A DNA stretch of 64,000 bases from Flavobacteriales bacterium (GTDB taxonomy: Bacteria > Bacteroidota > Bacteroidia > NS11-12g > UBA9320): the NCBI GenBank assembly GCA_020635455.1, contig JACJZT010000003.1, forward strand, positions 522,143 through 586,142, given 5' to 3'. The translations under genes were made by a program, and so were the position numbers. How positions within the stretch are numbered: position 1 is the first letter of the stretch; each line of letters starts with the position of its first letter. The notes beneath the pieces are model-generated. The model did no database searches, was not told the origin of the DNA, and saw only the letters and a program-made list of their open reading frames with translations. Shown piece by piece: positions 1 to 64,000 of this stretch.

Positions 1-1
1 T

Positions 2-271
2 GCCGGTCTGAGTGGTATTGATAAACAGGGTTTTAATAAGCCTATCGTGTGGCCCAACCCTTCTTCAGAGTTAATTTTCCTGAACAACCTTAGATCGGGA
101 TCAAGAATTCAAATCGTTAATACTGAAGGACAATTGGTATATGACCAGATAAGTACTCAAAAGGACACCGCTATAAACTTAATTCAGCATTTAAAAAACA
201 ACGGTGTTTATCAATTAATCATCATACAACCGGATAGCTTAATCCGTAAAAAGCTGGTTTTCAGCCAATAA
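2..271 (+). CDS. C-terminal fragment of a T9SS (Por) C-terminal sorting-domain protein; the 5' end lies outside the window
   Basis: The ORF is open to the window start. Its tail shows a Por_Secre_tail-like pattern (WPNPSSELIF ... IQIVNTEGQLVYDQ ... GVYQLII). Confidence 0.45.
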   Translation, partial: AGLSGIDKQGFNKPIVWPNPSSELIFLNNLRSGSRIQIVNTEGQLVYDQISTQKDTAINLIQHLKNNGVYQLIIIQPDSLIRKKLVFSQ

Positions 272-434
272 TACTTTCTTTCCGAATTCTTGATCACAGG
301 TATCGTCTTTATACAAACAATAGTATAAGACAACCTGTTATAAGAACACCTGAATTAAAACATAAACGAACATGATGGTAGTCAGTTCAGGAAACGAATA
401 CCAAGGCTAACTTTGTAATGAATTAAATCGATCG

Positions 435-1040
435 ATGCAAAACGAAAAACTAAGCAAGGATACCTATAGAGAATATTTTGGCAAAGGTGTTGATTTTGAG
501 ACCTATTTAAAAAATATGAAACTTGAAATACTAAGTAAACCGACGTATGAGAAGGCAAAATATCTACCCTTAAATCTTCACAGGACGAAAAAATGGTTAA
601 AAAATTTTAAGGTAGATCCTGCATTTAACAAATGTATTTCAAAGGAGGACGACAAGATCTTGTGGCTGGTTATAACGGAAACCTGGTGTGGAGACGCTTC
701 TCAAATCGTTCCAATTATTCATAAACTTGCTGTTGCATCGGATGGTATCATTGACCTGAGGTTGATCAAAAGAGATGATAACCCGGAATTGATGAACGCG
801 CATCTTACCAATGGCTCACGTTCAATTCCAAAACTTTTACAGTTCGACACATCTTTCAATCTTACCGGAACCTGGGGTCCCCGCCCAAAAGTAGCTCAGG
901 ACCTTGTAATGACTTTAAAATCCAATCCGGAAACCGCTGCTACCTATTCTCATGATCTACACAAATGGTACGCTCTTGATAGGGGAATAAGTGTTCAAAA
1001 CGAACTTGAAGAGATGGTTTGTGGAATGCTTGTAGAGTAG
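435..1040 (+). CDS. thioredoxin-fold family protein
   Basis: 201 aa with a WCGDAS redox-motif-like segment in a thioredoxin-like context. The last 33 nt lie inside the IS target duplication. Confidence 0.55.
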   Translation: MQNEKLSKDTYREYFGKGVDFETYLKNMKLEILSKPTYEKAKYLPLNLHRTKKWLKNFKVDPAFNKCISKEDDKILWLVITETWCGDASQIVPIIHKLAVASDGIIDLRLIKRDDNPELMNAHLTNGSRSIPKLLQFDTSFNLTGTWGPRPKVAQDLVMTLKSNPETAATYSHDLHKWYALDRGISVQNELEEMVCGMLVE

Positions 1041-1245
1041 ATAAATGAACAGATCCGGAATAAAATATTCCGAATCATATACTCCTTCGGTAAGAGGAGT
1101 AATTATTTAAACTATTGGGAGTGTATAGTTAATTTAACCGGCAAAAAAGTCTTTCATCCTGTCGAAGAAACCTTTTTCCTTATGAGATTCAGAAGGAATG
1201 AAATTTTCGGATGATTCAAGTTTTTTGATGAGTTCCTTTTCTTCT
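1008..1245. repeat. Target-site duplication copy 1 (238 bp, identical to 2892..3129)
   Basis: By-eye base-by-base comparison of 1008..1245 with 2892..3129 finds no difference. It contains the 3' end of the thioredoxin-like gene, two terminator hairpins and a 112 bp fragment of the dnaJ 3' end (1134..1245). Confidence 0.8.
1056..1101. terminator. Bidirectional intrinsic terminator hairpins between the convergent thioredoxin-like gene and dnaJ (duplicated at 2940..2985)
   Basis: Hairpin 1: cggaat-aaaat-attccg (6 bp stem). Hairpin 2: tactcct-tcggtaag-aggagta (7 bp stem), followed by an A/T-rich tract. Confidence 0.45.
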
Positions 1246-2891
1246 CCTGACTTCCGCAAGTTTAATCCTCTGAAAATGCAAGTCTCTCAAAATCTGATAC
1301 TTGATGGTCTAAAATATCGTTTTCTGGGTGTTAATTTGACTTAATTTCAGTTTATTTGGTGGATGTATGTTCGAGTTCTAAAACATAAAAATGGTCGGAG
1401 CTACATTCAAGTCATCGAAAAGCGAGGGGGTAAATATGTGGTTAGGAAAAGTTTTGGTTCGGGAAACACTCCCGAAGCAGTTCAAAAATTAAAACTAACC
1501 GCCGATCGTTGGGTAGCTAATCAAACAGGCCTTCAAGAGTTTGACTTTGTTGGAGAACGGGAGTTATTCAACAAACTTCTTGATAACATCTCCTCTCTTA
1601 AGCTGGTAGGTATAGAATTTACATTGGGAAGGCTCTTTGATGAGATAGGCTTTAATAATATTGAGGACGAGCTTTTTCGTCATTTGGTTCTTTATCGGTT
1701 GGTATATCCAAAGAGCAAGCTGAAAACCACAGAGTATCTCTATCGCTATGAAGGGAAGCAGTATAGTGAAGATGAGATTTATCGGTACATGGATAAACTC
1801 CACAACAAGCAGAAGGATCGCGTTCAGCAGATCAGCTATGCACACACCCTAAGTTTGTTTCCCAAAGGCATTCAGGTTGTTTTTTACGATGTTACTACAG
1901 TTTATTTCGAAATTGACCAAGAGGATGAGTTGCGTAAAACCGGGTTTTCCAAGGAGGGTAAACATGAAAACCCGCAGATTGTGCTTGGGTTGCTTGTGAG
2001 CAGAGATGGATATCCGCTTGCCTATGACATTTTTGAGGGCAATAAGTTTGAAGGTCACACGATGATGCCTGTCATTGATGGTTTTAAACAGAAATACAAT
2101 CTGGAGCAATTAATTATAGTAGCAGACAGCGGTTTATTATCACGATCCAATATCGAGCAGCTTCAAGAGCAGAACTATGAATTTATCCTGGGAGCTCGAA
2201 TCAAGAATGAAAGCACGAGCATCAAGGACAAAATACTCACCCTTCAACTCAAAAATGGAGAGAGTGCTGTTATCAATAAAGGAGATTTGAGATTGATAAT
2301 TACTTACTCAGACAAAAGAGCTGAAAAAGATCAATACAATCGTAAAAAAGGCATCAACAGGCTTAGTAAACAAATAAGATCCGGTCGCCTAACCAAAGAT
2401 CACATAAATAAAAGAGGCTACAATAAGTTTCTACGCATGGAGGGTCAGATAAATCTTGTACTTGACCAACATCAAATTGCACAAGATAAGAAATGGGATG
2501 GACTCAAAGGCTATCTGACCAACTCTAAACTCAACAAAGATCAGCTAATTGAAAACTATCAACACCTTTGGCAAATTGAGAAGGCATTTAGAGTGGCAAA
2601 GACAGAATTAAAACTTCGTCCGGTATTCCACAGAAGGCAAAGAAGAATTGAGGCACATATCTGCCTGAATTTTGCAGCCTACAAAGTATACAAAGAGTTA
2701 GAAAGGTTCCTCAAAGAAAACAAATCATCACTGAGTCCACAAAAGGTAATTGAAATCGCACAGAATATTCACCAGATTGAACTAACAACCCCAACAACTA
2801 AAGATGTGCTCAAAAAAACAATCATTCTTTCTGAAGAACAGAAAGATATAGAACGCCTCTTTCAATTTGGGTGTTAATTTGCGGAAGTCAG
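1246..2891 (+). mobile_element. IS1634-family (IS4 superfamily) insertion sequence, about 1.65 kb
   Basis: Imperfect terminal inverted repeats: left end cctgacttccgcaag... and right end ...ttgcggaagtcag(ga). A single transposase ORF. Flanked by a perfect long direct duplication. Confidence 0.8.
1363..2877 (+). CDS. IS1634-family transposase
   Basis: 504 aa. The N-terminus (MYVRVLKHKNGRSYIQVIEKRGGKYVVRKSFGS) is typical of IS1634/IS4-like DDE transposases. The ORF sits between the inverted repeats. Confidence 0.85.
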   Translation: MYVRVLKHKNGRSYIQVIEKRGGKYVVRKSFGSGNTPEAVQKLKLTADRWVANQTGLQEFDFVGERELFNKLLDNISSLKLVGIEFTLGRLFDEIGFNNIEDELFRHLVLYRLVYPKSKLKTTEYLYRYEGKQYSEDEIYRYMDKLHNKQKDRVQQISYAHTLSLFPKGIQVVFYDVTTVYFEIDQEDELRKTGFSKEGKHENPQIVLGLLVSRDGYPLAYDIFEGNKFEGHTMMPVIDGFKQKYNLEQLIIVADSGLLSRSNIEQLQEQNYEFILGARIKNESTSIKDKILTLQLKNGESAVINKGDLRLIITYSDKRAEKDQYNRKKGINRLSKQIRSGRLTKDHINKRGYNKFLRMEGQINLVLDQHQIAQDKKWDGLKGYLTNSKLNKDQLIENYQHLWQIEKAFRVAKTELKLRPVFHRRQRRIEAHICLNFAAYKVYKELERFLKENKSSLSPQKVIEIAQNIHQIELTTPTTKDVLKKTIILSEEQKDIERLFQFGC

Positions 2892-3129
2892 GAAGAGATG
2901 GTTTGTGGAATGCTTGTAGAGTAGATAAATGAACAGATCCGGAATAAAATATTCCGAATCATATACTCCTTCGGTAAGAGGAGTAATTATTTAAACTATT
3001 GGGAGTGTATAGTTAATTTAACCGGCAAAAAAGTCTTTCATCCTGTCGAAGAAACCTTTTTCCTTATGAGATTCAGAAGGAATGAAATTTTCGGATGATT
3101 CAAGTTTTTTGATGAGTTCCTTTTCTTCT
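2892..3129. repeat. Target-site duplication copy 2 (238 bp)
   Basis: Identical to 1008..1245. It contains the intact dnaJ 3' end and a 33-nt thioredoxin-gene tail fragment (2892..2924). Confidence 0.8.
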
Positions 3130-4148
3130 GAGGTCAGTTTTTTGGGTGTGTAAATATTTATTTGTACTAGTTGATCTCCCCGCCCATATCCGTTCAATTC
3201 AGGTACACCCTTATTTCTTAACCTTAGCATTTTACCGCCCTGAGTTCCCGCATCGATCTTAACTTTAACCTTTCCATCTATGGTTGGGATTTCCACTTCA
3301 CCGCCTAAGGCTGCCGTTGGGAAACTAATGAACAGATCGTATAATAAATTGTTATTTTCTCTCTTTAGCTGTGGGTGTTCGATCTCCTCAATCAAAACGA
3401 TCAAATCTCCATCCGGACCACCCATGGGCGATTCGTTCCCATGACCTCTCATGGACAGTTGCATCCCGTTTTGAACTCCTGCCGGGATTTTTATGGAAGT
3501 GGTTACTTCTTCGTTGATCAAGCCCTGAGCATCGGATCCGGCAGGCCTGTTTTCAAGCTTTCTTCCCAATCCGTTACACGATGGACAGGTGCTTGAAGTT
3601 TGCATCGGACCTAAAAATGTATTTGAAACCCTGCTTACCATTCCGGAGCCGTTACAAGTACTGCAAGTACCAAATTTAGCTCCCGGGGCAGCTTTCTTTT
3701 TTGTGTATTTAACTTTCTTTTCTACTCCCTTGCAAATGTCTTCCAGACTGAGTTTTAATTTGATACGGATATTGGAACCTGCGGCAGCCCTACCTCCTCT
3801 TCCACCTCTGCCACCTCCGCCAAAAAAGCTTTCAAAGGGATTTCCATCTCCAAAAATATCCCCAAACTGACTGAAGATATCATCCATGTTCATTCCGCCT
3901 TGCCCACCACCACCGGCACCTCTGACACCATCATGACCAAAGCGGTCGTAGGCACTTCTTTTATCCGGATTGCTCAATACTTCATAAGCCTGAGCAGCCT
4001 CTTTGAACTTTTCTTCAGCACTGCTGTCACCTTGATTTTTATCAGGGTGGTATTTAATGGCCAACTTTCGGTAAGCCTTTTTTAACTCGTCTTGTGTTGC
4101 CGATTTAGCAACACCTAAAATTTCATAATAGTCTCTTTTTGCTGCCAT
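3018..4148 (-). CDS. dnaJ: molecular chaperone DnaJ
   Basis: J-domain with HPD (YHPDKN), a G/F-rich region and four CxxCxGxG zinc-finger repeats. 376 aa. Confidence 0.95.
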
Positions 4149-4816
4149 TATTCTCCAATTACCACTTTAGCAAAACGAATTACTTTATCGTTGAGCATAT
4201 ACCCCTTTTCGATCTCATCGATCACTTTTCCTTTTAAATCTTTTGAAGGTGCAGCGGTTTTCACAATCGCTTCATGCATATCCGCATCAAACTCTTTTCC
4301 GATGGTTTCGTATGCATTCAATCCTTTTTGGGAAAGGGTGCTTTTCAATTTGTGGGAGACCAGTTTTACGCCATCTGTAAGTGCTTTCGCATCACTTGAA
4401 GTTTCAAAGGCCTTTTCCGCCCTGTCAAAATCATCCAAAACCGGAAGTAAGGACTTTAATACATCTTCTCCTGCCGTTTTAAACAATTCCAATCTTTCTT
4501 TATTGGTCCTCCTTTTATAATTCTCAAAATCACTGTAAAGCCTCAGGTACTTGTCCTTCAATTCTTTGTTTTCGGCTACCATTTTTTCAAGCTCATCCAA
4601 TTCTGAACTTTCCTCATTTGCCTGCTCCTCTGTGTTTTCTATACTTTTGTCAGTTTGTTCTTCACCCGGGATCTCATTAATGGTGCTTTTTTCGTTCTGT
4701 TCATTTACCGATTCCTGCGAATTTTCATTTTCCGCACCTGTATCCTTAACATTACTGTCTTTATTTTGCATTAGTCTTTTAAATAATTTCTGAAACGTAT
4801 TCAAATTTGTTGCCAA
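4148..4816 (-). CDS. grpE: nucleotide exchange factor GrpE
   Basis: Acidic N-terminal tail followed by a GrpE coiled-coil/beta domain ([18 protein letters not shown]). Adjacent to and co-oriented with dnaJ. Confidence 0.85.
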
Positions 4817-4873
4817 TCAAAAAAAAGTGACAATTTGACCTGAAAATAAAAGGGTTACTGAAGTGTAATTAAC

Positions 4874-5410
4874 TTACTCTACCTTGTACTTTTCAAGTTC
4901 ATTTTCGAGGTTGATACCGAAAAGGTCTTTCGCTATTATTTTACCCTCCGGATCAAGCAGGAACATTGCCGGTATTGAAGAAACTCCATAATCTGAAACG
5001 GCTTTTGTGTTCCATTTTTTAAAATCACAGACATGATTTGGCCAGTTTAGCTGATCGTTCTGTATTGCTTTTTTCCAAATTTCCTTATCGGTATCCAGAG
5101 AAACGGAATAGATCGCCAAACCCTCTGAATCTTTGAGTTTAACCTGAGTGTATTTATTATAAGCCCGTATCAGATTCGGGTTTTCCTTTCGGCAGGGTCC
5201 ACACCAGGATGCCCAAAAATCAACAACCACGTATTTACCTTTGAGGTCACTCAATTTCAATTCCTGACCATCAGGTGTTTGCATACTGATTTCAGGAGCC
5301 TGATCCCCTTTTCCCAAAATGGTAACGGAAGAGTTTAAAATAAAAGCTCCCAGAATCAATCCGACCAAAACAGGGACGATTATTAAAATTTTCTTTCTGA
5401 TAAATACCAT
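4874..5410 (-). CDS. TlpA-like thiol:disulfide oxidoreductase (thioredoxin fold, membrane-anchored)
   Basis: N-terminal TM helix and a WASWCGPC active-site motif. Confidence 0.75.
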   Translation of the reverse strand: MVFIRKKILIIVPVLVGLILGAFILNSSVTILGKGDQAPEISMQTPDGQELKLSDLKGKYVVVDFWASWCGPCRKENPNLIRAYNKYTQVKLKDSEGLAIYSVSLDTDKEIWKKAIQNDQLNWPNHVCDFKKWNTKAVSDYGVSSIPAMFLLDPEGKIIAKDLFGINLENELEKYKVE

Positions 5411-5439
5411 ATTAGGATTTTAGCAAATTACATTCCAAA

Positions 5440-6747
5440 TTATATTCGCTCAATATGAGCTCCGAGTGCGTTTAATCTTCCCTCAATGTTTTCATATCCT
5501 CTGTCGATCTGCTCAATGTTGTTTATAATTGAAGTACCTTCGGCTGATAATGCTGCAATGAGCAAGGAGACCCCTGCTCTGATATCCGGAGAGGTCATTT
5601 TGATCCCTCTTAAGGGCATTCTTCTGTCAAGCCCCATTACCGTTGCCCGGTGTGGATCACATAAAATGATCTGTGCACCCATATCGATCAGATTATCTAC
5701 AAAAAACAATCTGCTTTCAAACATTTTCTGATGAATAAGAACATTCCCCTTGGCCTGAGTGGCCATTACAAGAATTACGCTCAAAAGATCCGGAGTCAGG
5801 CCCGGCCAGGGCGCATCGGCTATGGTTAGCATACTTCCGTCGATAAAGGATTCGATCTGATAATGCCTTTGTGAAGGCACCCTGATATCGTCGTTTTCAA
5901 TTGAAAACTGCAAGCCAAATTTCTCAAAAGTATTCGGTATTAATCCAAGATGCCTTACTCCGGCACCTTTAATGGTAATTTCCGATTCGGTAAGTGCGGC
6001 TAAAGCCATAAAACTACCAACTTCTATCATGTCGGGCAAAAGAGTGTGTTCGCATCCTTTCAGATACTCTACACCTTTTATTCGCAGCAAATTGGAACCA
6101 ATACCCTCTATGATGGCACCCATGTTCACTAGCATTTCACACAACTGCTGAACATAAGGCTCGCATGCGGCATTGTAAATGGTTGTGGTTCCCGAGGCGA
6201 GAGAAGCTGCCATCAAAATATTTGCCGTTCCGGTGACCGAAGCCTCCTCAAGCAACATGTATGCTCCGGTTAATTTTTCAGCCTTTACCTTATAAAAGCT
6301 CTCCTTTCGTAAAAACTCAAAACTTGCCCCAAGATTTTCAAAACCAATAAAATGTGTGTCTAATCTTCTTCGGCCAATTTTATCCCCTCCGGGACTAGGT
6401 ATATAACCCTTGCCAAATCGGGTTAATAAAGGACCAATGATCATGATGGAACCCCTTAGTGATGCACCTTTGGTTTTAAACTCATCGCTGTCGAGAAATT
6501 CCAGGTCGATCTCATCCGCCTTAAAAGACCATGAGCCTTTTTGAGAAAGGGGATTCACCTTTACTCCCAGATTTCTTAAGAGATCGATCAGGCGATTTAC
6601 GTCTTTGATATCCGGAATGTTGTGAATGACAACCTCCTCGGGGGTAAGTAAAACCGCCGACAAAACCTGCAGGGCTTCGTTTTTTGCTCCCTGAGGAACC
6701 AAACTGCCTTTTAATTTTAAACCACCTTCAATTTTAAATGAGCCCAT
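5440..6747 (-). CDS. murA: UDP-N-acetylglucosamine 1-carboxyvinyltransferase
   Basis: 435 aa. Canonical MurA/EPT family sequence along the full length (N-terminal GGxxLxGxVxxxGAKNxAL). Confidence 0.95.
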   Translation of the reverse strand: MGSFKIEGGLKLKGSLVPQGAKNEALQVLSAVLLTPEEVVIHNIPDIKDVNRLIDLLRNLGVKVNPLSQKGSWSFKADEIDLEFLDSDEFKTKGASLRGSIMIIGPLLTRFGKGYIPSPGGDKIGRRRLDTHFIGFENLGASFEFLRKESFYKVKAEKLTGAYMLLEEASVTGTANILMAASLASGTTTIYNAACEPYVQQLCEMLVNMGAIIEGIGSNLLRIKGVEYLKGCEHTLLPDMIEVGSFMALAALTESEITIKGAGVRHLGLIPNTFEKFGLQFSIENDDIRVPSQRHYQIESFIDGSMLTIADAPWPGLTPDLLSVILVMATQAKGNVLIHQKMFESRLFFVDNLIDMGAQIILCDPHRATVMGLDRRMPLRGIKMTSPDIRAGVSLLIAALSAEGTSIINNIEQIDRGYENIEGRLNALGAHIERI

Positions 6748-6777
6748 CCGAATGGTAATCTTCGATCTGTAAAAACA

Positions 6778-7434
6778 CTAGTAACGCGAGTCTTTTCCTC
6801 TGCCCCTGTTGCCCTTGTTCCTGTATTTGTTATTGCGGTTGTTCCCCTGCCTGAAATGGTTCTTGTTTCGTTTAATGTCTTTTTCTACATGAATGTTAAG
6901 GTCCTCGGAATTTAATTTCAGGGTATTTCCTGAGAGGGTTTTTAAATGTTCCGTGATCATTTCAGGTGTGAGGTTTTCATTGTTCCAATTTCGCGAAGAA
7001 TTGGTCATGAACGAAGCGATCATGTTTATAAAACTTTGCCGGATCTCAGAGTTTTCAACTTTAACGGCACGGTCCACCATATATTGGAGGTTCCTGCCAT
7101 AGAAACGAAACTTGATCCTTACATTATTGTAGGGTATGGTTTCCGGTTTGCGATTAAGTTCTTCAGGTTCCGGTTTGGGAAAAGGTCCGTCGATATCAAG
7201 TTTGAAACCTGACATAATATGCAGATGATCCCATAGCTTTTGCTTGTAATTATCCAGATCCTTAATTCCGGGATTCAGATTTATCATCACGTTGATCAGG
7301 TTCATGGATAATCTTGATCTCAATTCACGATCAGGCACCGATGTAACCTTGTCAACCATTTTTTGCATGCTTCTCCCATATTCCGTAAGTATTAATCCCG
7401 GTCGCTGGGTATTGTATTCCATTATTTCTTGCAC
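6778..7434 (-). CDS. DUF4290-like protein (conserved downstream of murA in Bacteroidetes)
   Basis: 218 aa with a basic, Arg/Asn-rich C-terminus. Position and sequence resemble DUF4290. Confidence 0.5.
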   Translation of the reverse strand: MQEIMEYNTQRPGLILTEYGRSMQKMVDKVTSVPDRELRSRLSMNLINVMINLNPGIKDLDNYKQKLWDHLHIMSGFKLDIDGPFPKPEPEELNRKPETIPYNNVRIKFRFYGRNLQYMVDRAVKVENSEIRQSFINMIASFMTNSSRNWNNENLTPEMITEHLKTLSGNTLKLNSEDLNIHVEKDIKRNKNHFRQGNNRNNKYRNKGNRGRGKDSRY

Positions 7435-7674
7435 CCTTCAAATTTAGTAAAAAACTTATCGAATCCTTCCATTCCCTTTTAAACGATGGCACGGGTCAAA
7501 TTCAAACAAATTTATCTTACCAAAACTCAGAAAAAACCTCATCCTTACACCTTGCCACGTCAAGTCATGAAATCTAAATGTTTAAGGATCCCAGAACCAC
7601 GTTTCCTGTTGACCTTTACCTGATAAACATGGTTACCTTTAAAACTATCTGAAATTTTATAGTAAATTAGCCAG

Positions 7675-9498
7675 TTGAATTCCGATAAAATGAAAAACCT
7701 ATACTATTTGATCCTGTGCTTACTAATTTTAAACGCATGTGGTTCTCAGAACCAAGATTCGAAAAAATTACAGGAAGAAGTTAAAACATACCTTGAAGAG
7801 TACAATAAAAAATTTCAGGAATTGCTAATTGCAAGTAGCGAAGCTCAATGGAAATTAAATACAATGATCCGGGAAAATGACAGCATTACCGGAAAAAAAG
7901 CAACAGAAGCAGGAGAAGAGTTCGCTAAATTTACCGGTAGCAAAGAGAACATTGAAAAAGCTAAAACCTATCTGGCTTCTAAAAATGATCTGAGCGATCT
8001 TCAGGTGAGGCAGCTCGAAACCATTTTGTTCATGGCAGGAGGCAATCCCGAAATTGCCGGAGATGTTGTTAAGGAAAGAATAAAGGCTGAAACTGAACAA
8101 ACCGGATTATTGTACGGCTTTAAATACATGATGAATGAAAAGGAATTGAGTACGAATGAACTGGACGATATTCTTAAAAATTCAGCGGATCTGGAAAAAA
8201 GGTTAAGCGCCTGGAAAACCAGCAAGGAAGTTGGTAAAACTTTAAAGAACGGACTTGAAAAACTGCGTAACCTAAGAAATAAATCCGTACAAGCCCTTGA
8301 CTACAGCGACTATTTTGCTTACCAGGCCGCCGAATACGGAATGAGTGATGTGGAAGTTGTAGAAGAATGCGATAAAATGATTAAGGATGTTTGGCCATTA
8401 TACCGCGAACTGCATACCTGGGCTAGGTACGAACTTGCAAAAAAATACAACAAAGATGTACCGGATTATCTGCCGGCTCATTGGTTGCCCAACAGATGGG
8501 GTCAGGACTGGACGGCAATGGTGAATGTTGAAGGCATCGACCTCGATGAAGCCTTAAAATCAAAATCGGCAGAATGGGTTGTTGAACAAGGAGAATACTT
8601 TTACAAGAGCCTTGGGTTTGACGCACTTCCAAAATCCTTCTATGAAAAATCGAGTTTGTATCCACTTCCTCCCGGTACCGATTATAAAAAGAACAATCAT
8701 GCAAGTGCCTGGCACATCGATAATGATAAAGACGTGAGGAGCCTGATGAGTGTTGAACCCAACACAGAATGGTGGGGAACAGTACTTCATGAACTGGGAC
8801 ATATTTATTATTACATGACCTACTCGAACAACGATGTTCCAATCATTTTAAGGGGAGGAGCAAACAGAGCTTACCATGAAGCAATGGGTAGTTTGATCGG
8901 ACTTGCAGCCATGCAAAAACCTTTTCTTCAGGAATTCGGGCTGGTAGCAAAAAATGTTCAGTCGAACGATACCATGAACATGCTCAAAGAAGCTCTTGAT
9001 TTTGTGGTACACATCCCTTGGGGTGCAGGTGTAATGACCCATTTTGAGCACGATCTGTATACCGGAAACATAAAAAAAGATGCCTTCAACAAGACCTGGT
9101 GGGAATACGTAAAAAAGTTTCAGGGAATCGTTCCACCTGAAGAACGCGGTGAACAATACTGTGATGCAGCAACCAAAACGCACATTAACGACGACGCGGC
9201 ACAGTATTACGACTACTCAATGAGCAATGTTCTCTTGTTCCAGTTTCACGATCATATAGCCAAAAACATATTGAAACAGGACCCACATAACACAAACTAC
9301 CTGGGTAGTAAGGAAACAGGTGACTTTCTAAGGAAACTGATGTATCCCGGAGCAAGCGTCGATTGGCGTCAACATTTAAAGGACAATCTCGGAAGTGAAA
9401 TGAGCGCCAAACCCATGCTTGAATATTTTGAGCCTTTGCTGGTTTACCTTAAGAACTTAAATAAAGGAAGAACCTACACACTTCCTGAAACACTCTAG
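7675..9498 (+). CDS. M2-family (angiotensin-converting-enzyme-like) zinc metallopeptidase, lipoprotein
   Basis: Lipoprotein signal (LILNAC). A HEXXH zinc site in a TVLHELGHIYYYMTY context that closely resembles the ACE HEMGHIQYY motif. 607 aa. Confidence 0.7.
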   Translation: MNSDKMKNLYYLILCLLILNACGSQNQDSKKLQEEVKTYLEEYNKKFQELLIASSEAQWKLNTMIRENDSITGKKATEAGEEFAKFTGSKENIEKAKTYLASKNDLSDLQVRQLETILFMAGGNPEIAGDVVKERIKAETEQTGLLYGFKYMMNEKELSTNELDDILKNSADLEKRLSAWKTSKEVGKTLKNGLEKLRNLRNKSVQALDYSDYFAYQAAEYGMSDVEVVEECDKMIKDVWPLYRELHTWARYELAKKYNKDVPDYLPAHWLPNRWGQDWTAMVNVEGIDLDEALKSKSAEWVVEQGEYFYKSLGFDALPKSFYEKSSLYPLPPGTDYKKNNHASAWHIDNDKDVRSLMSVEPNTEWWGTVLHELGHIYYYMTYSNNDVPIILRGGANRAYHEAMGSLIGLAAMQKPFLQEFGLVAKNVQSNDTMNMLKEALDFVVHIPWGAGVMTHFEHDLYTGNIKKDAFNKTWWEYVKKFQGIVPPEERGEQYCDAATKTHINDDAAQYYDYSMSNVLLFQFHDHIAKNILKQDPHNTNYLGSKETGDFLRKLMYPGASVDWRQHLKDNLGSEMSAKPMLEYFEPLLVYLKNLNKGRTYTLPETL

Positions 9499-9501
9499 GT
9501 G

Positions 9502-10104
9502 CTATTGAACCCTTACACGGGAGATCAGCGACCTTCCCAGGGTAATTTCATCGGCAAATTCAAGTTCGCCACCTATAGAAATTCCTCTTGAGATCTGAGT
9601 AACCTTTACTTCCTTTTCTTTTAATTTTTTACTTAAATAAAAAGAAGTAGTATCCCCTTCCATGGTTGCGCTTAGGGCCAGAATAACTTCTTCGGTTTCA
9701 TTTTCTTCAACTCTTTTAAGCAAACTTGAGATGTTAATGTCATCAGGACCGATCCCATCCAGGGGGGAAATTAATCCGTTCAGAACATGGTAGGTGCCAT
9801 TGTATTGACCGGTTGATTCTATTGAAATGCAATCCTGAAAATCCTTCACCACACAGATCAATTGTTTGTTGCGGTTGACGGCATTGCAAATGTCACAGGT
9901 TTCGGCTTCTGAAATGTTGTGACAAATTTTACAAAATTGCAGATTGGTCTTAAGATTTATCATTGCAGAAGCCATGGACCCGACGATCTCCTCTGGTTGT
10001 TTCATCAAATAGATCACCATTCTCAAAGCGGTTTTTTTTCCAATGCCCGGGAACTGAGACAATTCATTTACCGCATTCTCCAAAATTTTGGATGGAAGAT
10101 TCAT
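9502..10104 (-). CDS. recR: recombination protein RecR
   Basis: 200 aa. HhH motif (FPGIGKKTALRM), a C4 zinc finger (CKICHNISEAETCDIC) and a Toprim region. Confidence 0.9.
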   Translation of the reverse strand: MNLPSKILENAVNELSQFPGIGKKTALRMVIYLMKQPEEIVGSMASAMINLKTNLQFCKICHNISEAETCDICNAVNRNKQLICVVKDFQDCISIESTGQYNGTYHVLNGLISPLDGIGPDDINISSLLKRVEENETEEVILALSATMEGDTTSFYLSKKLKEKEVKVTQISRGISIGGELEFADEITLGRSLISRVRVQ

Positions 10105-10328
10105 TTTGATGTAGAAATTATATGTGCAAAGGACAAAAATAATTTATTCCTGAAATTCTTTGGATATTATCAGGCATAATAATGAACAACACAAAAAAAG
10201 AACATAAGTTTTCTTACCTTTTCTGTTCGAAGTCAGTGACCTCCATGATCAATTTTGCAGGTTATTTATTCAATAATTCGATTGGATTGTATTCGGCATA
10301 AGTGTAACTTTGCACTCCTTTAAAAGTT

Positions 10329-10402
10329 CGGGGTGTAGCTCAGCCCGGTAGAGTACACGTCTGGGGGGCGTGTGGTCGCAAGTTCGAATCTTGTCACCCC
10401 GA
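10329..10402 (+). tRNA. tRNA-Pro (anticodon GGG)
   Basis: Manually folded cloverleaf. Acceptor stem CGGGGTG/CACCCCG with the C1:G72 pair and A73 discriminator typical of bacterial tRNA-Pro. Anticodon stem CACGT/GCGTG. Loop CTGGGGG (U33, GGG, G37). T-loop TTCGAAT. No encoded CCA. Confidence 0.85.
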
Positions 10403-10412
10403 CATCGTTAAC

Positions 10413-10450
10413 AAAGGGTTTCAGCAGAAATGTTCGGAACCCTTTTTCTG
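10413..10450 (+). terminator. Putative intrinsic terminator after the tRNA
   Basis: Stem aaagggtt(tc) ... (gg)aacccttt followed by tttctgttt. Confidence 0.35.
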
Positions 10451-10813
10451 TTTATCCAATTTTGGCCTAAAAAAAAAACGAATTCAGTATGTTGAATATA
10501 TTCATACAACATGTCGATTGTTTACTTATGACTATTTATGTAATTGTTATCCAAAAGTGGTTATTTAAATCATAGGAAAGCATCGTTCACTTTACCTACT
10601 GTTCTCTTGACATAGCTATCATTGTTTAAATAAAAGAATCTTTTAACAGAGTAAATAGATTTTTATCTAGTATAGAAACTGAATAGTTATCGGTTGGTTT
10701 AATCCTTTTAATATTGGCTAAACATATTAAGGTTTGATGAATATCTGCACCTGAAATTAACGATATTTTTTATAGCGACATACTTTGGCGTTTTGACATC
10801 ATACTTTTGAAAT

Positions 10814-11941
10814 ATGAAATCAAAAGGTCTGAATTTTATAGATTTCGAAATTAATTCGAAACAAATGGGAAAAAATATAAGCAAAATAGACTTGACAAAG
10901 GTCTTTGGGAAAAGAGAAGCCTATTTAAATGAATTTCAATTATTTGCCACGTATTTTAATGAGATACCAAATTTAATAGATGAACATTATATTGATTGTA
11001 AAAAAGCTTTAAGTTGGTTCTTTAATTTTTTTAAAGCTGAAATTAAAGATTATCATTTTACAAAACGTTTTTATAATGGAAACAAGACAGCTGAATTTGA
11101 CGATAACTTGTTCTTTATTTATGAGGATCTGCTTGTTTATTTTGACCATAATTGCTCAAATGTTCGGTTTCTCTTTCGTAAGACAGCCGGATATAAAGTT
11201 GATAAACTAATCAAAGAAATTAGAAAATTCAAGAAAAGAAAAAAAGTTCAAAATCCTGAAATAAATATCCTAGTGAATTCGGTTTCGGGTATTGACACTA
11301 TGGTAATGAATTTAAACAAGGAAAAACTTAGTATCCATGATAACTACAACGATGACTTTAAAGAAGTACATCAAACCATATTAAAGCGGCTTTCACAAAT
11401 GAATGATAAAGGTTTGGTTCTTTTACATGGCAAACCAGGAACAGGCAAAACTTCCTATATTCGCTATCTTATCTCCACATTAAAGAAGGAAGTTATTTTT
11501 TTGCCGCCCAACATGGCAAATGCTATTACTAATCCTAATCTCATTTCAATTTTGATTAATAATCCTAATTCTGTTTTAGTCATTGAAGATGCCGAAAATA
11601 TAATAATAGATAGGAATAATAACGGTAGCTCACCGGTTTCTTCGCTGCTTAATATCTCGGATGGCTTGCTTTCCGATTGCCTAAACATTCAAATTGTCTG
11701 TTCATTTAATACCGATATCTCAAAGGTAGATACTGCTTTAATGAGAAAAGGCCGGTTGATAGCCAAATATGAATTTAAAGAACTGGAAGTTGAAAAAGCC
11801 AACGTTCTATCAAAAAAATTGGGTTATGATTCAAATTTTTTTGTTCCAATGACTTTGGCAGCTATTTATAATCAGGATGAAAAAGACTTTCAGACTGCAA
11901 AATTAAATTCGATTGGATTTAAAAGCGTAGGTTCGAATTAA
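10814..11941 (+). CDS. AAA-family ATPase (classical AAA module with an unknown N-terminal domain)
   Basis: Walker A (LLHGKPGTGKTS), Walker B (VLVIEDAE) and an SRH-like ALMRKGR. The N-terminal roughly 190 aa are unrecognised. Confidence 0.7.
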   Translation: MKSKGLNFIDFEINSKQMGKNISKIDLTKVFGKREAYLNEFQLFATYFNEIPNLIDEHYIDCKKALSWFFNFFKAEIKDYHFTKRFYNGNKTAEFDDNLFFIYEDLLVYFDHNCSNVRFLFRKTAGYKVDKLIKEIRKFKKRKKVQNPEINILVNSVSGIDTMVMNLNKEKLSIHDNYNDDFKEVHQTILKRLSQMNDKGLVLLHGKPGTGKTSYIRYLISTLKKEVIFLPPNMANAITNPNLISILINNPNSVLVIEDAENIIIDRNNNGSSPVSSLLNISDGLLSDCLNIQIVCSFNTDISKVDTALMRKGRLIAKYEFKELEVEKANVLSKKLGYDSNFFVPMTLAAIYNQDEKDFQTAKLNSIGFKSVGSN

Positions 11942-11943
11942 AT

Positions 11944-12870
11944 ATGTCTAAACGAGGCTATATAACCCGCTACCAGCTTATTCTTAAAAAGCTAAAGACC
12001 AAACCCTATTCCACCTTAGCGGAATTACAAGGTTATGTTGAAAGGCAATATGAATATTTGAAGGAACAGGACGACACTTTAAAAATTGGTTTCTCAAAAC
12101 GTACATTTCAAAGAGATATCCGTGAAATTCGAACCGATTTTGGCATTGATATAGAATACTCCAGAAAAGAGAAAGGCTTTTTTATCAGCTCAAGCGAGAT
12201 GGATTCCACCAATTTTGAACGTAGAATGGAGGCATTTGATACATTTAATGCATTAAATCTTACCAAAGATTTATCTTCCTTTATCCTTTTAGAAAAACGC
12301 CGTCCAAAGGGTACCGATAATTTATATGGGATATTGCATGCAATCAAAAATCGGTATCAAATTAAATTTTCGTACCAAAAATTTTGGGAAGAAGTTGAAA
12401 GTCAACGTAAAGTGGAGCCATACGCGATAAAAGAATTTAAAAACCGCTGGTATATTATGGCTAAGGATACCAAAGACAATAAGGTAAAAAGCTTTGCCAT
12501 TGACCGCTTAGCCAACTTTGAGATAACCAATACATTATTTGAGTACCCGGAAAACCATCAAATAGAAGAAACCTACAAATATTGCTTTGGAATAATAAGT
12601 CCTGAAAGCAATACACCGGAGAAAATAATTTTATCTTTTAATCCTTTTCAAGGAAAATATATTAAAAGCTTACCACTGCATGAAACTCAGGAAGTTATAT
12701 TGGATAATAAACAGGAGTTACGTATTTCTTTAAAGCTATACATCACCTATGATTTGGTTATGGAGTTAATGTCTTATGGCAACAATGTAAAGGTTTTAGA
12801 ACCTAAAACACTTGCAAAAGAGATAAAATTACTTCATGAGAAAGCCTTTAATCAATATGAAAAGTTGTAA
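11944..12870 (+). CDS. HTH-WYL domain transcriptional regulator (BrxR/CapW-like class)
   Basis: N-terminal wHTH pattern (RYQLILKKL ... FSKRTFQRDIREI) and a WYL-domain signature (NRWYIMAKD). 308 aa. The start sits 3 bp after the ATPase stop. Confidence 0.7.
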   Translation: MSKRGYITRYQLILKKLKTKPYSTLAELQGYVERQYEYLKEQDDTLKIGFSKRTFQRDIREIRTDFGIDIEYSRKEKGFFISSSEMDSTNFERRMEAFDTFNALNLTKDLSSFILLEKRRPKGTDNLYGILHAIKNRYQIKFSYQKFWEEVESQRKVEPYAIKEFKNRWYIMAKDTKDNKVKSFAIDRLANFEITNTLFEYPENHQIEETYKYCFGIISPESNTPEKIILSFNPFQGKYIKSLPLHETQEVILDNKQELRISLKLYITYDLVMELMSYGNNVKVLEPKTLAKEIKLLHEKAFNQYEKL

Positions 12871-12880
12871 TTATTAAATC

Positions 12881-14236
12881 ATGCTTTCCAAATCCAAATT
12901 CACCCGTGGTATGAATTGTCCAAAGTCCTTATGGCTTTATGTTAATAAAAAGGAGGAACGGTTAGTGGACAATGCAACTATGGCTATTTTTTCAAGGGGA
13001 TCTAATATTGGTTTGCTTGCCCAACAATATTTTCCGGATGGGAAAATGGCTGTTCTTGAAGATTATCCAGGGTACGAATCAGCTAAAAGAACCCAAGATT
13101 TCATAAACCAAGGGATTGAAACCATATACGAAGCCACATTTATTTATGACAATACCCTTGTAGCTGTTGATATTCTTGTTAAAGAAAATGGGGAGTGGAA
13201 TATGTATGAAGTTAAGAGTACAAACTCTGTAAAATCACAACATATTATCGATGTTGCTGTTCAATATTATGTTGTTAAGGGCAGTGGATTTCCGCTAAAA
13301 AATGCCCATGTTATGCACCTCAATCGCGACTATGTGCGAAAAGGAGCACTCGACATTCGAAAATTATTTACCATTGATAATGGTATGATTCAAGATGAAA
13401 TTGAACCTATACAAGCTCAGATTGCCAAAGATATAAAACGACTTTCAGCCTTAGAAAAAGATACAGCTGAACCCATTATTGAAATGGGTAATCAGTGCAC
13501 TTCCCCTTATACATGTGACTTTTACCAGTATTGTAATTCATTGCTTCCGGTTACCGAAGTGGAAAAAATATTATTGAGCAGTACTCCCTATATCATGGAA
13601 TCTGAGTTAAAGACTTTTGTTAATTCTGTTCAATATCCATTGTGCCATCTTGATTTCGAGACTATAATGCCTGCCATACCGATGTTTGATGAGTCTCGGC
13701 CTTATCAGCAAATCCCATTTCAATATTCGCTTCATATTCAACAAACCCGGAATGGTGAAATAACACATGAATACTATCTTGCTGAAAACAATCCAAATTT
13801 CGATCCTCGCAGAGCTTTTATTGAGAAATTGATTGAGCAAACCAAAAATGCTAAAACAATCTTTGTCTATCATATTCTTTTTGAACGAAGTCGCATTCTT
13901 GAAATGATGCGTGATTTTCCCGAGTACGCAGAAGACTTGGGACTTATAGTAGAAAAATTAGTTGACCTGATAATTCCTTTTAAGAAAAAATATTACCGGA
14001 CAGAAACCATGGGCGGCTCATCCTCCATTAAGAATGTACTACCCGCTTTACACCCTGAATTTTCCTATTCTGCATTGGAAATCAGCAATGGCATGGAAGC
14101 AAGCAATTCCTTTCTGGGTCTATATTATTGTGAAGATGAAGAAACTATTGCCAAAACCCGAGAAAACCTTTTAAAATATTGCCATTTAGATACCTTAGCC
14201 ATGGTAAAGATATTTGAGGTTTTGGAGAGTGTATAA
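12881..14236 (+). CDS. DUF2779-like protein (predicted PD-(D/E)xK / RecB-like nuclease family)
   Basis: The N-terminus (MLSKSKFTRGMNCPKSLWLY) matches the characteristic DUF2779 start, plus a DxD/ExK-like region (YEVKSTN). 451 aa. Confidence 0.5.
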   Translation: MLSKSKFTRGMNCPKSLWLYVNKKEERLVDNATMAIFSRGSNIGLLAQQYFPDGKMAVLEDYPGYESAKRTQDFINQGIETIYEATFIYDNTLVAVDILVKENGEWNMYEVKSTNSVKSQHIIDVAVQYYVVKGSGFPLKNAHVMHLNRDYVRKGALDIRKLFTIDNGMIQDEIEPIQAQIAKDIKRLSALEKDTAEPIIEMGNQCTSPYTCDFYQYCNSLLPVTEVEKILLSSTPYIMESELKTFVNSVQYPLCHLDFETIMPAIPMFDESRPYQQIPFQYSLHIQQTRNGEITHEYYLAENNPNFDPRRAFIEKLIEQTKNAKTIFVYHILFERSRILEMMRDFPEYAEDLGLIVEKLVDLIIPFKKKYYRTETMGGSSSIKNVLPALHPEFSYSALEISNGMEASNSFLGLYYCEDEETIAKTRENLLKYCHLDTLAMVKIFEVLESV

Positions 14237-14247
14237 ATTAAAAACAT

Positions 14248-14979
14248 ATGGAAACTTTACCTAAGGATATAAAACTACTGCGCCACATTAAGTCTATTCT
14301 TGATGAATTAATGAAGGATAGGTATACTCACATAGAAATTCGTTTAAATGAGCTTTACGAATATCTTGAACATGATGACCTATTATTACAAGAATTTCCG
14401 AATGCTCATTCTATTAGTAGGTTTTTAAGAGCACAGCACTTATACGGAATAATGAAACAAATTATCCCTAATTATAGAGTTGATACATCTGATTTCAGAC
14501 GGTTTCAATGGTATTTCTCGAAGGAGGTAACTCCAAAACTGGCAAATACTATACAATCCGAGTCTTTCATAAGTAAAAATATGTACCATAAATATGGGAA
14601 ACAAGTATTAGCATCAAATGGCGAAATGTTAAGATCGGAGCAAGAAAAGTCGATTTATGAATGCTTGTTACAATATACGGAGTTAACCATTCAATATGAT
14701 TTTCCTATAACAATTAAAAGTGAAACCAAAATAGTCGATTTTTTCATTAGAAATAATAAGATGGGAACCAAGTTTATTTGGGAACATTTTGGAATGACGA
14801 ATTCAGTAAATTACATGAATGAAATGACTGATAAAATTGATTGGTACAATTTAAATGGCTATATAATTGATGGCAATGAAAGAAATCTGATCTATACCAT
14901 ATATGAAAATGATAGCTCATTTTATAAGGATATTGATAAATACATCCATTTAATTTTAGATCAATCTGGCCAACTTTAG
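14248..14979 (+). CDS. hypothetical protein
   Basis: 243-aa ORF tightly packed in a co-directional array. No motif recognised. Confidence 0.4.
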   Translation: METLPKDIKLLRHIKSILDELMKDRYTHIEIRLNELYEYLEHDDLLLQEFPNAHSISRFLRAQHLYGIMKQIIPNYRVDTSDFRRFQWYFSKEVTPKLANTIQSESFISKNMYHKYGKQVLASNGEMLRSEQEKSIYECLLQYTELTIQYDFPITIKSETKIVDFFIRNNKMGTKFIWEHFGMTNSVNYMNEMTDKIDWYNLNGYIIDGNERNLIYTIYENDSSFYKDIDKYIHLILDQSGQL

Positions 14980-15057
14980 AAAACAAAAATTACCTGTGAA
15001 CTTATACTGCACAGGTACAAAAGAAATTTGCCTTGAAGTTAAAATGAATAAGCGAAT

Positions 15058-17520
15058 ATGAGAAAAGTAGAATATAGAAATCCGCAAGATGTAATTGCAT
15101 TTAAAGTTTTTGGAATCTTCGCTATTTTTCGGAATAACTCCCGGTTTAGCCATTTTGAGGAACAAGTGCAAATTGTGCTTTTTTTTTTATCACTTTATAA
15201 GGATGGTATAATAAATTCAAAAACACTAGACAAGAACTCTGGCTTTGATGAGTTTAGTAGAACAATTACTGATAATAACATAAAAAGTAAGGTCTATAAA
15301 TCATATTCACTTGTAATTCAAAATCTTGAAGATGGTTTATCTAAAATTGATAATAAAACATTTTTAAGAATTTGCATTCATCTTTTCGAAATAGATAAAG
15401 ATTTCCTGATTGAAAATTTCCCGATAATTTTTGATGATATTTTGTATAGAATAGCCCAATCACAGGGTAGGTCAGCAGGAGAGTTTATTCAACCACTTGA
15501 ATTAACCCGTTTTATGTGTGGTTTGGCTGATTTGGAAAAAGATGCCAAAGTTTTTAATCCCTTTGCAGGCTTAGCTTCGTTTGGGGTTTTCCTCGACCAT
15601 AGTCAGGATTACTTTGGACAAGAGCTAAATCAAAAAACATGGGCTTTAGGTGCTTTGAGACTCATGGCATATGAGAGGCCAGTCAGTTCAATTTTTGTTT
15701 GCGATGATTCGATTTTACATTGGCCAGACCAATCTGAAAAATTCGACGTGATTATGTCTAATCCTCCTTTCGGGATGAGAATTACGCATCATTACAGTGA
15801 AATGGAATCCAACATCAAAACAATTGAACATTTTTTAATTGAAAAAGGTGTTCAATCCTTAAAACAAAACGGTAAGTTAATAGCCCTTTTGCCACAGGGC
15901 TTTCTTTTTAGAGGCATGCAGGATAAGCGTTTAAGGGAACATTTGGTAGAAGAAGATTTAATTGACACCATTATTTCATTGCCTGGTGGATTATTGCTAA
16001 ATACAGGAATTCCATTAATCATCTTAGTTCTTGGTAGAAACAAAAAGTTACGCGGTAAAGTAAAATTCGTTGATGCTAGTAAGTTTGTCATTTCCAAGGG
16101 GCCGAGAGAAAAAGTACTGAATGATTACAGCCTAAACAGCTTTATTCATAGCGATAAGGTAGATGATAATGTTGTTAAGATTGTTTACAATGAACAAGTA
16201 CGTAACAACGATTACAACCTGAGTGTTGCGCGATATTTTCATAAGCAAATTGATGGTGTAAAACTCGGTGATATTCTTGAGTTCGTTAGAGGCCAAAGAG
16301 GCAATCAGCCTGAAACAGGCAAACTAATTCGTATTCGTGATTTAAAAGACGATAAAGTTGATTTTACGCTTGATATTTCCAGCGTTGAAGAAACGGAACT
16401 GAGACGACCTGCCATTCATCTTGTATCGGAATCTTGCCTTCTACTTGCTATGCGTTGGCGGACATTAAAGCCAACGTATTTTGAGTACAAAGGTGAGCCT
16501 ATTTTCCGAAGTCAGGATATTTTATCCTTTAAGGTTAATGAAGCTATTGTAGACAATGCATACTTAATCAACGAGCTTCATGCCGATTATGTGCAGGAAC
16601 AGGTTGAGACATACCGTTTGGGAGCTTCTGTTATTCCCTTTATTCGAAAAGACGATTTGATGGAGGTCGTTATCAAACTTCCTCCAATAGAAGAGCAACG
16701 AGCTAAAATGCAAGGGATATACGAATTGTCTGATAAGATTTCAAAACTTCAAGAAGAGAGAAATGCTTTAGCTCATGGTAAATCAATCAGGCAATTCAAT
16801 GAATTTGCTTCTTTGAAACATACGTTGGGAAGACCAAGACAAAATATTCTTGACTGGTCGGACAACCTTCTCGATTTCTTAAACAAGAAAAAAGAGGGAT
16901 TTGAATCATTGAATAAATCATTTGCCGAATTCTATGACATTGACATTGTTTCGGTTCTCAAAGAAATAAAACGAGATGTAAACTTCATAACAGAAGTGCT
17001 TGAAAAGGGTGAAAATGGACTTGTCCCATCCGAGTACCAAAAACAAATAATTCCGCTATCCGACATTAATAGTATCATCAATGAACTGTCTAATAACGGA
17101 TTTAACTTCAAAATAAAAAAGTTACTATTGAAAGGTGAAAAGCTGAAAGAAAGAGGAATCAATGCCAACAAAACGCTTTTCAAAACATTGCTCGACAACA
17201 TACTTACAAATGCCAACAAGTATGCCTTTGATAAAAAAGCTACGGGTAACGAAGTAATTATTGAATTAACCGAAGTAGATGATTACTTTTCAATGGAAAT
17301 AAGAAATAACGGTAAACCATTTCCGACGAACTACGACAGAGAGAAGTTTATTACCAAATACTCAACAGCCGATTCAAGTAATGGCAGTGGTTTAGGCGGT
17401 TATGATATACACAGAATTGCAAGCCATTTTAATAACCCTGATTGGATATTATCCCTGAACGAAGACCCTTTCTTTTTAGTGAAGTTCAAATTCCAATTCC
17501 CAATTAAATTGATTAACTAA
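15058..17520 (+). CDS. Fusion protein: gamma-class N6-adenine DNA methyltransferase, then an HsdS-like target recognition domain, then a histidine-kinase-type ATPase (HATPase_c)
   Basis: MTase motif I (VFNPFAGLASFG) and motif IV (NPPFG). A TRD-like segment with a PPIEEQ motif. C-terminal GHKL N-box (ILTNANKYAF) and G2 box (GSGLGGYDI). A possible H-box (SLKHTLGRPRQNI). Confidence 0.7.
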   Translation: MRKVEYRNPQDVIAFKVFGIFAIFRNNSRFSHFEEQVQIVLFFLSLYKDGIINSKTLDKNSGFDEFSRTITDNNIKSKVYKSYSLVIQNLEDGLSKIDNKTFLRICIHLFEIDKDFLIENFPIIFDDILYRIAQSQGRSAGEFIQPLELTRFMCGLADLEKDAKVFNPFAGLASFGVFLDHSQDYFGQELNQKTWALGALRLMAYERPVSSIFVCDDSILHWPDQSEKFDVIMSNPPFGMRITHHYSEMESNIKTIEHFLIEKGVQSLKQNGKLIALLPQGFLFRGMQDKRLREHLVEEDLIDTIISLPGGLLLNTGIPLIILVLGRNKKLRGKVKFVDASKFVISKGPREKVLNDYSLNSFIHSDKVDDNVVKIVYNEQVRNNDYNLSVARYFHKQIDGVKLGDILEFVRGQRGNQPETGKLIRIRDLKDDKVDFTLDISSVEETELRRPAIHLVSESCLLLAMRWRTLKPTYFEYKGEPIFRSQDILSFKVNEAIVDNAYLINELHADYVQEQVETYRLGASVIPFIRKDDLMEVVIKLPPIEEQRAKMQGIYELSDKISKLQEERNALAHGKSIRQFNEFASLKHTLGRPRQNILDWSDNLLDFLNKKKEGFESLNKSFAEFYDIDIVSVLKEIKRDVNFITEVLEKGENGLVPSEYQKQIIPLSDINSIINELSNNGFNFKIKKLLLKGEKLKERGINANKTLFKTLLDNILTNANKYAFDKKATGNEVIIELTEVDDYFSMEIRNNGKPFPTNYDREKFITKYSTADSSNGSGLGGYDIHRIASHFNNPDWILSLNEDPFFLVKFKFQFPIKLIN

Positions 17521-17522
17521 CT

Positions 17523-18701
17523 ATGGAAGATGTATTTTACAATATTTTGTGGATAGACGATGAGTATGAAACACTTAAAGGCACTAAAGGACGTGCTAAA
17601 CGAAATGGAATTAATCTGATTCCTTTCAAATCATTGAATGGTGGAATGAATGAATTAGAAAGAAATTTTCCTTTTTATGATGGTGTATTACTGGACGCTA
17701 AATTCTTTGAAAATGAAGATGATGTAAAAGGATCAGAAGACACATACAATGTTCATAGAGCCAAGGAGAGATTACTTCAACTCAAAAAGCAATTCGAGGT
17801 ATTTATTCTTACAGGGCAAGCAGAGGCTTATGAAGACAAAACATTTAAAAAGGCTTTCACAAAAGTTTACAAAAAAGGAAGTGATGATGAAACTGATCGC
17901 TTATTTGAGGATATTAAGCGTGCTGCAGCTACCCAGGAAGACACCCAAATCCGACATAAACATAAACGAGTTTTTGAAGTTTGCACAGAAAAATATATTG
18001 GCGAACTAGCCGGACAGGATATTTTAAGCCTTTTGAAGGTCAATGACGATATCAATATTGACAATCATTTTAACACACTCAGAAAAATTGTTGAAGACCT
18101 TTTTATGGCCTTCCATAAATTTGGTTTACTGCCTCCCGAATTTGTTACACCGGGTGTCTCTTTAAATGAAAGCAGTAAGTTTTTAGCGGGCAAAAGCTCT
18201 GATGGCTCACCATTTACGGAAAAGGGTTATCAGCATTTAGAAGAAACTCATCTTCCGAAACAAATTGCATTTTACTTACGCAGTATTTTAGGCGTAACCC
18301 AAGCCGGGTCTCACAGGTCCGAAATTGATTTGTATGTAAAGACCATCAAAACACCTTTCCTTTTTAAAAGTATTTTCTTTCAACTTTTAGATCTTCTGGT
18401 TTGGTTTAAAATGTTTGTAGATTCGAATCCCAAAACTGGTAATTGGATCAAAGTGGAATCCAAAACTGAAAAACCTGAGCAAACCCCTGATCTCATATTT
18501 GGCGAAGTTATTAATATAAATACACAAAAAGGTTTCGCCTTTTTAAAACTTGACGCAGCCGGAGATAATATTTTCATCCCCCCGCATTTGGTTTCGAATC
18601 ATAACTTGAGCGAAGGCATGTCCGTGATGATTGAAATAGAAGAATATACAGACAACCGCACAAACGAATTAAAAATCAGAGCAAAACGAATTGAATTATA
18701 A
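17523..18701 (+). CDS. Receiver(REC)-like domain protein with a C-terminal cold-shock/OB-fold domain
   Basis: N-terminus ILWIDDE ... GVLLDAKF ... VFILTGQ ... K matches the CheY-like D-D/D/T/K pattern. C-terminus GEVININTQKGFAFLKLD...DNIFIP is CSD-like. Translationally coupled to both neighbours. Confidence 0.6.
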   Translation: MEDVFYNILWIDDEYETLKGTKGRAKRNGINLIPFKSLNGGMNELERNFPFYDGVLLDAKFFENEDDVKGSEDTYNVHRAKERLLQLKKQFEVFILTGQAEAYEDKTFKKAFTKVYKKGSDDETDRLFEDIKRAAATQEDTQIRHKHKRVFEVCTEKYIGELAGQDILSLLKVNDDINIDNHFNTLRKIVEDLFMAFHKFGLLPPEFVTPGVSLNESSKFLAGKSSDGSPFTEKGYQHLEETHLPKQIAFYLRSILGVTQAGSHRSEIDLYVKTIKTPFLFKSIFFQLLDLLVWFKMFVDSNPKTGNWIKVESKTEKPEQTPDLIFGEVININTQKGFAFLKLDAAGDNIFIPPHLVSNHNLSEGMSVMIEIEEYTDNRTNELKIRAKRIEL

Positions 18702-18703
18702 CT

Positions 18704-21070
18704 ATGAACCAAGCCGTACACAATAAATCCATATCCTTTATCTGGTCAATAGCAGACGATTGTTTGCGTGATGTATATGTAAGAGGTAAATACCGCGATG
18801 TAATACTTCCCATGGTGGTGCTTCGCAGGCTAGATGCCTTGCTTGAACCTACCAAAGCAGCCGTTCTCGAAGAATTGGTCTTTCAGAAGGAAGAAGCCAG
18901 ATTTACCGAGTGGGATGAAAATGGTTTGAGACAAGCCAGTGGTTATGTATTTTACAACACCAGCCAATGGACCTTACAGCGTTTACATGATACAGCCACC
19001 AATAATCAGCAAATATTAGAGGCGAACTTTGAAGATTACCTGAATGGCTTTAGTGGCAACGTGAAAGAAATCATTGAGAAATTCAAACTCAAAAGTCAGG
19101 TGCGGCACATGGCATCCAAAGATGTATTGTTGAATGTGTTGGAGAAATTCACCTCACCGTATATAAACCTCACACCATTTGAAAAAAGCGATCCGGATGG
19201 ACGAAAACTTCCGCCTTTAACCAATTTGGGAATGGGCTATGTTTTTGAAGAATTGATCCGCAAATTTAACGAAGACAATAACGAAGAAGCCGGGGAACAC
19301 TTTACACCACGTGAGGTTATTGACCTGATGACTCACATTATTTTTGAACCGGTTAAGGATAAACTACCTCCGGTTATGACCATCTACGATCCTGCATGCG
19401 GAAGTGGTGGGATGCTTACCGAGTCACAAAATTTCATTAAAGATGAAGAGGGCGAAATAAAAGCCAAAGGCGATGTGTATTTATATGGCAAGGAGATAAA
19501 CGATGAAACCTACGCCATTTGCAAATCGGATATGATGATCAAGGGCAATAATCCTGAAAATATTCGGGTTGGCTCAACGCTGAGTACCGATGAGTTTGCA
19601 GGCACAACGTTTGACTTTATGCTTTCTAATCCTCCTTATGGAAAATCCTGGGCAAGTGAATTGAAATATATAAAGGATGGCAAAGAAATTATTGACCCGC
19701 GTTTTCAAATTAAACTAAAAAACTATTGGGGCATTGAAGAAGACGCAGATGCAACGCCACGTTCATCGGATGGACAATTGCTTTTTTTGATGGAGATGGT
19801 GAATAAAATGAAACCACTCAAACAAAGTCCTCTGGGTTCACGCATTGCTTCGGTGCATAATGGCAGCAGCTTGTTTACAGGCGATGCCGGTGGTGGTGAG
19901 AGTAACATTCGCCGTTACATTATTGAAAACGATTGGTTAGAGGCCATTGTGCAAATGCCAAACAACTTGTTTTACAATACCGGTATTACCACCTATATCT
20001 GGATATTGAGTAACAATAAAACAGCCGAGCGAAAAGGCAAGGTGCAATTGATTGATGCCGGATTATTGTTTCGCAAATTGCGTAAAAACTTAGGGAACAA
20101 AAATTGCGAGTTTGCACCGGAGCATATTCGTGAAATTGTTTCGGTTTACGAAAAAATGCAAGCAGTTGAGCGTGTAATTCATCCTGAAACTAAGGAAGAA
20201 CAAGGCATCGCTTCTAAAGTATTTGACAATACCGATTTTGGGTATTACAAAGTAAGCATTGAACGGCCTAAGCGCTTGAAAGCACAATTTACGGCCAAAC
20301 GAATTGCCGAACTCCGTTTTGATAAAACCTTGCGTGAACCCATGGCATGGGCGTATGAAACCTTTGGTGAAGAAGTATATTCCAACCTTTCCAAGCATGA
20401 AAAGGAAATGGAAGATTGGTGCGAAAAACAAGAACTGAATCTTAATGCCAAACAAAGTATGGCATTGGTAAGCGAAACTCTTTGGAACAAACAATTGGAA
20501 CTGTTTAACACAGCCAACAAGCTGATGACACTGATTGGTGGCAATGAATACTCTGATTTTAATATTTTTAAAGACAAGGTAAACGGGGCCTTAAAAAGCA
20601 TGCAATCCAAACTCACATCTTCTGAAAAAAATGCCATACTAAATGCTGTGAGTTGGTATGATGCCGGCGCAGAAAAAGTAGTAAAAGGAACGGTAAAGTT
20701 AACCGGTGAGAAATTGGAACGGCTAATGAATCATTTGGCTTGCGAAGAACATCAATTAGCAGATTATGGCTATTATGCTACCAACAAAAAGGGAGATTAT
20801 ATTGAATACGAGACCGAAAGTGATTTAAGGGATACCGAAAATGTGCCACTCAAAGAAAATATTTACACCTACTTTTTGCGAGAAGTAAAACCGCATGTGG
20901 CCGAAGCCTGGATTAATTTGGATGCTACTAAAATTGGTTATGAAATAAGTTTTAATAAATACTTTTATCGTCACAAACCTTTGCGCAGTATAGAGGAAGT
21001 AAGCACCGATATTTTGAAACTGGAAGAACTAAGTGATGGCCTTATTCGTGAAATTTTAAGTTTAAACTAA
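18704..21070 (+). CDS. hsdM: Type I restriction-modification system methyltransferase subunit
   Basis: HsdM N-terminal domain (IWSIADDCLRDVYVRGKYRDVILPMVVLRRLD), an AdoMet motif (DPACGSGGML) and NPPYG. 788 aa. Confidence 0.9.
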   Translation: MNQAVHNKSISFIWSIADDCLRDVYVRGKYRDVILPMVVLRRLDALLEPTKAAVLEELVFQKEEARFTEWDENGLRQASGYVFYNTSQWTLQRLHDTATNNQQILEANFEDYLNGFSGNVKEIIEKFKLKSQVRHMASKDVLLNVLEKFTSPYINLTPFEKSDPDGRKLPPLTNLGMGYVFEELIRKFNEDNNEEAGEHFTPREVIDLMTHIIFEPVKDKLPPVMTIYDPACGSGGMLTESQNFIKDEEGEIKAKGDVYLYGKEINDETYAICKSDMMIKGNNPENIRVGSTLSTDEFAGTTFDFMLSNPPYGKSWASELKYIKDGKEIIDPRFQIKLKNYWGIEEDADATPRSSDGQLLFLMEMVNKMKPLKQSPLGSRIASVHNGSSLFTGDAGGGESNIRRYIIENDWLEAIVQMPNNLFYNTGITTYIWILSNNKTAERKGKVQLIDAGLLFRKLRKNLGNKNCEFAPEHIREIVSVYEKMQAVERVIHPETKEEQGIASKVFDNTDFGYYKVSIERPKRLKAQFTAKRIAELRFDKTLREPMAWAYETFGEEVYSNLSKHEKEMEDWCEKQELNLNAKQSMALVSETLWNKQLELFNTANKLMTLIGGNEYSDFNIFKDKVNGALKSMQSKLTSSEKNAILNAVSWYDAGAEKVVKGTVKLTGEKLERLMNHLACEEHQLADYGYYATNKKGDYIEYETESDLRDTENVPLKENIYTYFLREVKPHVAEAWINLDATKIGYEISFNKYFYRHKPLRSIEEVSTDILKLEELSDGLIREILSLN

Positions 21071-21080
21071 CCGCAAGTTT

Positions 21081-22166
21081 ATGTTGTTTGATTCAGATTA
21101 CAAGAATTGGATAATTGAAGTTAAATCAAAGATCCGTGCGGCTCAAATGAAAACGGTAATGGCTGTAAATGCCGCCGTTATTGAGTTTTATTGGGATTTA
21201 GGGAAAATGATTGCCGAAAAACAAACGGCTTGGGGAACTAAATTTTTAGAACAACTATCTATAGATTTACAAACCGAGTTTCCGGATATGAAAGGCTTAT
21301 CGAATCGTAATCTTAAGTACTGTCGTAGTTTCTACTTGTTTTATGCAAGTGCAATTGGGCAACAGCTTGTTGCCCAAAATAAAAACACTGAAAATGAGGC
21401 AAATACAATTGCGCAACAGCTTGTTGCCCAATTGGTGCAAATTCCATGGGGACACAACATTCTTATATTTACAAAATCCGAAAATACAACTGTTGCCATA
21501 TTTTATATTCAACAAACTATTGAAAATGCTTGGGGAAGAGAGACCTTAGCATTGCAAATAAAATCGCAATTATGGGAACGACAGGGCAAGGCCATTAACA
21601 ATTTTAAAAATACCTTGCCCGAACCAATGTCTGATTTAGCACAGCAAACATTGAAAGACCCTTATAATTTTGATTTTATAGCCATGGCTACTCACATGAA
21701 AGAACGTGATTTGGAAAATCAATTGGTAAAACACATCTCTAAATTTTTGTTGGAATTGGGCAAAGGTTTTGCTTTTGTGGGACAACAATTTCATTTAGAA
21801 ATAGCAGATCAAGATTATTATATCGACCTGCTTTTTTACCACATAAAGCTGAAATGTTATGTAGTAATAGAATTAAAAAACACCAAATTTATGCCCGAAT
21901 ATGCAGGAAAAATAAATTTCTACTTATCGGCAATTGATACGCTGCTAAAACAAGCCGACGACAAACCATCTATAGGCATTGTGTTGTGCAGAGATAAAAA
22001 TAACATAGAAGCAGAGTTTGCTTTGCGCGATATTGGCAAACCCATAGGTGTTAGCGAATTTAGTTTTACCGAAATTTTGCCCGAAGAACTTAAAAGCAGT
22101 TTGCCAACCATAGAAGAGCTGGAAGAAGAATTTAGAAACCTAGATACGTTTGCTGATGAAGATTAA
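21081..22166 (+). CDS. DUF1016/YhcG-family PD-(D/E)xK nuclease-fold protein embedded in the Type I RM operon
   Basis: The N-terminus is typical of YhcG. PD-(D/E)xK core (IDLLFYH ... VVIELK). Its position between hsdM and hsdS is typical for this family. Confidence 0.7.
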   Translation: MLFDSDYKNWIIEVKSKIRAAQMKTVMAVNAAVIEFYWDLGKMIAEKQTAWGTKFLEQLSIDLQTEFPDMKGLSNRNLKYCRSFYLFYASAIGQQLVAQNKNTENEANTIAQQLVAQLVQIPWGHNILIFTKSENTTVAIFYIQQTIENAWGRETLALQIKSQLWERQGKAINNFKNTLPEPMSDLAQQTLKDPYNFDFIAMATHMKERDLENQLVKHISKFLLELGKGFAFVGQQFHLEIADQDYYIDLLFYHIKLKCYVVIELKNTKFMPEYAGKINFYLSAIDTLLKQADDKPSIGIVLCRDKNNIEAEFALRDIGKPIGVSEFSFTEILPEELKSSLPTIEELEEEFRNLDTFADED

Positions 22167-23457
22167 CATAGAGAAATATCCTGAATATAAAGATTCGGGG
22201 GCTGAATGGTTAGGTGATATCCCTCAACATTGGGAAACCCTTTCCAACAAATATGTTTTTCAACTTAAGAAAAACCAAGTTGGAAAAAAATCGGGAGATT
22301 ATGTTTTACTTTCATTAACGCTTAATGGCGTTATTAAACGAGACATGGAAAATCCTCAAGGAAAATTTCCTGCTGAATTCAGCACTTATCAAGAGGTTAA
22401 AAAAGGTGATTTCATTTTCTGCCTATTTGATGTGGAAGAAACACCTAGATGTGTTGGGCTTTCAGATTTTGACGGGATGATAACAGGGGCATATACTGTT
22501 ATGGAACCTTATGAAAACCTTGATAGAAACTTTTTGTATTATTTCTATTTGAATATGGATTCAGATAAAAGACTTAAACCATTATACACTGGTTTAAGAA
22601 ATACAATTTCCAAAGAAAATTTCTTTTCATTTAAAACCTTCGTACCACCCCTCCCTGAACAAACAGCCATTGCCGCCTTTCTCGACCGCAAAACGGCCTT
22701 GATAGACCAAGCCATTGACATCAAACAAAAGCAAATAGAACTGCTCAAAGAACGCAGGCAAATATTGATACACAAAGCCGTTACCCGTGGGCTAAACCCC
22801 AATGTAAAAATGAAGGATAGTGGTGTGGAATGGATTGGGGAGATACCGGAGGGATGGGAGGTGAAGAGGTTAGCATCTTTTGGAAAATTTTCAAAAGGTG
22901 GTGGGTTTTCAAAAGCTGATTTGGCGGAGAGTGGGGTTTCAGCGATTTTGTATGGAGATATTTATACAAAATATGATATTCAAATAAATAAAGGTGTCCG
23001 TTTTATTTCAAATGAAACGGCAAAAAAATCAATTGAATTAGTAAAAGGAAATCTTTTATTTACCGGTTCTGGTGAAACAATGGAAGATATTGGTAAATGT
23101 GTAGTTTTCTCTAGTGATGAAAAAACGGTTGCAGGTGGGGATGTTATAATTTTTGAACAATATCAAAATGATAATCTTTATTTAAGCTATGTACTAAATA
23201 CAGAAGGTGCAAAATTTGAAAAGGCAAAACACTCAAAAGGTGAAATCATTGTCCATACATATGGTTCTAAATTGAGAAATATTTATATTCCAATTCCACC
23301 AGTAAAGGAACAAGCTGAAATATCAGAGCATATTGAGGTAGCTACTTTCAAAATCGCCACCTCCATTTCCCTCAAAGATCAAGAAATAGAAAAGCTAAAA
23401 GAATATAAAGCCACATTGATAAATAGTACGGTAACGGGTAAGATAAAAGTTTATTAA
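22150..23457 (+). CDS. hsdS: Type I restriction-modification specificity subunit
   Basis: Two TRDs separated by a conserved central repeat (LKERRQILIHKAVTRGLNP) and duplicated SG[AV]EW[LI]G[DE]IP..WE motifs. 435 aa. Confidence 0.85.
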   Translation: MLMKINIEKYPEYKDSGAEWLGDIPQHWETLSNKYVFQLKKNQVGKKSGDYVLLSLTLNGVIKRDMENPQGKFPAEFSTYQEVKKGDFIFCLFDVEETPRCVGLSDFDGMITGAYTVMEPYENLDRNFLYYFYLNMDSDKRLKPLYTGLRNTISKENFFSFKTFVPPLPEQTAIAAFLDRKTALIDQAIDIKQKQIELLKERRQILIHKAVTRGLNPNVKMKDSGVEWIGEIPEGWEVKRLASFGKFSKGGGFSKADLAESGVSAILYGDIYTKYDIQINKGVRFISNETAKKSIELVKGNLLFTGSGETMEDIGKCVVFSSDEKTVAGGDVIIFEQYQNDNLYLSYVLNTEGAKFEKAKHSKGEIIVHTYGSKLRNIYIPIPPVKEQAEISEHIEVATFKIATSISLKDQEIEKLKEYKATLINSTVTGKIKVY

Positions 23458-23470
23458 AAATAAAAGCCAA

Positions 23471-24541
23471 GTGAGTATAAAAGATGTGAAATTTGAAGAG
23501 TTGCAATCCTATCAAAGTGTATTGCAATCATTAAAACAGAAAAACAGACAAAAACACCTGCTAATAGGTAATGGATTTAGCATGGCGTATGACGCAAAGA
23601 TATTTTCTTATAATGCGCTTTATAAATTTATTGATGAACTGGATAATGAAATGTTGTCCAAACTATTCGAAGTTATAAATACTAAAAACTTTGAATTGGT
23701 AATGCAACAATTGGATAATTTCATTGAAATAGCCGAAGCATTTGAAGTTGATAAGAAATTTACCGAGAAGTTAAAAAAGGCAAATGAAATACTAAGAAAC
23801 AGTTTAATTGATGCAATTAGCAAACTACATCCTGAACATGTTTTTGAAGTTTCATTTGAGAAAAGTCAATCATGTGCTAATTTTTTAACAGAGTACCTAG
23901 ATAATAATGGCTTTGTATTTTCAACAAACTATGATTTATTAATGTATTGGGTTTTATTGAGAAATGAATTAAAAAATGCGGGTGATGGATTTGGTAGAGA
24001 ATTGACTAACCCTGAAGAATTAAAAAAGGGCAATAATGCGGAATGGTCAGATTTACAATGGGGAAAAAATAAGGATGAACAAAAAGTATTTTATCTGCAC
24101 GGAACTTTGTCAATTTTTGATACTGGAATTGAAATTGAAAAGGAAGTTTACACTTCAAATAATTATCTACTCCAAAATATTAAGCATCGATTGGATGCTA
24201 AGGATTATCCAATTTTTGTGACCGCCGGCAATGGAAATGAAAAATTAGAACATATCACGCACAATAGATATTTGACTTTTTGCTATGAGCAATTATCAAA
24301 AATAGAAGGTTCTTTAATCAGTTTTGGGTTTAATTTTGGTGAATATGATGAGCATATTATTAGTGCTATCAACAAAGCCGCAAAAGATGGATTAATGCCT
24401 GCCGATGGGAAAAAACTTTACAGTATTTATATTGGAATATATTCAAAGGAAAATCTGGAGCATATAAAAAAAATTGAACATAAATTCCGATGTAAAGTAT
24501 GTGTTTATAATGCAAGCACTGCTAATATATGGGGAGATTAA
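23471..24541 (+). CDS. hypothetical protein (possibly DUF4917-like) embedded in the Type I RM operon
   Basis: 356 aa with an N-terminal LLIGNGFSMAY motif. The family assignment is from memory only. Confidence 0.4.
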   Translation: MSIKDVKFEELQSYQSVLQSLKQKNRQKHLLIGNGFSMAYDAKIFSYNALYKFIDELDNEMLSKLFEVINTKNFELVMQQLDNFIEIAEAFEVDKKFTEKLKKANEILRNSLIDAISKLHPEHVFEVSFEKSQSCANFLTEYLDNNGFVFSTNYDLLMYWVLLRNELKNAGDGFGRELTNPEELKKGNNAEWSDLQWGKNKDEQKVFYLHGTLSIFDTGIEIEKEVYTSNNYLLQNIKHRLDAKDYPIFVTAGNGNEKLEHITHNRYLTFCYEQLSKIEGSLISFGFNFGEYDEHIISAINKAAKDGLMPADGKKLYSIYIGIYSKENLEHIKKIEHKFRCKVCVYNASTANIWGD

Positions 24542-24553
24542 TTTAGAAGAAAA

Positions 24554-26353
24554 ATGAATCAGTTATTATATACCGTTGAAGATGTTTTTTCAAAAAAAGG
24601 TTACTTGAATGAACAAGGTAAGGATTACTTTAATATACCTCATTATCAAAGAGGATATAAATGGGAGCCAAAGAATGTAACTAAACTTTTGGATGACATT
24701 GATAATTTCGAACATTCGAATGATAAGTTTTATTGTCTTCAAAATATTACCATTGTTGCTAAGGAAAATTTTTTTAATGTTATAGATGGACAACAGCGCT
24801 TAACTACTTTAACTATTTTACTATCTTTTTTGAATAAAAAGGAATTGGTTAATAATAAAGTTCGTTTTCCAAAAAATTCCATTAGGAAACAAACCAATAG
24901 ATTTCTGAATAACATTATTACAAATGTATTGGTCTGCTTTCCCAACACAAATTGGGAAGATTTTATATCTAATGAACCGGATTATGACCATCAGGATATT
25001 CATCACATTTTTATGGTGTATAATGCTGTAGAAAATTGGTTTAAAGAAAAACAACACCCCAAATACAATTTTAGTCAAATTAATTTTACTTCGAAATTGC
25101 TTCGGTCTGTTAAAATTATTGTAAATAAAATAGATGGAACAGCAGGTGAAGAAAAGGTTTTTGGTAATCTAAATTCTAAAAGGGTTTCTCTTGATGGTGC
25201 TGATTTGGTAAGGGCTATATTAATTACTCGAGTGGCAAATGAAGAAGGGAAACGAGAGAGTGACATTAAAAACATTGTTAGAGTAAATGAACGTAGAGTT
25301 AAAATTGGCTGGGAATTAGACCAAATCAATAACTGGTGGAGTCGAGATGAAGTCAAAAATTATTTTTCAAAATTAGTAACGATAGAATCCGAAGAAGTTG
25401 GTGTAGGTAACAAACTTTTTAATGAATTTAAATATCCAATAAATAATTTGTACCTCCTTTTTGCTGAAAAAAGGGGAGAAGCTAAACTAACGTTAGAATT
25501 AATTGAAAGACATAACAATGATGCATTGGGCTTGTATAAAGATATTATCAAATTACATAATACATTACAAGATTGGTATCAGGACCGCAAAATATATCAC
25601 TTTTTAGGTTTTTTGTTTAATAACAAGCCGAACAAAAAATTTCAGTTTAATGTTATTTGGAATCTATGGGAAGAATGTAAGACCAGAGAGGCATTTATTT
25701 CCGGTTTAAAAGAAATAATGTTTAAAGTTATTTCTATAGATGATGAATTAATAAATTTTAAAGATGATACAATAAATTGGTATAGTGAAAGTCCAGATAG
25801 ATTAGTTAATGCACTGGTCTTAATGGATGTAATTTATTCCATAAAGGATAATCAAAATTACCTACCTTACTTTGCCTTTACTAAAAAGAGTAATGATATT
25901 GAGCATATATTTCCTCAAAATCCAAGAAAAGTTGAAGAGCAAAAAGATTATATAATATTTTTAAATAAAACTTATATGCCTGCTGATAAACAATTTGATT
26001 TGTCAAAGTTTGATATAAAAAAGAATGATGAAAAATACCAAGAACAAGTAAATAAGTTTATTATAGATCAAACCAGTTCTTTTAAGATAAACTCTATAGG
26101 GAATTTAGTGTTATTATACTCTAAATTGAACAGAAGTATTAGCAATTCTAAATATGCAGATAAAAGGGCAAGAATTATTTCACATCACAACGATGGTAAT
26201 TTTATTCAACCTCATACATTTAGAGTTTTCGTTAGAAATTTTAATAATACAGCCAATGAAAACAAAGATTATGAACATTGGACAAATATTGATATTGAAA
26301 CCAATGCTACTTTCATTGATAACGAAATAAAAACCTTTTTTAATTTAAAATAA
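24554..26353 (+). CDS. GmrSD-like Type IV restriction enzyme candidate (DUF262 N-terminal domain plus DUF1524/His-Me C-terminal domain)
   Basis: DUF262 motifs (IPHYQRGYKW and DGQQRLTTL). C-terminal EHIFPQNP, a His-Me-finger-like motif. Confidence 0.7.
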   Translation: MNQLLYTVEDVFSKKGYLNEQGKDYFNIPHYQRGYKWEPKNVTKLLDDIDNFEHSNDKFYCLQNITIVAKENFFNVIDGQQRLTTLTILLSFLNKKELVNNKVRFPKNSIRKQTNRFLNNIITNVLVCFPNTNWEDFISNEPDYDHQDIHHIFMVYNAVENWFKEKQHPKYNFSQINFTSKLLRSVKIIVNKIDGTAGEEKVFGNLNSKRVSLDGADLVRAILITRVANEEGKRESDIKNIVRVNERRVKIGWELDQINNWWSRDEVKNYFSKLVTIESEEVGVGNKLFNEFKYPINNLYLLFAEKRGEAKLTLELIERHNNDALGLYKDIIKLHNTLQDWYQDRKIYHFLGFLFNNKPNKKFQFNVIWNLWEECKTREAFISGLKEIMFKVISIDDELINFKDDTINWYSESPDRLVNALVLMDVIYSIKDNQNYLPYFAFTKKSNDIEHIFPQNPRKVEEQKDYIIFLNKTYMPADKQFDLSKFDIKKNDEKYQEQVNKFIIDQTSSFKINSIGNLVLLYSKLNRSISNSKYADKRARIISHHNDGNFIQPHTFRVFVRNFNNTANENKDYEHWTNIDIETNATFIDNEIKTFFNLK

Positions 26354-26355
26354 TA

Positions 26356-28581
26356 ATGAGCTCAATAAAGGCAATGCAAGAAATATCTGTTGAAGAATTA
26401 ATGTGTAATTACAACTTAATTGTTCCGGAAATTCAACGGGAATACGTTTGGGGTTTTAATGATAATGGAATACTGGACACCTTCATTCTAGATATAAAAG
26501 AAGGTTATAAAAAGAACAAGGATACCAGCAACTTTCCTAAATCCGAACTTGAAGCTATTAAAAAATTAATCTTAAATTCAAATGATGTCATAGCTAAAAA
26601 TAGTTTGAATAAAATTATTAATAATATAAATAATACTAGCGATCCATTAAATATAGGTTTCCTTTATTCGTATCGTCCAGATTATTATGTATTTAACGAT
26701 ATAAATGAAGATTTATATTTAATTGATGGGCAGCAAAGGTTTACTACTTTATTTTTAATTCTATTTTATCTGTCATTAAAAGAAGGAAAACAGGATGATT
26801 TTATAACTCTTTTTAGATTTGATAGAACAATTGAGCGAATAGCATTTGATTACCGAGTTCGCACATTAACCCATAACTTTTTTATTGATCTAATAAGCTA
26901 TTCAAATACAGTTGAAGATCTTTTGAATATCAGGTATAAGAATTGGTTTTTATCAAATTATGATAATGACGTAACAGTAAATGCAATTGTTGGGCAAAAA
27001 TCAAAAGAGAATTCAGGAGTTTTTAAAAAACTTGATTTGCATTTTAAAAATGACACAATCGAGTATTATGATTTTATAAAAACTCAAATTAAATTTTGGC
27101 ATTTCAAGACTGAAGAAACCTCACAAGGTGAAGAATTATATATTACAATGAATTCAAGGGGTCAACAATTAGCTGACAATGAAACTATAAGAGCTAGATT
27201 GTTTGACAACGAAGAAGTTAAGAAAAATCCGCTCGAATGGAGTGAAAAATGGGAAATCTGGCAAGACTTTTTTTGGAAGAATCGAAATAAAAACACAATA
27301 GAAATTACAGCGGACGAAGGCTTTAATGAGTTTCTGAGGTGGATACAAATCATAAAAATGACGGAGAACCAAAAAACAATAATTGATGATGATAATGAAG
27401 AAGCGGTAGACAAGAAGGCTATAATTGATGTTATTAAATGGGGTAATGGAAAAAAACTTGATATTAATTTTCTGCAACTTCAAGAAATAGAAATTTATTT
27501 CAATGCTTTAAAATTTTTGTATGAAGATTTTCCTAAAGAATTAGATAGTGTTAAATTGAAATATAACTCTTATAAGAATTTTAATTTGATAGAAAAGGAA
27601 TGGTTATCCCCAACCTCAAATAATAATAATATAGAACAAATAGATTGCTTTAGGCTTCTTCCAATATTATATTATATTAAAATTAGGCAATCAAATAATA
27701 ATAAACCTGATAGTTTAAAATTATTTCGCATAATTAGATTTTTTTATAATTTAAAGAGGGACAGGAATATTGGAAAGGCTGCATCTATTCAATGCATAAA
27801 TGGACTAAAACTTATCAGTAAATTAGATACTAACAGTGAAATTGAAGATATTTTAGAAATAAAGGGAATATCATCGACCATTTTAAATGCAGAAGAAAGA
27901 TTAAAACTTCAAATTCTTAAATCTTCAACCAATAGATTTAAAGCTGAAGATTTATTTTGGCTGGCAGAAGATATAGACCAAAATGATGGAGAAATAGCAC
28001 ATTTAATAAATCTTACAAAAAGTAATAACATTGATAAATTTGATTTAGTACTTTTTGAAGAGTACTTAAATATTTTTATAGAATTAATAGATAATGAAAA
28101 TGAAATTTGGGGTAATTTAATTAACACAGATGTTTACGTTGAATCTGGAGATAGAATAAAATATATAGAGGACTGGCATAAAAGTAAAGGTTTTCTGAAC
28201 TTATTATTATCAAGACACCATTCGAGTAAGATTATTTTAAAAGATTTTTTAAGGAATGCTCAAAAAATATTTATTAAATATTATAAATCTATTGATGAAT
28301 TAAGAGAAGAATCTTCATTTAAAAACCAAATATATATTTACTTTATTATCCAAAATAACATTTATCAAGATTTAAAACTAGACTTTTGGTGGGCAGGTTG
28401 GAATGTTGGTGCTTATAGCAAATATTCTGGTTACAATTCAATATTTGCAAAAAGTTACATTTATCAAAATTTTGATTCACAATTCAGAGAAAATCAAACT
28501 AAGATATTATGGATACACAGCCAAAAGAAAGACAAAAATATGCTCATTGAAGAATTATTATTATGGTCAAAACAAAACTAA
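26356..28581 (+). CDS. DUF262 domain protein (second GmrSD-like/ParB-like NTPase-nuclease paralogue)
   Basis: PEIQREYVW and DGQQRFTTL motifs. 741 aa. The C-terminal region is unrecognised. The stop overlaps the hsdR start. Confidence 0.65.
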   Translation: MSSIKAMQEISVEELMCNYNLIVPEIQREYVWGFNDNGILDTFILDIKEGYKKNKDTSNFPKSELEAIKKLILNSNDVIAKNSLNKIINNINNTSDPLNIGFLYSYRPDYYVFNDINEDLYLIDGQQRFTTLFLILFYLSLKEGKQDDFITLFRFDRTIERIAFDYRVRTLTHNFFIDLISYSNTVEDLLNIRYKNWFLSNYDNDVTVNAIVGQKSKENSGVFKKLDLHFKNDTIEYYDFIKTQIKFWHFKTEETSQGEELYITMNSRGQQLADNETIRARLFDNEEVKKNPLEWSEKWEIWQDFFWKNRNKNTIEITADEGFNEFLRWIQIIKMTENQKTIIDDDNEEAVDKKAIIDVIKWGNGKKLDINFLQLQEIEIYFNALKFLYEDFPKELDSVKLKYNSYKNFNLIEKEWLSPTSNNNNIEQIDCFRLLPILYYIKIRQSNNNKPDSLKLFRIIRFFYNLKRDRNIGKAASIQCINGLKLISKLDTNSEIEDILEIKGISSTILNAEERLKLQILKSSTNRFKAEDLFWLAEDIDQNDGEIAHLINLTKSNNIDKFDLVLFEEYLNIFIELIDNENEIWGNLINTDVYVESGDRIKYIEDWHKSKGFLNLLLSRHHSSKIILKDFLRNAQKIFIKYYKSIDELREESSFKNQIYIYFIIQNNIYQDLKLDFWWAGWNVGAYSKYSGYNSIFAKSYIYQNFDSQFRENQTKILWIHSQKKDKNMLIEELLLWSKQN

Positions 28582-28582
28582 C

Positions 28583-31500
28583 ATGCCAAGTAACACCAAC
28601 GAACAAGCCCTCGAATCAACCATTGAAAAACGCCTTACAGGTGCGAGTATAGAAGAACTCAAGTTTGAGGGAATTGGAGTTCATCCGGCCAATGATCGGG
28701 TAGCTTTATACCGCGCCGGCAATGGCTATTTTATTGGTTCAACCGAAAATTTTAATGCCAAATATGCTATAGATGAATACCGCTTTTGGGATTTTTTACA
28801 AACCACCCAAAAAGACGAACTCGCTAAACTTCAAAAACAAAGCGACTGGAAATTAAAGATTCTCGAACGCTTGGATCGCATGATTAAAAAGTACGGTATC
28901 CTACGTTTGTTTCGCAAAGGGTTGGATGTGGATGATGCCCACTTTACCTTGCTATATCCCTTACCGTTGGCAAGCAGCAGCAATATAATCAAAACCAATT
29001 TTGATAACAATCAATTTAGCTCAACACGTCAGCTTCGCTATTCACTAAGCAACCCCGGCGAAGAAATTGATATGGTGCTTTTTGTAAACGGTTTGCCCTT
29101 TGCCACCATGGAATTAAAAAATCACTGGACCGGGCAAAATGCCAAGGTTCATGGGCAGCATCAATACAAATTTAAACGAGATATTACGCAACCTTTGTTA
29201 AACTTTGGTCGCTGTATTGTGCATTTTGCCGTAGATACCGATGAGGCCTATATGACCACCAAACTCGATGGTGCGAACACTTACTTTTTGCCATTCAACT
29301 TAGGTCAGCGTGAACCCCTGTTTGGCAAAGGCAATCCCCCCAATCCCTTTGGTCATAAAACCTCCTATTTGTGGGAAGAAATATTTACCCGGGAAAGTGT
29401 CGCCAACATTATCCAACATTTTGTTCGCTTTGATGGCAAAGACACCGATCCCTTAGCTAAAAAAACCTTGTATTTTCCGCGCTATCATCAATTGGATGTG
29501 GTGCGAAAACTTATTGCCGATGCCGGTAAAAATGGGGTCGGTCAAACCTATTTAATTCAACATTCGGCCGGCTCCGGTAAATCAAACTCCATAACTTGGG
29601 CCGCATATCAATTAATTGAAACCTACCCCGAAAGCGATTCAATTCCCGGCAGCAAAGGAATTTCCAATCCCCTCTTCGATTCTGTGATTGTTGTAACTGA
29701 CAGAAGGTTGTTAGACAAACAGCTCCGTGAAAATATTAAAGAGTTTTCGGAAGTAAAAAATATTGTAGCACCTGCTTATTCATCCAAAGAACTCAAAGAA
29801 AGTTTGGAAAGTGGTAAAAAAATCATCATCACAACCATTCAGAAATTTCCATTTATCGTAGATGGTATTGCAGATTTAAGCGAAAAGCGTTTTGCAGTAA
29901 TTATTGATGAGGCCCATAGCAGTCAAAGTGGTACAGCGGCCGGCAAAATGAATCAGGCCATGGGAAATTCATCGGAAGAAAACGAAGAGGAAGACGAAGA
30001 TCCGCAAGATAAGATATTGGAAGCCATGCGTTCGCGTAAAATGCGCGGCAATGCCTCTTACCTGGCCTTTACTGCTACCCCTAAAAACAATACCTTAGAA
30101 AGATTTGGCATAAAACAAGCCGATGGAAAGTTTAAGCCATTTCATCTTTATTCAATGAAACAGGCCATCGAAGAAGGTTTTATTTTAGATGTACTGGCAA
30201 ACTATACAACCTACAAAAGCTATTACGAAATAGAAAAATCGATACAGGAAAATCCATTGTTTGATTCGGTAAAAGCCCAGAAGAAATTAAGAACCTATGT
30301 TGAACAGAACAAGCAAACCATAGGCACCAAAGCTGAGATTATACTGGATCACTTTATAAGCAAATTGGTCAATACCAAAAAGTTGAAAGGAAAGGCAAAG
30401 GCCATTGTTGCGGCACAAAGTATTGAATCTGCCATCAACTACTATTTTGCTTTGAAGAAACTCCTTGAAGAAAAAGGCAATCCATTCAGAATTGCCATTG
30501 CATTTTCCGGTATGAAAAAAATCAAAGGCATTGAATATACAGAAGATAGTATCAATGATTTTCTTGCCAATATGGATACCGCCAAACCAACGGATCCGGG
30601 TTATATCAGCGACAAAATTGCCCGTTATTTCGATATGGATGAATACCGCATTTTGGTGGTTGCAAATAAATACCTAACGGGTTACGATCAGCCCAAACTA
30701 ACTGCGATGTATGTTGACAAAAAATTGCAAGGGGTAATAGCTGTTCAAGCCCTTTCGCGCTTAAATCGTTCTTCGGATAAACTTGGTAAAAAAACAGAAG
30801 ATCTATTCATTCTCGATTTTTATAACACGACTGAGGAAATTAAAAAGTCATTCGATCCATTTTATACTGCTACGTCCTTAAGCAGGGAAACCGACATTAA
30901 TGTATTACACGATTTAAAATCCAATCTGGATAATGTTGGTGTTTATGAATGGAGCGAAGTAGAAGATTTTGTTGCTAAATACTTTAAAGGGGTAAATGCA
31001 CAGGAATTAAGTCCGATACTTGACATAGCTGCAGAACGATTTAATACAATACTTGAATTAGAAGATGAGGCAAAGGCAGATTATAAAATTAAGGCGAAAC
31101 ACTTTGTAAAAATATACGGACAAATGGCGTCCATAATGCCTTATGAAGTGGTTGTCTGGGAGAAGCTATTTTGGTTTCTAAAATTCTTGATTCCCAAATT
31201 AATTATAGTTGATAAGGAGAAGGACGCATTAGATGGCTTATTAAATTCCGTTGACCTATCAACCTACGGCTTGGAGCGAGTAAAACTTAACACCAGCATT
31301 GGTCTGGATGCTACCGAAACAGAAGTAGACCCTCAAAACCCCAATCCACGTGGAGTACATTCCGGTTCTGATAAAGAAGAACTGGATTTAATCATTCAAA
31401 GCTTTAACGAACGCTGGTTTCAAGGATGGGAGGCAACACCGGAGGAGCAAAGGGCCAAGTTTATTAATTTAGCACAAAAAATAAAGGAACACTCAGATTT

Positions 31501-31684
31501 TAAAGAGAAATACGCCGATAATACAGATACTCAAAATAGAGAATTGGCATTCAATAAAATTTTTGACGAAATAATGGGCAAACAGCGAAAAAACGAACTT
31601 GATCTATACCGTTTGATCTCTCAGGACGAAGGGTTTAAAACAGCCATGCAAGATACTATTAAGAGGATGTTGAGGGTGGCGTAG
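28583..31684 (+). CDS. hsdR: Type I restriction enzyme endonuclease subunit
   Basis: Walker A (HSAGSGKS) and a DEAH box (IIDEAHSSQSG). The N-terminal nuclease region is typical of HsdR. The start was chosen at the MPSNT Met (28583), immediately after the upstream stop, rather than at the ORF-track start (28403), which overlaps the preceding gene. Confidence 0.9.
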   Translation: MPSNTNEQALESTIEKRLTGASIEELKFEGIGVHPANDRVALYRAGNGYFIGSTENFNAKYAIDEYRFWDFLQTTQKDELAKLQKQSDWKLKILERLDRMIKKYGILRLFRKGLDVDDAHFTLLYPLPLASSSNIIKTNFDNNQFSSTRQLRYSLSNPGEEIDMVLFVNGLPFATMELKNHWTGQNAKVHGQHQYKFKRDITQPLLNFGRCIVHFAVDTDEAYMTTKLDGANTYFLPFNLGQREPLFGKGNPPNPFGHKTSYLWEEIFTRESVANIIQHFVRFDGKDTDPLAKKTLYFPRYHQLDVVRKLIADAGKNGVGQTYLIQHSAGSGKSNSITWAAYQLIETYPESDSIPGSKGISNPLFDSVIVVTDRRLLDKQLRENIKEFSEVKNIVAPAYSSKELKESLESGKKIIITTIQKFPFIVDGIADLSEKRFAVIIDEAHSSQSGTAAGKMNQAMGNSSEENEEEDEDPQDKILEAMRSRKMRGNASYLAFTATPKNNTLERFGIKQADGKFKPFHLYSMKQAIEEGFILDVLANYTTYKSYYEIEKSIQENPLFDSVKAQKKLRTYVEQNKQTIGTKAEIILDHFISKLVNTKKLKGKAKAIVAAQSIESAINYYFALKKLLEEKGNPFRIAIAFSGMKKIKGIEYTEDSINDFLANMDTAKPTDPGYISDKIARYFDMDEYRILVVANKYLTGYDQPKLTAMYVDKKLQGVIAVQALSRLNRSSDKLGKKTEDLFILDFYNTTEEIKKSFDPFYTATSLSRETDINVLHDLKSNLDNVGVYEWSEVEDFVAKYFKGVNAQELSPILDIAAERFNTILELEDEAKADYKIKAKHFVKIYGQMASIMPYEVVVWEKLFWFLKFLIPKLIIVDKEKDALDGLLNSVDLSTYGLERVKLNTSIGLDATETEVDPQNPNPRGVHSGSDKEELDLIIQSFNERWFQGWEATPEEQRAKFINLAQKIKEHSDFKEKYADNTDTQNRELAFNKIFDEIMGKQRKNELDLYRLISQDEGFKTAMQDTIKRMLRVA

Positions 31685-31707
31685 TAATTTAAATAATATG
31701 AAGTAAA

Positions 31708-33504
31708 ATGCAGAATAGTATAAACCAAGAACAAGAGAATGAATTAATAAATAATTCTAAAAGATACCTAAAAGAGGATGTGGAGGCCTTTTTCTATGTT
31801 TTAGATGAAATATTAAAAACGATTGATCTTTCTGATACAGAAGGTAAAATAATTTACAGTTGTAAACGAAATAATCTGATTTTTATGGTCGGGCAAAGAT
31901 ATTGCTGGGTTTTAAGCGGTGATAAGCAAGGAAAATTTGCTGCTATATCATCCGAGAAATTAAGCAACAGTAATTTCAGTGCCCAATTTGATGGTTCTGT
32001 AAAGGCTTATTGGAATCGATTTACAAACACCACGGAAGTTTTAAAGAATATAGGCGAGATATGCCGGGCCGTTGAAATTGAAATAAACCGAACAAAAAAA
32101 TCTAGCTTTAAGAAATTTCATAATTTTAGTCTGGAAAAAGCAGCCTTGGATTTAAATTATCGTCAAAAGATCCTCCAGTTTGCCGGTACCAATTATGAAC
32201 CAAACAAAGAACTAAGCAAATCCATAGTTTCTCAAAACAGCATGAAAAATAAACTTAAACATCCCTTGAATCAAATATTATTTGGCCCTCCAGGAACCGG
32301 CAAAACATATAATACCATAAATACGGCTTTGGAAATCATCGGTGTGGATATTGAAGGTATGGGAAGAGAGGAAATAAAAGAATTGTATGATCAAAAGATA
32401 AAGGAAGGCCAAATTATATTTACCACCTTTCATCAAAGCATGAGTTACGAAGATTTTATTGAGGGTATAAAGCCAGAAACAATAGATGATAAGGTCATTT
32501 ATAATGTGAAGAATGGAATTTTTAAGAATTTATGTCAAATTGCAATTACACCAAATCAAGTAGATTTTAATAAGGGGTATGACTTATTAAAAATAAGATT
32601 GAGTGAAATGGAAATGATTACATTAAAAACCCCAACGGGAAAAGATTTTTCGATTTCATTAAATTCGAATGGAAATTTATCCTTACACACTGGTATACAT
32701 AAAGGGAATACTGGAACCCTGACTAGAGAAAATCTAATAAAACAATTAAACGGTGAATATAAATTTTCCGGCTGGGAAGGTTATTTTAAAGGTGTAATAC
32801 AATATTTGGAAGATGAATTTAATTATTCGACCACTACAAATTTACCAAACCAAAATTTTGTCTTAATCATTGATGAAATAAACAGAGGCAATGTTTCCCA
32901 AATATTTGGTGAACTTATAACTCTTATCGAAGAAGATAAACGATTAGGAAAAGCAGAAGCTATTGAAGTGACGCTTCCTTATTCAAAAGAGACTTTTGGT
33001 GTGCCACCTAATCTTTATATTCTTGGAACAATGAATACTGCTGATAGAAGCATTGAATCCTTGGACACCGCATTACGCAGAAGGTTTTCATTTAGGGAAA
33101 TGGCTCCAATGCCGGAATTAATATTTGAAAAAGGACAATCCAATGGGGATATTGATGGAATAGATTTGGTAGAACTCTTGACGGTTATGAATGAAAGAAT
33201 TGAAAAACTGCTGGATAAAGACCATAAAATCGGGCATTCGTATTTTTTAAAAGTTGCAAATATTGAAGATTTACGGCAGGCCTTCAAGGATAAAATCATC
33301 CCACTTCTTGAAGAATATTTTTTCGGTGATTTTGGCAAAATTGGTTTAATCTTGGGTGATAGTTTTATAATGAAAAATGAAACAGGCGACTTCCGTTTTG
33401 CAAATTTTACCGGCTATGATTCACTTGTGGAGCAAGATTTAAAAGAGAAAATGATTTATAAAGTAAAAGAAAGTTCTGAATGGGATTTTAGCAGCATACT
33501 GTAA
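31708..33504 (+). CDS. mcrB: McrB-family AAA+ GTPase subunit of a modification-dependent restriction system
   Basis: ILFGPPGTGKTY, the IDEINRGN motif and an FTTFHQSMSYEDFIEG region are McrB hallmarks. The N-terminal roughly 190 aa are an unrecognised DNA-reading domain. Confidence 0.85.
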   Translation: MQNSINQEQENELINNSKRYLKEDVEAFFYVLDEILKTIDLSDTEGKIIYSCKRNNLIFMVGQRYCWVLSGDKQGKFAAISSEKLSNSNFSAQFDGSVKAYWNRFTNTTEVLKNIGEICRAVEIEINRTKKSSFKKFHNFSLEKAALDLNYRQKILQFAGTNYEPNKELSKSIVSQNSMKNKLKHPLNQILFGPPGTGKTYNTINTALEIIGVDIEGMGREEIKELYDQKIKEGQIIFTTFHQSMSYEDFIEGIKPETIDDKVIYNVKNGIFKNLCQIAITPNQVDFNKGYDLLKIRLSEMEMITLKTPTGKDFSISLNSNGNLSLHTGIHKGNTGTLTRENLIKQLNGEYKFSGWEGYFKGVIQYLEDEFNYSTTTNLPNQNFVLIIDEINRGNVSQIFGELITLIEEDKRLGKAEAIEVTLPYSKETFGVPPNLYILGTMNTADRSIESLDTALRRRFSFREMAPMPELIFEKGQSNGDIDGIDLVELLTVMNERIEKLLDKDHKIGHSYFLKVANIEDLRQAFKDKIIPLLEEYFFGDFGKIGLILGDSFIMKNETGDFRFANFTGYDSLVEQDLKEKMIYKVKESSEWDFSSIL

Positions 33505-33516
33505 TAAAGACATCAG

Positions 33517-34770
33517 GTGGCAAGGCTTATTCAAATATTTGAACATGAAAATTTAACAATCTCTGAAAACCACAGAGGGGAAAAATTGGAAATTTCTGAG
33601 CTGGAGAAATTGTATGCTTTTAACGATCAAAACAATAATATCTATTTTACAGGAATACGAAACGGTGTAAAGTTTAATAGTTATGTCGGGGTTATCAAAA
33701 TAGGAGGCTTGACAATTGAGATATTACCCAAAGCAGATAAAAACCAATCACATTCAAAAACAGTTTATATGCATTGGCGGAATGCACTTTTAAATATGCT
33801 TTCGATCTGTAGAAAGATTAAGGTTGAATCCGTGTCCGAAGCAAATTTAAACAAACGATATTACTCGCTCCTAGACCTCTATTTTGAACTCTTTATCAAT
33901 GAGTTGAGCTATCTTTTAAGATCTGGCTTACTAAGAAAATACCACAAGCAGTCTTCAAATACCACTGCCTTAAAGGGCCGTATTGATTTTGGTAAAAACA
34001 TTCAAAAAAATCTGGTTCATAAGGAAAGGTTTTATACGTTCCACCAAGTTTATGACTATGAACACCTTATAAATCAAATACTTTTAAAGGCTCTAAATAT
34101 TCTTTCAAGAATAGTATCGAACGCAACACTAAAGGATCGTATAGCAAGACTTAAACGCGATTTCCCTGAAATCAAAGAGATACCAATTTATAAATCACAT
34201 TTCGATCAAATTAAAGAATCCCGTAAAACGGTTCCATATTGGGAGGCCATCAAAATCGCCAAAATGATTATTTTGAATTACGCTCCAGACATCAAGGGTG
34301 GTCAAGACAATATGTTGGCTTTATTGTTCGATATGAATAGCCTTTGGGAAGAGTATGTTTATCGTATGCTTCAAAGAAATAAGCCCGATAATATTCAAGT
34401 AAATTTCCAGAATTCACAAAAATTTTGGGAGGGAAAAACAATTCGACCGGATATCGTTCTTACCAAAACTGTGGACCAAGATGTTCAAGAAACCTACATC
34501 ATTGATACAAAATGGAAAATCATTGAATACCAAAACCCTTCGGATGCAGACTTAAAACAGATGTATGCTTATAATATCTATTGGAATTGTAGAAGAAGCA
34601 TGCTTTTGTATCCAAATGTGAAAGAGTATCCTGAGAGTTTTGGGAAATTCCATAAAGGGAAAGAGGGAGAAAATAAATGCAAACTTGGTTTTGTGAATGT
34701 TTTAGATGCATCGGGAGGCTTGGATAAGAATATTGGGAGGGTGATTTTGGAAAAGTTAATTGAGAATTAA
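33517..34770 (+). CDS. mcrC: McrC-family nuclease subunit
   Basis: 417 aa immediately after mcrB. McrC-like N-terminus and a C-terminal PD-(D/E)xK-like region (IIDTKWK). Confidence 0.7.
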   Translation: MARLIQIFEHENLTISENHRGEKLEISELEKLYAFNDQNNNIYFTGIRNGVKFNSYVGVIKIGGLTIEILPKADKNQSHSKTVYMHWRNALLNMLSICRKIKVESVSEANLNKRYYSLLDLYFELFINELSYLLRSGLLRKYHKQSSNTTALKGRIDFGKNIQKNLVHKERFYTFHQVYDYEHLINQILLKALNILSRIVSNATLKDRIARLKRDFPEIKEIPIYKSHFDQIKESRKTVPYWEAIKIAKMIILNYAPDIKGGQDNMLALLFDMNSLWEEYVYRMLQRNKPDNIQVNFQNSQKFWEGKTIRPDIVLTKTVDQDVQETYIIDTKWKIIEYQNPSDADLKQMYAYNIYWNCRRSMLLYPNVKEYPESFGKFHKGKEGENKCKLGFVNVLDASGGLDKNIGRVILEKLIEN

Positions 34771-34781
34771 AAGATAAATAC

Positions 34782-36491
34782 ATGACACATTTAACACATT
34801 TTGGGTTAGGTAATTTTAGGGTGTTTAAGGAAACAGCGCTATTTGAATTAAAACCTATAACTATACTTACCGGCACAAATAGCAGTGGCAAAAGTTCACT
34901 GACAAAAGGGTTGTTGGTAGTAAAGAACTTGTTTAAAAACAAGATAATTTTTAGAGAAAAGAGCAAGTGGAATGGATTTCCGGAACTAGACACAGATACT
35001 ATCTCAGAACTTGAAATTCCTTATAGTTTACATTTAGGAAATTTAAGCACATGTGCTAACAAATTCATAGGACGGTCTGAAATTGAGTTAATTTTACCCA
35101 TTAGCCTGGATGAAAAGAAAGAGGTATGGATGCTAACAATAGTTTATAAATCATCTGAGGAAAAAGAAGGATACGGCACATTGTGTGGATTTTTTTTGAA
35201 ACAAAGGGAAATTGATATTTTAAATTGCACTTTAGATGAACATAATTATTGGAGAATATCGGTAAATTTTAAGTTTTTAAAAATCTATTTTAAGGACGAA
35301 TTAGATAATTTAAAAACGGAATTACTATCAAATAACTCCTCACTTTTCAATTATAGCTTCTTGGAAGAACCTCAATTACTATATGAAATATTTGAAAATA
35401 CATTTGAAGATAAAGACATGTTGTTGGACTTTGTCGAATGGAATAAGCAGTTAAAAAACGAATATGAAAAGGAAGTTAGTTCAGGTAAATTTAAACCCAT
35501 TGAAGAGGAGGAAAGTGATTGGTTAAATTCAAAAATATTTATACAAGGTGGTGATCCATTTACATTAACTTTAGGTGATGTACTGATGGTGGACATTATA
35601 GCTGCATCTTATTATACGGATAGCTCTGCCGAATTATATAAGCATTTTGATATTGAAAAATCTCCTATGAAAAGGTTTGTTCCTAATGAAAACTTTATAA
35701 TTACTCATGATAGGAAAAATACGATTGTACCTCAGCGAATTGAGCTGATAATTCAAAACTTATTCCTAATAAAACTTGGTAGTTCATTAAATGAAACTTC
35801 AAAGATGGTAGGTGAGATTGAATATATGCCTTCAATTAGAAGTAATCCAAGTCGAATTTTTTTATACGATGATGATTCTGTTTTTAAACTATTACTAAAG
35901 AAGTTAACAACTGAATATATTCCTGATTTCATACTTAATTTTATTAAGGATCAAATAATTAAATTTGAAATTGCTGATGAATTTGAATTCGTAAAACTCC
36001 CCGATGGTATTGGTACTAGAGTAGTATTAAAAAAGGATGGTTATGGGTTTGATTTAATGGATGTCGGATATGGTTTTTCACAGATACTACCTATTATTCT
36101 GCAGCTGGCAATCATGATGAATTCGGAAAATAAACTATTAATTATAGAAGAGCCTGAAACCAATTTGCACCCGGCACTACAATCGAAATTAGCCGATATG
36201 TTTGTAGAGTGCTTTAAAAGATATAATATTCAATTTATCATTGAAACACATAGCGAATACCTTATCAGAAAACTTCAGTACTTAACAGGAAAAGGTGAAA
36301 TTGAACCTGAGATGACACAGATGTATTATTTTAATCATCCTGAAAAAATTCCTGAAGGAGAAAATCAAATTAAAAAAATCAATATTCAGAAAGACGGCAG
36401 CTTGACGGATGATTTTGGAACCGGATTTTTTGATGAAGCTACAAATTGGAAATTTGAATTAACCAAATTAAAAAATTCCCAGAGAAACTAA
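34782..36491 (+). CDS. ABC-type/AAA_15-AAA_21-like ATPase (DUF3696-like C-terminus)
   Basis: N-terminal P-loop (ILTGTNSSGKSS). C-terminal Walker B/D-loop (LLIIEEPETNLHP) and H-loop (IIETHSE). Confidence 0.7.
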   Translation: MTHLTHFGLGNFRVFKETALFELKPITILTGTNSSGKSSLTKGLLVVKNLFKNKIIFREKSKWNGFPELDTDTISELEIPYSLHLGNLSTCANKFIGRSEIELILPISLDEKKEVWMLTIVYKSSEEKEGYGTLCGFFLKQREIDILNCTLDEHNYWRISVNFKFLKIYFKDELDNLKTELLSNNSSLFNYSFLEEPQLLYEIFENTFEDKDMLLDFVEWNKQLKNEYEKEVSSGKFKPIEEEESDWLNSKIFIQGGDPFTLTLGDVLMVDIIAASYYTDSSAELYKHFDIEKSPMKRFVPNENFIITHDRKNTIVPQRIELIIQNLFLIKLGSSLNETSKMVGEIEYMPSIRSNPSRIFLYDDDSVFKLLLKKLTTEYIPDFILNFIKDQIIKFEIADEFEFVKLPDGIGTRVVLKKDGYGFDLMDVGYGFSQILPIILQLAIMMNSENKLLIIEEPETNLHPALQSKLADMFVECFKRYNIQFIIETHSEYLIRKLQYLTGKGEIEPEMTQMYYFNHPEKIPEGENQIKKINIQKDGSLTDDFGTGFFDEATNWKFELTKLKNSQRN

Positions 36492-37534
36492 TGATTTCAT
36501 TATATGTCAGTCATAAGTTTGTTGAAGAATTTCAGAATAGAACCGATTGGACAGATGAAATAATCTATGATTTTAGAAACCGTTTTCTTAAGAAAATAAG
36601 GGGAATTGAAGTTATAACAGATTCTGATTTTGATGGCATTGAAGATTTGGTTAATGAAAGCGAGTTTTACAGTGATTTATCAGAAATAAATGGAATTGTC
36701 TGTGATAAAACTTGGCTGGATAAATTGAAAGATGAAAGCTTTCTATATAGTGGTAACTTGTCAAAGGTATTTCTTCTTGGAAATGATTTTGACTGCAAAG
36801 CCATGACCTCTGAATATAATCTACTTTTTATCAATAATAGTAACCTTTTAGACTCATGGAATGATGTTAGAACAGACAGAGAAATAAGTGAGATGACGCC
36901 CAGTAATAGCGATGACAACCCATTTAGTTTCCATTCTTGGGAAAAATTAAAACTATTTAAGCATCCTTTTCATGATTTATTGATTTTTGACCTTTATTTA
37001 TTAGGAGATAAAAGCAATCAGAAAATAGACGATAACCTTATTCCCATGTTAAATTGCTTGTCGGAATTTAATCCAAAACAGAAATTTGAACTCACAATCC
37101 TCACAAAGGAATTCTTAAAACCTAAAAACATATATAACCCTGTTGAGAAAATAGAGGAAGTTTTCACAAAAATAGGAATTGAGAAATGTAAACTTATATA
37201 CTATGATGCGCAAAAATCGGAGAGCTTAAAAGAACATGACAGGCAACTATATACCAATTATATGGTATTTGATTGTGGTGCAGGTTGGAATATTTTCAAT
37301 CAAAAGGGTGGTGTTAATACTTCGACTAAAATAATTGGCAGGTCTATTTTTAGAAACGATTCAAAAAACTCATCAGAAAGTGCCCTTCAAAATTTTAAGA
37401 AATATTTTGAAGCGGTTAAGCATAGTAAAATACAAATTGCAATGGCTGGCCAGTTTGATGATAAAGGCAAATTAAAATTCGACTTAATGGATTATCATTA
37501 TCCGCTTGATTTTTACCCCGTTATTTTAAAATAA
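36491..37534 (+). CDS. hypothetical protein, partner of the ABC-type ATPase
   Basis: 347 aa. The start overlaps the ATPase stop (ATGA). No recognisable catalytic motif. Confidence 0.4.
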   Translation: MISLYVSHKFVEEFQNRTDWTDEIIYDFRNRFLKKIRGIEVITDSDFDGIEDLVNESEFYSDLSEINGIVCDKTWLDKLKDESFLYSGNLSKVFLLGNDFDCKAMTSEYNLLFINNSNLLDSWNDVRTDREISEMTPSNSDDNPFSFHSWEKLKLFKHPFHDLLIFDLYLLGDKSNQKIDDNLIPMLNCLSEFNPKQKFELTILTKEFLKPKNIYNPVEKIEEVFTKIGIEKCKLIYYDAQKSESLKEHDRQLYTNYMVFDCGAGWNIFNQKGGVNTSTKIIGRSIFRNDSKNSSESALQNFKKYFEAVKHSKIQIAMAGQFDDKGKLKFDLMDYHYPLDFYPVILK

Positions 37535-37540
37535 TATCCT

Positions 37541-38557
37541 CTAAGCAGAATACAAATTACTGGCTTCCCCCAGCCTGCTTTTGATAGCATTTGTAAGGCC
37601 TTCCGGCGAAATCACCTTCACACTTTCTGCATACGAAAGTATCAATCTTATAAATTCGTAATTAATGATTAATTCCAATTTCACCTCTAAGGTATTCGCA
37701 TCCATCCAATTTGATCGTTGCGAACCATGTATGGGTTTCGATTCGATGTAATTACCGGTTTTTCCGTAAAAATGTAGAATGATATTCTCGGTAGATTGTT
37801 CCATTGGCTTGGTTACGCCGATTATATCCTCAAAATATTCAGACCAATCGATTGAATTATTTTCACGGTAGTTATCCGTAATTTCATCAATAGATTGAAT
37901 TCTGTCCAAGGCGAGATTCCAATCGTATTTATCCATTTCATCATTGTATCCAAAAAGAAACCAGCGGTTATTGTATTGTTTAAGATAGTATGGATGAATG
38001 ACTATTTCAAAAGATTCAACATTTTCAAATGGTTTGTAGTCAATCCTAAGTACCTTTTTGTAATAGATGGCATTATATAATTTGCCGAGGTTCTCAATTC
38101 CTTTCAGGTAGTTGTTGTTGTCAAATTCGATAATAGTATGCTGGTTACCTTCGGTTCCTATTCCTTGCCTCAATTTAGGAATTAGTTCATTAATCCATTC
38201 AAACTGCGGCATACCTTTAAACTGGGACAGTATTTCGAGAGCTGATTTCAGTTGATTAATTTCCACTTCATTTAGTGGCATTTGATTGATAGAAAAATCG
38301 GTATCCACATAACGGTAATAAACTTTTTTACCATCTTTCAATCTTTCCAATTCTATTCCCCAGCCCTCACTGCTTTCCATAAATGAAATATCTGAAAAAA
38401 TTTGCCTTCTGCTTATTCCACCTAAGTCAGGGTCAATTTCGGTCAATGCTTTTTCACATTCTTTCATCAAGTCCTCAATAAAATAGCGTTTACCCGGATT
38501 GCGAAAGCAATTATCGAGAATCTTATATCGAATAAATTGATTTTTATTGGTAGCCAT
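37541..38557 (-). CDS. HTH-WYL domain transcriptional regulator, divergent from the RT operon
   Basis: WYL signature (NRWFLFGYND). The N-terminal wHTH (NQFIRYKILDNCF ... ISRRQIFSDISFM) is paralogous to the regulator at 11944. The ATG at 38557 is preferred because the HTH begins right after it. The ORF track extends the frame to a TTG at 38713. Confidence 0.65.
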   Translation of the reverse strand: MATNKNQFIRYKILDNCFRNPGKRYFIEDLMKECEKALTEIDPDLGGISRRQIFSDISFMESSEGWGIELERLKDGKKVYYRYVDTDFSINQMPLNEVEINQLKSALEILSQFKGMPQFEWINELIPKLRQGIGTEGNQHTIIEFDNNNYLKGIENLGKLYNAIYYKKVLRIDYKPFENVESFEIVIHPYYLKQYNNRWFLFGYNDEMDKYDWNLALDRIQSIDEITDNYRENNSIDWSEYFEDIIGVTKPMEQSTENIILHFYGKTGNYIESKPIHGSQRSNWMDANTLEVKLELIINYEFIRLILSYAESVKVISPEGLTNAIKSRLGEASNLYSA

Positions 38558-38582
38558 TTTTAAAGGATTATCAAAAATAATT

Positions 38583-38611
38583 CTTTCTGTGCAAATAAAT
38601 TGCACAGAAAG
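38583..38611. promoter_or_regulatory. Perfect 12-bp inverted repeat (ctttctgtgcaa-ataaa-ttgcacagaaag), a candidate operator in the WYL-regulator/RT divergent intergenic region
   Basis: Seen directly in the sequence. It lies just upstream of the preferred regulator start. Confidence 0.4.
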
Positions 38612-38857
38612 ATTCTTAATTTGTACCGGTTCTTTGAAAGCCTGTTGTAAGATATTGATTTTTGCCAACTGGAAATTATCGTAAGGTAGTATCAGATCGG
38701 TTGGTGTCTTCAAGGTAACTTGAGGATGAATGTTTAAAAGTAATTACTCTAGCAATTTACTTCTGGTAATGCTTAACTTAAAATTATTAACCTTTAATTT
38801 TTAATACAAGTTCCATAAACAAAGAGTATAGCAACGGGCTTCACAGAACTTAGAATT

Positions 38858-41008
38858 ATGAAGCTTGAAGAGGCGCATATTAAATCAATTAAGTCATCAT
38901 TTGAAAAAATGAAGGATAAAGAGGATTTGCTGCAACTTTTGAACTTTGTTAAACCATTAGTTTATGGTGAAAAGACAATTCCTTTTAAGTTGAAGCAACT
39001 GACTTGGTATGCCAATTCGACCTTGAAAGGCCGTAGATACAAAGAATTTAACATAAAAAAGAAGTCAGGTGAACATAGAACCATAAATTCCCCGGTAAGT
39101 GGTTTAAAAGCCATTCAAAGAATTTTGAATTTTATCCTTCAATGCGTTTATGAGCCTCATAAAGCAGCAATGGGTTTTGTTAATGGTAAATCCATTGTTG
39201 ATAATGCAAGATTACACACTGGCAACCATTATGTTTATAATATTGATCTGAAGGATTTCTTTCCTAGTATTGAGGCAGGCAGAATTTGGTCAAGATTTCA
39301 ACATCCACCTTTCAACCTAAATGATAGGACCAATAGAAAAGAACTTGCAAATATTATTACCTGGCTTTGCTGCTGTGAAATGGAGGTCGAGCGTTTAGAT
39401 GAAAAAAACCAGTGGCATATAGTCAAAAGAAATGTCTTACCTCAGGGAGCACCGACTTCGCCAACCATCAGCAATATTGTATGTCACCAATTGGATTTTT
39501 ATTTATCAGCAGTGGCAAAACGTTTTGGTTTAAAGTACAGTCGTTATGCCGATGACATAACCTATAGTTCTATGCACAATGTTTATCAAAAAGGCAGCGA
39601 ATTTTTGTCGGAAGTGCATAGAATTATATCAGCACAAAGCTTCCATATTAATGTAAATAAAACCCGTTTACAGAAAGCCGGATACCGACAGGAGGTAACC
39701 GGTTTATTAGTAAATGAAAACGTAAATTTACAAACAAGGTATATCAAACAATTGCGAATGTGGTTATATTATTGGGAAAGGTATGGTTACGAAAGAGCCT
39801 CAGGATTCTTTTTACAGCAATATGTTGCCGATAAAGGCCATGTAAAAAATGGCAAACCGGATTTGGCAAATGTAATTTCAGGCAAGCTTGATTACTTGAA
39901 AATGGTTAAGGGATCTGAGAATGATTTGTACTTGAAGTTAAAAAATAGGTTTAATCAACTTACAACTAAAACTATTGACCAGATAGATTTAAGTAAGGTT
40001 AAAAAGATAAGTAAACCTTCAGAAAGAGAATCAATTATTGAAGAGAACATCGATATTAATAATAATAATTCTTATCCAATACTCCATAATCCTCAAAAAA
40101 CTATTACGCTTTTGAAATCCTTTTCGGTCAATGAGAAAGATCTGAAATATTCAACACACAGTTGGGAAGAAGGTAAATACAACAGTTATGAAGAATATAT
40201 TGAAAAAATTAGAATTGAATGGAATGAAATCAAGGACGAATTAAAAAACCAAAGCCCAAGATTATTTGCCAAAATCTCAAATTTTTTATTCAATAATAAG
40301 CTAGGACAAAAAAACGAAGAAGGTTATTACATTTCTTGGGGTGAAAAAAGGTTGAAATTTGGATGGTCATCCGCAAACCTAAAGGACCATATGAGTGATC
40401 CTGGTAACTCCCCATTTTCTTGCCCGATTCCTGATCAAATAAGAGAATTGGACAAAAGACATGACCTCTTATATTTTAAGGATTATGCTGATGTTTTTAA
40501 AAATGAAATAGAGTTCAGAGAAGATTCTAATAATTTCAAAAAAATGATTTTGGAATTATGGGAAAAAGAATTGAGTTATGATTTCAACATAAAGGGTGTT
40601 GAGCAATTTGCTGGTTTCTCATTTTTTACAGATGTTCATCTTGTAAAAGAATCGTTAAGAACTGTATTTCGCGATATGTATAAAGTAAAGCCACAGTTCC
40701 CAACAATAATAATTGAAAAAATAAGCAGCTTTAATGAAAGAGGATACCATTTAATTAAAGTAACACAAAAAGACTCTTTTATCACCAGAGATGTTAACGA
40801 TCCTAAACTAACAAGCCCTTCCGGTAACTTGTTTTCCATCATAAGAAATCTTAAAAATTTATCTGATTACTCTATAGTTAGCAGGTTTAGGGATGGTAGA
40901 AATTATCGACTTAATTATCTAACTTCTACTAAGACTGATTTCATTGAAACTCTTACACAGGATGAAAATACCCTAGGATTTAGTCACGAATTCAAATTTT
41001 ATTTATGA
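38858..41008 (+). CDS. Reverse transcriptase (retron-like RT with a roughly 350-aa C-terminal extension)
   Basis: RT motifs: KKKSGEHRTI (motif 1), NIDLKDFFPSI (motif 2), LPQGAPTSPTISN (motif 4), YADD (motif 5), INVNKTRL (motif 6). The retron-associated NAxxH (DNARLH) and VTG (RQEVTGLLV) motifs are present. 716 aa. Confidence 0.85.
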   Translation: MKLEEAHIKSIKSSFEKMKDKEDLLQLLNFVKPLVYGEKTIPFKLKQLTWYANSTLKGRRYKEFNIKKKSGEHRTINSPVSGLKAIQRILNFILQCVYEPHKAAMGFVNGKSIVDNARLHTGNHYVYNIDLKDFFPSIEAGRIWSRFQHPPFNLNDRTNRKELANIITWLCCCEMEVERLDEKNQWHIVKRNVLPQGAPTSPTISNIVCHQLDFYLSAVAKRFGLKYSRYADDITYSSMHNVYQKGSEFLSEVHRIISAQSFHINVNKTRLQKAGYRQEVTGLLVNENVNLQTRYIKQLRMWLYYWERYGYERASGFFLQQYVADKGHVKNGKPDLANVISGKLDYLKMVKGSENDLYLKLKNRFNQLTTKTIDQIDLSKVKKISKPSERESIIEENIDINNNNSYPILHNPQKTITLLKSFSVNEKDLKYSTHSWEEGKYNSYEEYIEKIRIEWNEIKDELKNQSPRLFAKISNFLFNNKLGQKNEEGYYISWGEKRLKFGWSSANLKDHMSDPGNSPFSCPIPDQIRELDKRHDLLYFKDYADVFKNEIEFREDSNNFKKMILELWEKELSYDFNIKGVEQFAGFSFFTDVHLVKESLRTVFRDMYKVKPQFPTIIIEKISSFNERGYHLIKVTQKDSFITRDVNDPKLTSPSGNLFSIIRNLKNLSDYSIVSRFRDGRNYRLNYLTSTKTDFIETLTQDENTLGFSHEFKFYL

Positions 41009-41646
41009 TGAATTATGCAATATTGATCGAAGATCGAGTACATAGGCAAAAAAAACATTTAGAGGGTAAAATAATTGAATTAAATAATTTTTCCTTTCTA
41101 AAAAATGTATCTGGTGGACAGGATTTCGTGGACATACTCATGAAATTAAACAAAAAAGAATATACCGTCCTTAACGAATACTCAGTAATTATGCTTCATA
41201 GATCCGCATTCGAAACTGAAATTAGAAATGGATTAATGGATTATCTTAAAACAACAAATAAAAAAGTTGTATTCTTTTCAGGAGGAATTTCCGGATGTCA
41301 AATCAGTAAAATTGGGAACCTTGAGTTTTTACTAATAAATGTAAACCAGTTCTATTCTGACAATTTATTATTATTTCTTAAGAATAATGCGACAAACCTC
41401 TTGGAACTTGCTTTTGGGAGCAATTGGCAAACATCAATATTAGTGGATGCTTATGAAAAGTTAATTCTTTATTCTAAATCATTCACTAAACAACCCTGGT
41501 CTTCTATTGAAGTAAATTTGAAGTTAAATACCAAAATTAAAGAAGACTATTTTTTTGAGTTATCTCAAAAGGATTACATATATAAAACTGACCTAGAAGT
41601 AGTATTAAATAAAATGAATTTAGATTTAAATGAAAGAATAGAATGA
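41005..41646 (+). CDS. hypothetical protein (RT operon gene 2)
   Basis: 213 aa. Overlaps the RT stop (ATGA), suggesting translational coupling. Confidence 0.45.
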   Translation: MMNYAILIEDRVHRQKKHLEGKIIELNNFSFLKNVSGGQDFVDILMKLNKKEYTVLNEYSVIMLHRSAFETEIRNGLMDYLKTTNKKVVFFSGGISGCQISKIGNLEFLLINVNQFYSDNLLLFLKNNATNLLELAFGSNWQTSILVDAYEKLILYSKSFTKQPWSSIEVNLKLNTKIKEDYFFELSQKDYIYKTDLEVVLNKMNLDLNERIE

Positions 41647-43463
41647 ATCTGATTTTCCCATTAAAGGATTTTGACATAGGAAATATTGACAATACTTTTT
41701 TCTTCTCCGAAAATATTTCCGAAAATTACGAAAATGATATTGATCAACTATTTCAATCGTTCCTAAATTTGAATAAAAATAAAGAAATAGTTACTTTTAC
41801 CCTCCCGCTTAATCTGTCAAATAATTTCATGGAGTTCAGCGGGTTAATATTTGCACATCATGTTAGATTATCCAGAGAATTAAAATTTTGTAATGCGCCA
41901 ATCATATTTTATGGGGTTCTGGAATTAGAACAAATACTAAGATTAACTTCCTTAGCAAGAATATTGCTTACAGATAATGTTCTATATGTCAATATGGTTA
42001 AATATTCATTCCAGGATATTCAAAGGGCTATTAAAAAGTATCGATTAAAACCGTTTGATTTAAATAGATTTATTGATCAAATTCAATTAATTCCTCCTTC
42101 AAATTACAATTCTCACCATGGTATTGACAATGAATTTGCATTAATCCAATGGTCAAACTATATTGGTTGTTTTGACAGACTTCCTCAGCAGTTTAGAAAA
42201 GAATTTGTAAGTAATTTGTACTTTAAATATTTAAAAGCAAAAAATTCAATTTTTGCATTTGGTGAATATAATCCTATTAAGATTTCGTCCTCAGAAAATA
42301 CTCGGATATTATTAGTAGACGACGAGGCTTACAAGGGCTGGAAGTCTTTTTACGAGTCATTTTTTCATAATTCCAACGTAGAATTTGAAGACTCCGGCAT
42401 AGATTTTAAAAATAAAGATAAAGATGAGCTTATTAAAATGATTGAATCAAAGGTTAGAGAATTCAAACCGCATATCATTTTGCTAGATATCAGATTGCAT
42501 GATAGTGATTTCGAGCAAAATATTTTACCAGAATGCTTAACCGGTATAGAACTTCTAGAGAAAATAAAAACAATAAATAGTGGCATCCAAATTTTAATAA
42601 CAACAGCTTCCAATAAAGCATGGAATTATAACTTGGCCAAACAAAAAGGAGCGTACGATTTTATCATTAAAGATGGATTTGAAAATCCAGAATATTCATT
42701 AAAAAGACTAGTCTTTTCAATAGAAATAGCTGCAAAAAGAGCGATTTTTTTAAAAAACGTACGAAAACGGATAAATTTAATAATTAAGCTTATTAACGAA
42801 AATCCTCAATTCGATTATAATGAAAAAGATGGCTTGGTAAGTCAAATTGAAAATAATAATATATTAAGAAACAAGTTTCTTTCAGACCTCAATTCAGCTT
42901 TTGCATTATTGGATATCAGTTGTGAAGACCCTAACAAGTTAAAATATTATTCATATTGCTATCTACAGTTATTTATTTGTATTGAAGAATTCGTAAATCT
43001 GGAATCTGTTTTCGAAATTGTTGGTGACCAAAGTTTTGTAATCCACAGCCTAAAGAGAATTTGTGTTTCAAAGCGAAGTGATGATACTGTAGAACAAGCA
43101 ATTAAATTTAATAAAAATAATAATGGTAAGTACATAATTGAGAAATGTTCAAAAAAATTCATAAGGCTTGATACGAATTTTTTAGTTTCCTCCATCTTAA
43201 TATTTAAGTACGGAAATGAAAATTCAAGCGAGAATAATTGGACAAAAGTATACAAACAACGAAATGAGATAGTTCATGAAGGATCTATGCCAAATGAAAA
43301 CCAAATATTTGATTTACTCGATTTTATTCGATATTTTTTTAACGCAAAGAATGAAAATAGTGACAATTTAGATAAAGGCTTAATTCCCATTTCAGATGAA
43401 GAAAAATTGCAGTTATTAAAGCAAAAAATTAATACTAGCGAAAATGGTAAAAGCATATTTTAA
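41643..43463 (+). CDS. hypothetical protein with an embedded CheY-like receiver (REC) domain (RT operon gene 3)
   Basis: The central segment (RILLVDDE ... HIILLDIRL ... ILITTAS ... DFIIK) matches the REC D-D/D/T/K pattern. Flanking domains are unrecognised. 606 aa. Confidence 0.55.
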   Translation: MNLIFPLKDFDIGNIDNTFFFSENISENYENDIDQLFQSFLNLNKNKEIVTFTLPLNLSNNFMEFSGLIFAHHVRLSRELKFCNAPIIFYGVLELEQILRLTSLARILLTDNVLYVNMVKYSFQDIQRAIKKYRLKPFDLNRFIDQIQLIPPSNYNSHHGIDNEFALIQWSNYIGCFDRLPQQFRKEFVSNLYFKYLKAKNSIFAFGEYNPIKISSSENTRILLVDDEAYKGWKSFYESFFHNSNVEFEDSGIDFKNKDKDELIKMIESKVREFKPHIILLDIRLHDSDFEQNILPECLTGIELLEKIKTINSGIQILITTASNKAWNYNLAKQKGAYDFIIKDGFENPEYSLKRLVFSIEIAAKRAIFLKNVRKRINLIIKLINENPQFDYNEKDGLVSQIENNNILRNKFLSDLNSAFALLDISCEDPNKLKYYSYCYLQLFICIEEFVNLESVFEIVGDQSFVIHSLKRICVSKRSDDTVEQAIKFNKNNNGKYIIEKCSKKFIRLDTNFLVSSILIFKYGNENSSENNWTKVYKQRNEIVHEGSMPNENQIFDLLDFIRYFFNAKNENSDNLDKGLIPISDEEKLQLLKQKINTSENGKSIF

Positions 43464-44433
43464 AAATATACGGAAGTCAATATTAAATGAATTACTTAAT
43501 GCGAGTAAAAGTGTTAAGGTTGCTGTATACTGGTTCACCAATCATGATCTTTTTGATATGCTATACCAAAAACAATTGAGCGGTGTTCAATGTGAATTAA
43601 TTATACACAATGATTATATTAACAATAGAGAAACGGGTTTGCCCTTCCAAAAGCTCATAGATGCTGGAGGTAAATTTTTTTTTTCGGATGAAGTAAATCC
43701 AATGCACAATAAATTTTGCATAATCGATAACCAGGTTTTAATTAATGGCTCATATAACTGGACCTATTACGCCGAAAGCAAGAACAGAGAGAATATTCTC
43801 ATTATCAAGCAAGAACCAGTAGCTTTAGCATCTTTCAACGAAGAATTTGAAAAATTAGTAGGTCTTATTGAACCTGTTAATAATCTTAACCCAACTACAA
43901 AGTTTGAGGTAGATGAAAACAATTTACTTAGGGCACAGGACTACTTAGCTCATGATATCGTTTTTCAGGCAAAAGCAACCAATAAACCTGAAATTGTACA
44001 ATCAGCATTTGATATAGCCCCTAACAATTTAGAAATACAAAAAATAGCCTATAATTTGGATTTAGTAAAAAAATACAAATTAAAACACTCGGTAGGTGTT
44101 GGAATTGTAAATGACGAGGTAAAATTTATAGCTAAAAAGGGGGCTTCTATCCCAGCTACTTTTACCACTATAGTCAGGACAAGTTATAGTAATCAAACCA
44201 AAAGCGTAACCGATATTGTTTTCGGTGAACAAGAGAAAGCAACAATAAATAGGAAATTGACGGTAATGACTTTAAATGGTCTTCCAAAGAAACCGGCGGG
44301 AAAAGCTGAGGTTAAATTCACTTTTTCAATAGATCTTATGGGTAAAATTAGGATAGAAAAGATGTCTTTGGACAATGGTAAAAAAGAAATCATTAATCAA
44401 AATGCTAAATGGTTGATAGAAGAGAATTTTTAA
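43444..44433 (+). CDS. Phospholipase-D-family (HKD) nuclease-like domain fused to an Hsp70 substrate-binding-domain-like beta-sandwich (RT operon gene 4)
   Basis: HKD motif (HNKFCIIDNQVLINGSYNWT). The C-terminal roughly 100 aa align by eye with DnaK SBD-beta (IAKkgasIPatfttivrTsysNQtksvtdivfGEqe ... LnGlPkkPaGkaevkFTFsIDlmGkiriekmslDnGKkeI). Confidence 0.6.
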   Translation: MVKAYFKNIRKSILNELLNASKSVKVAVYWFTNHDLFDMLYQKQLSGVQCELIIHNDYINNRETGLPFQKLIDAGGKFFFSDEVNPMHNKFCIIDNQVLINGSYNWTYYAESKNRENILIIKQEPVALASFNEEFEKLVGLIEPVNNLNPTTKFEVDENNLLRAQDYLAHDIVFQAKATNKPEIVQSAFDIAPNNLEIQKIAYNLDLVKKYKLKHSVGVGIVNDEVKFIAKKGASIPATFTTIVRTSYSNQTKSVTDIVFGEQEKATINRKLTVMTLNGLPKKPAGKAEVKFTFSIDLMGKIRIEKMSLDNGKKEIINQNAKWLIEENF

Positions 44434-44618
44434 CCATAAACATTTTTCTAAAACCTCAAATAAATTCAATCTATGAAATTTTGAATATTAATAAATTAAA
44501 TAAATGGGAATCTTTCTACTTTTTGTGCGAAAAACTGTGTAAGTACGCCTTTTTCTGTCTGGGTTAAAATTGATTTTCAAATATGTTTGACTGACCTCCT
44601 CTCTAAGAACGAGACCAT

Positions 44619-46850
44619 CTAAGAAATATGCTTCGAGATCAATGTATTGACGAAAAGTATGTTCCCGATCGCATCGTAGCCTTCAAAAAACTCGAATGCA
44701 TTTCCGGATTTAATAACGCTTTCATGAAAACCAAGTATGGTGAGATCCGCATCAACGGAGTGCTTATTGATCAGCTCTTTTCGATTCATACCTTCTTCGA
44801 TCTGCATTACCTGTATGTTGTTTACCGAAATAGGCAATCTTCCACTTGAGATCAGGTCGATCAATTGTTGCTGTTCCTTTGTCAGGTTCTCTTTTGAAAA
44901 TGTTGCAAAGATCTTGATCACACCATTTCTCCAATCCGGATGTCCCATAATGATGTATGACATCAATATCATCAGGTTGGCATTGTCAAAATCTTCCTTG
45001 TGGATCCATACATGGATGTATTTTCGATAGCCAAAATTTTTGTCGGAACTGGATAAAATGCACAGATCGTATTTTCCGGTCTTTAGCACACTGTAGTTTT
45101 CAATAATTTCACCAAGCCATTCACGTTGACCTTTTTTAAACTCAAATAGCATCATGTTGTTCGGCTGCCCCGAAATTCCGGGTTGCTGAATGGCCTGAAC
45201 AATTGCAGCCGTATTGGATGGCGAGATCAGTGTTTCGAGAAACACATTCGATTTTGAAGATGATGAGATCTCGATCAGTTTCTGAAGCTTTTTATCTGCT
45301 TTGGCCTTTGACTCTTTTGAATAATAAGCCTTTTCGAAATGTATATAGGTTCCGAAACCGTATCGGTAAGAGATCCATTTCATCATTTCAAGTGCACTGT
45401 ATCGCTCAAAGCTGTCTTGAGACAGACAGATCACGGCAGGCCGCCAGTCTTCTTCCTTATTGTCTTTTTCCGATTTCTGCAAAAACACCTGCATGGTTCT
45501 GCTAAATTGATGTATCACTCCCTGGAAGATCGTTGCCATTCCTTTTTTGGTATCTGAACGTGTGGTGATGTAGAAATAAATGGAAACCATTACGATTACC
45601 GATACCAACGCGTATCCTGTGTTTATTTTAAACATCAGGTAGATACAAAGTATCGCCCCAAGCAGGGAGAGATACCATTTTGATTTAAAAGAAGGCCGAT
45701 AGGAAGGGTCGGCAGCAAAATGCTGTAAAAACGAGATCAAACACAAGGAACCATAAGTTACCATAAAGAACATCGAGATCACTTCAGCTACAGCATTCAC
45801 GTCGCCAAGCAAAACAAAGAACAAGGCAATGGCTCCGGTAACGATGGTGGCATTCCGGGGTTCATTATTTTTATCGGTTCCTTTGGCAAGCCAGTTGTTG
45901 ATGTTTTTTCTCACAAAAACATTATCGCCCCCTATTGCCTGTAAAGTTCGGGGAGCGACCATGATCGAACCCAATGCAGAGGAAATGGTTGCAGCAGCCA
46001 GACCAATAGGGACAATTGGTCCCCATAATGCGATCTTACTCATGATAAGCTGATCGTTTACAAGATCTTCCGGGCTGGCAGAAATACTGAGTTTAATGGC
46101 GATAAGGATATAGATCACCATACCCGTAATGGTTGCTGCAAGGGTACCAACCGGTATGGATTTTCCTGGATTGGCCAGATCACCCGACAAACCTACTCCT
46201 GCTGTCATGCCGGTAAATGCCGGAAAAATTATAGCAAAAACAAAGAAAAATCCCTGATCGGGACCTGCAGTATTGAAGAGGTCCGATGTGTTGAGGTGCG
46301 CACTGTATTCGGTACTACCGAGGAAGAAAAAAAGTAAAGAAACGATCAATATGGCCACCACAACATAAAGAGCCTTCATGCCCAGATCTGCCCCTCTTTT
46401 CAGCATAATGTAAATGAGAATCAACAAGGCCGGAATACTGAAAACCCTGCTATCGGTTAATTGAATTCCCATTTGCGATGATAGCCAAACCTTCACCCCT
46501 TCAAACGATTCGGCGAAGGCAAGAATATAGAAAGCCACACTTACGGCTTGAGAAAGATATAGGGCAATTCCAATGGCTGCTCCAATGTTTACCCCGAATG
46601 ACCTGGAAATAATGTAATACTCACCACCTCCTTCAACTTTTTGATTGGTTGCTATTTCGGCAAGAGCCATCGCTGTTGGTATGGTAACCAGATGGGCAAT
46701 TACAATAATGGCCAGGGTACCCATTAAGCCTACTGAACCAACCGCGTAGCCAAATCTCAGGAACATTATTGCACCCAAAATGGTTGAAATAGCAGTTAAG
46801 AAAACAGGAAGGGTCCCGAAATTAGCCTTGTTATGTTGAAAATCATTCAT
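44619..46850 (-). CDS. APC-superfamily permease (amino-acid/cation-chloride-cotransporter-like) with a large cytoplasmic C-terminal domain
   Basis: About 12 TM helices in an APC-type arrangement, plus a roughly 300-aa soluble C-terminus. 743 aa. Confidence 0.6.
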   Translation of the reverse strand: MNDFQHNKANFGTLPVFLTAISTILGAIMFLRFGYAVGSVGLMGTLAIIVIAHLVTIPTAMALAEIATNQKVEGGGEYYIISRSFGVNIGAAIGIALYLSQAVSVAFYILAFAESFEGVKVWLSSQMGIQLTDSRVFSIPALLILIYIMLKRGADLGMKALYVVVAILIVSLLFFFLGSTEYSAHLNTSDLFNTAGPDQGFFFVFAIIFPAFTGMTAGVGLSGDLANPGKSIPVGTLAATITGMVIYILIAIKLSISASPEDLVNDQLIMSKIALWGPIVPIGLAAATISSALGSIMVAPRTLQAIGGDNVFVRKNINNWLAKGTDKNNEPRNATIVTGAIALFFVLLGDVNAVAEVISMFFMVTYGSLCLISFLQHFAADPSYRPSFKSKWYLSLLGAILCIYLMFKINTGYALVSVIVMVSIYFYITTRSDTKKGMATIFQGVIHQFSRTMQVFLQKSEKDNKEEDWRPAVICLSQDSFERYSALEMMKWISYRYGFGTYIHFEKAYYSKESKAKADKKLQKLIEISSSSKSNVFLETLISPSNTAAIVQAIQQPGISGQPNNMMLFEFKKGQREWLGEIIENYSVLKTGKYDLCILSSSDKNFGYRKYIHVWIHKEDFDNANLMILMSYIIMGHPDWRNGVIKIFATFSKENLTKEQQQLIDLISSGRLPISVNNIQVMQIEEGMNRKELINKHSVDADLTILGFHESVIKSGNAFEFFEGYDAIGNILFVNTLISKHIS

Positions 46851-47074
46851 TATTGAAGTAAGAGGTTTATTTCTTTACTGTATTGAAAGTGGGGTCAAAA
46901 TTAGGATTAAATGTTGTTTAGCCGAATTAATATGTGAAATAATTAGGTCAATATCCTTAAACACCAGATTGGGATCCTTGAAAAATTAAGAATATGTGCC
47001 ACATCAGAAACCTTACACAAACCATGTGCTGTACGAATTATTTGTTAGAACTAAATCAGGTTTATAGTGATGGC

Positions 47075-49285
47075 TTATTGTTCAACAGAGATCACCTCGT
47101 GAAACCTTAAGGCAAAGTTCACCATGGCTTTTATCTCCCCAACACCACTATGGCGTTCTTTGTCCATGATCAGAATTCCTCCCTTTCCGTTTGATTCGAT
47201 ATGGTAATAATTATTGCTTTCCAGAAACAGGATAAGGTCGTCGTTAAAGAAACGTCGTATAGCTCTCAGATTGTCTGCCCTTAGTGCAAATCTGTTTGCA
47301 AAGTCCCTGAAAGTTCGCAAACGGATCTCCTTATAACTTCCAAGATAGTGCAATCGTTCGTAAAGATCGCCTTTGCTTAGTGTAAATGCGGGAATCTCCT
47401 TGCCGGCATCAATGTATACCATACTGGCATGCAATTCTTCTTCGGCAATAAAAAAACCTTCGGAATACTCAATATCAAAAATTCTGAAAATTTCTTTCTT
47501 ATCTTTTCCAATGTTGTACAAATGATCCACTTGTCGGGTCCTGAAATAATCAAATTCCGCAAGAAAATACATGTGATAGTCGTTCTTGTGCTCAAAATCC
47601 CAGCCAATATCCTGGCAAAACTTATCGATCATTTTTTGCCGCCTGGTCATTCTGGACTCATCCGGAACAAAAGGCACAAATTCGAGAGCCCTTCTTAAGG
47701 ATGAGGGGTGTTCGCTTTCCGCATTGTGTAAATCCAGTCCGATCACTTCAAATTCACCGCCATTGATATCAAAACTGTGTTCATAATCCCACATGTTCTG
47801 CATAACAGTATGGTCAACAAACCTGCTTTGAAGAAAATCCACTACCACTTTTTTTTCGGTACCCACTTTGTCAAGAGTTTGTTTTAAACGATAAAAATTC
47901 AAAAAGGAACTGAAATGTTTAACCGAAACATGGAGTTTGCCATCCGGTTCGTCAAAGGTTTCAATGTTATTTTTAAATATATTTTCAAAAAACAACCTAA
48001 AATTTTTGGTGAGATAAATGTGCGTTAAAAGGGTTACGAAAATTCCAACAAGTATCCCGGCAATAATGCTTGAAAGTATGGTTGTCATTAAAGTAATTGT
48101 AAAAATAAATACCTGCTCTTTACCAATTTCTGAGATCTTTTTAATAATGGCCGGAGACGCCAGTTTATAACCGGTATATACTAAAATCGCAGCTAAGGTT
48201 GGAAACGGAATGTGCTGTAATTGTTTTTTAAAAAGCAAAATGAACAAGACCAGGAACATTCCATGAAAGAAATTTGAACTTCGGTTTGTTGCGTTATTGT
48301 TTGCATTGACCGAACTGCGGGCAATAACGGTTACCACATTTAATCCACCAAAAAATGCGGAAACCATGGTTGCAAGTCCGAGAGCTTTCAGATCCCGGTT
48401 AACATTCGATCTTCTTCGCAAAGGATCCAGTTTGTCAACCGCTTTTATGGATAATAAGGATTCGATACTTGCGATCACGGTAATTGAAAAAACAGCTAAA
48501 AGAAAATTTCCCGTGAAGGCTTTGGAAAAATCGGGCCTTGGGAAATGTGAAAAAACGTCATTTGGTATGTTCACGAAATATTCCAACGGAATTGGGTGTT
48601 TAACTCCGATGTTGCGTTCAAAAACCCAGGCCAGGCCAATGGAGATCATAACGATCCACATGGGTGCCGGTATCAATTGAAAATATTTATTCCTTATCCT
48701 GGGATAAAGGATCATTATTAATAGGCTTGCCAATCCTGCCAGAGCAGCAGGTAAGCGATATTCGTCGGTGAAACCTTCAAAAATGGCTGCAGGGATACCG
48801 ATCAGCAACTCAATCGTAGAACCCTCAGAATCCATGTTACCTACCATAATATGGAATTGCTTACTGAGAATAATGATCCCAATGGCTGCAAGTAAACCCT
48901 GAATGGCAGATGAAGGGAAAAAATCACTGATCTTGCCAAGAGATGCAAATCCGAGTATTAGAATGATAAAACCCGAACACATTATGGCGGCCAAAGTATA
49001 TAGATACCCTTGAAACAAATCACCTTCACCCATAAGGGTTATGGCTCCAAGTACAGCGACAACGAGTCCGTTACCGGGTCCCGAAATGGTTACATGTGAA
49101 CCTCCAAAAACAGAAACGATCACACCTCCAACAACTGCCGACACTATACCTGCAATAGGAGGTGCTCCGGAAGCAAGTGCCAGTCCCAATCCTAATGGAA
49201 GGGCAATAAGTGAAACCACGAAGCCTGCGAACAGGTTGCCCGGTATTTCACCTATGAACTTTGATATGTTTCCTTTTTGCTTCAA
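47075..49285 (-). CDS. SulP-family anion transporter with a STAS domain and an additional C-terminal extension
   Basis: N-terminal SulP signature region (GLALASGAPPIAGIVSAVVGGVIVSVFGGS), a multi-TM core, and a STAS-like segment followed by roughly 190 extra aa. 736 aa. Confidence 0.7.
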   Translation of the reverse strand: MKQKGNISKFIGEIPGNLFAGFVVSLIALPLGLGLALASGAPPIAGIVSAVVGGVIVSVFGGSHVTISGPGNGLVVAVLGAITLMGEGDLFQGYLYTLAAIMCSGFIILILGFASLGKISDFFPSSAIQGLLAAIGIIILSKQFHIMVGNMDSEGSTIELLIGIPAAIFEGFTDEYRLPAALAGLASLLIMILYPRIRNKYFQLIPAPMWIVMISIGLAWVFERNIGVKHPIPLEYFVNIPNDVFSHFPRPDFSKAFTGNFLLAVFSITVIASIESLLSIKAVDKLDPLRRRSNVNRDLKALGLATMVSAFFGGLNVVTVIARSSVNANNNATNRSSNFFHGMFLVLFILLFKKQLQHIPFPTLAAILVYTGYKLASPAIIKKISEIGKEQVFIFTITLMTTILSSIIAGILVGIFVTLLTHIYLTKNFRLFFENIFKNNIETFDEPDGKLHVSVKHFSSFLNFYRLKQTLDKVGTEKKVVVDFLQSRFVDHTVMQNMWDYEHSFDINGGEFEVIGLDLHNAESEHPSSLRRALEFVPFVPDESRMTRRQKMIDKFCQDIGWDFEHKNDYHMYFLAEFDYFRTRQVDHLYNIGKDKKEIFRIFDIEYSEGFFIAEEELHASMVYIDAGKEIPAFTLSKGDLYERLHYLGSYKEIRLRTFRDFANRFALRADNLRAIRRFFNDDLILFLESNNYYHIESNGKGGILIMDKERHSGVGEIKAMVNFALRFHEVISVEQ

Positions 49286-49457
49286 TCTTTTTTTTAAAGC
49301 CGTTTTAAAACTTGTTTCTGTTTAAGGGTCTTTGTTTAAGTTCCGGGAACGATTTTTAAAAATGTTCCTTTACCTGCGACAAACCACCAACCGGCCCTTT
49401 TGCTTATGCTTCAGTACCGTTCCTGAACTTTTGGTTTTCCGGGCAAATGCCGGAGTA

Positions 49458-49895
49458 TCAGGCTAATATTTCCTTTAAATTTCCAATAAATGCGGATTCA
49501 GCCTTGTTGATACCAAAAAAGGCTCCTGCAATGTTGTTGGAAGTGGTTAAAATAAGTTGTTTGATGTCATCGGTAAACAATTCAGAATTACTTTCCTTAA
49601 ATTTTCTAAAATCTTCAAGTATTTGTTCATTATTCCAATCGTTTTCCATAAGCCACTCAAAAACAATTTCAATATGGTACGCAAGATCCGTCCCGAATTC
49701 ATCATGTGAATCTTCAACTTTCACCCAATCTGTTCTAATGATCTTTTTTAATTCAAGCAGTTCTTCTTCCCGAACTTTTTTATCGGAAGCGGCCAAAGCA
49801 TAGAATACATTTGCAAGATGCTGATAAAATAAAATATATGCGTGATGTTGATTTTCCATGTATTTTAAACCGTAAAAATAAACGGAAATTGACAA
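49458..49895 (-). CDS. hypothetical protein
   Basis: 145-aa ORF in an otherwise empty gap. No motif recognised. Confidence 0.35.
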   Translation of the reverse strand: MSISVYFYGLKYMENQHHAYILFYQHLANVFYALAASDKKVREEELLELKKIIRTDWVKVEDSHDEFGTDLAYHIEIVFEWLMENDWNNEQILEDFRKFKESNSELFTDDIKQLILTTSNNIAGAFFGINKAESAFIGNLKEILA

Positions 49896-50074
49896 AAAAC
49901 AACGGAAAAAATGAGAAATAAGGTACTTGATGTAAACCGATTCTTTTTATGATTTAATTTTCAGTCGATTAATTCAATTTAACCTTAAAGACCAAATTCT
50001 AATGTGAATCACATAATTTTAACAGAATTTGGAATTTCATTTTAATTGTTATTTTTTTATAAAAAATTACTTAC

Positions 50075-52777
50075 ATGAAACGCCTGCAATATAGTTTGCT
50101 GATCAGTTTTTTATTCCCATTGATCGCCAATGCGCAATTCTCTTCAATACCTGTAAAGGTAACGGACAACATTCCAAAGCTATCGTCTGCCAAATTGGGG
50201 AAAAAATCGGCTGCAAATCCAAAAAACTGTGAGCGTGATACGGTTCAATATCCCAGATATAAGGCTTCCAGATTGTTTTTTGTAAACATGCGGCAAGGAT
50301 ATTCCCTTGGTCAATTTTACGGTACTCCTCAAGAAATTACGGTTCATGGTTTTACGTTTTACGCTTTTGTGAATGCCAATCCCCCAAGCCCAAAGAACGT
50401 GCGCGTAATTTGCAATCTTTACCGGGCAGGTGCAGATTCATTACCGTCCGGCATACCACTCAGAAGCGATACGGTAAGTGTGGATTCAACCCTTGGTGGA
50501 GGGCTACTGAGCAACGTCGTTAAACACGCTGTTTTCAAAACTCCCATTACCTTAAATTTTCCCTATATTCTTACCGTTGAATCGGATAGCAGCAGCCTCA
50601 ACACCTCGGTTGTTCTTAACGACTGGACCAGTCATGATGGGGACAGTACCAATTTTATGTGTGGAACCGTAACCGGCAGATGGTACAGAGGTTTAAGTCT
50701 TAATATTGGAGGAAACGTTTTGGACGCAGACGTGTTGCTTCATCCTCATGTAACGTATAAATTTGGTACGGATTTCAATTTTAAGGATTGCTCTGAATTT
50801 ATGGATACCATTAAATTCAAGAATCAATACCGGTCGAATGTTTCCGGCAGTTATTTTTACAACCTCTATAGTTTTTATCCTTACGACTGGTTTTGTCATC
50901 AGTGGAACTATGGTGATCAGCCTTTCAGCACCTATGTAGAGGAGGGGGCAAGAAAGTATACTGCTAAGAACAATTACAACGTTCGTTTGGTAAGCAGGGT
51001 CTTTCAGTATCATGGTGGTATTTGTTACGACACAACCATTAAAACAATACACTTTCAGCCCAGGAAACCGTCTGTGCTTTCCAACACGAACATTTGTCGC
51101 GGTGATTCTGCTAATATTTCAGTATCCACAGATGCCGGAGCAGTCATAAAATGGTATAAAAATCCGGCAGATACTACGGTTATATATACTGGAAATACAC
51201 TAAAACTTGGCATTCCTCAAAAGAACGATACCTTTTATCTCCGGGCAATAAATGCCAACTGTGTCAGCACTTATTCAACCCTGATCGTTAGAGTTCACGA
51301 TTATCCGGTAAATCCGGAAATACAGGACGATAGTATATGCACGGGTGCCAAGGCCAATTTAAGGGCCGAAAGCAAAATCGGAATTACGGATTGGTACTTA
51401 GACAGTACTTCCTTTCCGATCTTCAGTGGAAATATCCTTCAAACAGGTGTTTTGAATTCCGACTTGTCGTATTATGTAAGATCCAATAACAACGGATGTA
51501 TGAGTCCATCTTTCCAAAAGGTGACGGCTTATGTTGACAATAGCTTTGCACCCGAGGACCCTGAAATTTCCAAGGATACCATTATTTGCCTGAGACCACA
51601 GGGTGTCGCTACCCTTAAGGCAAAAAACCAAAACAACGACAGTATTTACTGGTACACAGCTGCCAGTGGCGGTAAGTCGATTTCAGCCGGGAATACCTAT
51701 GTTTTTAATGCAATCTCAAAAGGGGAGAATACTCTCTACGTAGAAGCTTCCAAATCAGGATGTGCAAGCAGCAGGTTACCTATACGGATCAGAGTAAGTG
51801 ATTATCCTGCCATCAGCAACATCTTTCCTGATGTAAAATGCAAGGGTGATACAGCCTTGGTTGGAGCCTTATTGTCGGCGCCCGGTAATTTATACTGGTA
51901 TGACCAGCAAACGGGTGGAAACCTCCTTGGGACTGGTTCCGTAATACAGTATTTTACCGATAAGAGCACCACCTTATATGCAGAAGCCGGAGAAGACGGA
52001 TGCATTAATCCAAACCGCAGCCCGGTAAGCATAACCATCAATCAATATGACGATGTAAGCAATGTTAACAATCCATTATTATGTGGCAGTCAGGAAGCTT
52101 TGGTTGTTATTACCGCCGGTAATAGTGAAATAAAGTGGTATGAAGACGCTGAAGCCACTAAAAAAGTATTTACCGGCCCTGTTTTTAAAACTCCCAAATT
52201 GCTTGTTTCAACCAATTATTATTACACGCTTGAAAAGGACGGTTGTATAAGCCCTGTAAAGAAAGTATTCCTGGAAATTTTGCCATTGCCCATTCCGGGA
52301 TTCAGTGACAGCATAATTACCGGACACAGGATACGGTTTAAACCTTATGCCACAACCAACGTTAAATACAATTGGGACATGGGCGACGGAAACAAATATA
52401 CCAGCCAGATGGTAACCCATGGATACGCCTTATACGGGACCTACAAGGTACAGCTAAAGGTTTCCTTTCTAAGTTCGGGTTGTGCCGACAGTTTCAGTAA
52501 AGATGTGGTATTTGATTTTTCCGGTATTGAAACCCGAAACTTAAATGGCTTAAGCATTTATCCAAACCCGTCAAAAGGTATTTTTACCATCAGGGTTTCA
52601 AGTTACGACCAAAATACTGTGTTAAAAGTATATGCTTCTAACGGCAAACTCCTTTGGTCCCAGGCATTAAAATCAAAAACAGAAGAGATCGATCTCACCG
52701 GCTTGCCTAAGGGTATTTATTCGCTGCTACTTACTTCAGAAAAAACAAACCAGTACAAAAAAATAATTATCGAGTAA
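50075..52777 (+). CDS. T9SS C-terminal sorting-domain secreted protein with internal Ig-like repeats
   Basis: Signal peptide. A repeating roughly 90-aa unit with WY motifs. C-terminal Por_Secre_tail (LSIYPNPSKGIFTI ... GIYSLLL). 900 aa. Confidence 0.7.
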   Translation: MKRLQYSLLISFLFPLIANAQFSSIPVKVTDNIPKLSSAKLGKKSAANPKNCERDTVQYPRYKASRLFFVNMRQGYSLGQFYGTPQEITVHGFTFYAFVNANPPSPKNVRVICNLYRAGADSLPSGIPLRSDTVSVDSTLGGGLLSNVVKHAVFKTPITLNFPYILTVESDSSSLNTSVVLNDWTSHDGDSTNFMCGTVTGRWYRGLSLNIGGNVLDADVLLHPHVTYKFGTDFNFKDCSEFMDTIKFKNQYRSNVSGSYFYNLYSFYPYDWFCHQWNYGDQPFSTYVEEGARKYTAKNNYNVRLVSRVFQYHGGICYDTTIKTIHFQPRKPSVLSNTNICRGDSANISVSTDAGAVIKWYKNPADTTVIYTGNTLKLGIPQKNDTFYLRAINANCVSTYSTLIVRVHDYPVNPEIQDDSICTGAKANLRAESKIGITDWYLDSTSFPIFSGNILQTGVLNSDLSYYVRSNNNGCMSPSFQKVTAYVDNSFAPEDPEISKDTIICLRPQGVATLKAKNQNNDSIYWYTAASGGKSISAGNTYVFNAISKGENTLYVEASKSGCASSRLPIRIRVSDYPAISNIFPDVKCKGDTALVGALLSAPGNLYWYDQQTGGNLLGTGSVIQYFTDKSTTLYAEAGEDGCINPNRSPVSITINQYDDVSNVNNPLLCGSQEALVVITAGNSEIKWYEDAEATKKVFTGPVFKTPKLLVSTNYYYTLEKDGCISPVKKVFLEILPLPIPGFSDSIITGHRIRFKPYATTNVKYNWDMGDGNKYTSQMVTHGYALYGTYKVQLKVSFLSSGCADSFSKDVVFDFSGIETRNLNGLSIYPNPSKGIFTIRVSSYDQNTVLKVYASNGKLLWSQALKSKTEEIDLTGLPKGIYSLLLTSEKTNQYKKIIIE

Positions 52778-52966
52778 GTCTTCATTGTTCTTTCTGTTAA
52801 GTTGATCCTTCAGGCTCTGAGCATAATTTTTAAAGATCTGAAGTACTTGTGTACCTTTTATGGGATATTCAATTTGGCAGGGAAAAGTTGGGGGTAAAAA
52901 GAAATAAATATTTAATGAAATATTTGTTTTTTTGAATACTGAATTAAGACTGCAAGCAACCAATTC

Positions 52967-53863
52967 ATGGCTGTAAAAACAAAAAAAAGAGATCCGTCGT
53001 CCTGGCCACCCATCATCAGTATTTCCATAATCTTATTTCTTCTTGGTTTGTCGGGTTTGATGTTTATTACCGGACAAAAGATCGTAAGTAATCTCAAAGA
53101 AAAAGTATACGTTAATGTGTATTTCGACAAGTCAACCACCGAGAGGGAAATACTTACGGTTCTCGACTCCATTAAGAAAAAAGCGTACACCCGGGAAGCT
53201 TATTATTTGAGCAGCGACGAGGCCGCAAAAGGATATAAACAAGAATTGGATCAGGATTTTGTAGAGATATTGGGTTACAATCCTTTACCGGATGGAATTG
53301 AACTTTCGGTAAAATCCAAATATGGCGACCATAACACACTTCGCATCATAGAAAAAGAACTTTACAAATATAACGGAGTTACTGAAGTGGTCACTCAAAC
53401 CAATCTGATCGATGAAATCAATAAAAACAAGGAGCTCGTTTCCGGGATTTTTGCAGCATTGGCTGTTTTGTTCATCTTTATCTCTTTTTTCCTCATAAAC
53501 GGAACCATTCGGTTGAGCATTTACAGTAAACGTTTCCTGATCAGAAGCATGCAACTGGTTGGCGCTACCGAAATGTTCATCGTAAAACCCTTTCTGAAAA
53601 AATCCGTTATACAAGCCTTGATTGGATTTTTGATCTCGGTGTTTTTTCTGTTCCTTACCATTTACATTGTTGGCAACTGGGCAAATGATCTGATCTTTTC
53701 CGGACAAATGAAATGGATAGATGCAGACAACAAGCAAGAAGAATTCATAACTTATGGCATTTTATTTACTTCCCTTATGTTAATAGGTGTATTAATTTCT
53801 TTAATTTGCACCTATTGGTCTACAAAACGATATTTGCATTCCAAAATAGAAGATCTTTACTAG
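52967..53863 (+). CDS. ftsX: cell division permease-like protein FtsX
   Basis: 298 aa. An N-terminal TM helix, a periplasmic domain and three C-terminal TM helices in the FtsX pattern. Confidence 0.8.
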   Translation: MAVKTKKRDPSSWPPIISISIILFLLGLSGLMFITGQKIVSNLKEKVYVNVYFDKSTTEREILTVLDSIKKKAYTREAYYLSSDEAAKGYKQELDQDFVEILGYNPLPDGIELSVKSKYGDHNTLRIIEKELYKYNGVTEVVTQTNLIDEINKNKELVSGIFAALAVLFIFISFFLINGTIRLSIYSKRFLIRSMQLVGATEMFIVKPFLKKSVIQALIGFLISVFFLFLTIYIVGNWANDLIFSGQMKWIDADNKQEEFITYGILFTSLMLIGVLISLICTYWSTKRYLHSKIEDLY

Positions 53864-53869
53864 AAAATT

Positions 53870-54145
53870 ATGTCTAAGAAAAATCAGGTAAAAAATAAAC
53901 CGGAGGTTAAAGCCCCTGTATCAAGTAAAATTGATATGGTATTCACCCGACAGAACTACATTCTCACTGCCATTGCATTTGCTGTGGTCATCATTGGTTT
54001 TTTACTGATGTATGCCGATAAGGATGAGGTTTATGGTTTCCGAAGCATGACACTTGCTCCGATCGTAGTGTTGTTAGGTTTTATCATCGGGGTTTATGCG
54101 ATCATGTATAAACCTAAATCTGATTCAGACAATGGGGCTGATTGA
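53870..54145 (+). CDS. DUF3098-like small membrane protein
   Basis: 91 aa with two TM helices. Its position downstream of ftsX is typical in Bacteroidetes. Confidence 0.5.
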
Positions 54146-54929
54146 AGCCGTTATCCTTGCCATAATTGAAGGAATAACTGAGTACATTCCTGTAAGCAGT
54201 ACAGGACATATGATCATTGCATCTTCATTTTTAGGTATTCAATCCGAGGATTTTGTTAAGCTCTTTACGGTTTGCATTCAGTTAGGAGCCATTTTAGCCG
54301 TTGTTGTGCTTTACTGGAAACGTTTTTTCAGATCCCTTTCATTTTATTATAAGTTATTCGTAGCCTTTATACCAGCCGTTATAATTGGATTGCTTTTCAA
54401 AGATCTTATCGATGCTATGTTGGAAAATGTGCTGGTAGTTGCCATTTCCCTCATTACAGGTGGTGTGGTGCTGGTTTTCATCGACCAACTTTTTAATAAA
54501 GGTACCATCGATTCGGAAGACGATACATCGTATTCCAGTGCTTTGGTGATCGGAATATTTCAAACCATAAGTATGATCCCCGGTGTATCCCGGTCGGCAG
54601 CAACCATAATCGGAGGTATGGCAAGAGGCCTTACCCGAAAAGCTGCTGCTGAATTCTCTTTTTTTCTTGCAGTACCTACCATGTTCGCCGCAACTTCCAA
54701 ATCACTTTTTGATTATTATCAGGAAGGAATGTCCCTTTCGAACGAAGAGTGGAAACTCCTTGGTATTGGAAATCTGATCGCATTTATAGTTTCAGTGATC
54801 GCGATTCGCTTTATGATACGCATTCTGACCAAATACGGTTTCAAATATTTTGGTTATTACCGAATACTTGCCGGAGCCATAATCATCGTACTCTATTTTT
54901 CAGGTGTTCAGTTGAACATTATTGATTAA
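54132..54929 (+). CDS. uppP: undecaprenyl-diphosphate phosphatase
   Basis: BacA/UppP motifs ([15 protein letters not shown] and [10 protein letters not shown]). The start was chosen at the MGLIEAV Met (54132), inside the longer ORF-track frame. Confidence 0.9.
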
Positions 54930-55272
54930 GGAAATGAAAATTTCCGGTTTTGTGCTTTCCCTGATTTTAGTTTCTTCATTATCCCTGAAGGCTCAGGACC
55001 GTAACGATTCAATCAAAAACGGCAAATACGTTTTTTACTCAAAAGAGGTCAGGCACATTGATGCTTACTACAAAAATCAAAAAAGGCACAGGATATGGAC
55101 CTGGTATCTCCCGGATGGAGGAATTGATAAAAAGATCAAGTACCGGAAAGGAAAAAGGCTTTGGGTCATTTATTACGAAAAAAATAAGCCCTGGATAAAA
55201 ATTGACCGCTACGGAAAACGAAGGATCATACGTCCATGCAAATGCAGGGAAAGGGACATGCCGGGTGGTTAA
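54922..55272 (+). CDS. hypothetical secreted protein
   Basis: Signal peptide followed by a basic, W/Y-rich repeat-like region. 116 aa. Confidence 0.35.
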
Positions 55273-55321
55273 GTACAAACTTGTTCAATGCTTTAACTTC
55301 AGGATATATTTCAAAACTGTT

Positions 55322-56836
55322 TTACGGTTTTTTTGCATGATAGACAGAACTTCCTACATAAATTTGTTCGCGATCTATTAAAAACCCCCTTTCTGTGAAT
55401 TTATTTACAATGTACTCATCTTCTTTTTCATCATTTTCGTTACGTTTATGAGTTACATGGGAAAACAGTATCCAAACTGAAGAATTTAATCCGGAGATAG
55501 GCTTTTGATACTTAGACCAGTTGTTTCGGTTGGAAGAGGTCAGGACTATATCTTTATCCGTAATACCTGTTTCAGGACCGAACAGGTCCCTGTAAAACTG
55601 AAACGCAGGTGTAGCTCCGTAATAAACATATATTTTTTCTCCTTCAGTGTAGTTCGACCGAATATACGACATTGACTTTTTGATCTCCTCTTTCTCTATC
55701 GGGAACCCATATCTAAACAACATAAAAATATTACTGCTTATCAATAATGGAAATAGAAAATTTAAGGCTTTGTATTTCTGAAAAAAATTCAGGATGACCG
55801 AAAATCCGTAAAATAGGATGAGAACAAAGTTAGGAAACTGATATAAGATCATTCTCTTGCTAAAAGGGTAGATCTTAAAATAAGCGATGATCAAATGAAG
55901 TACAAAAGGTGAAATCAATAAATAAAAATACCCGGGTACTTTTCGGTACAATTTATATAAACCAATTACCGGGAACGGAAGAAATACCATTGAATAGACC
56001 GAAAAATTCATCATTTCAAAAAAAAGGGTGAACTTAGAAGAAACCGATCTGTAAAAAGTGGCATCCAGAACATCATGAGAAATGAATGCACCGGCATTTT
56101 GCCAGTATTCTACCATAAATTTGGTACTTGGGTGCCCGTCAATGAAAGCATAATAATAGAAGATAAATGAAATTAACCAGCTGCCCGGAACTTTAAGAAT
56201 AAACGAATAGTTTCTTTTTGATGCCTTAAACTCAGTGTAAAGTATATACAGACCTATTAAAAAAAGCAATAATACAGCTACATTAGATAACCAGATCGCG
56301 ATAACGCCAATAATCGAATACAACCACCATTTGTCTTTAAGTTTTCCCTCAATGTAAAGTATAGCATAATAGGTCAGGGTTAATCCAACAACAACATCGG
56401 TCATATATTGCTTTACTTCAGCCGAATAGGATACAACCAGGATGGTTGTTGCATAGAATGTAGTGGCATAAAGACTTGTTAATTTGTCCTTAAAGATAAA
56501 AACTGTGATCGAAAGGAAGAAGTAAACTGAAACGAAAAAAGAAACTATCGATACGATACGCATCGACCAATCAGAATTTCCAAAGATCAGGCTAAAGGTT
56601 TTCTCCAGCATCAGGTAACCTATGGGCGCCACCTGGTTATGGTCCAGTGCCTTCAATAAGCCTGTCCATGATCTGTCGGTGATGTTTAATGCAAGCTTCG
56701 CTTCATCTGACCATAAACTTCGGAAACTCAGGAAATTGAAAAATACCAGTCCAAGTGCAAGCAGTAAAAACCCCCATGCAATCTTGAATTGCATAGAATT
56801 AGCAGAATTATCATTTTTAACATATAGCCAACTCAC
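55322..56836 (-). CDS. GT39/GT83-like (ArnT/PMT-type) membrane glycosyltransferase family protein
   Basis: Polytopic membrane protein with a first-loop SLWSDEA motif resembling the ArnT/PMT DE motif. 504 aa. Confidence 0.5.
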   Translation of the reverse strand: MSWLYVKNDNSANSMQFKIAWGFLLLALGLVFFNFLSFRSLWSDEAKLALNITDRSWTGLLKALDHNQVAPIGYLMLEKTFSLIFGNSDWSMRIVSIVSFFVSVYFFLSITVFIFKDKLTSLYATTFYATTILVVSYSAEVKQYMTDVVVGLTLTYYAILYIEGKLKDKWWLYSIIGVIAIWLSNVAVLLLFLIGLYILYTEFKASKRNYSFILKVPGSWLISFIFYYYAFIDGHPSTKFMVEYWQNAGAFISHDVLDATFYRSVSSKFTLFFEMMNFSVYSMVFLPFPVIGLYKLYRKVPGYFYLLISPFVLHLIIAYFKIYPFSKRMILYQFPNFVLILFYGFSVILNFFQKYKALNFLFPLLISSNIFMLFRYGFPIEKEEIKKSMSYIRSNYTEGEKIYVYYGATPAFQFYRDLFGPETGITDKDIVLTSSNRNNWSKYQKPISGLNSSVWILFSHVTHKRNENDEKEDEYIVNKFTERGFLIDREQIYVGSSVYHAKKP

Positions 56837-56864
56837 CTACTAAGAGCATGGTTTAAAAGTCTTT

Positions 56865-58406
56865 TTAAAGTGGAATGTTACCATGCTTCTTTTTAGGAAG
56901 GTTCACTACTTTATTTTCGAGCATCTTAAACGCTTTTATAAGTTTAATTCGTGTTTCTTCCGGTAGGATCACTTCATCAATAAATCCTCTCTCTGCCGCT
57001 CGGTATGGGTTGGCAAATATTCCTGCATACTCAGCCTCTTTTTGCTTCCATGCTTCTTCGGGATCACCCGATTCTGTGATCTCCTTTTTAAAGATTATTT
57101 CTGCAGCACCTTTGGCACCCATAACTGCGATCTCAGCCGATGGCCAGGCAAAATTCATATCGGCACCAATATGTTTACTGTTCATAACATCATAAGCTCC
57201 TCCATATGCTTTTCTGGTAATTACCGTTACTCTCGGAACGGTGGCTTCGCAGAAGGCATATAATAATTTAGCACCGTTGGTAATAATGGCATTCCACTCC
57301 TGATCCGTACCGGGTAAAAATCCTGGCACGTCTTCCAAAACGAGAAGCGGTATGTTGAACGAGTCGCAAAACCTAACAAACCGGGCAGCCTTCTGACTAC
57401 TTTTAACATCCAAAACCCCTGCTAAAAATGCAGGCTGATTTGCCACGATCCCAATACTTCTGCCAGCCAGACGTGCAAATCCCACCACAATGTTCTCTGC
57501 AAAATCTTTGTGAACCTCAAAAAAAGTTTCTTCATCAATAATTCCTTCAATAACTTCTTTTATATCATAAGGTTGGTTCGGATTCTCGGGTACACAGTTT
57601 TTCAAGGCTTCACGCAATTCGTTATCCTTTAAGGTATAACTCATAAAGGGCGGTCTTTCTTCACAATTTTGCGGAATGTAACTCAATAATTTCCGCAAAT
57701 TATTCATGGCTTCCCTTTCATTAATAGCACTGATATGAGAAACACCTGACTTGCTGCCATGAACCGATGCTCCTCCGAGTTCTTCACTGCTAACTTCTTC
57801 ATTGGTAACGGTTTTAACCACATTAGGACCTGTAACAAACATGTAAGAAGAGTTTTCCACCATCATAATAAAATCTGTAATTGCGGGACTATACACAGCA
57901 CCTCCGGCACAAGGTCCCATTATAACGGAAATTTGTGGAACGACGCCACTGGCTAAAGTGTTTCTGTAAAAAATATCTGCATAACCTCCCAAAGAAACAA
58001 CGCCTTCCTGTATCCTGGCTCCACCGCTGTCGTTCAAGCCAATTAAAGGAGCTCCGTTTTTCATTGCCATGTCCATGATCTTGCAAATCTTTTCGGCATG
58101 CGTTTCACTCAGGGAACCTCCAAAAACTGTAAAATCCTGTGAAAACACAAAAATCAATCTTCCATTAACCGTGCCATATCCTGTAATAACTCCGTCACCG
58201 GGGTAATGGATCTTTTCCATTCCGAAATCTGTACTGCGGTGTTTTACAAAGGCATCGATCTCTTCAAAACTACCTCTGTCCAACAAAAGGTGCAATCGCT
58301 CTCTGGCAGTCAATTTTCCTTTATTATGCTGGGCATCTATGCGATTTACACCTCCACCAAGCTTTGCAAGTTCTCTCTTGTGAATGAGTTTTTCTCTTTT
58401 ATCCAT
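56865..58406 (-). CDS. acyl-CoA carboxylase carboxyltransferase beta subunit (propionyl-/methylmalonyl-CoA type)
   Basis: 513 aa. Canonical carboxyltransferase N-terminal and C-terminal subdomains along the full length. Confidence 0.9.
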
Positions 58407-58443
58407 ATATATTTTTTTAGCCTAAAAAAGGCTTTAAATTTAT

Positions 58444-59202
58444 TTAATTTTCCTCCAGAGCTTCAATAATTTCAGGGGTTAATTCCAAATTGTGATAAAC
58501 CGTATTCACATCATCGTCATCTTCAAGTTTATCGATCATTCTAAGCACCTTTAAAGCTTCGGTTAATTCGAGATGTTTATAAAGTATCGGTATTTGTTGA
58601 ATTCCGGCTTCTTCAACTTCCACCTTGAATTCATCGAGTTTCTTTTGCATGTTGCCAAAATTCTCGAACGAGCAAATGATCTCCGTTTTTTCATCCGTTT
58701 GTTCGATCTCCTCTGCACCTGCATCAATTATGTCAAACTCAAACTTTTCAGGATCAATACCGGCGATCTTTTCGTTGAGAATGGTAAAAACCCCCTTTGG
58801 GCTAAAAATAAAACTCAGTGAACCCTTGGTCCCTAAGCTGCCTCCGGCTTTTAAAAAGATACTGCGTATGTTGGCAACGGTTCGGTTAACATTATCTGTG
58901 GTGGTTTCAATATAAATCCCCACCCCTCCATTGGAATACCCTTCATAAGAATGTTCCTGAAAATTATCACCCTCACCGCCCGTGGCCTTATTTATGGCAT
59001 TTTCGATCTTGTCTTTGGGTATATTGGCCCCTCTTGCATTTTGCATTGCCAACCTCAGGGCCGGATTGCTTTCAGGATTTGTTCCTCCGTCGCGACTTGC
59101 AATGGTAATCTCCCTTAAGATCCTTGTAAATAATTTTGCTCTTCTTTTATCCTGCGCCCCTTTGCGGTGTTTGATATTTGCCCATTTACTATGCCCTGCC
59201 AT
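58444..59202 (-). CDS. YebC/PmpR-family DNA-binding transcriptional regulator
   Basis: MAGHSKWANIKHRKGAQDKRRAKLFTRI is the YebC family signature. 252 aa. Confidence 0.9.
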   Translation of the reverse strand: MAGHSKWANIKHRKGAQDKRRAKLFTRILREITIASRDGGTNPESNPALRLAMQNARGANIPKDKIENAINKATGGEGDNFQEHSYEGYSNGGVGIYIETTTDNVNRTVANIRSIFLKAGGSLGTKGSLSFIFSPKGVFTILNEKIAGIDPEKFEFDIIDAGAEEIEQTDEKTEIICSFENFGNMQKKLDEFKVEVEEAGIQQIPILYKHLELTEALKVLRMIDKLEDDDDVNTVYHNLELTPEIIEALEEN

Positions 59203-59318
59203 TCAAGTACAAAAATAAGGATAGCTTAACTTAATTAATAATAATCTTCAATTGGCAAGCTGCATAAAAAAGGCTGCCCTTAAAAAGTAGCAGCCTCTTT
59301 GTGGGAGTATGTCGATCC

Positions 59319-60167
59319 CTATCTGGATATGATTAATTTATTTGTTTCGCTGTATGATCCGGTAGATACTTTGTAATAATAAATTCCCGGAGTTAAACCT
59401 TCTACATCAACTTCAGCAGTGTAAGTTCCGTAATTCTGCTTTTCGTTAAGAATTTCCTTCACCATCTTTCCACTCATGTCATATAATTCAACTTTTACAT
59501 CCGAAGTGGTGTTGATCTGATAACGGATCGTTGCTTTATCGGAAACAGGGTTTGGGCTGATCTCTGGAGCACCAACAAGGTTGTTGTTCAATTCCTTAGC
59601 AGTTGCAGAGTTTTCAGAAAACTTAACATTATCTAATATCATGCTTGTTCCTTGTAAACGAACGGTAGAAACCGAAGTAATGAAAGAAATATAAGCGGTA
59701 TCAGGATTTCCTGTTATTTTGTATTTATCGCTTAATTCGAGGATGGCTTCTTTCCATGGATATGAAGCGGAAGGGAACACAAAGGCAACACTGATCAAGG
59801 TATCAACAGACATGGTTGTAGTGTTGTATTTTGTTAATCGTACTATCGCTGCAGCAGCTTCACCTTGTCCTGCAGGTAAATAATTGTACATGAAACGAAA
59901 AGAATTAGGTCGTTGCGAATAGGCAAATTTTTGGCTAATACTAGCAACTGTAGTTGTGTTTTGTAAGAATGCCATTTTAGTACCGTTTACAGGTAAAATA
60001 ACTTCTTGTCCGCCTGAAGATAGGTTCACAGTAACTTTATCAATGATCTGTGCATTGTTACCTTTCCATTCTGTAGCCCCATCTTCAAAACCACCGTTTG
60101 GAACCATTTGAGCGAAAGCTCCTGTTCCAATTAAGATGGAACATAATACAGTAAATATTTTTTTCAT
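59319..60167 (-). CDS. T9SS C-terminal sorting-domain secreted protein
   Basis: Signal peptide and a C-terminal Por tail (ISPNPVSDKATIRYQ ... VKVELYDMSGKMV ... GIYYYKV). Confidence 0.65.
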   Translation of the reverse strand: MKKIFTVLCSILIGTGAFAQMVPNGGFEDGATEWKGNNAQIIDKVTVNLSSGGQEVILPVNGTKMAFLQNTTTVASISQKFAYSQRPNSFRFMYNYLPAGQGEAAAAIVRLTKYNTTTMSVDTLISVAFVFPSASYPWKEAILELSDKYKITGNPDTAYISFITSVSTVRLQGTSMILDNVKFSENSATAKELNNNLVGAPEISPNPVSDKATIRYQINTTSDVKVELYDMSGKMVKEILNEKQNYGTYTAEVDVEGLTPGIYYYKVSTGSYSETNKLIISR

Positions 60168-60213
60168 GTTAATTTATTATTTTGTCAAAAATAGTAAAAT
60201 GACATAAAATATC

Positions 60214-63189
60214 TTAACTCAGAATTTTTTTTATGTCATTTACATCCAATGTTTTATAAAAGGAATCCTCTGCAAGAACCAATTCAGAGGCCATATTTAA
60301 CTTCTTATTTTGCAGATGGAGAATTTTTTCCTCAACCGTATTTCGGGTGATGAATTTATAACTGAAAACATTTTTGGTTTGACCGATCCTGTGCGTTCGG
60401 TCAACTGCCTGCCGTTCTACAGATGGATTCCACCAGGGATCAACAATAAAAACATAATCGGCTGCAGTAAGGGTTAAACCTACACCTCCGGCCTTTAAAG
60501 AGACAAGAAATACGGGAATATCCACGGATCCCTGAAACAACTTTACCTGCTCCTGTCTTTGCTTTGAAGAATAACTACCATCAAAATAACAATGCCGGAT
60601 CTTTAATTTTAAAAACGCTTCTTTGAATAGGGATAACTGCTTTACAAACTGAGAATAGATCAGGATCTTATGCCCGGAATTTACAACCGTAACTGTCTTT
60701 TCAATAAGCTCATCAAACTTTCCGGATTGCCCGGTGTATTCAGGGTTGGTTAATTTTGGATGGTTTGCGATCTGTCTTAGTTTGGTCAAACCTGCAATGA
60801 TGTTGAACCTTGATTTTTGCAACCCGTCGTTCTCAATGCTCTCCAGTATTTCATTCCGGAATTTGGATTTTGTTTCTTCATACAAAATTTCCTGTTCAGG
60901 GCTCATATCACAATAAAGGATCTGTTCGGTTTTTTCAGGAAGTTCTGTGGCAACCTGTGACTTGGTTCGTCGTAAAAGAAAAGGTTTGATGATTCCCTTT
61001 AGTTCTTCTAATTTCTCTGTATCCGAATTCTTTTCAATAGGCAATACATAGTTCTCTTCAAAAAACTTAAGTCCTCCTAAAAGCCCCTTATTTACAAAAC
61101 TCATTTGCGACCATAGATCCATAACCGAATTTTCGACAGGCGTACCGGTAAGGGCAAGCTTATAAGTACTTTGCAAATTTCTGATCGATCTTGAAACCTT
61201 GCTTTTAGGATTTTTAATGTTTTGACTTTCATCAAGAATTATATAATGAAAATGAAAATCCTTTACAAAACTTTCATCGTTTCTCATGGTACCATATGTA
61301 CTTATGATCAGATCATAGTTTCTAAAATGAAGGGAGTTTTTCGGTCTTCCCGGACCTGAATGAACAAAGATTTTTAAACTGGGTGTAAATTTTGCAGCTT
61401 CCGATCTCCAGGTATAGATCAGGGAAGTTGGTACGATCAGTAAGGATGTTTTCGATTTACTTGTAAAACCGTTTTCTGCTTGAACGGCATCAAAAATGCT
61501 CAACTGACCGCCAGTTTTTTTAACACTTAAATGTTCATCGATCTGTGGTTTTTGAATGGAATTGATCTCCTTTTCATTCTGAAGCAAGGCAAGGGTTTGT
61601 ATGGTTTTACCCAATCCCATATCATCTGCCAGACATCCGCCAAAATTAAATTCCTGAAGAAAATAAAACCAATTGTAACCAGCGATCTGGTATGGCCGTA
61701 ATCTACCTTTAAAATTAACCGGTAGTTGCTTTTCTTTAATTGTTTCAAAATCCTTTAAACCTTCAAGCTTTGATTGGATGATACCCGTTTTGGGCAAATT
61801 GCCTAGCATACCAAGATGGTGTTTTTTGATTCTGATGTGTTCTTTACCTTCGTTAAAGCGGGTCAGACTTTGAAATTTAGCCATCCATTCCTCCGGAATA
61901 AGTGCAATTTTTCCATTCGGAAGAAGAAAATTTCGGTCGTTATTCAGGATGTTGTCTTTCAGATCAAGAAATGAAAACTCAAATTCACCAAACCAGATCC
62001 TTGTTTGAAGGTCGAACCAGTCACCATTCTTATTAACTTCTATTTTCATATCCTTCTTTCCAAGAAAGTATTCATGACTTAAATTCTGTTCTATTTCAAC
62101 ATCTCTGCCGAAAAGGGCTTCATAATTTCTTTCAAGCCATTCTATCGACTTATAAGGTTCTTCCTTTTCTATGGAATTGAAACGGTCTGGGTCTACCTGA
62201 AAAACAGATCCTTCTTTTTGACTCAAACCAAGCGAAATGATAAATTCTTTTTTATGCTCCTCCCAACTTTTACTTCTTCTTATTTTATGGATCACCATAT
62301 TCTCACCTGAATACTCATAATATGCATGAGCTTTCTTTTTTGAATGATACGGAAAAATGGAGGTATTATACCTGAAATTTAAAACAAACCAGGGTTTTCC
62401 ATGCATACCTCCTTCCAGTTTCAGGATAGCCTTTCCCTGATGGGTCTCTTGTTTTATTTCAATCCCATCAGTTCTGATATTAAACTTTTCAATCAGTTCG
62501 AGTCCGAATTTGTCAAAGAAAATTTTCTCGGCCTTAGGTGCAATGGATATATAATATTTTGTCAGGAATGGTTCTAGTTTTTTTCCATCCAATTCAGGCA
62601 GGTGTATCAAACTTTCACCCAGGATCAGGTATGCAGGAGAGTATATAAGAATGGCCCCGTTACCAACAATTTTAAGCCGTTGTTCCTCATATTTTAAGGT
62701 AATGTAATAGCGTGTCTCTTCCTGATTCTTAACAAAATGAAAAAGTACACCTACCTCATTCGATAGGTACTTTAATTTTATCGAGGATGGATTTTTGGAA
62801 TCACCGGAATAAAATATTCTATCCTTGTTGATAAAGTCCATAGCCTCTACTATGCGCCTTTCTATAAAAGGTCTGATGGTTTGCTCGAAAAAGTTTTTGT
62901 CACATTTCCTTTCAAAATATTCCTTAGGCCTTATTGCAGATTTTTTGTAGTACTTTTTAACAATGTTTTCAGGAGTGAAGGTTTCCAGGATCCTGATACT
63001 TTGTACATCATTTTCGGTTAGCAGGTCTTTGTAAAGTTTTATATTAGAAACCATCAAACGCTGATGTGCCAGCGAATAATTTCCTGCCGGAGTAACTTCA
63101 ACCAGATAAGGTTCAATAATTAAACCCAGAAACTGATTTCTTACCACTGCGAAAATGAATTCAACTTTTGCGTTTTCAGTTAACTGCAT
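60214..63189 (-). CDS. SNF2-family DEAD/DEAH-box helicase
   Basis: Motif I (LADDMGLGKT), a DESQNIKN DExx box and a C-terminal helicase domain. 991 aa. Confidence 0.85.
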   Translation of the reverse strand: MQLTENAKVEFIFAVVRNQFLGLIIEPYLVEVTPAGNYSLAHQRLMVSNIKLYKDLLTENDVQSIRILETFTPENIVKKYYKKSAIRPKEYFERKCDKNFFEQTIRPFIERRIVEAMDFINKDRIFYSGDSKNPSSIKLKYLSNEVGVLFHFVKNQEETRYYITLKYEEQRLKIVGNGAILIYSPAYLILGESLIHLPELDGKKLEPFLTKYYISIAPKAEKIFFDKFGLELIEKFNIRTDGIEIKQETHQGKAILKLEGGMHGKPWFVLNFRYNTSIFPYHSKKKAHAYYEYSGENMVIHKIRRSKSWEEHKKEFIISLGLSQKEGSVFQVDPDRFNSIEKEEPYKSIEWLERNYEALFGRDVEIEQNLSHEYFLGKKDMKIEVNKNGDWFDLQTRIWFGEFEFSFLDLKDNILNNDRNFLLPNGKIALIPEEWMAKFQSLTRFNEGKEHIRIKKHHLGMLGNLPKTGIIQSKLEGLKDFETIKEKQLPVNFKGRLRPYQIAGYNWFYFLQEFNFGGCLADDMGLGKTIQTLALLQNEKEINSIQKPQIDEHLSVKKTGGQLSIFDAVQAENGFTSKSKTSLLIVPTSLIYTWRSEAAKFTPSLKIFVHSGPGRPKNSLHFRNYDLIISTYGTMRNDESFVKDFHFHYIILDESQNIKNPKSKVSRSIRNLQSTYKLALTGTPVENSVMDLWSQMSFVNKGLLGGLKFFEENYVLPIEKNSDTEKLEELKGIIKPFLLRRTKSQVATELPEKTEQILYCDMSPEQEILYEETKSKFRNEILESIENDGLQKSRFNIIAGLTKLRQIANHPKLTNPEYTGQSGKFDELIEKTVTVVNSGHKILIYSQFVKQLSLFKEAFLKLKIRHCYFDGSYSSKQRQEQVKLFQGSVDIPVFLVSLKAGGVGLTLTAADYVFIVDPWWNPSVERQAVDRTHRIGQTKNVFSYKFITRNTVEEKILHLQNKKLNMASELVLAEDSFYKTLDVNDIKKILS

Positions 63190-63334
63190 GTCCGGTTAAA
63201 AGATCCAAAACTTTCAAAAATAGGGCATTCCTCGATTTTAACCCGAAATTAAACACCACTAACTAAAAGAAATATTTCTGTACTCATTTTTTTTCCGGAA
63301 TGAACTATTTTAGCATTATTGTTAATAGATTAAT

Positions 63335-64000
63335 ATGTGGATTGATTTAAGATCGGATACGGTAACAAAGCCGGGAAAGGAAATGTTGGAAGCCATGTTT
63401 TCAGCAAAGGTTGGTGACGATGTTTTTGGAGACGATCCCACCGTAAACTTATTGGAAGAAAAAGTTGCCAAATATTTTGGCAAGGAATCAGCCTTGTTTT
63501 TTCCCAGTGGTACCATGGCAAACCAGGTAGCTGTAAAATCTCATACACAATTGGCAGACGAAATAATCTGTGATCAAACATCCCATGTATATAAGTATGA
63601 GGGTGGGGGGCTGTCTGCCAATTCAGGTGTTTCTGTTAGGCTATTGCAAGGAAAAAGAGGGATCTTTACCGGAAACGAAGTTAAAAACAATATTAATTCG
63701 GACGATGTGCATTTTCCGGCGACTTCTGCCGTTGTAATTGAAAATACTGTAAATAAAGGGGGTGGGATTTGCTGGAAGGATGAGGAGATTCTCGACGTTC
63801 AAAAAGTATGCAAAGAACATCATCTCGCCCTTCATTTGGACGGTGCCCGACTCTGGAACGCAATGGTATCAAAAAAACAGGACCCTTTATACTTCGGCAA
63901 ATGGTTCGATACGATCTCCGTTTGTTTCAGCAAAGGTTTAGGATGTCCGGTTGGTTCGGTATTGGTTGGTAACCGGGAAATCATTTCAAAAGCCAGGCGT
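63335..64000 (+). CDS. ltaE: low-specificity L-threonine aldolase (3' end lies outside the window)
   Basis: MWIDLRSDTVTKP ... FPSGTMANQ ... HLDGARLWNA are threonine aldolase/PLP fold-type I hallmarks. The frame runs open to the window end. The ORF-track minus-strand ORFs here are antisense artefacts. Confidence 0.8.
   Translation, partial: MWIDLRSDTVTKPGKEMLEAMFSAKVGDDVFGDDPTVNLLEEKVAKYFGKESALFFPSGTMANQVAVKSHTQLADEIICDQTSHVYKYEGGGLSANSGVSVRLLQGKRGIFTGNEVKNNINSDDVHFPATSAVVIENTVNKGGGICWKDEEILDVQKVCKEHHLALHLDGARLWNAMVSKKQDPLYFGKWFDTISVCFSKGLGCPVGSVLVGNREIISKARR

Follow-up and report, generated by a model that had tools for sequence, protein, structure and literature searches.

Transfer RNA loci are classical integration sites, and the immigration control region of E. 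coli K-12 comprises hsdRMS, mrr and mcrBC. Defence hotspots at tRNA loci in E. coli include hotspot #37 (Hochhauser et al. 2023, PMC10121019), in which 68% of cases have no detectable mobile element (PMC10121019), and some cases of core defence hotspots in P. aeruginosa have no identifiable mobilisation mode (PMC10250203). Here we analyzed a 64,000-nucleotide stretch of DNA (the window), in which the segment from 10.46 to 44.6 kb is probably a horizontally acquired defence island, located in a variable hotspot after tRNA-Pro(GGG) and built as a nested mosaic, not as an intact mobile element. The features from the tRNA to the last island gene are:

10329..10403, plus strand: tRNA-Pro(GGG), left anchor of the hotspot (ARAGORN; Rfam tRNA, 59 bits)
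10416..10449, plus strand: tRNA terminator, hairpin and T-run (sequence)
10814..14236, plus strand: module 1, AAA ATPase (10814-11941), WYL/WCX (11944-12870) and DUF2779 (12881-14236) (Pfam, PADLOC)
14248-14979, 15058-17520 and 17523-18701, plus strand: module 2, a 243-aa protein, an N6-MTase + TRD + HATPase_c fusion and an OB/S1-CSD protein, respectively
18704..21070, plus strand: hsdM (Pfam HsdM_N + N6_Mtase; PADLOC MTase_I, 877 bits)
21081..22166, plus strand: embedded DUF1016_N + YhcG PD-(D/E)xK nuclease, PADLOC candidate PDC-S02, between hsdM and hsdS
22150..23457, plus strand: hsdS (Pfam, PADLOC)
23471..24541, plus strand: embedded DUF4917 / SIR2_2-like gene, PADLOC candidate PDC-S21, GC 0.301
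24554-26353 and 26356-28581, plus strand: embedded TgvAB-like pair, DUF262+DUF1524 and DUF262-only, respectively (Pfam GmrSD_N / GmrSD_C)
28583..31684, plus strand: hsdR, 1033 aa (Pfam HSDR_N / ResIII / T1R_D3-like); true start 28583 = Met61
31708..34770, plus strand: module 4, McrB (AAA_5) and McrC (Pfam)
34782..37534, plus strand: module 5, AAA_15 / AAA_21 / DUF3696 ABC-type ATPase (PADLOC NsnB-like) and a 347-aa partner
37541..38557, minus strand: WYL/WCX regulator, 338 aa, divergent from the RT operon (Pfam); true start 38557
38582..38612, no strand: perfect palindrome, 13-bp stem
38629..38845, plus strand: candidate retron-type ncRNA, upstream of the RT-kinase gene
38858..44433, plus strand: module 6 operon (Pfam, PADLOC), comprising the next four genes
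38858-41008, plus strand: RT + HisKin-conflict fusion
41005-41646, plus strand: 213-aa protein
41643-43463, plus strand: iREC + REC protein
43444-44433, plus strand: PLD nuclease + Hsp70-SBD-like protein

The island contains 22 tightly packed genes (22 ORFs of at least 200 aa between 10814 and 44433), 21 of them co-directional with the tRNA. Seventeen consecutive plus-strand genes (10814-37534) are followed by one WYL gene on the minus strand and four more on the plus strand, so that the "about 25 consecutive plus-strand genes" of an earlier note on this DNA was an overcount. The 17-gene run spans 26.7 kb at a coding density of 99.3%, with gaps of at most 78 nt, and therefore leaves no room for a sizeable pseudogene. 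Nearly all 22 genes carry defence-type domains (Pfam, PADLOC), and we count about six modules and about seven anti-phage systems. All of the domains that the note had named (AAA/WYL/DUF2779, MTase-HK, Type I restriction-modification (R-M) with cargo, McrBC, the ABC-ATPase pair, WYL and RT) were found, as was the arrangement it described for the right part, a divergent WYL regulator on the minus strand and then an RT operon on the plus strand.

The same note had called the region AT-rich, and our GC and codon-usage calculation agrees: GC is 0.330 across 10404-44618, versus 0.396 in the left flank, 0.401 in 44619-49900 and 0.384 in the right flank. Per-gene GC is 0.326 in the island and 0.396 in the flanks (Mann-Whitney p=7e-7), and per-gene GC3 is 0.294 versus 0.399 (p=2e-6); synonymous-codon preference apart from GC3 shows no difference between island and flanks (p=0.11). 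Within the island GC is heterogeneous (0.26-0.40) and reaches flank-like values in hsdM (0.399) and hsdR (0.387). Since the same modules are also low in GC in other hosts, low GC marks the gene pool, not the arrival time.

The nine closest relatives, whose RecR proteins are 79-85% identical, allow a comparison between species or genera and not one inside a species. Each of them has retained recR and tRNA-Pro, and none carries any of the 22 island genes at the tRNA-Pro site. Past the tRNA, L003 and L002 carry different defence or toxin genes, in L003 a stretch of 9.8 kb or more (HTH, AbiEi/AbiEii, HNH, HIT, DnaB_C and a retron-clade RT) and in L002 HipBA. Housekeeping genes follow in L007 and L010, which have a lipoprotein gene, and in L004, L005, L006 and L008, which pass straight to tmk and then to a homolog of the T9SS-sorted protein encoded at 50075 in the window. 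L002 and L003 match the window gene for gene in the left flank and diverge completely from ~55 nt past the tRNA; no integrase is visible there within 2-10 kb. At the nucleotide level, the nearest relatives' core genes reach only 70-73% identity to the window, so some of the difference could be ordinary gene-order loss.

Alignment with these nine relatives places the left junction of the island at ~10455-10465, where similarity stops (the blastn match to L006 runs to 10463). The tRNA-Pro sequence is identical in the window, L002-L006 and L008, and the terminator after it resembles those of L002, L003 and L006. Judged from the alignments, the variable DNA begins after the tRNA terminator and not within the tRNA, and can thus be explained without an integrase that acts on the 3' end of the tRNA. 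No Phage_integrase, Resolvase or Recombinase domain occurs in any window ORF of at least 100 aa, and the sole transposase in the window is an IS4-type DDE gene (1363-2877), 7.5 kb left of the island. We found no exact repeat of at least 12 nt of the tRNA 3' half, no partial tRNA in 44.3-50.2 kb (Rfam at E<=10) and no long direct or inverted repeats flanking the island, and the last 38 nt of the tRNA align without gaps at 22/38 at best, which is shuffle level (mean 21.5, max 23). The domain search, repeat search and shuffle test thereby uphold the reported absence of a recombinase and of a tRNA 3'-end repeat. L006 has a degenerate tRNA-3' scar (34/38) ~100 nt past its tRNA.

Horizontal acquisition beside the tRNA, as proposed from the first reading, is strongly supported by the absence of all 22 genes from this site in the nine relatives and by module copies of 65-96% protein identity in other Bacteroidota orders, at loci without a tRNA within 10 kb. 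From one island gene to the next, identity to other genomes swings from 24% to 96%. By this sequence comparison, which covers ~12 loci, several of them chosen through homology to the island itself, the modules evidently circulate among Bacteroidota. The module 1 AAA protein is 60% identical in L173-L175, and L170 has AAA-DUF2779 at the equivalent position at 36-37% identity; the DUF2779 protein itself has a weak Cas4-like match. The OB/S1-CSD protein of module 2 (392 aa) has more than 120 clusters at 75-83% identity, and the module 2 pair adjoins Type I R-M in L164, L166, L167, L168 and L170. L168, a metagenome contig, is collinear with window 14175-21059 at 84.6% nucleotide identity and retains a 60-nt remnant of the DUF2779 3' end.

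Protein identities of the R-M genes to copies in Saprospiraceae, Chitinophagaceae and metagenomes run from 89% to 96%. HsdM is 96% identical in L168 and 89-90% in Saprospiraceae and Chitinophagaceae, and hsdR is 96% (protein) and 92% (nucleotide) identical to L168 and 88-90% (protein) to L169 and L170. Taken together, hsdM and hsdR in Saprospiraceae and Chitinophagaceae are 88-90% identical as proteins and ~80% as nucleotides, and RecR of these families is 53-56% identical. In hsdS, the central and C-terminal segments (22642-22871, 23318-23457) share ~84-92% nucleotide identity with L168-L170 (blastn), and the target-recognition domains differ. L168, L169 and L170 lack YhcG between hsdM and hsdS, the stop codon of the former overlapping the start codon of the latter, and the DUF4917 gene has no counterpart in L168-L170. 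The slot between hsdS and hsdR holds three different DUF262 pairs in the window, L168 and L170, with spacers of 1-13 nt or overlapping stop/start codons, and is without cargo in L169 (hsdS TGA, 2 nt, hsdR ATG). The window pair has DGQQR motifs at residues 78 and 124, an EHIFP His-Me motif and a GC of 0.26-0.28. McrBC is absent between hsdR and WYL in L168, and the window's extra genes relative to L168 are YhcG, DUF4917, and McrBC + ATPase. Cassette breakpoints lie at, or within ~80 nt of, gene ends and have no repeats. In L169 the R-M backbone is inside an element that also encodes a tyrosine integrase, a DUF3987 primase and HTH_17 proteins. Across these alignments, the conserved backbone (module 2, hsdMSR, WYL and the RT start) also occurs elsewhere, and there the same gene-precise junctions hold different cargo.

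In module 5, no recognisable domain was found in the 347-aa partner. The WYL/WCX regulator is 76% identical in L168 and 70% in L171 and L173-L175, and its homologs are 336-338 aa long with a conserved ATG. The palindrome beside it, probably an operator, has a core (TGTGCA-N8-TGCACA) that is invariant in five loci. The candidate ncRNA has a long-range closing helix formed by inverted repeats, two conserved 5' hairpins and a variable middle; in an RNAalifold consensus of five loci, 12 of the 60 predicted pairs show compensatory changes, and the window copy has an MFE of -61.2 kcal/mol (z = -4.1). It matches no Rfam family. The module 6 RT is closest to retron types XI, XII and I-C (PADLOC), and the same five-gene unit occurs in L171-L176 at 33-73% identity.

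The features on the right side of the island are:

44434..44618, no strand: compositional right junction, non-coding, 186 bp (GC; no tRNA fragment found in a search)
44619..49859, minus strand: SLC12-like amino-acid permease, SulP transporter and 133-aa ORF (Pfam)
50075..52777, plus strand: 900-aa Ig_7 / PKD / T9SS-sorted protein (Pfam), where the relatives' gene order resumes

The earlier note ended the island at 44.4 kb, before the oppositely oriented permease; this stands as a compositional end, but shared gene order resumes only at 50075. The right boundary is therefore uncertain, lying between 44.6 kb (composition) and 49.9 kb, with the relatives' synteny resuming only at 50.0 kb. We tentatively consider, as a plausible though not favored reading, that the acquired or variable segment is really ~39.5 kb long (10.46-49.9 kb), including the permease, SulP and the 133-aa ORF, with tmk displaced. 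The four relatives in which tmk and the T9SS-protein homolog follow the tRNA have neither permease nor SulP in between, tmk is missing from the window, the permease's nearest homologs (77%) have none of the neighbors seen in the window, and the 133-aa ORF has an island-like GC of 0.333. However, GC and GC3 are flank-like in the permease (0.42 and 0.45) and SulP (0.40 and 0.40), both are transporters on the opposite strand, the relatives with the tmk arrangement belong to the more distant sub-clade, which also lacks the window's left-flank gene order, and the two closest relatives, L002 and L003, are uninformative on the right side.

The adjoining tRNA and the distinct composition would also fit a single IME- or ICE-like island that entered in one event through a tyrosine integrase at tRNA-Pro and that is now a fixed remnant after loss of the integrase and of both att sites. 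The degenerate second tRNA 3'-end copy in L006, the integrase-bearing element around the R-M backbone in L169 and the 18 E. coli defence hotspots at tRNAs (PMC10121019) point the same way. We regard this origin as unlikely, since neither a recombinase nor, even at shuffle-level sensitivity, a tRNA fragment turned up in the window, relatives without defence cargo there have exactly the same tRNA sequence and diverge only past the terminator, L002 and L003 have other cargo at the same junction without a visible integrase nearby, and the internal heterogeneity in GC and in neighboring genes' identities argues for several events. Far less probable still is an ancient, vertically inherited island, stable in the lineage: mobility genes and att sites are indeed missing and codon preference apart from GC3 is that of the flanks, yet the array is missing from all nine relatives with the flanking genes kept, and the R-M genes resemble those of other orders far more than core genes resemble the nearest relatives'. 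The earlier note had linked such an island to a flank-like GC profile and an array shared by close relatives; GC differs from the flanks and the relatives do not have the array. Just as improbable is a mis-assembled metagenome contig in which two organisms were joined at the identical 75-nt tRNA. Two independent short-read contigs break inside the tRNA (window position ~10355), whose sequence is identical across several genera; against this, the contig returns after 39.5 kb to the T9SS protein, FtsX and BacA, neighbors of recR/tRNA-Pro in L005, where both flanks of the variable segment are adjacent, the terminator resembles those of relatives, and independent Logan contigs reproduce internal and right-hand linkages, from RT-operon genes through PLD-Hsp70 and the permease to SulP.

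The site is thus best described as a chromosomal hotspot filled by horizontal transfer and cassette exchange, and it is not currently self-mobile. Homologous recombination would have brought in and exchanged content, acting in the conserved genes that flank it (recR and the tRNA on the chromosome) and, as the identity breakpoints suggest, in hsdM, hsdS and hsdR inside the island. Integrase-bearing elements may occasionally have delivered the backbone, a possible route to which the L169 element and the L006 scar point. Going by their domain families, the modules would provide layered immunity: Type I R-M would attack unmodified DNA, McrBC and the GmrSD-type pair would attack modified DNA, the ATPase, SIR2-like, PLD and retron modules would be sensors or abortive-infection back-ups, and the WYL proteins would be regulators.

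Several parts of the island resemble known systems. Like the K-12 immigration control region, it sets Type I R-M beside McrBC in a variable chromosomal segment, but it is far larger and more diverse, and lies in another phylum at another locus. Like retrons (RT, msr-msd ncRNA and effector), module 6 has an RT with a conserved structured RNA immediately upstream; unlike them, it has a GHKL / His-kinase-like domain fused to its RT and iREC/REC and PLD-Hsp70-like genes downstream of it, and its matches to PADLOC retron-type models are confined to the RT domain. The Type I R-M of V. cholerae VPI-2 likewise carries a DUF262-only and a DUF262+DUF1524 gene, TgvAB, between hsdS and hsdR (PMC11411939). 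The likeness is one of domains, motifs (DGQQR and His-Me, both intact) and position, whereas the window pair is in reversed order, with the TgvB-like gene first, and the window has two more embedded genes, YhcG/PDC-S02 and DUF4917/PDC-S21; these insertions are comparable to other "embedded" defence genes (Payne et al. 2024, bioRxiv 10.1101/2024.01.29.577857). The combination of R-M and a TgvAB-like pair is predicted to cover both unmodified and modified phage DNA.

As a whole, the locus is likewise tRNA-adjacent, compositionally deviant and variably present, with accessory cargo, as are tRNA-integrated genomic islands and integrative mobilisable elements, but it lacks their defining integrase and flanking tRNA-3' direct repeats, both of which we tested for. 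With the E. coli and P. aeruginosa hotspots it shares a fixed site between conserved genes and differing defence sets per genome. It differs from them in phylum (a freshwater Bacteroidota MAG), in being compared across species and genera, in variable DNA that starts past the tRNA terminator, in the lack of any integrase and in consisting mostly of one nearly gapless co-directional array. Overall, the locus is a good yet unexceptional case of a defence island in bacteria.

Directly after tRNA-Pro(GGG), the sole tRNA gene in the window, we found several unrelated defence systems within 34 kb of one locus, the pattern by which a defence island is recognised: a Type I R-M system, McrBC, a GmrSD-type pair, a retron-clade reverse transcriptase (RT) operon, an ABC-ATPase pair, and the PADLOC candidate families PDC-S02 and PDC-S21. 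The interval 10814-44433 holds 22 large ORFs. The earlier note had counted about 25 consecutive plus-strand genes; that total was too high, and the co-directional run holds for the first 17, followed by one gene on the minus strand and four on the plus strand. Intergenic gaps among the first 17 genes are at most 78 nt and mostly 2-13 nt, giving a coding share of 99.3% over 10814-37534. The island and its flanks are laid out as follows.

Features of the island and its flanks
Left flank: M2 peptidase and recR, housekeeping genes
10329-10403, plus strand: tRNA-Pro(GGG) (ARAGORN, Rfam)
10416-10449, plus strand: tRNA terminator, a hairpin and T-run (sequence)
10814-14236, plus strand: module 1, AAA ATPase, WYL/WCX, DUF2779 (weak Cas4-like match) (Pfam, PADLOC, NCBIfam)
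14248-18701, plus strand: module 2, 243-aa protein; N6-MTase, TRD and HATPase_c fusion; 392-aa OB/S1-CSD protein
18704-31684, plus strand: module 3 backbone, hsdM, hsdS and hsdR (Type I R-M)
Within 18704-31684, plus strand: module 3 cargo, YhcG/DUF1016 (PDC-S02), DUF4917/SIR2_2 (PDC-S21), DUF262+DUF1524, DUF262-only
18704-31684, module 3 gene order: hsdM; YhcG; hsdS; DUF4917; DUF262+DUF1524; DUF262-only; hsdR
31708-34770, plus strand: module 4, McrB and McrC
34782-37534, plus strand: module 5, AAA_15/DUF3696 ATPase (NsnB- and AriA-like); 347-aa orphan
37541-44433: module 6, divergent WYL (minus strand); RT and HisKin-conflict fusion; 213-aa protein; iREC+REC; PLD and Hsp70-SBD-like
Right flank: SLC12-like permease, SulP, T9SS-sorted Ig/PKD protein, FtsX and BacA, housekeeping genes

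All three hsd genes are present at full length (Pfam, PADLOC). HsdR comprises 1033 residues from Met61 at 28583, 1 nt past the upstream stop codon, and has the same length in L168, a metagenome contig; it is intact in the window and frameshifted in L169, a Saprospiraceae locus. As listed, with its start at 28403, the hsdR ORF shares 179 nt with the gene before it. The McrB AAA_5 GTPase (PF07728) adjoins McrC (PF10117, E = 4e-62), and the module 5 ATPase matches NsnB (8.6e-48) and AriA (2.9e-27). Its 347-aa partner had no match in Pfam, PADLOC or NCBIfam, and the 243-, 213- and 133-aa proteins matched nothing in NCBIfam or relaxed Pfam searches. Promoter and terminator scans gave counts equal to those of shuffled sequences and are therefore uninformative on operon limits; the sigma-70 model is, moreover, unsuited to Bacteroidota.

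Base composition sets the island apart from its surroundings. Its GC content is 0.330 (10404-44618), compared with 0.396 to the left, 0.401 in 44619-49900 and 0.384 further right. Per-gene GC is 0.326 in the island and 0.396 in the flanks (Mann-Whitney p=7e-7), and GC3 is 0.294 and 0.399 (p=2e-6). Once GC3 is set aside, island and flanks show no difference in synonymous-codon preference (p=0.11). GC is uneven within the island: hsdM (0.399) and hsdR (0.387) are flank-like, and the genes between hsdS and hsdR range from 0.26 to 0.30. Because the same low-GC/high-GC alternation recurs in L168 and in L170, a Chitinophagaceae locus, AT-richness marks a gene pool and is not a clock. We dropped a dating argument in which low-GC cargo was recently inserted into a resident R-M system, as L168 and L170 share the GC pattern.

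To place the island in its genomic context, we scanned with RecR, taking one genome per species, and recovered nine close loci (L002-L010) with RecR 79-85% identical to that of the window and core DNA about 70-73% identical. In all of them tRNA-Pro(GGG) adjoins recR, save for one contig that ends too early, and the tRNA sequence is identical in seven of the window and relative genomes. None of the 22 island proteins occurs at the recR/tRNA-Pro site of these relatives, except for a 34%-identical RT in L003. Five different contents lie 3' of recR and tRNA-Pro among the nine, including the following.

Contents after the tRNA in close relatives
L003, at least 9.8 kb after the tRNA, co-directional with it: HTH, AbiEi/AbiEii, HNH, HIT, DnaB_C helicase, retron-clade RT
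L002, after the tRNA: HTH and split HipA
L004, L005, L006 and L008, after the tRNA: tmk, then a homolog of the window's 50075 gene; in L005 then FtsX and BacA
L007 and L010, after the tRNA: lipoprotein

The left flank is common gene for gene to the window, L002 and L003, and all similarity among these sequences ceases about 55 nt beyond the tRNA, just past the conserved terminator. The right-hand marker, the T9SS-sorted protein, is present in 4/9 relatives. Since varied contents follow a conserved recR and tRNA-Pro, the site after the tRNA terminator appears to be a chromosomal defence hotspot; the comparison spans relatives of other species, and exact matches come only from the window's own strain (SRR12358675, SRR12358676). 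Deviant base composition and patchy distribution, as in tRNA-integrated genomic islands, are both present. Overall, the tRNA-adjacent, co-directional, AT-rich defence array described in the earlier note was borne out by GC content and by Pfam and PADLOC, the latter with Type I R-M, retron-clade RT, PDC-S02 and PDC-S21 among its matches. The two findings that would have argued for an ancient, stable island, a GC profile like that of the flanks and the same array in all close relatives, were not obtained. L002 reveals another variable spot close to recR: about 4.9 kb of extra DNA (L002:4953-9844) separates its M2 peptidase gene from DUF4290, two genes with 240 bp between them in the window.

We examined whether the island carries the signs of an integrative element. 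No window ORF of at least 100 aa encodes a tyrosine- or serine-recombinase domain, and the 99.3% coding density leaves no room for an integrase gene. No stretch of 12 nt or longer from the tRNA 3' end is repeated exactly in the window, and the best ungapped match to the last 38 nt of the tRNA is 22/38, at the level of shuffled sequence; both absences agree with the earlier note. A covariance-model search of 44.3-50.2 kb (Rfam, E<=10) returned no partial tRNA, and the island is flanked neither by long repeats, direct or inverted, nor by MITE-like ends. An 11-mer, CCTTTTTCTGT, at 10441 and 44548 was considered as an att core and rejected (E = 1.7); its left copy lies within the conserved tRNA terminator. 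Nor does the junction fall inside the tRNA gene: tRNA and terminator are conserved, and divergence begins at about 10455-10465. The island therefore lacks the integrase, att repeat and intra-tRNA junction that define an integrative element, and on this failure we place it among a known kind, the chromosomal defence hotspots. No plasmid or phage sequence matched 14175-23457 by megablast, and hsdM relatives on viral contigs are 70% identical or less. One relative, L006, carries a degenerate second tRNA-Pro 3' end (34/38 nt; L006:6033-6069) about 100 nt past the intact tRNA and before tmk, a scar left by an old integrase-type integration and loss at tRNA-Pro.

The sole transposase in the window is an IS4-type DDE gene at 1363-2877, with 23-nt terminal inverted repeats at 1240-1262 and 2876-2898. 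A perfect 238-nt direct repeat (1008-1245, 2892-3129), far beyond a normal target-site duplication in length, brackets this element; either an artefact of assembly or an unusual duplication may explain it.

The right boundary was placed by the earlier note before the permease, and composition agrees, ending the island at 44.4-44.6 kb with flank-like GC in the permease and SulP. Synteny does not: the gene order of L004, L005, L006 and L008 picks up again only at 50075, and the window has no tmk. An AT-rich ORF of 133 aa occupies 49458-49859. The most similar homologs of the permease (77%, from metagenomes) have no neighbours in common with the window, so the permease context leaves the right boundary unfixed, and the two closest relatives (L002, L003) are uninformative on this side. 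A variable segment reaching 49.9 kb is a possible reading, to which we give somewhat less weight than to the compositional end.

We also weighed a chimeric assembly. Exact look-ups of three proteins (AAA, RecR and permease) matched only the window's own strain, in contigs that break in the tRNA, and two independent short-read contigs of that strain (ends of L001 and L083) stop at the same tRNA position, about 10355, one from each side. These breaks were likely caused by the identical tRNA of co-occurring relatives branching the assembly graph. A chimera is unlikely, because after 39.5 kb the window contig comes back to genes found beside recR and tRNA-Pro in L005, and because independent contigs reproduce the right-hand linkage.

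Beyond this site, parts of the island are widespread in Bacteroidota. Homologs of the 392-aa OB protein fall into more than 120 clusters (75-83% identity) and those of hsdM likewise into more than 120 (88-96%), the latter including Saprospiraceae and Chitinophagaceae; RecR of these two families is only 53-56% identical to that of the window. L168 is collinear with window 14175-21059 (84.6% nt), shares the conserved parts of hsdS, and carries a different DUF262 pair and an hsdR 92% identical in nucleotides that runs straight into the minus-strand WYL gene and RT start (window 37620-39269, 73.6% nt). Compared with L168, the window has YhcG, DUF4917, and McrBC with the ATPase pair as extra genes; a different McrBC takes the place of the window's AAA-WYL-DUF2779 in L168, where 60 nt of the DUF2779 3' end survive. 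L170 has the order of the window (WYL ... AAA, DUF2779, MTase-HATPase, OB, hsdM, hsdS, two DUF262 genes, hsdR, McrB), with only its R-M genes close (89-90%) and the others 24-41% identical. In L169, hsdM, hsdS and hsdR are contiguous and free of cargo, with the hsdS TGA separated by 2 nt from the hsdR ATG, inside an element bearing a DUF3987 primase, HTH_17 genes and a tyrosine integrase. The junctions of the cargo coincide with gene ends or lie no more than about 80 nt from them, and they carry no repeats; no tRNA lies within 10 kb of the module-context loci L164 and L166-L176. By these comparisons the island is evidently a nested mosaic on a transferable R-M backbone, exchanged module by module at gene-precise junctions, and evidently of horizontal origin, with no self-mobility functions of its own.

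The two genes between hsdS and hsdR at 24554-26353 (DUF262+DUF1524) and 26356-28581 (DUF262-only) have the architecture that defines TgvAB of V. cholerae VPI-2, namely adjacent DUF262-only and DUF262+DUF1524 genes embedded in a Type I R-M system (PMC11411939). The DGQQR motif is intact in both proteins (residues 78 and 124), as is an EHIFP...N His-Me finger in the 599-aa DUF1524 protein. The V. cholerae pair has been validated experimentally and acts against phages with modified cytosines (PMC11411939). VPI-2 encodes tgvA then tgvB, an order found in L168; in contrast, the window and L170 have the reverse.

The 820-aa N6-MTase, TRD and HATPase fusion and the 392-aa OB/S1-CSD protein (15058-18701) make up a pair that is strongly conserved across Bacteroidota families (69-82% identity). 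This pair lies directly beside a Type I R-M system in 6/6 loci (window, L164, L166, L167, L168 and L170), three of which were chosen without reference to R-M genes. In L164, L166 and L167 the pair (69-81% identity) adjoins an unrelated Type I R-M system, with hsdM about 22% identical. A WYL gene with 42-44% identity to the minus-strand WYL of the window (37541) comes before the pair in L164, L165 and L166. The pair could be functionally dependent on the adjacent R-M system.

The module 6 RT falls in the retron clade, matching PADLOC RT models XI, XII and I-C over the RT domain (E = 1e-88 to 1e-99). The true start of the divergent WYL gene is an ATG at 38557; the listed ORF began at a TTG at 38713. 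We compared the resulting WYL-RT gap of about 300 nt (38558-38857) with L168:20984-21285, L171:4362-4743, L173:4838-5116 and L176:4793-5075, and found it more conserved than the flanking genes, with two features.

Features of the WYL-RT gap
38582-38612: palindrome with invariant core TGTGCA-N8-TGCACA, perfect 13-bp stem
38629-38845: structured RNA candidate of about 215 nt, closed by inverted repeats AAGCCUGUUGU / GCAACGGGCUU

A long-range helix closes the candidate RNA and shows a compensatory C-G to U-A change, and two hairpins on the 5' side are conserved. RNAalifold predicted 60 pairs, 12 with compensatory changes (from five loci only, and with the branching G not located), and the window fold has z = -4.1. 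No Rfam family matches 38629-38845, which looks like a candidate retron msr-msd for the RT-HisKin fusion. The operon recurs as a five-gene unit in L171-L176 (33-73% identity), usually with a TOTE system after it. In L173, L174 and L176 (~11000-18600) the order is fixed: RT-HisKin operon, TOTE (PIF1/TBP-TOTE helicase and DUF7017/S1CSD-TOTE), then a DnaB_C gene. A small RT follows DnaB_C in L173 and L174, and this pair is 51-62% identical to the hotspot pair of L003 (L003:1383-3753); L176 ends with HTH and HipA, as does the hotspot of L002. Together these recurrences suggest a common module pool with a preferred order. A literature search found no paper describing the RT-kinase operon.

We propose that modules would be gained or replaced through homologous recombination in conserved neighbouring genes, the R-M backbone sometimes being brought by integrase-bearing elements, as in L169. 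Judged from domain families, the products could provide layered immunity, with Type I R-M directed against unmodified DNA, and McrBC and the TgvAB-like DUF262 pair against modified DNA. The PD-(D/E)xK, SIR2-like, ABC-ATPase and PLD modules may supply abortive or nuclease effectors, and the WYL proteins are candidate regulators. A more ambitious reading, which we hold to be improbable as a whole, joins module order, hsd homology and the tie between the MTase/OB pair and R-M into a long-lived Bacteroidota “super-island”. The near-gapless co-directional array would then not be a chance pile-up, and would keep a conserved order of AAA/WYL/DUF2779, MTase-GHKL and OB, Type I R-M with DUF262 pair, WYL and RT-kinase operon, extending in other genomes with TOTE and then DnaB_C and RT. 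Neighbouring cassettes would be swapped between orders without a site-specific recombinase, with the highly conserved hsdM, hsdS and hsdR acting as portable homology arms, and a functional tie would link the MTase-GHKL/OB pair to its neighbouring R-M system.

As a phenomenon, the island is expected and not surprising. How defence islands without mobility genes form and move is still unclear, and nature supplies a clean comparison at this locus: across Bacteroidota orders a single R-M backbone (DNA identity 80-92%) carries either no cargo or any of three different cargo sets at identical stop/start junctions, making recombination-driven cassette exchange directly testable. Here the backbone sits at a tRNA-adjacent site where the relatives' cargo consists of unrelated defence genes, in a phylum whose defence islands have received little study. 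Several widespread, uncharacterised modules are also brought together here: the MTase-GHKL fusion with its OB protein, AAA-WYL-DUF2779, the RT-kinase operon with its candidate ncRNA, and the ABC-type ATPase with its orphan partner. The closest known kinds are chromosomal defence hotspots, of which E. coli has 18 at tRNAs; at its hotspot #37, 68% of cases have no detectable mobile element (PMC10121019). Defence genes embedded in other systems, as seen here between the hsd genes, have likewise been described (Payne et al. 2024).

Follow-up and report, generated by a model that had tools for sequence, protein, structure and literature searches.

In the window, i.e., the whole 64-kb stretch of DNA that was analysed, two adjacent genes lie at the head of a type I restriction-modification (R-M) operon on the forward strand. 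The first, gene A (15058..17520), is an open reading frame (ORF) whose Pfam and PADLOC matches identify it as a fusion of an HsdM-like methylase, a single target-recognition domain (TRD) and a histidine kinase, together 820 amino acids long. The second, gene B (17523..18701), encodes a response regulator-like protein of 392 amino acids, in which an AlphaFold2 model (pLDDT 94.6, pTM 0.80) supports a receiver domain (REC), a helical domain and a cold-shock-like OB fold. Both ORFs had been reported in a preliminary description of this DNA, and the ORF list and translations give the same coordinates. The TAA stop of A ends at 17520 and the ATG of B is found at 17523; likewise, the stop of B ends at 18701 and the ATG of hsdM follows 2 nt later at 18704, which bears out the earlier placement of the pair directly upstream of hsdM. 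The adjacent type I genes, on the same strand, are hsdM (18704..21070; HsdM_N and N6_Mtase domains, PADLOC MTase_I 2e-264), hsdS (22150..23457; a specificity subunit with two TRDs, PADLOC Specificity_I 1e-101) and hsdR (28403..31684; HSDR_N, ResIII, SWI2_SNF2 and T1R_D3-like domains). The listed hsdR ORF overlaps the preceding gene, so its true start is probably situated further downstream. The co-directional gene array extends from 15058 to about 37534, its genes separated by very small gaps, and the locus has a low G+C content and adjoins a tRNA gene.

Protein A starts with a helical region (residues 1–120, 15058..15417) that is hypervariable, as its mean pairwise identity is 41% compared to 73–84% for the remainder of the protein. 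The identity of this region does not correlate with that of the rest of A (r = −0.2 to −0.4). It is followed by a gamma-class N6-adenine methylase domain (residues 121–400, 15418..16257), which matches N6_Mtase of Pfam at 1e-41 and has type I HsdM proteins as its nearest solved relatives (3lkd, 6e-30; EcoR124 HsdM, 2.5e-20). The domain had been described as complete, and both motifs named in support of this can indeed be located: motif I (NPFAGLASFG) at residues 167–176 (15556–15585) and motif IV (NPPFG) at residues 235–239, with NPPF starting at 15760. Residues 401–545 (16258..16692) form a single HsdS-like TRD. Pfam's Methylase_S remains under its cut-off for A (20.4 against 22), but the earlier assignment of this domain and of PPIEEQ (residues 542–547) is supported by the PADLOC Specificity_I models (about 3e-11) and by solved HsdS chains (5ybb_D and 3okg, about 1e-6). 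Among the matches listed, relatives of A at 68–80% identity almost all measure 809–847 amino acids. The recognition domain is conserved, not hypervariable, with a mean identity of 76% among close relatives and 50–90% identity to the window copy across classes of Bacteroidota. About 30% of 162 relatives of A deviate from the canonical form in motif IV, and a minority of the relatives has a clearly degenerate version (NPPL/I, HPPF, APPF, FPSF and SPPL). Canonical NPPF/Y is kept in about 70% of the relatives, as in the window copy, and the SAM-binding motif I in more than 85%, so real methylation by A is probably still important.

In residues 546–690 (16693..17127), the conserved HsdS-type helix (PPIEEQ...) continues directly into a HisKA-type dimerisation domain. 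The alignment to HK853 begins in this helix and pairs His588 (16819–16821), the predicted phospho-acceptor, with the His of the HK853 H-box ISHELRTPL. Residues 691–820 (17128..17517) constitute the catalytic ATP-binding domain, recognized by HATPase_c (29.1 bits, gathering cut-off 26.4) and by solved histidine kinases, with an N box (LDNILTNANKYA), a G1-like box (RNNGKPF) and a G2 box (GSGLGG). The two motifs on which the preliminary description had based its HATPase_c assignment are thus in place, NANKYA at residues 718–723 and GSGLGG at 776–781. In 13 diverged C-termini, only 17–22% identical in this region, the equivalent of His588, whose conservation had been singled out as worth checking, is invariant, as are the Asn residues of the N box and the glycines of the G2 box. 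Of 162 relatives of A, 160 retain the H-box, and the block EFASLKHTLGRPRQNILDWSDNLL of the dimerisation region does not vary in 21 relatives. A profile of the 13 C-termini matches HK853 over both the dimerisation and the catalytic domain (E = 1.7e-11). Moreover, the best 39 solved-structure matches of the C-terminus are histidine kinases or kinase-like anti-sigma kinases, with the exception of one designed helical protein, and weak NCBIfam matches are to CpxA, PorY, PmrB and VanS. Judged from these comparisons, the assignment to the histidine-kinase type is strong. A MORC-, GyrB- or MutL-type ATPase, the first of which had been considered beforehand as a possible objection, was rejected, as the solved-structure matches are of the kinase type. 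A feature that had been overlooked is the G1 box, which reads NNG in 155 of the 162 relatives, with Asn at the place of the canonical adenine-binding Asp; ATP-dependent autophosphorylation of A could consequently be weak or altered.

Protein B carries its receiver domain at residues 1–137 (17523..17933), with D12, D13, D58 (17694–17696), T97 and K118 as active-site residues. Response_reg of Pfam does not match B at E ≤ 1, but a family profile, the structure model and fold searches confirm the CheY-like receiver proposed earlier. An intact active site, including the predicted phospho-acceptor Asp, is shared by 109 representatives with no more than 50% identity. Between the receiver and the cold-shock domain lies a family-specific all-helical domain of 170 residues (residues 138–305, 17934..18437), which had escaped notice before. 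For this domain, no Pfam family scores above cut-off and no solved structure is matched by sequence. Its residues R187, E191 and H264 (18312–18314) are kept in all 109 representatives, one of which has Asp at 191, and W294 in 101 of them. The C-terminal domain (residues 323–392, 18489..18698) is a cold-shock-like OB fold with an RNP1-like KGFAF motif. Its earlier designation as cold-shock/OB domain is upheld by S1CSD-TOTE-2 (30.9 bits against a Pfam cut-off of 27), by weak profile matches to cold-shock proteins and by a Foldseek match to a CspC protein (target-normalised TM-score 0.66). The C-terminal domains of B belong to RNA-binding OB types (S1CSD-TOTE-2, OB_RNB, Rho_RNA_bind and CSD), the fold being predicted to bind RNA or single-stranded DNA. 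Alleles differ by exchange of the output half, with the kinase-receiver core kept constant. Domain searches recognized no toxic or enzymatic domain in B, and its output could equally be regulatory.

The A-B pair is represented in hundreds of protein clusters, nearly all of them from Bacteroidota, and its distribution is patchy. Co-occurrence of the two genes, which had been suggested as a check, is nearly complete: of 44 genome loci with a relative of B, 42 contain an intact A-like ORF whose end is a few bases from the B start, and in the remaining two A is present in a disrupted form. Nearly all loci have 0–6 nt between A and B, or a short overlap of the two. Pairing is also seen on a mobilisable plasmid of Myroides. 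Across loci, the kinase region and the REC domain show tightly correlated identities to their respective window copies (r = 0.97).

A further element overlooked earlier is a conserved WYL regulator with its operator. A palindromic operator-like site (CTGTGAA-N7-TGCACAG) is located at 14994..15014, on the 5′ side of A, and represents a pattern common to related loci. On its 3′ side, 27 nt before the ATG of A, a TTTG element (15027–15030) may be a Bacteroidota-type −7 promoter element. Among 41 related loci, 29 carry the pattern CTRTGCA-N7-TGCAYAG at a distance of 0–79 nt before A, and an additional copy lies just after B in L027, L029, L041, L042 and L045. In the 64-kb window, the palindrome occurs only twice, compared to about 0.4 times expected by chance. 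The second copy (CTGTGCAAATAAATTGCACAG, 38587..38607) is perfect and lies at the 5′ end of a reverse-strand gene (37541..38713, true start probably near 38605) with the Pfam domains of a BrxR-like WYL+WCX regulator. Of the genes in the window, this one is most closely related to the WYL gene found before A in other loci, with 43% identity over the full length to the one in locus L006; the other WYL gene of the window (11944–12870) reaches no more than 28% identity, and this over its C-terminal half. The divergence of the WYL gene upstream of A, with identities between 96% and 30%, parallels that of A and B. BrxR relatives adjoin type I restriction in about 16% of their associated systems, and the main text of that study contains no occurrence of "kinase" or "HATPase" (PMC9122601).

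The common layout of the loci is a BrxR-like WYL regulator, the palindromic operator, A, B and a type I R-M operon. In 26 of the 39 loci with enough flanking sequence, hsdM or hsdR begins directly after B; a type I gene is found within 5 kb downstream of the pair in about 33 of the 39, and upstream in two more. The neighbouring hsdM genes are 22–77% identical to that of the window, and this identity does not track that of A and B (r about 0.2–0.3), which argues for repeated re-association and not for common ancestry of the whole locus. Neighbouring HsdS subunits are 20–38% identical to the window's HsdS. The link to type I R-M is not obligatory, as a type I gene is absent from the flanks examined in five loci (L006, L026, L033, L047 and, upstream only, L042). 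The order differs in Sphingobacterium and Olivibacter, where the pair comes after hsdRMS instead of preceding hsdM; beyond it lie an unannotated gene and IS elements, or else convergent genes. The setting is always a defence island, with R-M, GmrSD, McrBC, CBASS-like or Abi-like genes as neighbours.

Sequence and structure give good support to a phosphorelay that is linked to a methylase and recognition module, since three outcomes had been named beforehand that would speak against it, namely failure of the HATPase or REC assignment, lack of conservation of the pair and a MORC/GHKL-type C-terminus, and none of these was found. From the earlier proposal of phosphorelay signalling combined with sequence-specific methylation, the first part stands; two results, the conserved TRD and the relaxation of motif IV in about 30% of relatives, argue against a simple reading of the second. 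The roles put forward with it, sensing of unmethylated DNA or epigenetic control of the restriction genes, are conjectural. Taken together, the sequence comparisons make it highly probable that A and B are a real kinase-receiver pair with an M.S sensor, tied to type I R-M defence. More tentatively, and as the likeliest of the readings considered, the pair may be a phosphorelay sentinel with its own effector, attached to type I defence operons; trigger and output are the conjectural parts. A and B would then be a cytoplasmic two-component phosphorelay with a type I R-M-like M.S module as sensor, transcribed from a promoter under the BrxR-like WYL regulator. A would dimerise via its kinase helices, and the occupant of its DNA-binding cleft, either unmodified foreign DNA or a DNA-mimic anti-restriction protein, would be signalled through the continuous helix, shifting the balance between kinase and phosphatase. 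A phosphoryl group would be transferred from His588 of A to Asp58 of B; phosphorylated B might dimerise and act with its helical and OB modules on RNA or single-stranded DNA, giving back-up or abortive immunity. The importance of such a back-up would lie in situations where the adjacent type I enzyme is under challenge or is evaded. The conserved TRD beside divergent neighbouring HsdS, the relaxation of motif IV while the H-box is kept, and the hypervariable N-terminus and swapped output half around a constant core all fit a guard, decoy or immune reading. Within the sentinel proposal, a role as guard or decoy of type I R-M is slightly preferred to autonomous sensing of the methylation state.

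Alternatively, A could sense DNA or its methylation in a regulatory two-component system, in which phosphorylated B would bind RNA and regulate the type I R-M and defence genes transcribed together with the pair, for example as a cold-shock-type antiterminator or by changing mRNA stability or translation. Cold-shock proteins are established transcription antiterminators. The pair usually heads long co-directional defence arrays right after the WYL operator, B ends just before hsdM, the output domains are RNA-binding OB types with no toxic domain found, and in five loci the operator is repeated after B. On the other hand, the 3′ position in Sphingobacterium and Olivibacter implies that cis control of downstream genes is not general, and the gap between B and hsdM in the window is too small for a terminator. 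Moreover, the invariant Arg, Glu and His of the helical domain resemble an active or ligand site more than a linker, the variable sensor and output ends are typical of arms-race proteins, and a restriction system that had to be induced once DNA has entered would respond slowly. Regulation of this kind is rather unlikely, while deserving serious consideration.

It is less probable still that the pair is a self-contained R-M-like system, in which A methylates a fixed host motif, the unmethylated incoming motif activates the kinase and B replaces the nuclease, the type I adjacency being just defence-island clustering with shared regulation. In type I enzymes, HsdR is activated by unmodified sites, and type IIG and type ISP enzymes combine methylase, recognition domain and output on one polypeptide, as A does. 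The complete methylase of the window copy and the motif conservation among most relatives agree with this, and the few loci without a nearby type I system suggest that the pair may be autonomous. However, the recognition domain is not diversifying, unlike specificity domains under phage pressure, hosts with a degenerate motif IV would go unmarked, and the adjacency to unrelated type I systems at the same position is too regular for mere clustering.

Absence of a phosphorelay, with the GHKL domain as degenerate or clamp-type ATPase and REC as phosphorylation-independent switch or adaptor, is very improbable. The Asn in the G1 box would agree with it, and kinase-independent receiver domains in conflict systems have been discussed (PMC8195603). 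Nevertheless, the His, N box and G2 box of A and the Asp/Asp/Asp/Thr-Ser/Lys site of B are (nearly) invariant across very deep divergence, kinase and receiver diverge together, and A is homologous to true histidine kinases, dimerisation domain included. Least credible is a housekeeping role as orphan methylase in host gene-expression signalling: although conserved recognition is known from orphan regulatory methylases such as Dam and CcrM and the output of B is predicted to bind nucleic acids, the constant defence-island setting, the predicted control by a BrxR-family regulator, the patchy and partly plasmid-borne distribution and the low G+C content beside a tRNA gene speak against it.

As the preliminary description had surmised, a literature search found no description of this kinase-receiver architecture. 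In PADLOC, A matched only R-M methylase, specificity-subunit and mad models, and B only faintly PDC-M16B. Several known systems nevertheless share parts with the pair. BrxR/CapW-family systems (PMC9122601) resemble it in the regulatory part only, i.e., a WYL+WCX regulator upstream and a palindromic operator at the promoter. With TOTE conflict systems (TPR, OB, TBP and effector), one domain only is in common, as the OB fold of B falls in S1CSD-TOTE-2, a Pfam family defined on TOTE; when scanned with Pfam, A, B and the neighbouring genes covered showed neither TPR nor TBP nor TOTE effector domains. Response_reg_2/HEF_HK two-component-like pairs near R-M systems (Bellieny-Rabelo et al., 2021, PMC8011034) likewise are tightly linked genes for a cytoplasmic kinase-like and a receiver-like protein, enriched beside R-M, with a divergent receiver overlooked by standard Pfam. 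Their kinases differ by having HATPase_c_3 (paraMORC-type) and HEF_HK and by being separate from the methylase, and the pairs mainly accompany type II C5 methylases. Neither A nor B matches PF19191 or PF19192 at E ≤ 1, and just one of 109 B relatives touches Response_reg_2 (8.5e-4).

PrrC/EcoprrI and PARIS, which senses Ocr, are guards that fire when a restriction enzyme is attacked, some of them inside type I hsd operons. For a guard reading of A-B they would be a functional analogy, with no sequence relationship, and PrrC is an ATPase with an anticodon nuclease and has no phosphorelay. Detocs, a defensive two-component system (bioRxiv 10.1101/2023.01.24.525353), reportedly performs anti-phage phosphotransfer with a kinase (DtcA), a buffer receiver (DtcB) and a receiver fused to an ATP nucleosidase (DtcC). 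It resembles A-B in the kinase-to-receiver phosphotransfer as defence signalling, predicted for the latter, and in the fusion of a receiver to an effector. The pair differs in its M.S sensor, in lacking a buffer receiver gene and in the proposed effector, a helical and OB domain instead of a nucleosidase. Lastly, the type I M2S1 core (HsdM and HsdS, as in EcoKI and EcoR124I) is homologous to the first 570 residues of A, PP-EEQ helix included, and the pair is itself located inside type I operons. Compared to this core, A is one polypeptide with a single, conserved instead of hypervariable recognition domain and a motif IV relaxed in a sizeable share of relatives, and its output is a fused histidine kinase instead of recruitment of the HsdR motor-nuclease.

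A and B are adjacent genes on the forward strand of the window, encoding proteins of 820 aa (A, 15058-17520) and 392 aa (B, 17523-18701). Both open reading frames were confirmed by ORF listing and translation at the coordinates assigned to them in the preliminary description, and each motif quoted there is found at its place in A. Only 2 nt separate the TAA stop codon of A from the ATG of B, and there are again 2 nt between the stop codon of B and the ATG of hsdM at 18704.

The first 570 residues of A are, judged from sequence, a module resembling the methylase (HsdM) and specificity (HsdS) core of type I restriction-modification (R-M) systems, the M.S core. Pfam assigns aa 124-396 to N6_Mtase (1e-41), and among solved structures the methylase part is closest to HsdM subunits (3lkd, 6e-30; EcoR124 HsdM, 2.5e-20). 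Together with the positions of motifs I and IV, these matches agree with the gamma-class N6-adenine methylase that had been proposed. The single HsdS-like recognition domain (TRD) that had been claimed is recovered as well: aa 400-611 match PADLOC specificity-subunit models (approximately 3e-11) and aa 491-565 match solved HsdS subunits (approximately 1e-6), the Pfam Methylase_S match at aa 474-567 being below the cut-off. This recognition domain is not hypervariable: close relatives share 76% identity in it on average, about as much as in the methylase domain. Across classes, the identity to the window copy is 50-90% for the recognition domain of A and 20-38% for the neighbouring HsdS subunits.

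Among 162 relatives of A, motif IV has the canonical form NPPF/Y in 114 and reads TPPF or SPPF in 22; it is clearly degenerate in approximately 16 (NPPL/I, SPPL, HPPF/L, APPF, FPSF and similar) and unscorable in 10. More than 85% of these relatives retain motif I, and the same holds for the H-box and for the NNG G1 box. With motif IV looser than these three elements, signalling is under tighter constraint than methyl transfer. The N-terminal 120 residues (15058-15417) are hypervariable, with a mean identity of 41% and at least two sequence types among proteins that are otherwise 70-85% identical. The identity of this region does not follow that of the rest of A, and these residues appear to recombine independently.

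The C-terminal 270 residues of A are predicted to be a genuine HisKA-type histidine kinase. Pfam detects HATPase_c at aa 706-790 (29.1 bits versus a cut-off of 26.4). A profile built from 13 C-terminal copies, 17-82% identical in that region, matches the whole cytoplasmic part of Thermotoga HK853 among solved structures (E=1.7e-11), and of its first 39 matches, all but one designed helical protein are histidine kinases or kinase-like anti-sigma kinases. His588 pairs with the H-box His of HK853 and is invariant in two family alignments; a K/S-H motif is present at the H-box in 160 of the 162 relatives. Neither the N-box Asn residues nor the G2 glycines vary in the alignment of diverged copies. 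A MORC/paraMORC ATPase was rejected, as Pfam gives no HATPase_c_3 match at E<=1 and the 61 solved-structure matches of the kinase profile include no MORC, MutL, GyrB or Hsp90. The HATPase domain is thus of the histidine kinase type, as the preliminary description had it. The HK853 alignment starts within the PPIEEQ helix, directly after the recognition domain, so that this domain is most likely connected to the phospho-His helix through one continuous helix. One catalytic position deviates: in the G1 box RNNGKPF (17302-17322, aa 749-755), Asn750 stands at the adenine-binding Asp of HK853. The change from Asp to Asn (NNG) is shared by 155 of the 162 relatives, and only the copy from a Paceibacterota MAG retains DNG (DNGKGF). 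The Asn may reflect altered nucleotide use or a weak kinase.

For B, Pfam detects only a C-terminal OB fold (S1CSD-TOTE-2, 30.9 bits versus 27) and gives no receiver (REC) match at E<=1. Searches for REC with NCBIfam and with the single sequence against the PDB were negative too, and the HHalign comparison with E. coli CheY was insignificant. An AlphaFold model from a shallow alignment (relatives 75-83% identical) gave a pLDDT of 30-45 for REC, which is unusable. A search of cluster representatives at E<=0.001 yielded B relatives in 955 clusters at 50% identity, and 109 diverse representatives were used for a profile, an AlphaFold2 alignment and active-site counts. This profile matches the receiver structure 3jte at positions 6-106 (E=7.7e-5). 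The AlphaFold2 model has a pLDDT of 94.6 and a pTM of 0.80, and its residues 1-137 form a (beta-alpha)5 domain. In the active site, D/E12, D13, D58 and T/S97 are each present in all 109 representatives and K118 in 106. The receiver domain is therefore demonstrable only with the diverse representatives, where the single-sequence and shallow-alignment approaches failed; the proposed REC assignment is borne out by family profile, model and fold search, Pfam alone being negative. Both proteins thus have a conserved predicted phosphoacceptor, His588 in A and Asp58 in B.

Residues 138-305 of B form an all-helical domain that is confidently modelled by AlphaFold2. Among the 109 representatives, R187 and H264 do not vary, 108 have Glu at position 191 (the other one having Asp) and 101 have W294. 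Neither Pfam, PHROGs nor PDB sequences contain a detectable relative of this domain. At E<=10, the Pfam matches were all sub-threshold: ssDBP (25.8 bits versus a cut-off of 27) and, from one distant relative, DUF4145 (E=0.046). A domain-only profile found nothing significant in the PDB, and in all three whole-model fold searches the helical domain was swamped by receiver or cold-shock matches. A likeness to the ssDNA-binding protein of phage Enc34 was dropped, since that protein belongs to a different family, DUF2815. A HEPN/PrrC-like domain, suggested by a Gln/Asn-x3-His264 pattern together with the distant Arg187, is only an idea. Residues 323-392 form a cold-shock-like OB fold with a KGFAF motif, in line with the cold-shock/OB domain noticed beforehand and with the Pfam match above the cut-off. 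Other B subfamilies have a different RNA-binding-type OB at that position, including OB_RNB, Rho_RNA_bind and CSD.

A and B each have hundreds of relatives at 68-83% identity. Those with a named organism are from Bacteroidota, including Sphingobacterium, Olivibacter, Parapedobacter, Lacihabitans, Chitinophagaceae and Flavobacteriales MAGs. In public databases, A is annotated as 'N-6 DNA methylase' or 'type I restriction enzyme M protein', and B as 'hypothetical protein' or 'cold shock CspA family protein'. Scanning a single genome for each species retrieved 44 loci with a B relative, besides five ordinary response regulators. The context statistics rest on these 44 species-representative loci, which were retrieved by two peptide patterns from the N-terminus of B, so that the sample is possibly biased to its N-terminal motif. 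A is located directly upstream of B in all 44 loci, intact in 42 of them, and the gap or overlap between both genes is typically 2 nt. In the two disrupted loci, L009 and L035, A is in pieces through a frameshift or deletion and B is kept; these may be decaying copies or assembly errors. The architecture is retained in subfamilies that are 30-38% identical to B, among them those of Segatella, Olleya, Formosa and a Lachnospiraceae isolate genome assembly. When the loci are compared with the window copy, kinase-region identity correlates with REC identity (r=0.97). The two genes hence occur and diverge together across genomes.

In some alleles (L019, L030, L034 and L036), the methylase part of A and the helical and OB half of B have been swapped, and the kinase-receiver core is unchanged. 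Diversification of the sensor and output ends around a conserved signalling core is the pattern expected of an immune module. Moreover, the mobilisable plasmid pFM-G13 of Myroides odoratimimus (NZ_CP037428.1) carries WYL (a regulator gene discussed below), A, B, hsdM, hsdS, two other genes and hsdR, and the order WYL, A, B, hsdM, hsdS is also found on a faecal contig labelled 'UNVERIFIED: Bacteriophage sp.' (MT835483.1), which indicates that the module travels on mobile DNA.

In the window, the pair is located directly upstream of hsdM within a defence island, in agreement with the preliminary description. The island spans approximately 10.4-44.5 kb, has a G+C content of 0.27-0.37 versus about 0.37-0.42 outside, and is dense in defence genes according to profile scans. 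It is bordered by a tRNA-Pro (GGG) gene on the left (10329-10403) and an amino-acid permease gene on the right. The 3' end of tRNA-Pro is not repeated elsewhere in the window as an attachment site, and none of the island genes scanned showed an integrase domain. The operon adjoining the pair has its own HsdM, HsdS and HsdR. From 18704 to 37534, this type I operon is interspersed with other defence genes on one strand with very small gaps: YhcG/DUF1016 (PDC-S02), DUF4917/SIR2-like (PDC-S21), two GmrSD, McrB-like and McrC, and an AAA_15/AbiEii-like ATPase that precedes an unannotated 347-aa gene. The hsdR ORF as listed shares 179 nt (28403-28581) with the preceding GmrSD-like gene, and its true start is therefore probably a later codon. 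The same island contains a second kinase-receiver conflict module (37541-44433) that is unrelated to A-B. Its genes encode a BrxR-like WYL protein (minus strand, 37541-38713), a fusion of reverse transcriptase and Pfam HisKin-conflict (38858-41008, 1.2e-59), a 213-aa protein lacking annotation, an iREC and Response_reg protein (41643-43463) and a PLD and Hsp70-like protein (43444-44433).

In 32 of 41 loci, a gene for a BrxR-like regulator with WYL and WCX domains lies on the strand of A, at most 120 nt upstream of it. This gene diverges in step with A-B, from 96% down to 30% identity. Between this gene and A, 29 of the 41 loci have a palindrome, CTRTGCA-N7-TGCAYAG, followed by a TTTG element. 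As in BrxR-type regulation, a WYL+WCX regulator is thus combined with an inverted-repeat putative operator at the promoter. The 64-kb window contains exactly two copies of the palindrome, one just upstream of A (14994-15014) and a perfect one (38587-38607) at the 5' end of the minus-strand WYL gene at 37541-38713. The latter gene, 19 kb from the pair, is 43% identical over its full length to the WYL protein found upstream of A elsewhere, and it is the likely orthologue-like regulator of the pair in the window. The WYL gene at 11944-12870 was rejected for this role, being 28% identical in the C-terminal half only. The window locus is atypical in that a four-gene cassette (10814-14979) stands at the usual regulator position between tRNA-Pro and A. 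Its products are an AAA ATPase, another type of WYL+WCX protein, a DUF2779/Cas4-like nuclease and a 243-aa protein that matches the C-terminus of the PADLOC candidate PDC-S68. In five loci (L027, L029, L041, L042 and L045), a second palindrome is present just downstream of B, before the next gene and approximately 3.6-3.85 kb after the start of A, so that the pair is bracketed by two operators. A scan for sigma-70 promoters and terminators found no more sites than in shuffled sequence; Bacteroidota promoters are of a different type.

The link with type I R-M systems extends beyond the window. Of 39 loci with enough flank, 26 have hsdM or hsdR immediately after B, approximately 33 have a type I gene within 5 kb downstream and two more have one upstream; HsdM adjacency was scored by tblastn and a few Pfam checks, which makes these counts approximate. 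The neighbouring hsdM genes are 22-77% identical to that of the window, and this identity does not follow that of A-B (r approximately 0.2-0.3). The cassette has therefore been joined repeatedly to different type I systems, which argues for a functional link and against shared descent.

The domains, the catalytic residues and the linkage of kinase, receiver, regulator, operator and type I genes support the architecture-level interpretation put forward earlier, and from them we infer the function of the pair. A would dimerise through its kinase helices, and the state of the M.S-like DNA-binding cleft would be passed along the continuous helix to the H-box. His588 would then phosphorylate Asp58 of B, and phosphorylated B, probably as a dimer, would engage RNA or ssDNA through its helical and OB modules. 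In the tentatively favoured reading, which falls a little short of even odds, the pair is a sentinel attached to type I R-M systems. It could be triggered by unmodified foreign DNA or by anti-restriction interference such as DNA mimics or SAM depletion, with a slight leaning towards the latter. A guard of this kind explains why the recognition domain is conserved, why motif IV is relaxed and why the pair regularly accompanies type I systems, whatever their specificity. In the main alternative, which is rather unlikely, the pair would be regulatory, with B acting at the RNA level on the co-transcribed defence operon. The position of the pair at the head of the operon and a B protein with no recognisable toxic domain agree with such a role, but loci with the pair at the 3' end and the arms-race pattern fit it poorly. 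More doubtful is an autonomous 'restriction by phosphorelay', i.e., a type I-like M.S complex in which the HsdR nuclease is swapped for a kinase and unmodified (non-self) DNA sets off a His-to-Asp relay towards B as an RNA-targeting effector. A reading that dispenses with phosphorelay, to which only the G1 Asn points, is very improbable.

Among the known inputs of histidine kinases are small molecules, light, redox state and envelope stress. A methylase and recognition module as kinase input would add DNA, methylation state or DNA-mimic anti-restriction proteins to these signals, and the pair would show a new wiring of innate immunity to R-M systems. If restriction by phosphorelay were true, A would be the first histidine kinase whose sensor reads both DNA sequence and methylation state, and restriction by signalling instead of cutting would be widespread in Bacteroidota, which include gut and environmental species. 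The module is common and has a fixed place at the head of type I operons, and hence is relevant to the regulation or back-up of restriction in these bacteria. The proposals are directly testable; both phospho-sites and the catalytic Asn are pinned down to a single residue, and the operator to single bases.

Compared to known systems, the pair shows all sequence and structure hallmarks of a two-component system except the canonical G1 Asp, and its genes are adjacent and diverge together (r=0.97). With the type I M.S core, A shares the HsdM-type methylase with motifs I and IV; however, HsdS has two variable recognition domains, whereas A has a single conserved one that is fused to the methylase. 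The WYL part of the locus matches the BrxR family, members of which are located upstream of type I systems, among others (PMC9122601). The nearest published concept is Response_reg_2/HEF_HK, in which divergent kinase-like and receiver-like proteins form a pair that is enriched near R-M genes (Bellieny-Rabelo et al., PMC8011034). A-B does not belong to it, as PF19191 and PF19192 are absent from A and B at E<=1 and PF19192 is found in only one of the 109 B relatives (8.5e-4). No Detocs model (DtcA, DtcB, DtcC) was hit in a PADLOC scan of A and B, and the genes adjoining the pair include no stand-alone receiver gene that could act as a Detocs-like buffer. MADS was rejected with 24.4 bits for NCBIfam MAD2 versus a cut-off of 720; the weak PADLOC matches of the pair to mad2 and mad5 reflect only generic methylase and specificity-subunit domains. 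With TOTE, only S1CSD-TOTE-2 is common, and no TPR or TBP was found by Pfam in the neighbouring genes scanned. The preliminary description knew of no such architecture, and our search likewise found no fusion of methylase, recognition domain and kinase with a receiver-OB partner in the full-text literature, in which subscription papers are thinly covered, so that this absence is no proof. Placed among these systems, the pair represents defence-associated two-component signalling as well as an accessory module of R-M systems, and its kinase sensor is of a new class.

Follow-up and report, generated by a model that had tools for sequence, protein, structure and literature searches.

In characterised retrons (e.g. 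Ec48, Sen2, Eco1), the complex of reverse transcriptase (RT) and msDNA neutralises an effector until a phage perturbs the complex. In type XI, XII and I-C retrons, the RT is fused at its C-terminus to a trypsin-like protease, a TIR or a Toprim domain, and type IX retrons are linked to HEPN (Mestre et al. 2020, PMC7736814). That work found no ncRNA for type XI, and its text is without kinase, receiver or WYL terms. The TXI_C2like lineage mostly has a WYL gene at position -1, and 38-388 bp upstream of its RT lies a three-stem-loop candidate msr/msd bounded by a1 and a2 (Toro, bioRxiv 10.64898/2026.05.14.725207, May 2026). The preprint takes WYL as an accessory module, and makes no mention of kinase, receiver or PLD.

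We analysed a window of 64,000 nucleotides from a Flavobacteriales bacterium, which includes the locus in Table 1. Its RT, WYL protein and ncRNA match the features described for TXI_C2like, and it is by these described features that we liken the two; here, however, HisKin-conflict forms the C-terminal extension of the RT, and receiver-linked HEPN-like and PLD nucleases are the predicted effectors. The RT scores best against the type XI, XII and I-C models (329, 313 and 297 bits) and, as in those types, carries a module fused at its C-terminus. Unlike in those types, the fused module is a predicted signalling domain and the effectors are separate downstream proteins; unlike type XI, the locus has a well-supported ncRNA. 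Type IX and other HEPN-effector retrons, and sister loci of the window, share with it an RT ahead of a protein bearing an Rx4-6H motif, and in sister loci such as L018 the RT, ncRNA and WYL are near-identical. They differ in that the window has its HEPN-like domain behind iREC-REC, under a predicted kinase, and not as a stand-alone partner. The two families of the HisKin-conflict/iREC cassette (PF22561 and PF22563) presumably stem from Burroughs and Aravind 2020. Both the domain families and the order (sensor-HisKin, a protein of ~213 aa, iREC-REC-…) recur here, with a full retron (ncRNA and RT) taking the sensor position; the source account of an RT-linked form may overlap with ours.

Neither the 13-type retron classification (PMC7736814) nor the PADLOC effector models contain the architecture, and we found no experimental work on an RT-HisKin/receiver system in the literature. 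The earlier note on this DNA proposed a new RT-based defence system whose partners match no recognised set. This was overstated, since the partners are recognisable (HisKin-conflict and iREC are already curated Pfam "conflict" families), RT-HisKin fusions form a large family, and there are similarities between the RT lineage and TXI_C2like. We name the predicted architecture a retron wired to a two-component relay.

Table 1. Features of the locus, in positions of the window.
Feature	Coordinates	Strand	Details	Basis
WYL-WCX transcriptional regulator	37541..38554	-	337 aa from ATG at 38554	Pfam, PADLOC, homologue alignment
13-nt inverted repeat, probable WYL operator	38582..38612	.	TCTTTCTGTGCAA-N5-TTGCACAGAAAGA; operator function predicted	
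Retron ncRNA (msr-msd)	38628..38850	+		Fold, covariation, covariance model
a1	38628-38648	+	Part of ncRNA	
Conserved single-stranded AAGAUAUUGAUUUU	38649-38663	+	Holds candidate branching G near 38651	
msr stem-loop 1	38664-38705	+		
msr stem-loop 2	38706-38727	+		
Conserved UGAAUGU box	38727-38733	+		
msd template region	~38734-38830	+	Includes conserved CAUAAACAAAGAGUAUA at 38814-38830; exact msr/msd boundary predicted	
a2	~38830-38850	+		
Retron RT + HisKin-conflict fusion	38858..41008	+	716 aa	Pfam, PADLOC
g2, receiver-fold protein + helical C-terminal domain	41005..41646	+	213 aa	
g3, iREC + canonical receiver + HEPN-like domain	41643..43463	+	606 aa	
g4, single-HKD PLD-family (Nuc/NucT-like) + Hsp70 SBD	43444..44433	+	329 aa	Pfam, NCBIfam

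The retron and its control region

The locus is a complete retron, with an msr-msd RNA, a retron-type RT, and a promoter and an operator that are both predicted. The longest ORF of the WYL gene (37541-38713, minus strand) opens with a TTG at its upstream end. The gene most likely starts at the internal ATG given in Table 1, which yields a protein as long as its homologues; the same Met (CAT on the plus strand) opens WYL in all relatives in an alignment of ~27 homologous loci. With this start, the intergenic region (38555-38857) has 303 nt, not 144 nt.

Within these 303 nt is a retron msr/msd RNA, for which covariation gives support. The RNA, closed by a1/a2, folds at -61.2 kcal/mol (RNAfold, z = -4.9). 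Of 22 msr pairs, 18 have double-sided changes; 91% of the msr cells are paired, compared to 32-52% in slid controls, and the covariation score is 0.64, compared to 0.10-0.21. The a1/a2 duplexes give evidence of co-evolution, with a mean of -17.2 kcal/mol for cognate and -7.2 kcal/mol for non-cognate combinations (p = 5e-18). A covariance model matches 38627-38736 on the plus strand with 104 bits (E 3.5e-15), and its matches in 1.27 Mb searched (42/42) all share the RT strand and precede an RT start by 150-320 nt. The earlier note had suggested searching for such an RNA with a1/a2 repeats, and upstream of the RT is where the search finds it.

The retron RT part covers residues ~44-385 of the fusion protein. 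The NAxxH, YADD and VTG motifs reported before are all present (N116-A117-x-x-H120, Y230-A-D-D233, T281-G282) and invariant in 34 homologues. Pfam RVT_1 matches at 5.5e-25. The best PADLOC and NCBIfam RT matches are all retron RTs (266-330 bits for the PADLOC retron HMMs), which, together with the msr/msd RNA, upholds the assignment to retron-type RTs; the PADLOC models RT-Protease_XI (1e-98), RT-TIR_XII and RT-Toprim_I-C match the RT part only. The N-terminal extension is ~45-65 aa, shorter than the ~110 aa proposed, as retron HMMs start at residue 44 and RVT_1 at residue 66.

The regulator matches Pfam WYL (5.6e-10) and WCX (2.6e-5) and PADLOC WYL (2.7e-23), and in most relatives its gene is divergent and adjoins the RT. 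It had been called a divergent HTH-WYL regulator; the WYL and WCX domains are recovered by HMM search, but the N-terminal HTH, which we infer, is not detected that way. The palindrome is perfect, as claimed, with two 13-nt arms (38582-38594 and 38600-38612) that are 100% complementary around a 5-nt loop. It lies just upstream of a putative promoter box, TTAATTTG (38616-38623), and itself ends ~15 nt before the 5' end of the ncRNA. Whereas the RNA stems covary freely, ~30 loci keep the sequence of the palindrome's core, TGCA-N7-9-TGCA, always ~40 nt upstream of a1. We predict that the palindrome is the probable WYL operator. The arrangement fits the BrxR/CapW-style control suggested earlier: it shares with those regulators the WYL and WCX domains, the divergent position and the palindrome at the promoter, and it differs in showing no HTH by HMM; binding to DNA and an inducing signal are predictions here.

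The HisKin-conflict fusion and its partner proteins

The C-terminal extension, put at ~350 aa in the earlier note, can be assigned to a family. Pfam PF22561 HisKin-conflict covers residues 409-715 (E 1.2e-59; 1e-59 to 1e-61 over searches) and is described as 'Histidine Kinase domain observed in conflict contexts'. The putative kinase identity rests on this family name and on a conserved His, His434 in LKYSTHSW, invariant in the alignment of homologues and located in the N-terminal helix of the domain. PF00078 and PF22561 occur together in 120 of the 120 best RT homologues, and the recurrence of the fusion in independent assemblies excludes an assembly artefact. In locus L024, two adjacent genes encode RT and HisKin separately, which speaks for a functional link and against an accidental fusion. 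HisKin-conflict is always C-terminal, and its N-terminal partner is an RT, ankyrin repeats, an AAA-like region or nothing. The ankyrin-HisKin locus retains g2 and iREC-REC homologues, so that the cassette of sensor-HisKin, pseudo-receiver and iREC-REC-effector also exists with ankyrin repeats replacing the RT. This suggests that the RT is an interchangeable sensor.

The protein g2, previously listed as unknown, is recognisable: residues 1-115 are a receiver fold, followed by a helical domain, and it retains E9 and D10, with an invariant H65-R-S in place of the phospho-acceptor Asp. For g3, a receiver had been noticed and is confirmed; the protein also has an iREC (residues 4-~200; 'Inactive Receiver' in Pfam) and a HEPN-like domain, both missed earlier. 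The canonical receiver (residues 215-365) carries D226, D227, D282, T321 and K343, which align to solved receivers and vary little or not at all among 35 diverse homologues. The C-terminal domain (residues 366-606), with invariant E448, R540 and H545 (an E…RNxxxH motif), looks like a HEPN domain. The PLD/Hsp70-SBD fusion in g4 is as described. Its nuclease-like domain (residues 13-138; Pfam PLDc_2 4.7e-25, NCBIfam NucT 5e-11) has an intact HKD motif, H88-x-K90-x4-D95-x6-G-S-x-N105, and residues 216-320 are an Hsp70 substrate-binding beta domain (Pfam HSP70 5.3e-8, profile positions 393-497; NCBIfam DnaK 2.6e-10). The HEPN-like domain of g3 and the PLD domain of g4 are thus two predicted nucleases.

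Neither a PDB profile search nor hhalign against EnvZ detects similarity of the HisKin domain to solved histidine kinases, and in its alignment we see neither a conserved N-box Asn nor glycine-rich G1/G2 boxes. Two of the three receiver-fold modules miss the acceptor Asp, and receiver domains of conflict systems are proposed as kinase-independent, nucleotide-responsive switches in Aravind-lab papers (as quoted in PMC8195603). These points would fit a system with no His-to-Asp phosphorelay, in which HisKin-conflict is a degenerate GHKL-like or structural module and the receiver folds of g2, iREC and REC sense nucleotide or nucleic acid, bind the RT product and activate the nucleases. We regard such a system as improbable: the g3 REC keeps every phosphorylation residue, a pattern not easily accounted for unless phosphochemistry is at work; the N-terminal helix of HisKin has one invariant His; and the Pfam curators class the domain as a histidine kinase.

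All five ORFs reported earlier are present, and their coordinates give overlaps of 4, 4 and 20 nt for RT/g2, g2/g3 and g3/g4, indicating translational coupling. As proposed, the four genes are a single operon, and a conserved one. The order RT-HisKin/g2/g3, with overlapping stop and start codons, is kept in more than 30 independent loci, far beyond chance. The gene content 3' of g3 differs among loci: a g4 homologue holds the same position in L002 and L038, and most relatives have a PIF1-helicase/TOTE gene pair downstream. The window is without that pair and may hold a reduced version, which makes the effector set uncertain. A crowded defence island of ~27 kb (Type I R-M, GmrSD, McrBC, PDC-S21, AriA/NsnB-like ATPase) ends with the locus, and relatives adjoin Type I/III R-M, pAgo, McrBC and DarTG. 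Such crowding, with the variable content after g3, could suggest an ordinary retron beside an unrelated two-component regulator and PLD nuclease, or what is left, as a remnant, of some retroelement such as a group II intron. Neither is at all likely. Independent neighbours are refuted by the conserved order and by the single RT-HisKin polypeptide of the window and its best homologues. As for a remnant, the group II RT model scores 65.6 bits for a cut-off of 300, Rfam finds no intron RNA at the locus, and the retron-specific motifs and ncRNA are present; the locus is not a group II intron, nor a DRT or Abi element, in agreement with the earlier note.

Proposed signalling and effector exchange

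We favour, with confidence somewhat above even, a retron coupled to its effectors by a dedicated two-component-like signalling cassette, in which a phosphorelay probably links the retron to the killing enzymes (predicted nucleases). Bound to the palindrome, the WYL protein would hold operon expression down, a repression that infection or DNA damage would lift. The RT would make msDNA from the msd, and the RT-msDNA complex would stand in for the sensor domain of a histidine kinase, such that a phage factor modifying, degrading or binding the msDNA alters kinase output at His434. Asp282 of g3 would receive the phosphoryl group, and g2 and iREC would act as modulators or as docking partners. The change of REC state would switch the HEPN-like RNase of g3, probably via dimerisation, and, directly or indirectly, the PLD nuclease. 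With RNA and DNA cut, the infected cell would stop growing or die (abortive infection). Phosphorylation could be either the ON or the OFF state in this scheme.

The same parts could also run with inverted logic. The RT-msDNA-bound kinase would then be constitutively active, and phospho-REC or a kinase-REC complex would hold the nucleases OFF in the manner of an antitoxin; phage damage to the msDNA would stop the kinase, and the nucleases would fire as REC is dephosphorylated. We give this a lesser, though appreciable, chance. It parallels the characterised retrons in which RT-msDNA neutralises the effector, g2 (a receiver fold with an E9/D10 pocket and without the acceptor Asp) could be a phosphate sink or phosphatase partner, and all the evidence for the favoured phosphorelay fits it equally well. 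Against it, no sequence feature discriminates between the directions, and the HEPN-like protein of sister loci partners the RT with no kinase present, so that either polarity could have been inserted.

In these sister retrons, the gene directly 3' of the RT belongs to a family with an invariant RNxxHR and weak HEPN_Apea matches. As an example of the exchange, L018 and L041 are ~93-95% identical through the RT and then continue with either the HEPN-like gene or the HisKin cassette, which thus swap on near-identical retron backbones. Relatives of g3 or of the RT also appear in MAGs labelled Sphingomonadales, Bacillota and Azospirillum, which may be mis-binned.

A retron reverse transcriptase in a coupled operon

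The operon is the closing end of a defence island of about 27 kb, the part upstream of it extending over 10814-37534; downstream of it lie housekeeping permeases on the opposite strand. The translational coupling of the four plus-strand genes claimed in the earlier note is reproduced in the ORF map, with overlaps of 4, 4 and 20 nt. Comparison with about 27 homologous loci places the start of the WYL protein (337 aa) at the ATG at 38554, so the intergenic region between the WYL and RT genes is 303 nt.

Features of the operon and of the defence island, in window coordinates
Feature	Position	Strand	Source or context
Second WYL protein	11944-12870		defence island
Protein with weak PADLOC Cas4 match (E 4.3e-6)	12881-14236		adjoins second WYL gene
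Two Type I methyltransferases	15058-17520, 18704-21070		defence island
HsdS	22150-23457		defence island
PDC-S21 (DUF4917/SIR2-like)	23471-24541		defence island
Two GmrSD-like genes	24554-28581		defence island
HsdR	28403-31684		defence island
McrBC	31708-34770		defence island
NsnB/AriA-like ATPase	34782-36491		defence island
Unannotated 347-aa partner of NsnB/AriA-like ATPase	36491-37534		island end
WYL gene, as longest ORF	37541-38713	-	ORF map
a1	38628-38648	+	a1/a2 covariation
a2	about 38830-38850	+	a1/a2 covariation
RT gene, 716 aa	38858-41008	+	ORF map
g2, 213 aa	41005-41646	+	ORF map
g3, 606 aa	41643-43463	+	ORF map
g4, 329 aa	43444-44433	+	ORF map

The locus is a real, well-conserved retron with effectors coupled to it through a two-component-like cassette. 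The order WYL gene, ncRNA, RT fused to a HisKin-conflict domain (RT-HisKin), g2 and g3 recurs in more than 30 loci, and this conservation rules out a retron lying by chance beside unrelated genes. The retron motifs of the RT are as first read: NAxxH (N116-A-R-L-H120), YADD (Y230-A-D-D233) and VTG (V280-T-G282) are invariant in 34 homologues. Its N-terminal extension, put at roughly 110 aa in the earlier note, measures about 45-65 aa. The best 25 of 45 PADLOC matches to the RT are all retron RT models (154-330 bits), with no DRT or Abi model among them; the top models, RT-Protease_XI (1e-98), RT-TIR_XII, RT-Toprim_I-C and RT_XIII, cover the RT part alone. NCBIfam retron models score 197-277 bits and Drt2 38.8 bits (cut-off 390), all under their type-specific cut-offs. 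The group II model is likewise under its threshold (65.6 bits, where 300 is required). Rfam, scanned over 36000-47000 on both strands at E<=1, finds no intron RNA and returns one chance snoRNA match only; the operon is not a group II intron fragment. On HMM scores together with missing RNA or repeat features, we reject a group II intron, DGR, DRT, UG or Abi RT. Retron type XI of the 13-type classification (Mestre 2020, PMC7736814) is also rejected. The PADLOC RT-Protease_XI model aligns only at profile positions 23-325 of 506, the C-terminus is HisKin-conflict, and Pfam scans find no peptidase match there.

RT length varies among the homologues. Many have 810-870 aa, as in the related locus L003 (8001-10445, 814 aa), with an insertion of about 100 aa between RT motif 2 (NIDLKDFFPS) and a conserved ANIIASLCC segment. 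The 716-aa RT of the window is without this insertion.

In its 13 types, Mestre 2020 lists neither a kinase nor a receiver nor a WYL protein, and it reports type XI without an ncRNA. By its description only, the window fits the TXI_C2like lineage of the Toro 2026 preprint (bioRxiv 10.64898/2026.05.14.725207), which is a Bacteroidota lineage with a protease-less XI-like RT, a C-terminal extension, a WYL neighbour and an upstream candidate msr/msd of three stem-loops flanked by a1/a2; the window is from a Flavobacteriales MAG, with WYL at -1 and the ncRNA upstream. Unlike the window, the preprint has no mention of a kinase, a receiver or a PLD. Literature searches (iREC, TOTE, retron with histidine kinase) gave neither a description nor an experimental study of the window's architecture. 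The names in Pfam show that HisKin-conflict and iREC were already classed there as domains of conflict systems, a naming whose source we take to be Burroughs & Aravind 2020, and part of the architecture has probably been predicted computationally before. The candidate new RT-based defence system of the earlier note therefore stands in part: it is real and conserved and has no model in the 13 types, but it combines already known conflict domains in an arrangement that was probably in part predicted and that fits TXI_C2like. Likewise, of the partners for which the earlier note recognised no effector set, g2 and g3 have no PADLOC model, but Pfam already names iREC, in g3, as it does HisKin-conflict on the RT.

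The msr-msd RNA and the upstream palindrome

The msr/msd-like RNA that the earlier note suggested looking for lies upstream of the RT, on the same strand, and is closed by a1/a2. In the conserved blocks of the upstream regions of the relatives, the first 20 nt past the promoter-proximal box pair with the last 20 nt before the RT start codon. Over 33 loci, cognate a1/a2 duplexes have a mean of -17.2 kcal/mol, against -7.2 for non-cognate and -5.7 for shuffled duplexes (p = 5e-18); compensatory pairs include AAAACCCAAAC/GGUUUGGGUUU and AAUAACCGUAGU/AUACUACGGUUA. This alignment-free test of cognate versus non-cognate duplexes, together with an alignment of the msr only, replaces RNAalifold, which recovered one stem from the full-length ncRNA alignment because a1 and a2 had been misaligned by MAFFT. 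For the window RNA (38627-38852) the folding energy is -61.2 kcal/mol (z = -4.9), with a1/a2 enclosing two msr hairpins and an msd arm; for the ncRNA of one relative the fold has z = -8.5.

The msr hairpins have 22 pairs, 18 of them with double-sided changes. In these hairpins 91% of the cells are paired, against 32-52% with slid partners, and the covariation score is 0.64, against 0.10-0.21 in the slid controls. An msr covariance model run over 1.27 Mb, both strands, gives 42 matches, each of which shares the strand of the RT and precedes an RT start by 150-320 nt; the one match in the window is 38627-38736, with 104 bits. No curated retron RNA family in Rfam covers this ncRNA. Directly 3' of a1 is a conserved single-stranded A-A-G-A-U-A-U-U-G-A, where G38651 and the invariant G of UUGA are candidates for the branching guanosine. 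The covarying ncRNA supplies the msr/msd for part of a type XI-related lineage, a definition useful for surveys of retrons for genome editing in Bacteroidota.

We present the case of two related loci, L018 (1300-3300) and L041 (7430-9450), in which the msr, a1 and a2 are identical and the backbones are otherwise 93-95% identical, while the central msd template diverges sharply (alignment columns about 360-540). This difference suggests, from the alignment, a reverse-transcribed segment that is hypervariable or exchangeable.

Upstream of a1, the palindrome that the earlier note called perfect is indeed so: its two 13-nt arms (38582-38594 and 38600-38612) match exactly. Its core, TGCA-N7-9-TGCA, is kept in sequence and at a fixed distance from a1 in about 30 loci, and the RNA stems adjoining it vary freely. 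The pattern fits a putative binding site for a dimeric protein. A sigma-70 promoter scan flagged the palindrome as terminator-like on both strands; we read it as an operator and not as a terminator because the half-site sequence is conserved and does not covary. The scan itself, with 42 sites against 31.7 expected, is uninformative and ill-suited to a Bacteroidota host. Taken with the divergent WYL-WCX gene, the palindrome is consistent with putative BrxR/CapW-type repression. For the regulator proposed in the earlier note, WYL and WCX domains, a divergent position and a conserved palindrome are present, and no HMM finds an HTH. Four related loci (L003, L040, L046 and L053) have a second TGCA-N7-9-TGCA copy about 380-395 nt upstream of the RT start, nearer the WYL start; the divergent promoter may thus have an additional operator in these loci. 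In the shorter intergenic region of the window there is a single copy.

The kinase-type domain, the receivers and the predicted nucleases

Residues 409-715 of the RT match Pfam PF22561, "Histidine Kinase domain observed in conflict contexts" (E 1.2e-59). An invariant His434 (LKYSTHSW), placed as expected for a phospho-accepting histidine, is at the start of the match. The domain has no HATPase_c match; a GHKL/Bergerat fold is putative, from the Pfam family assignment, and comparisons with classical kinases by PDB profile search, by hhalign against EnvZ and by a relaxed Pfam scan are all negative. The one other match in these comparisons is a weak one to the ryanodine-receptor RyR repeat (E 0.15), in the segment that separates the His helix from the C-terminal half of the domain (window 40290-40390, RT residues about 478-512, GWG…KFGWSS…); it may be chance.

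The next two proteins have receiver folds. In g2, E9 and D10 are kept, and at the end of strand 3, the position expected for the acceptor Asp, there is an invariant H65-R-S. In g3, an N-terminal Pfam iREC ("Inactive Receiver", 2.2e-18) is followed by a receiver domain in which D226, D227, D282, T321 and K343 are invariant or nearly so, as expected of a phospho-accepting receiver. A family profile recovers solved receivers and sets these residues against their LLD/T/K positions; a phmmer search of the PDB with just the REC domain finds nothing. The C-terminal 240 residues of g3 include invariant E448, R540 and H545, with R540-N-E-I-V-H545 forming an Rx4-6H motif. None of the three residues varies in 17-35 sequences, among which is a subgroup whose C-terminus differs elsewhere. 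In the model of this region (pLDDT 89.8) the helices form a bundle that has a beta insertion, and the motif is in helix 165-181. The last protein, g4, is the PLD/Hsp70-SBD fusion of the earlier note. Its PLD domain is Nuc/NucT-like, with a canonical single HKD motif (H88, K90, D95, G102, S103, N105; PLDc_2 4.7e-25, NucT 5e-11), and is joined to the substrate-binding beta domain (SBD) of Hsp70.

For retrons characterised to date, the prevailing view is that the RT-msDNA complex holds the effector directly. In the window locus and a few hundred related protein clusters, a recognisable signalling module stands between the retron and the nucleases. Its two parts are a kinase-type domain bearing an invariant His and a receiver whose phospho-acceptor pocket is intact. 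In the mechanism we propose, the WYL protein would gate transcription of the operon, the RT would produce msDNA, and the RT-msDNA complex would be the input of the kinase. Phosphate would then pass from His434 to Asp282, and the state of the REC domain would switch the HEPN-like RNase as well as, by a direct or an indirect route, the PLD nuclease, with abortive infection as the outcome. The polarity of the relay could be the reverse. With the catalytic fold of HisKin putative, there is also a reading without a kinase, in which the receiver folds would be nucleotide sensors; set against the invariant His and the intact acceptor pocket, we consider it quite unlikely.

Proteins with HisKin-conflict fall into 336 representative clusters at 50% identity, and the domain invariably stands at the C-terminus. 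In ten sampled proteins, the region before it holds ankyrin repeats in seven, an AAA-like region in one and nothing in the other two. An ankyrin-HisKin locus found beside a DarT/NADAR (DarTG) pair (L085:5345-9564, and L086) keeps a g2 homologue with 42% identity and a clear iREC-REC homologue, and has no match to the msr covariance model. Since the front varies and g2 and iREC-REC are kept, the conserved core is [sensor-HisKin][g2][iREC-REC-output], with the retron as one of several sensors. The ankyrin repeats as an alternative sensor suggest a general plug-in signalling chassis for bacterial immunity.

Returning to the phosphorelay, our full reading, which we offer tentatively as possible and not yet as probable, is that RT-msDNA is the sensory input of a histidine kinase, so that the state of the msDNA would be passed through a His-Asp phosphorelay to the nucleases, and that sensors (retron or ankyrin repeats) and outputs (HEPN-like, PLD-Hsp70 SBD, possibly a TOTE pair) would be interchangeable around a conserved kinase/pseudo-receiver/iREC-REC core. 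If true, this would be a signal route that has been shown in no retron among the 13 types described, and the two-component system would serve immunity and not transcription. If the module is a phosphorelay, the activation step is open to point mutants, Phos-tag gels and radiolabelled ATP.

Exchange of parts among related loci

In relatives with an RT only and a downstream ORF, the next gene is in 35 of 39 cases a member of a 240-335-aa family with an invariant RNxxHR motif and weak HEPN_Apea matches. This family may correspond to "AC006", an uncharacterised cluster in the Toro preprint. L018, of this kind (RT and HEPN-like gene), and L041 (RT, HisKin and g3; no g2 match by tblastn) are about 93-95% identical over the WYL 5' end, the promoter, the msr and the RT, and the similarity stops abruptly at the end of the RT domain. 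A rough NJ tree of the loci has RT-only and HisKin architectures interspersed. From this swap, the RT-only relatives and the tree, it looks as if the signalling cassette had been inserted where a retron sensor meets its HEPN-type effector.

RT and HisKin, fused in the window, are separate ORFs of 398 and 388 aa, 5 nt apart, in locus L024 (1964-4332), and L031, L041, L034 and L015 look split too.

The gene after g3 also changes. It encodes PLD-SBD in the window and in two relatives (L002 and L038), and DUF3127 in seven loci. About 19 of 36 related loci have a pair formed by a PIF1-like helicase with TBP-TOTE and a DUF7017/S1CSD-TOTE-1/2 protein, on the same strand and with short gaps, after g3 or after a small fourth gene (L002:13967-17660 and L003:13349-17021 are examples); the window, from 44434 onwards, lacks the pair. 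Its genes may encode a co-effector, or else a second system in tight linkage, and we found no paper on "TOTE". The pair also follows sister retrons with an RT and a HEPN-like gene (L018-L020, L029 and L079).

In locus L032 (12919-15351), g3 is followed by an 810-aa Hsp70-like protein (NBD match 1.9e-27) and then by a 392-aa ORF; with the Hsp70 SBD on the PLD of the window, this points to a recurring link to Hsp70 modules. Downstream of the HisKin retron of L015 (13464-15822) there are a 352-aa ORF that by eye resembles DnaB and another retron-type RT, 369 aa long. Next to the first retron, these two may represent "TXI_noncan_h", which the Toro preprint describes as a DnaB_C-associated architecture. 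Finally, homologues of g3 or of the RT occur in protein P0173 (Sphingomonadales MAG), L024 (Bacillota MAG) and L083 (Azospirillum sp. CAG:239). They reflect either horizontal transfer or mis-binning, and they bear on the statement of the Toro preprint that the lineage is exclusive to Bacteroidota.
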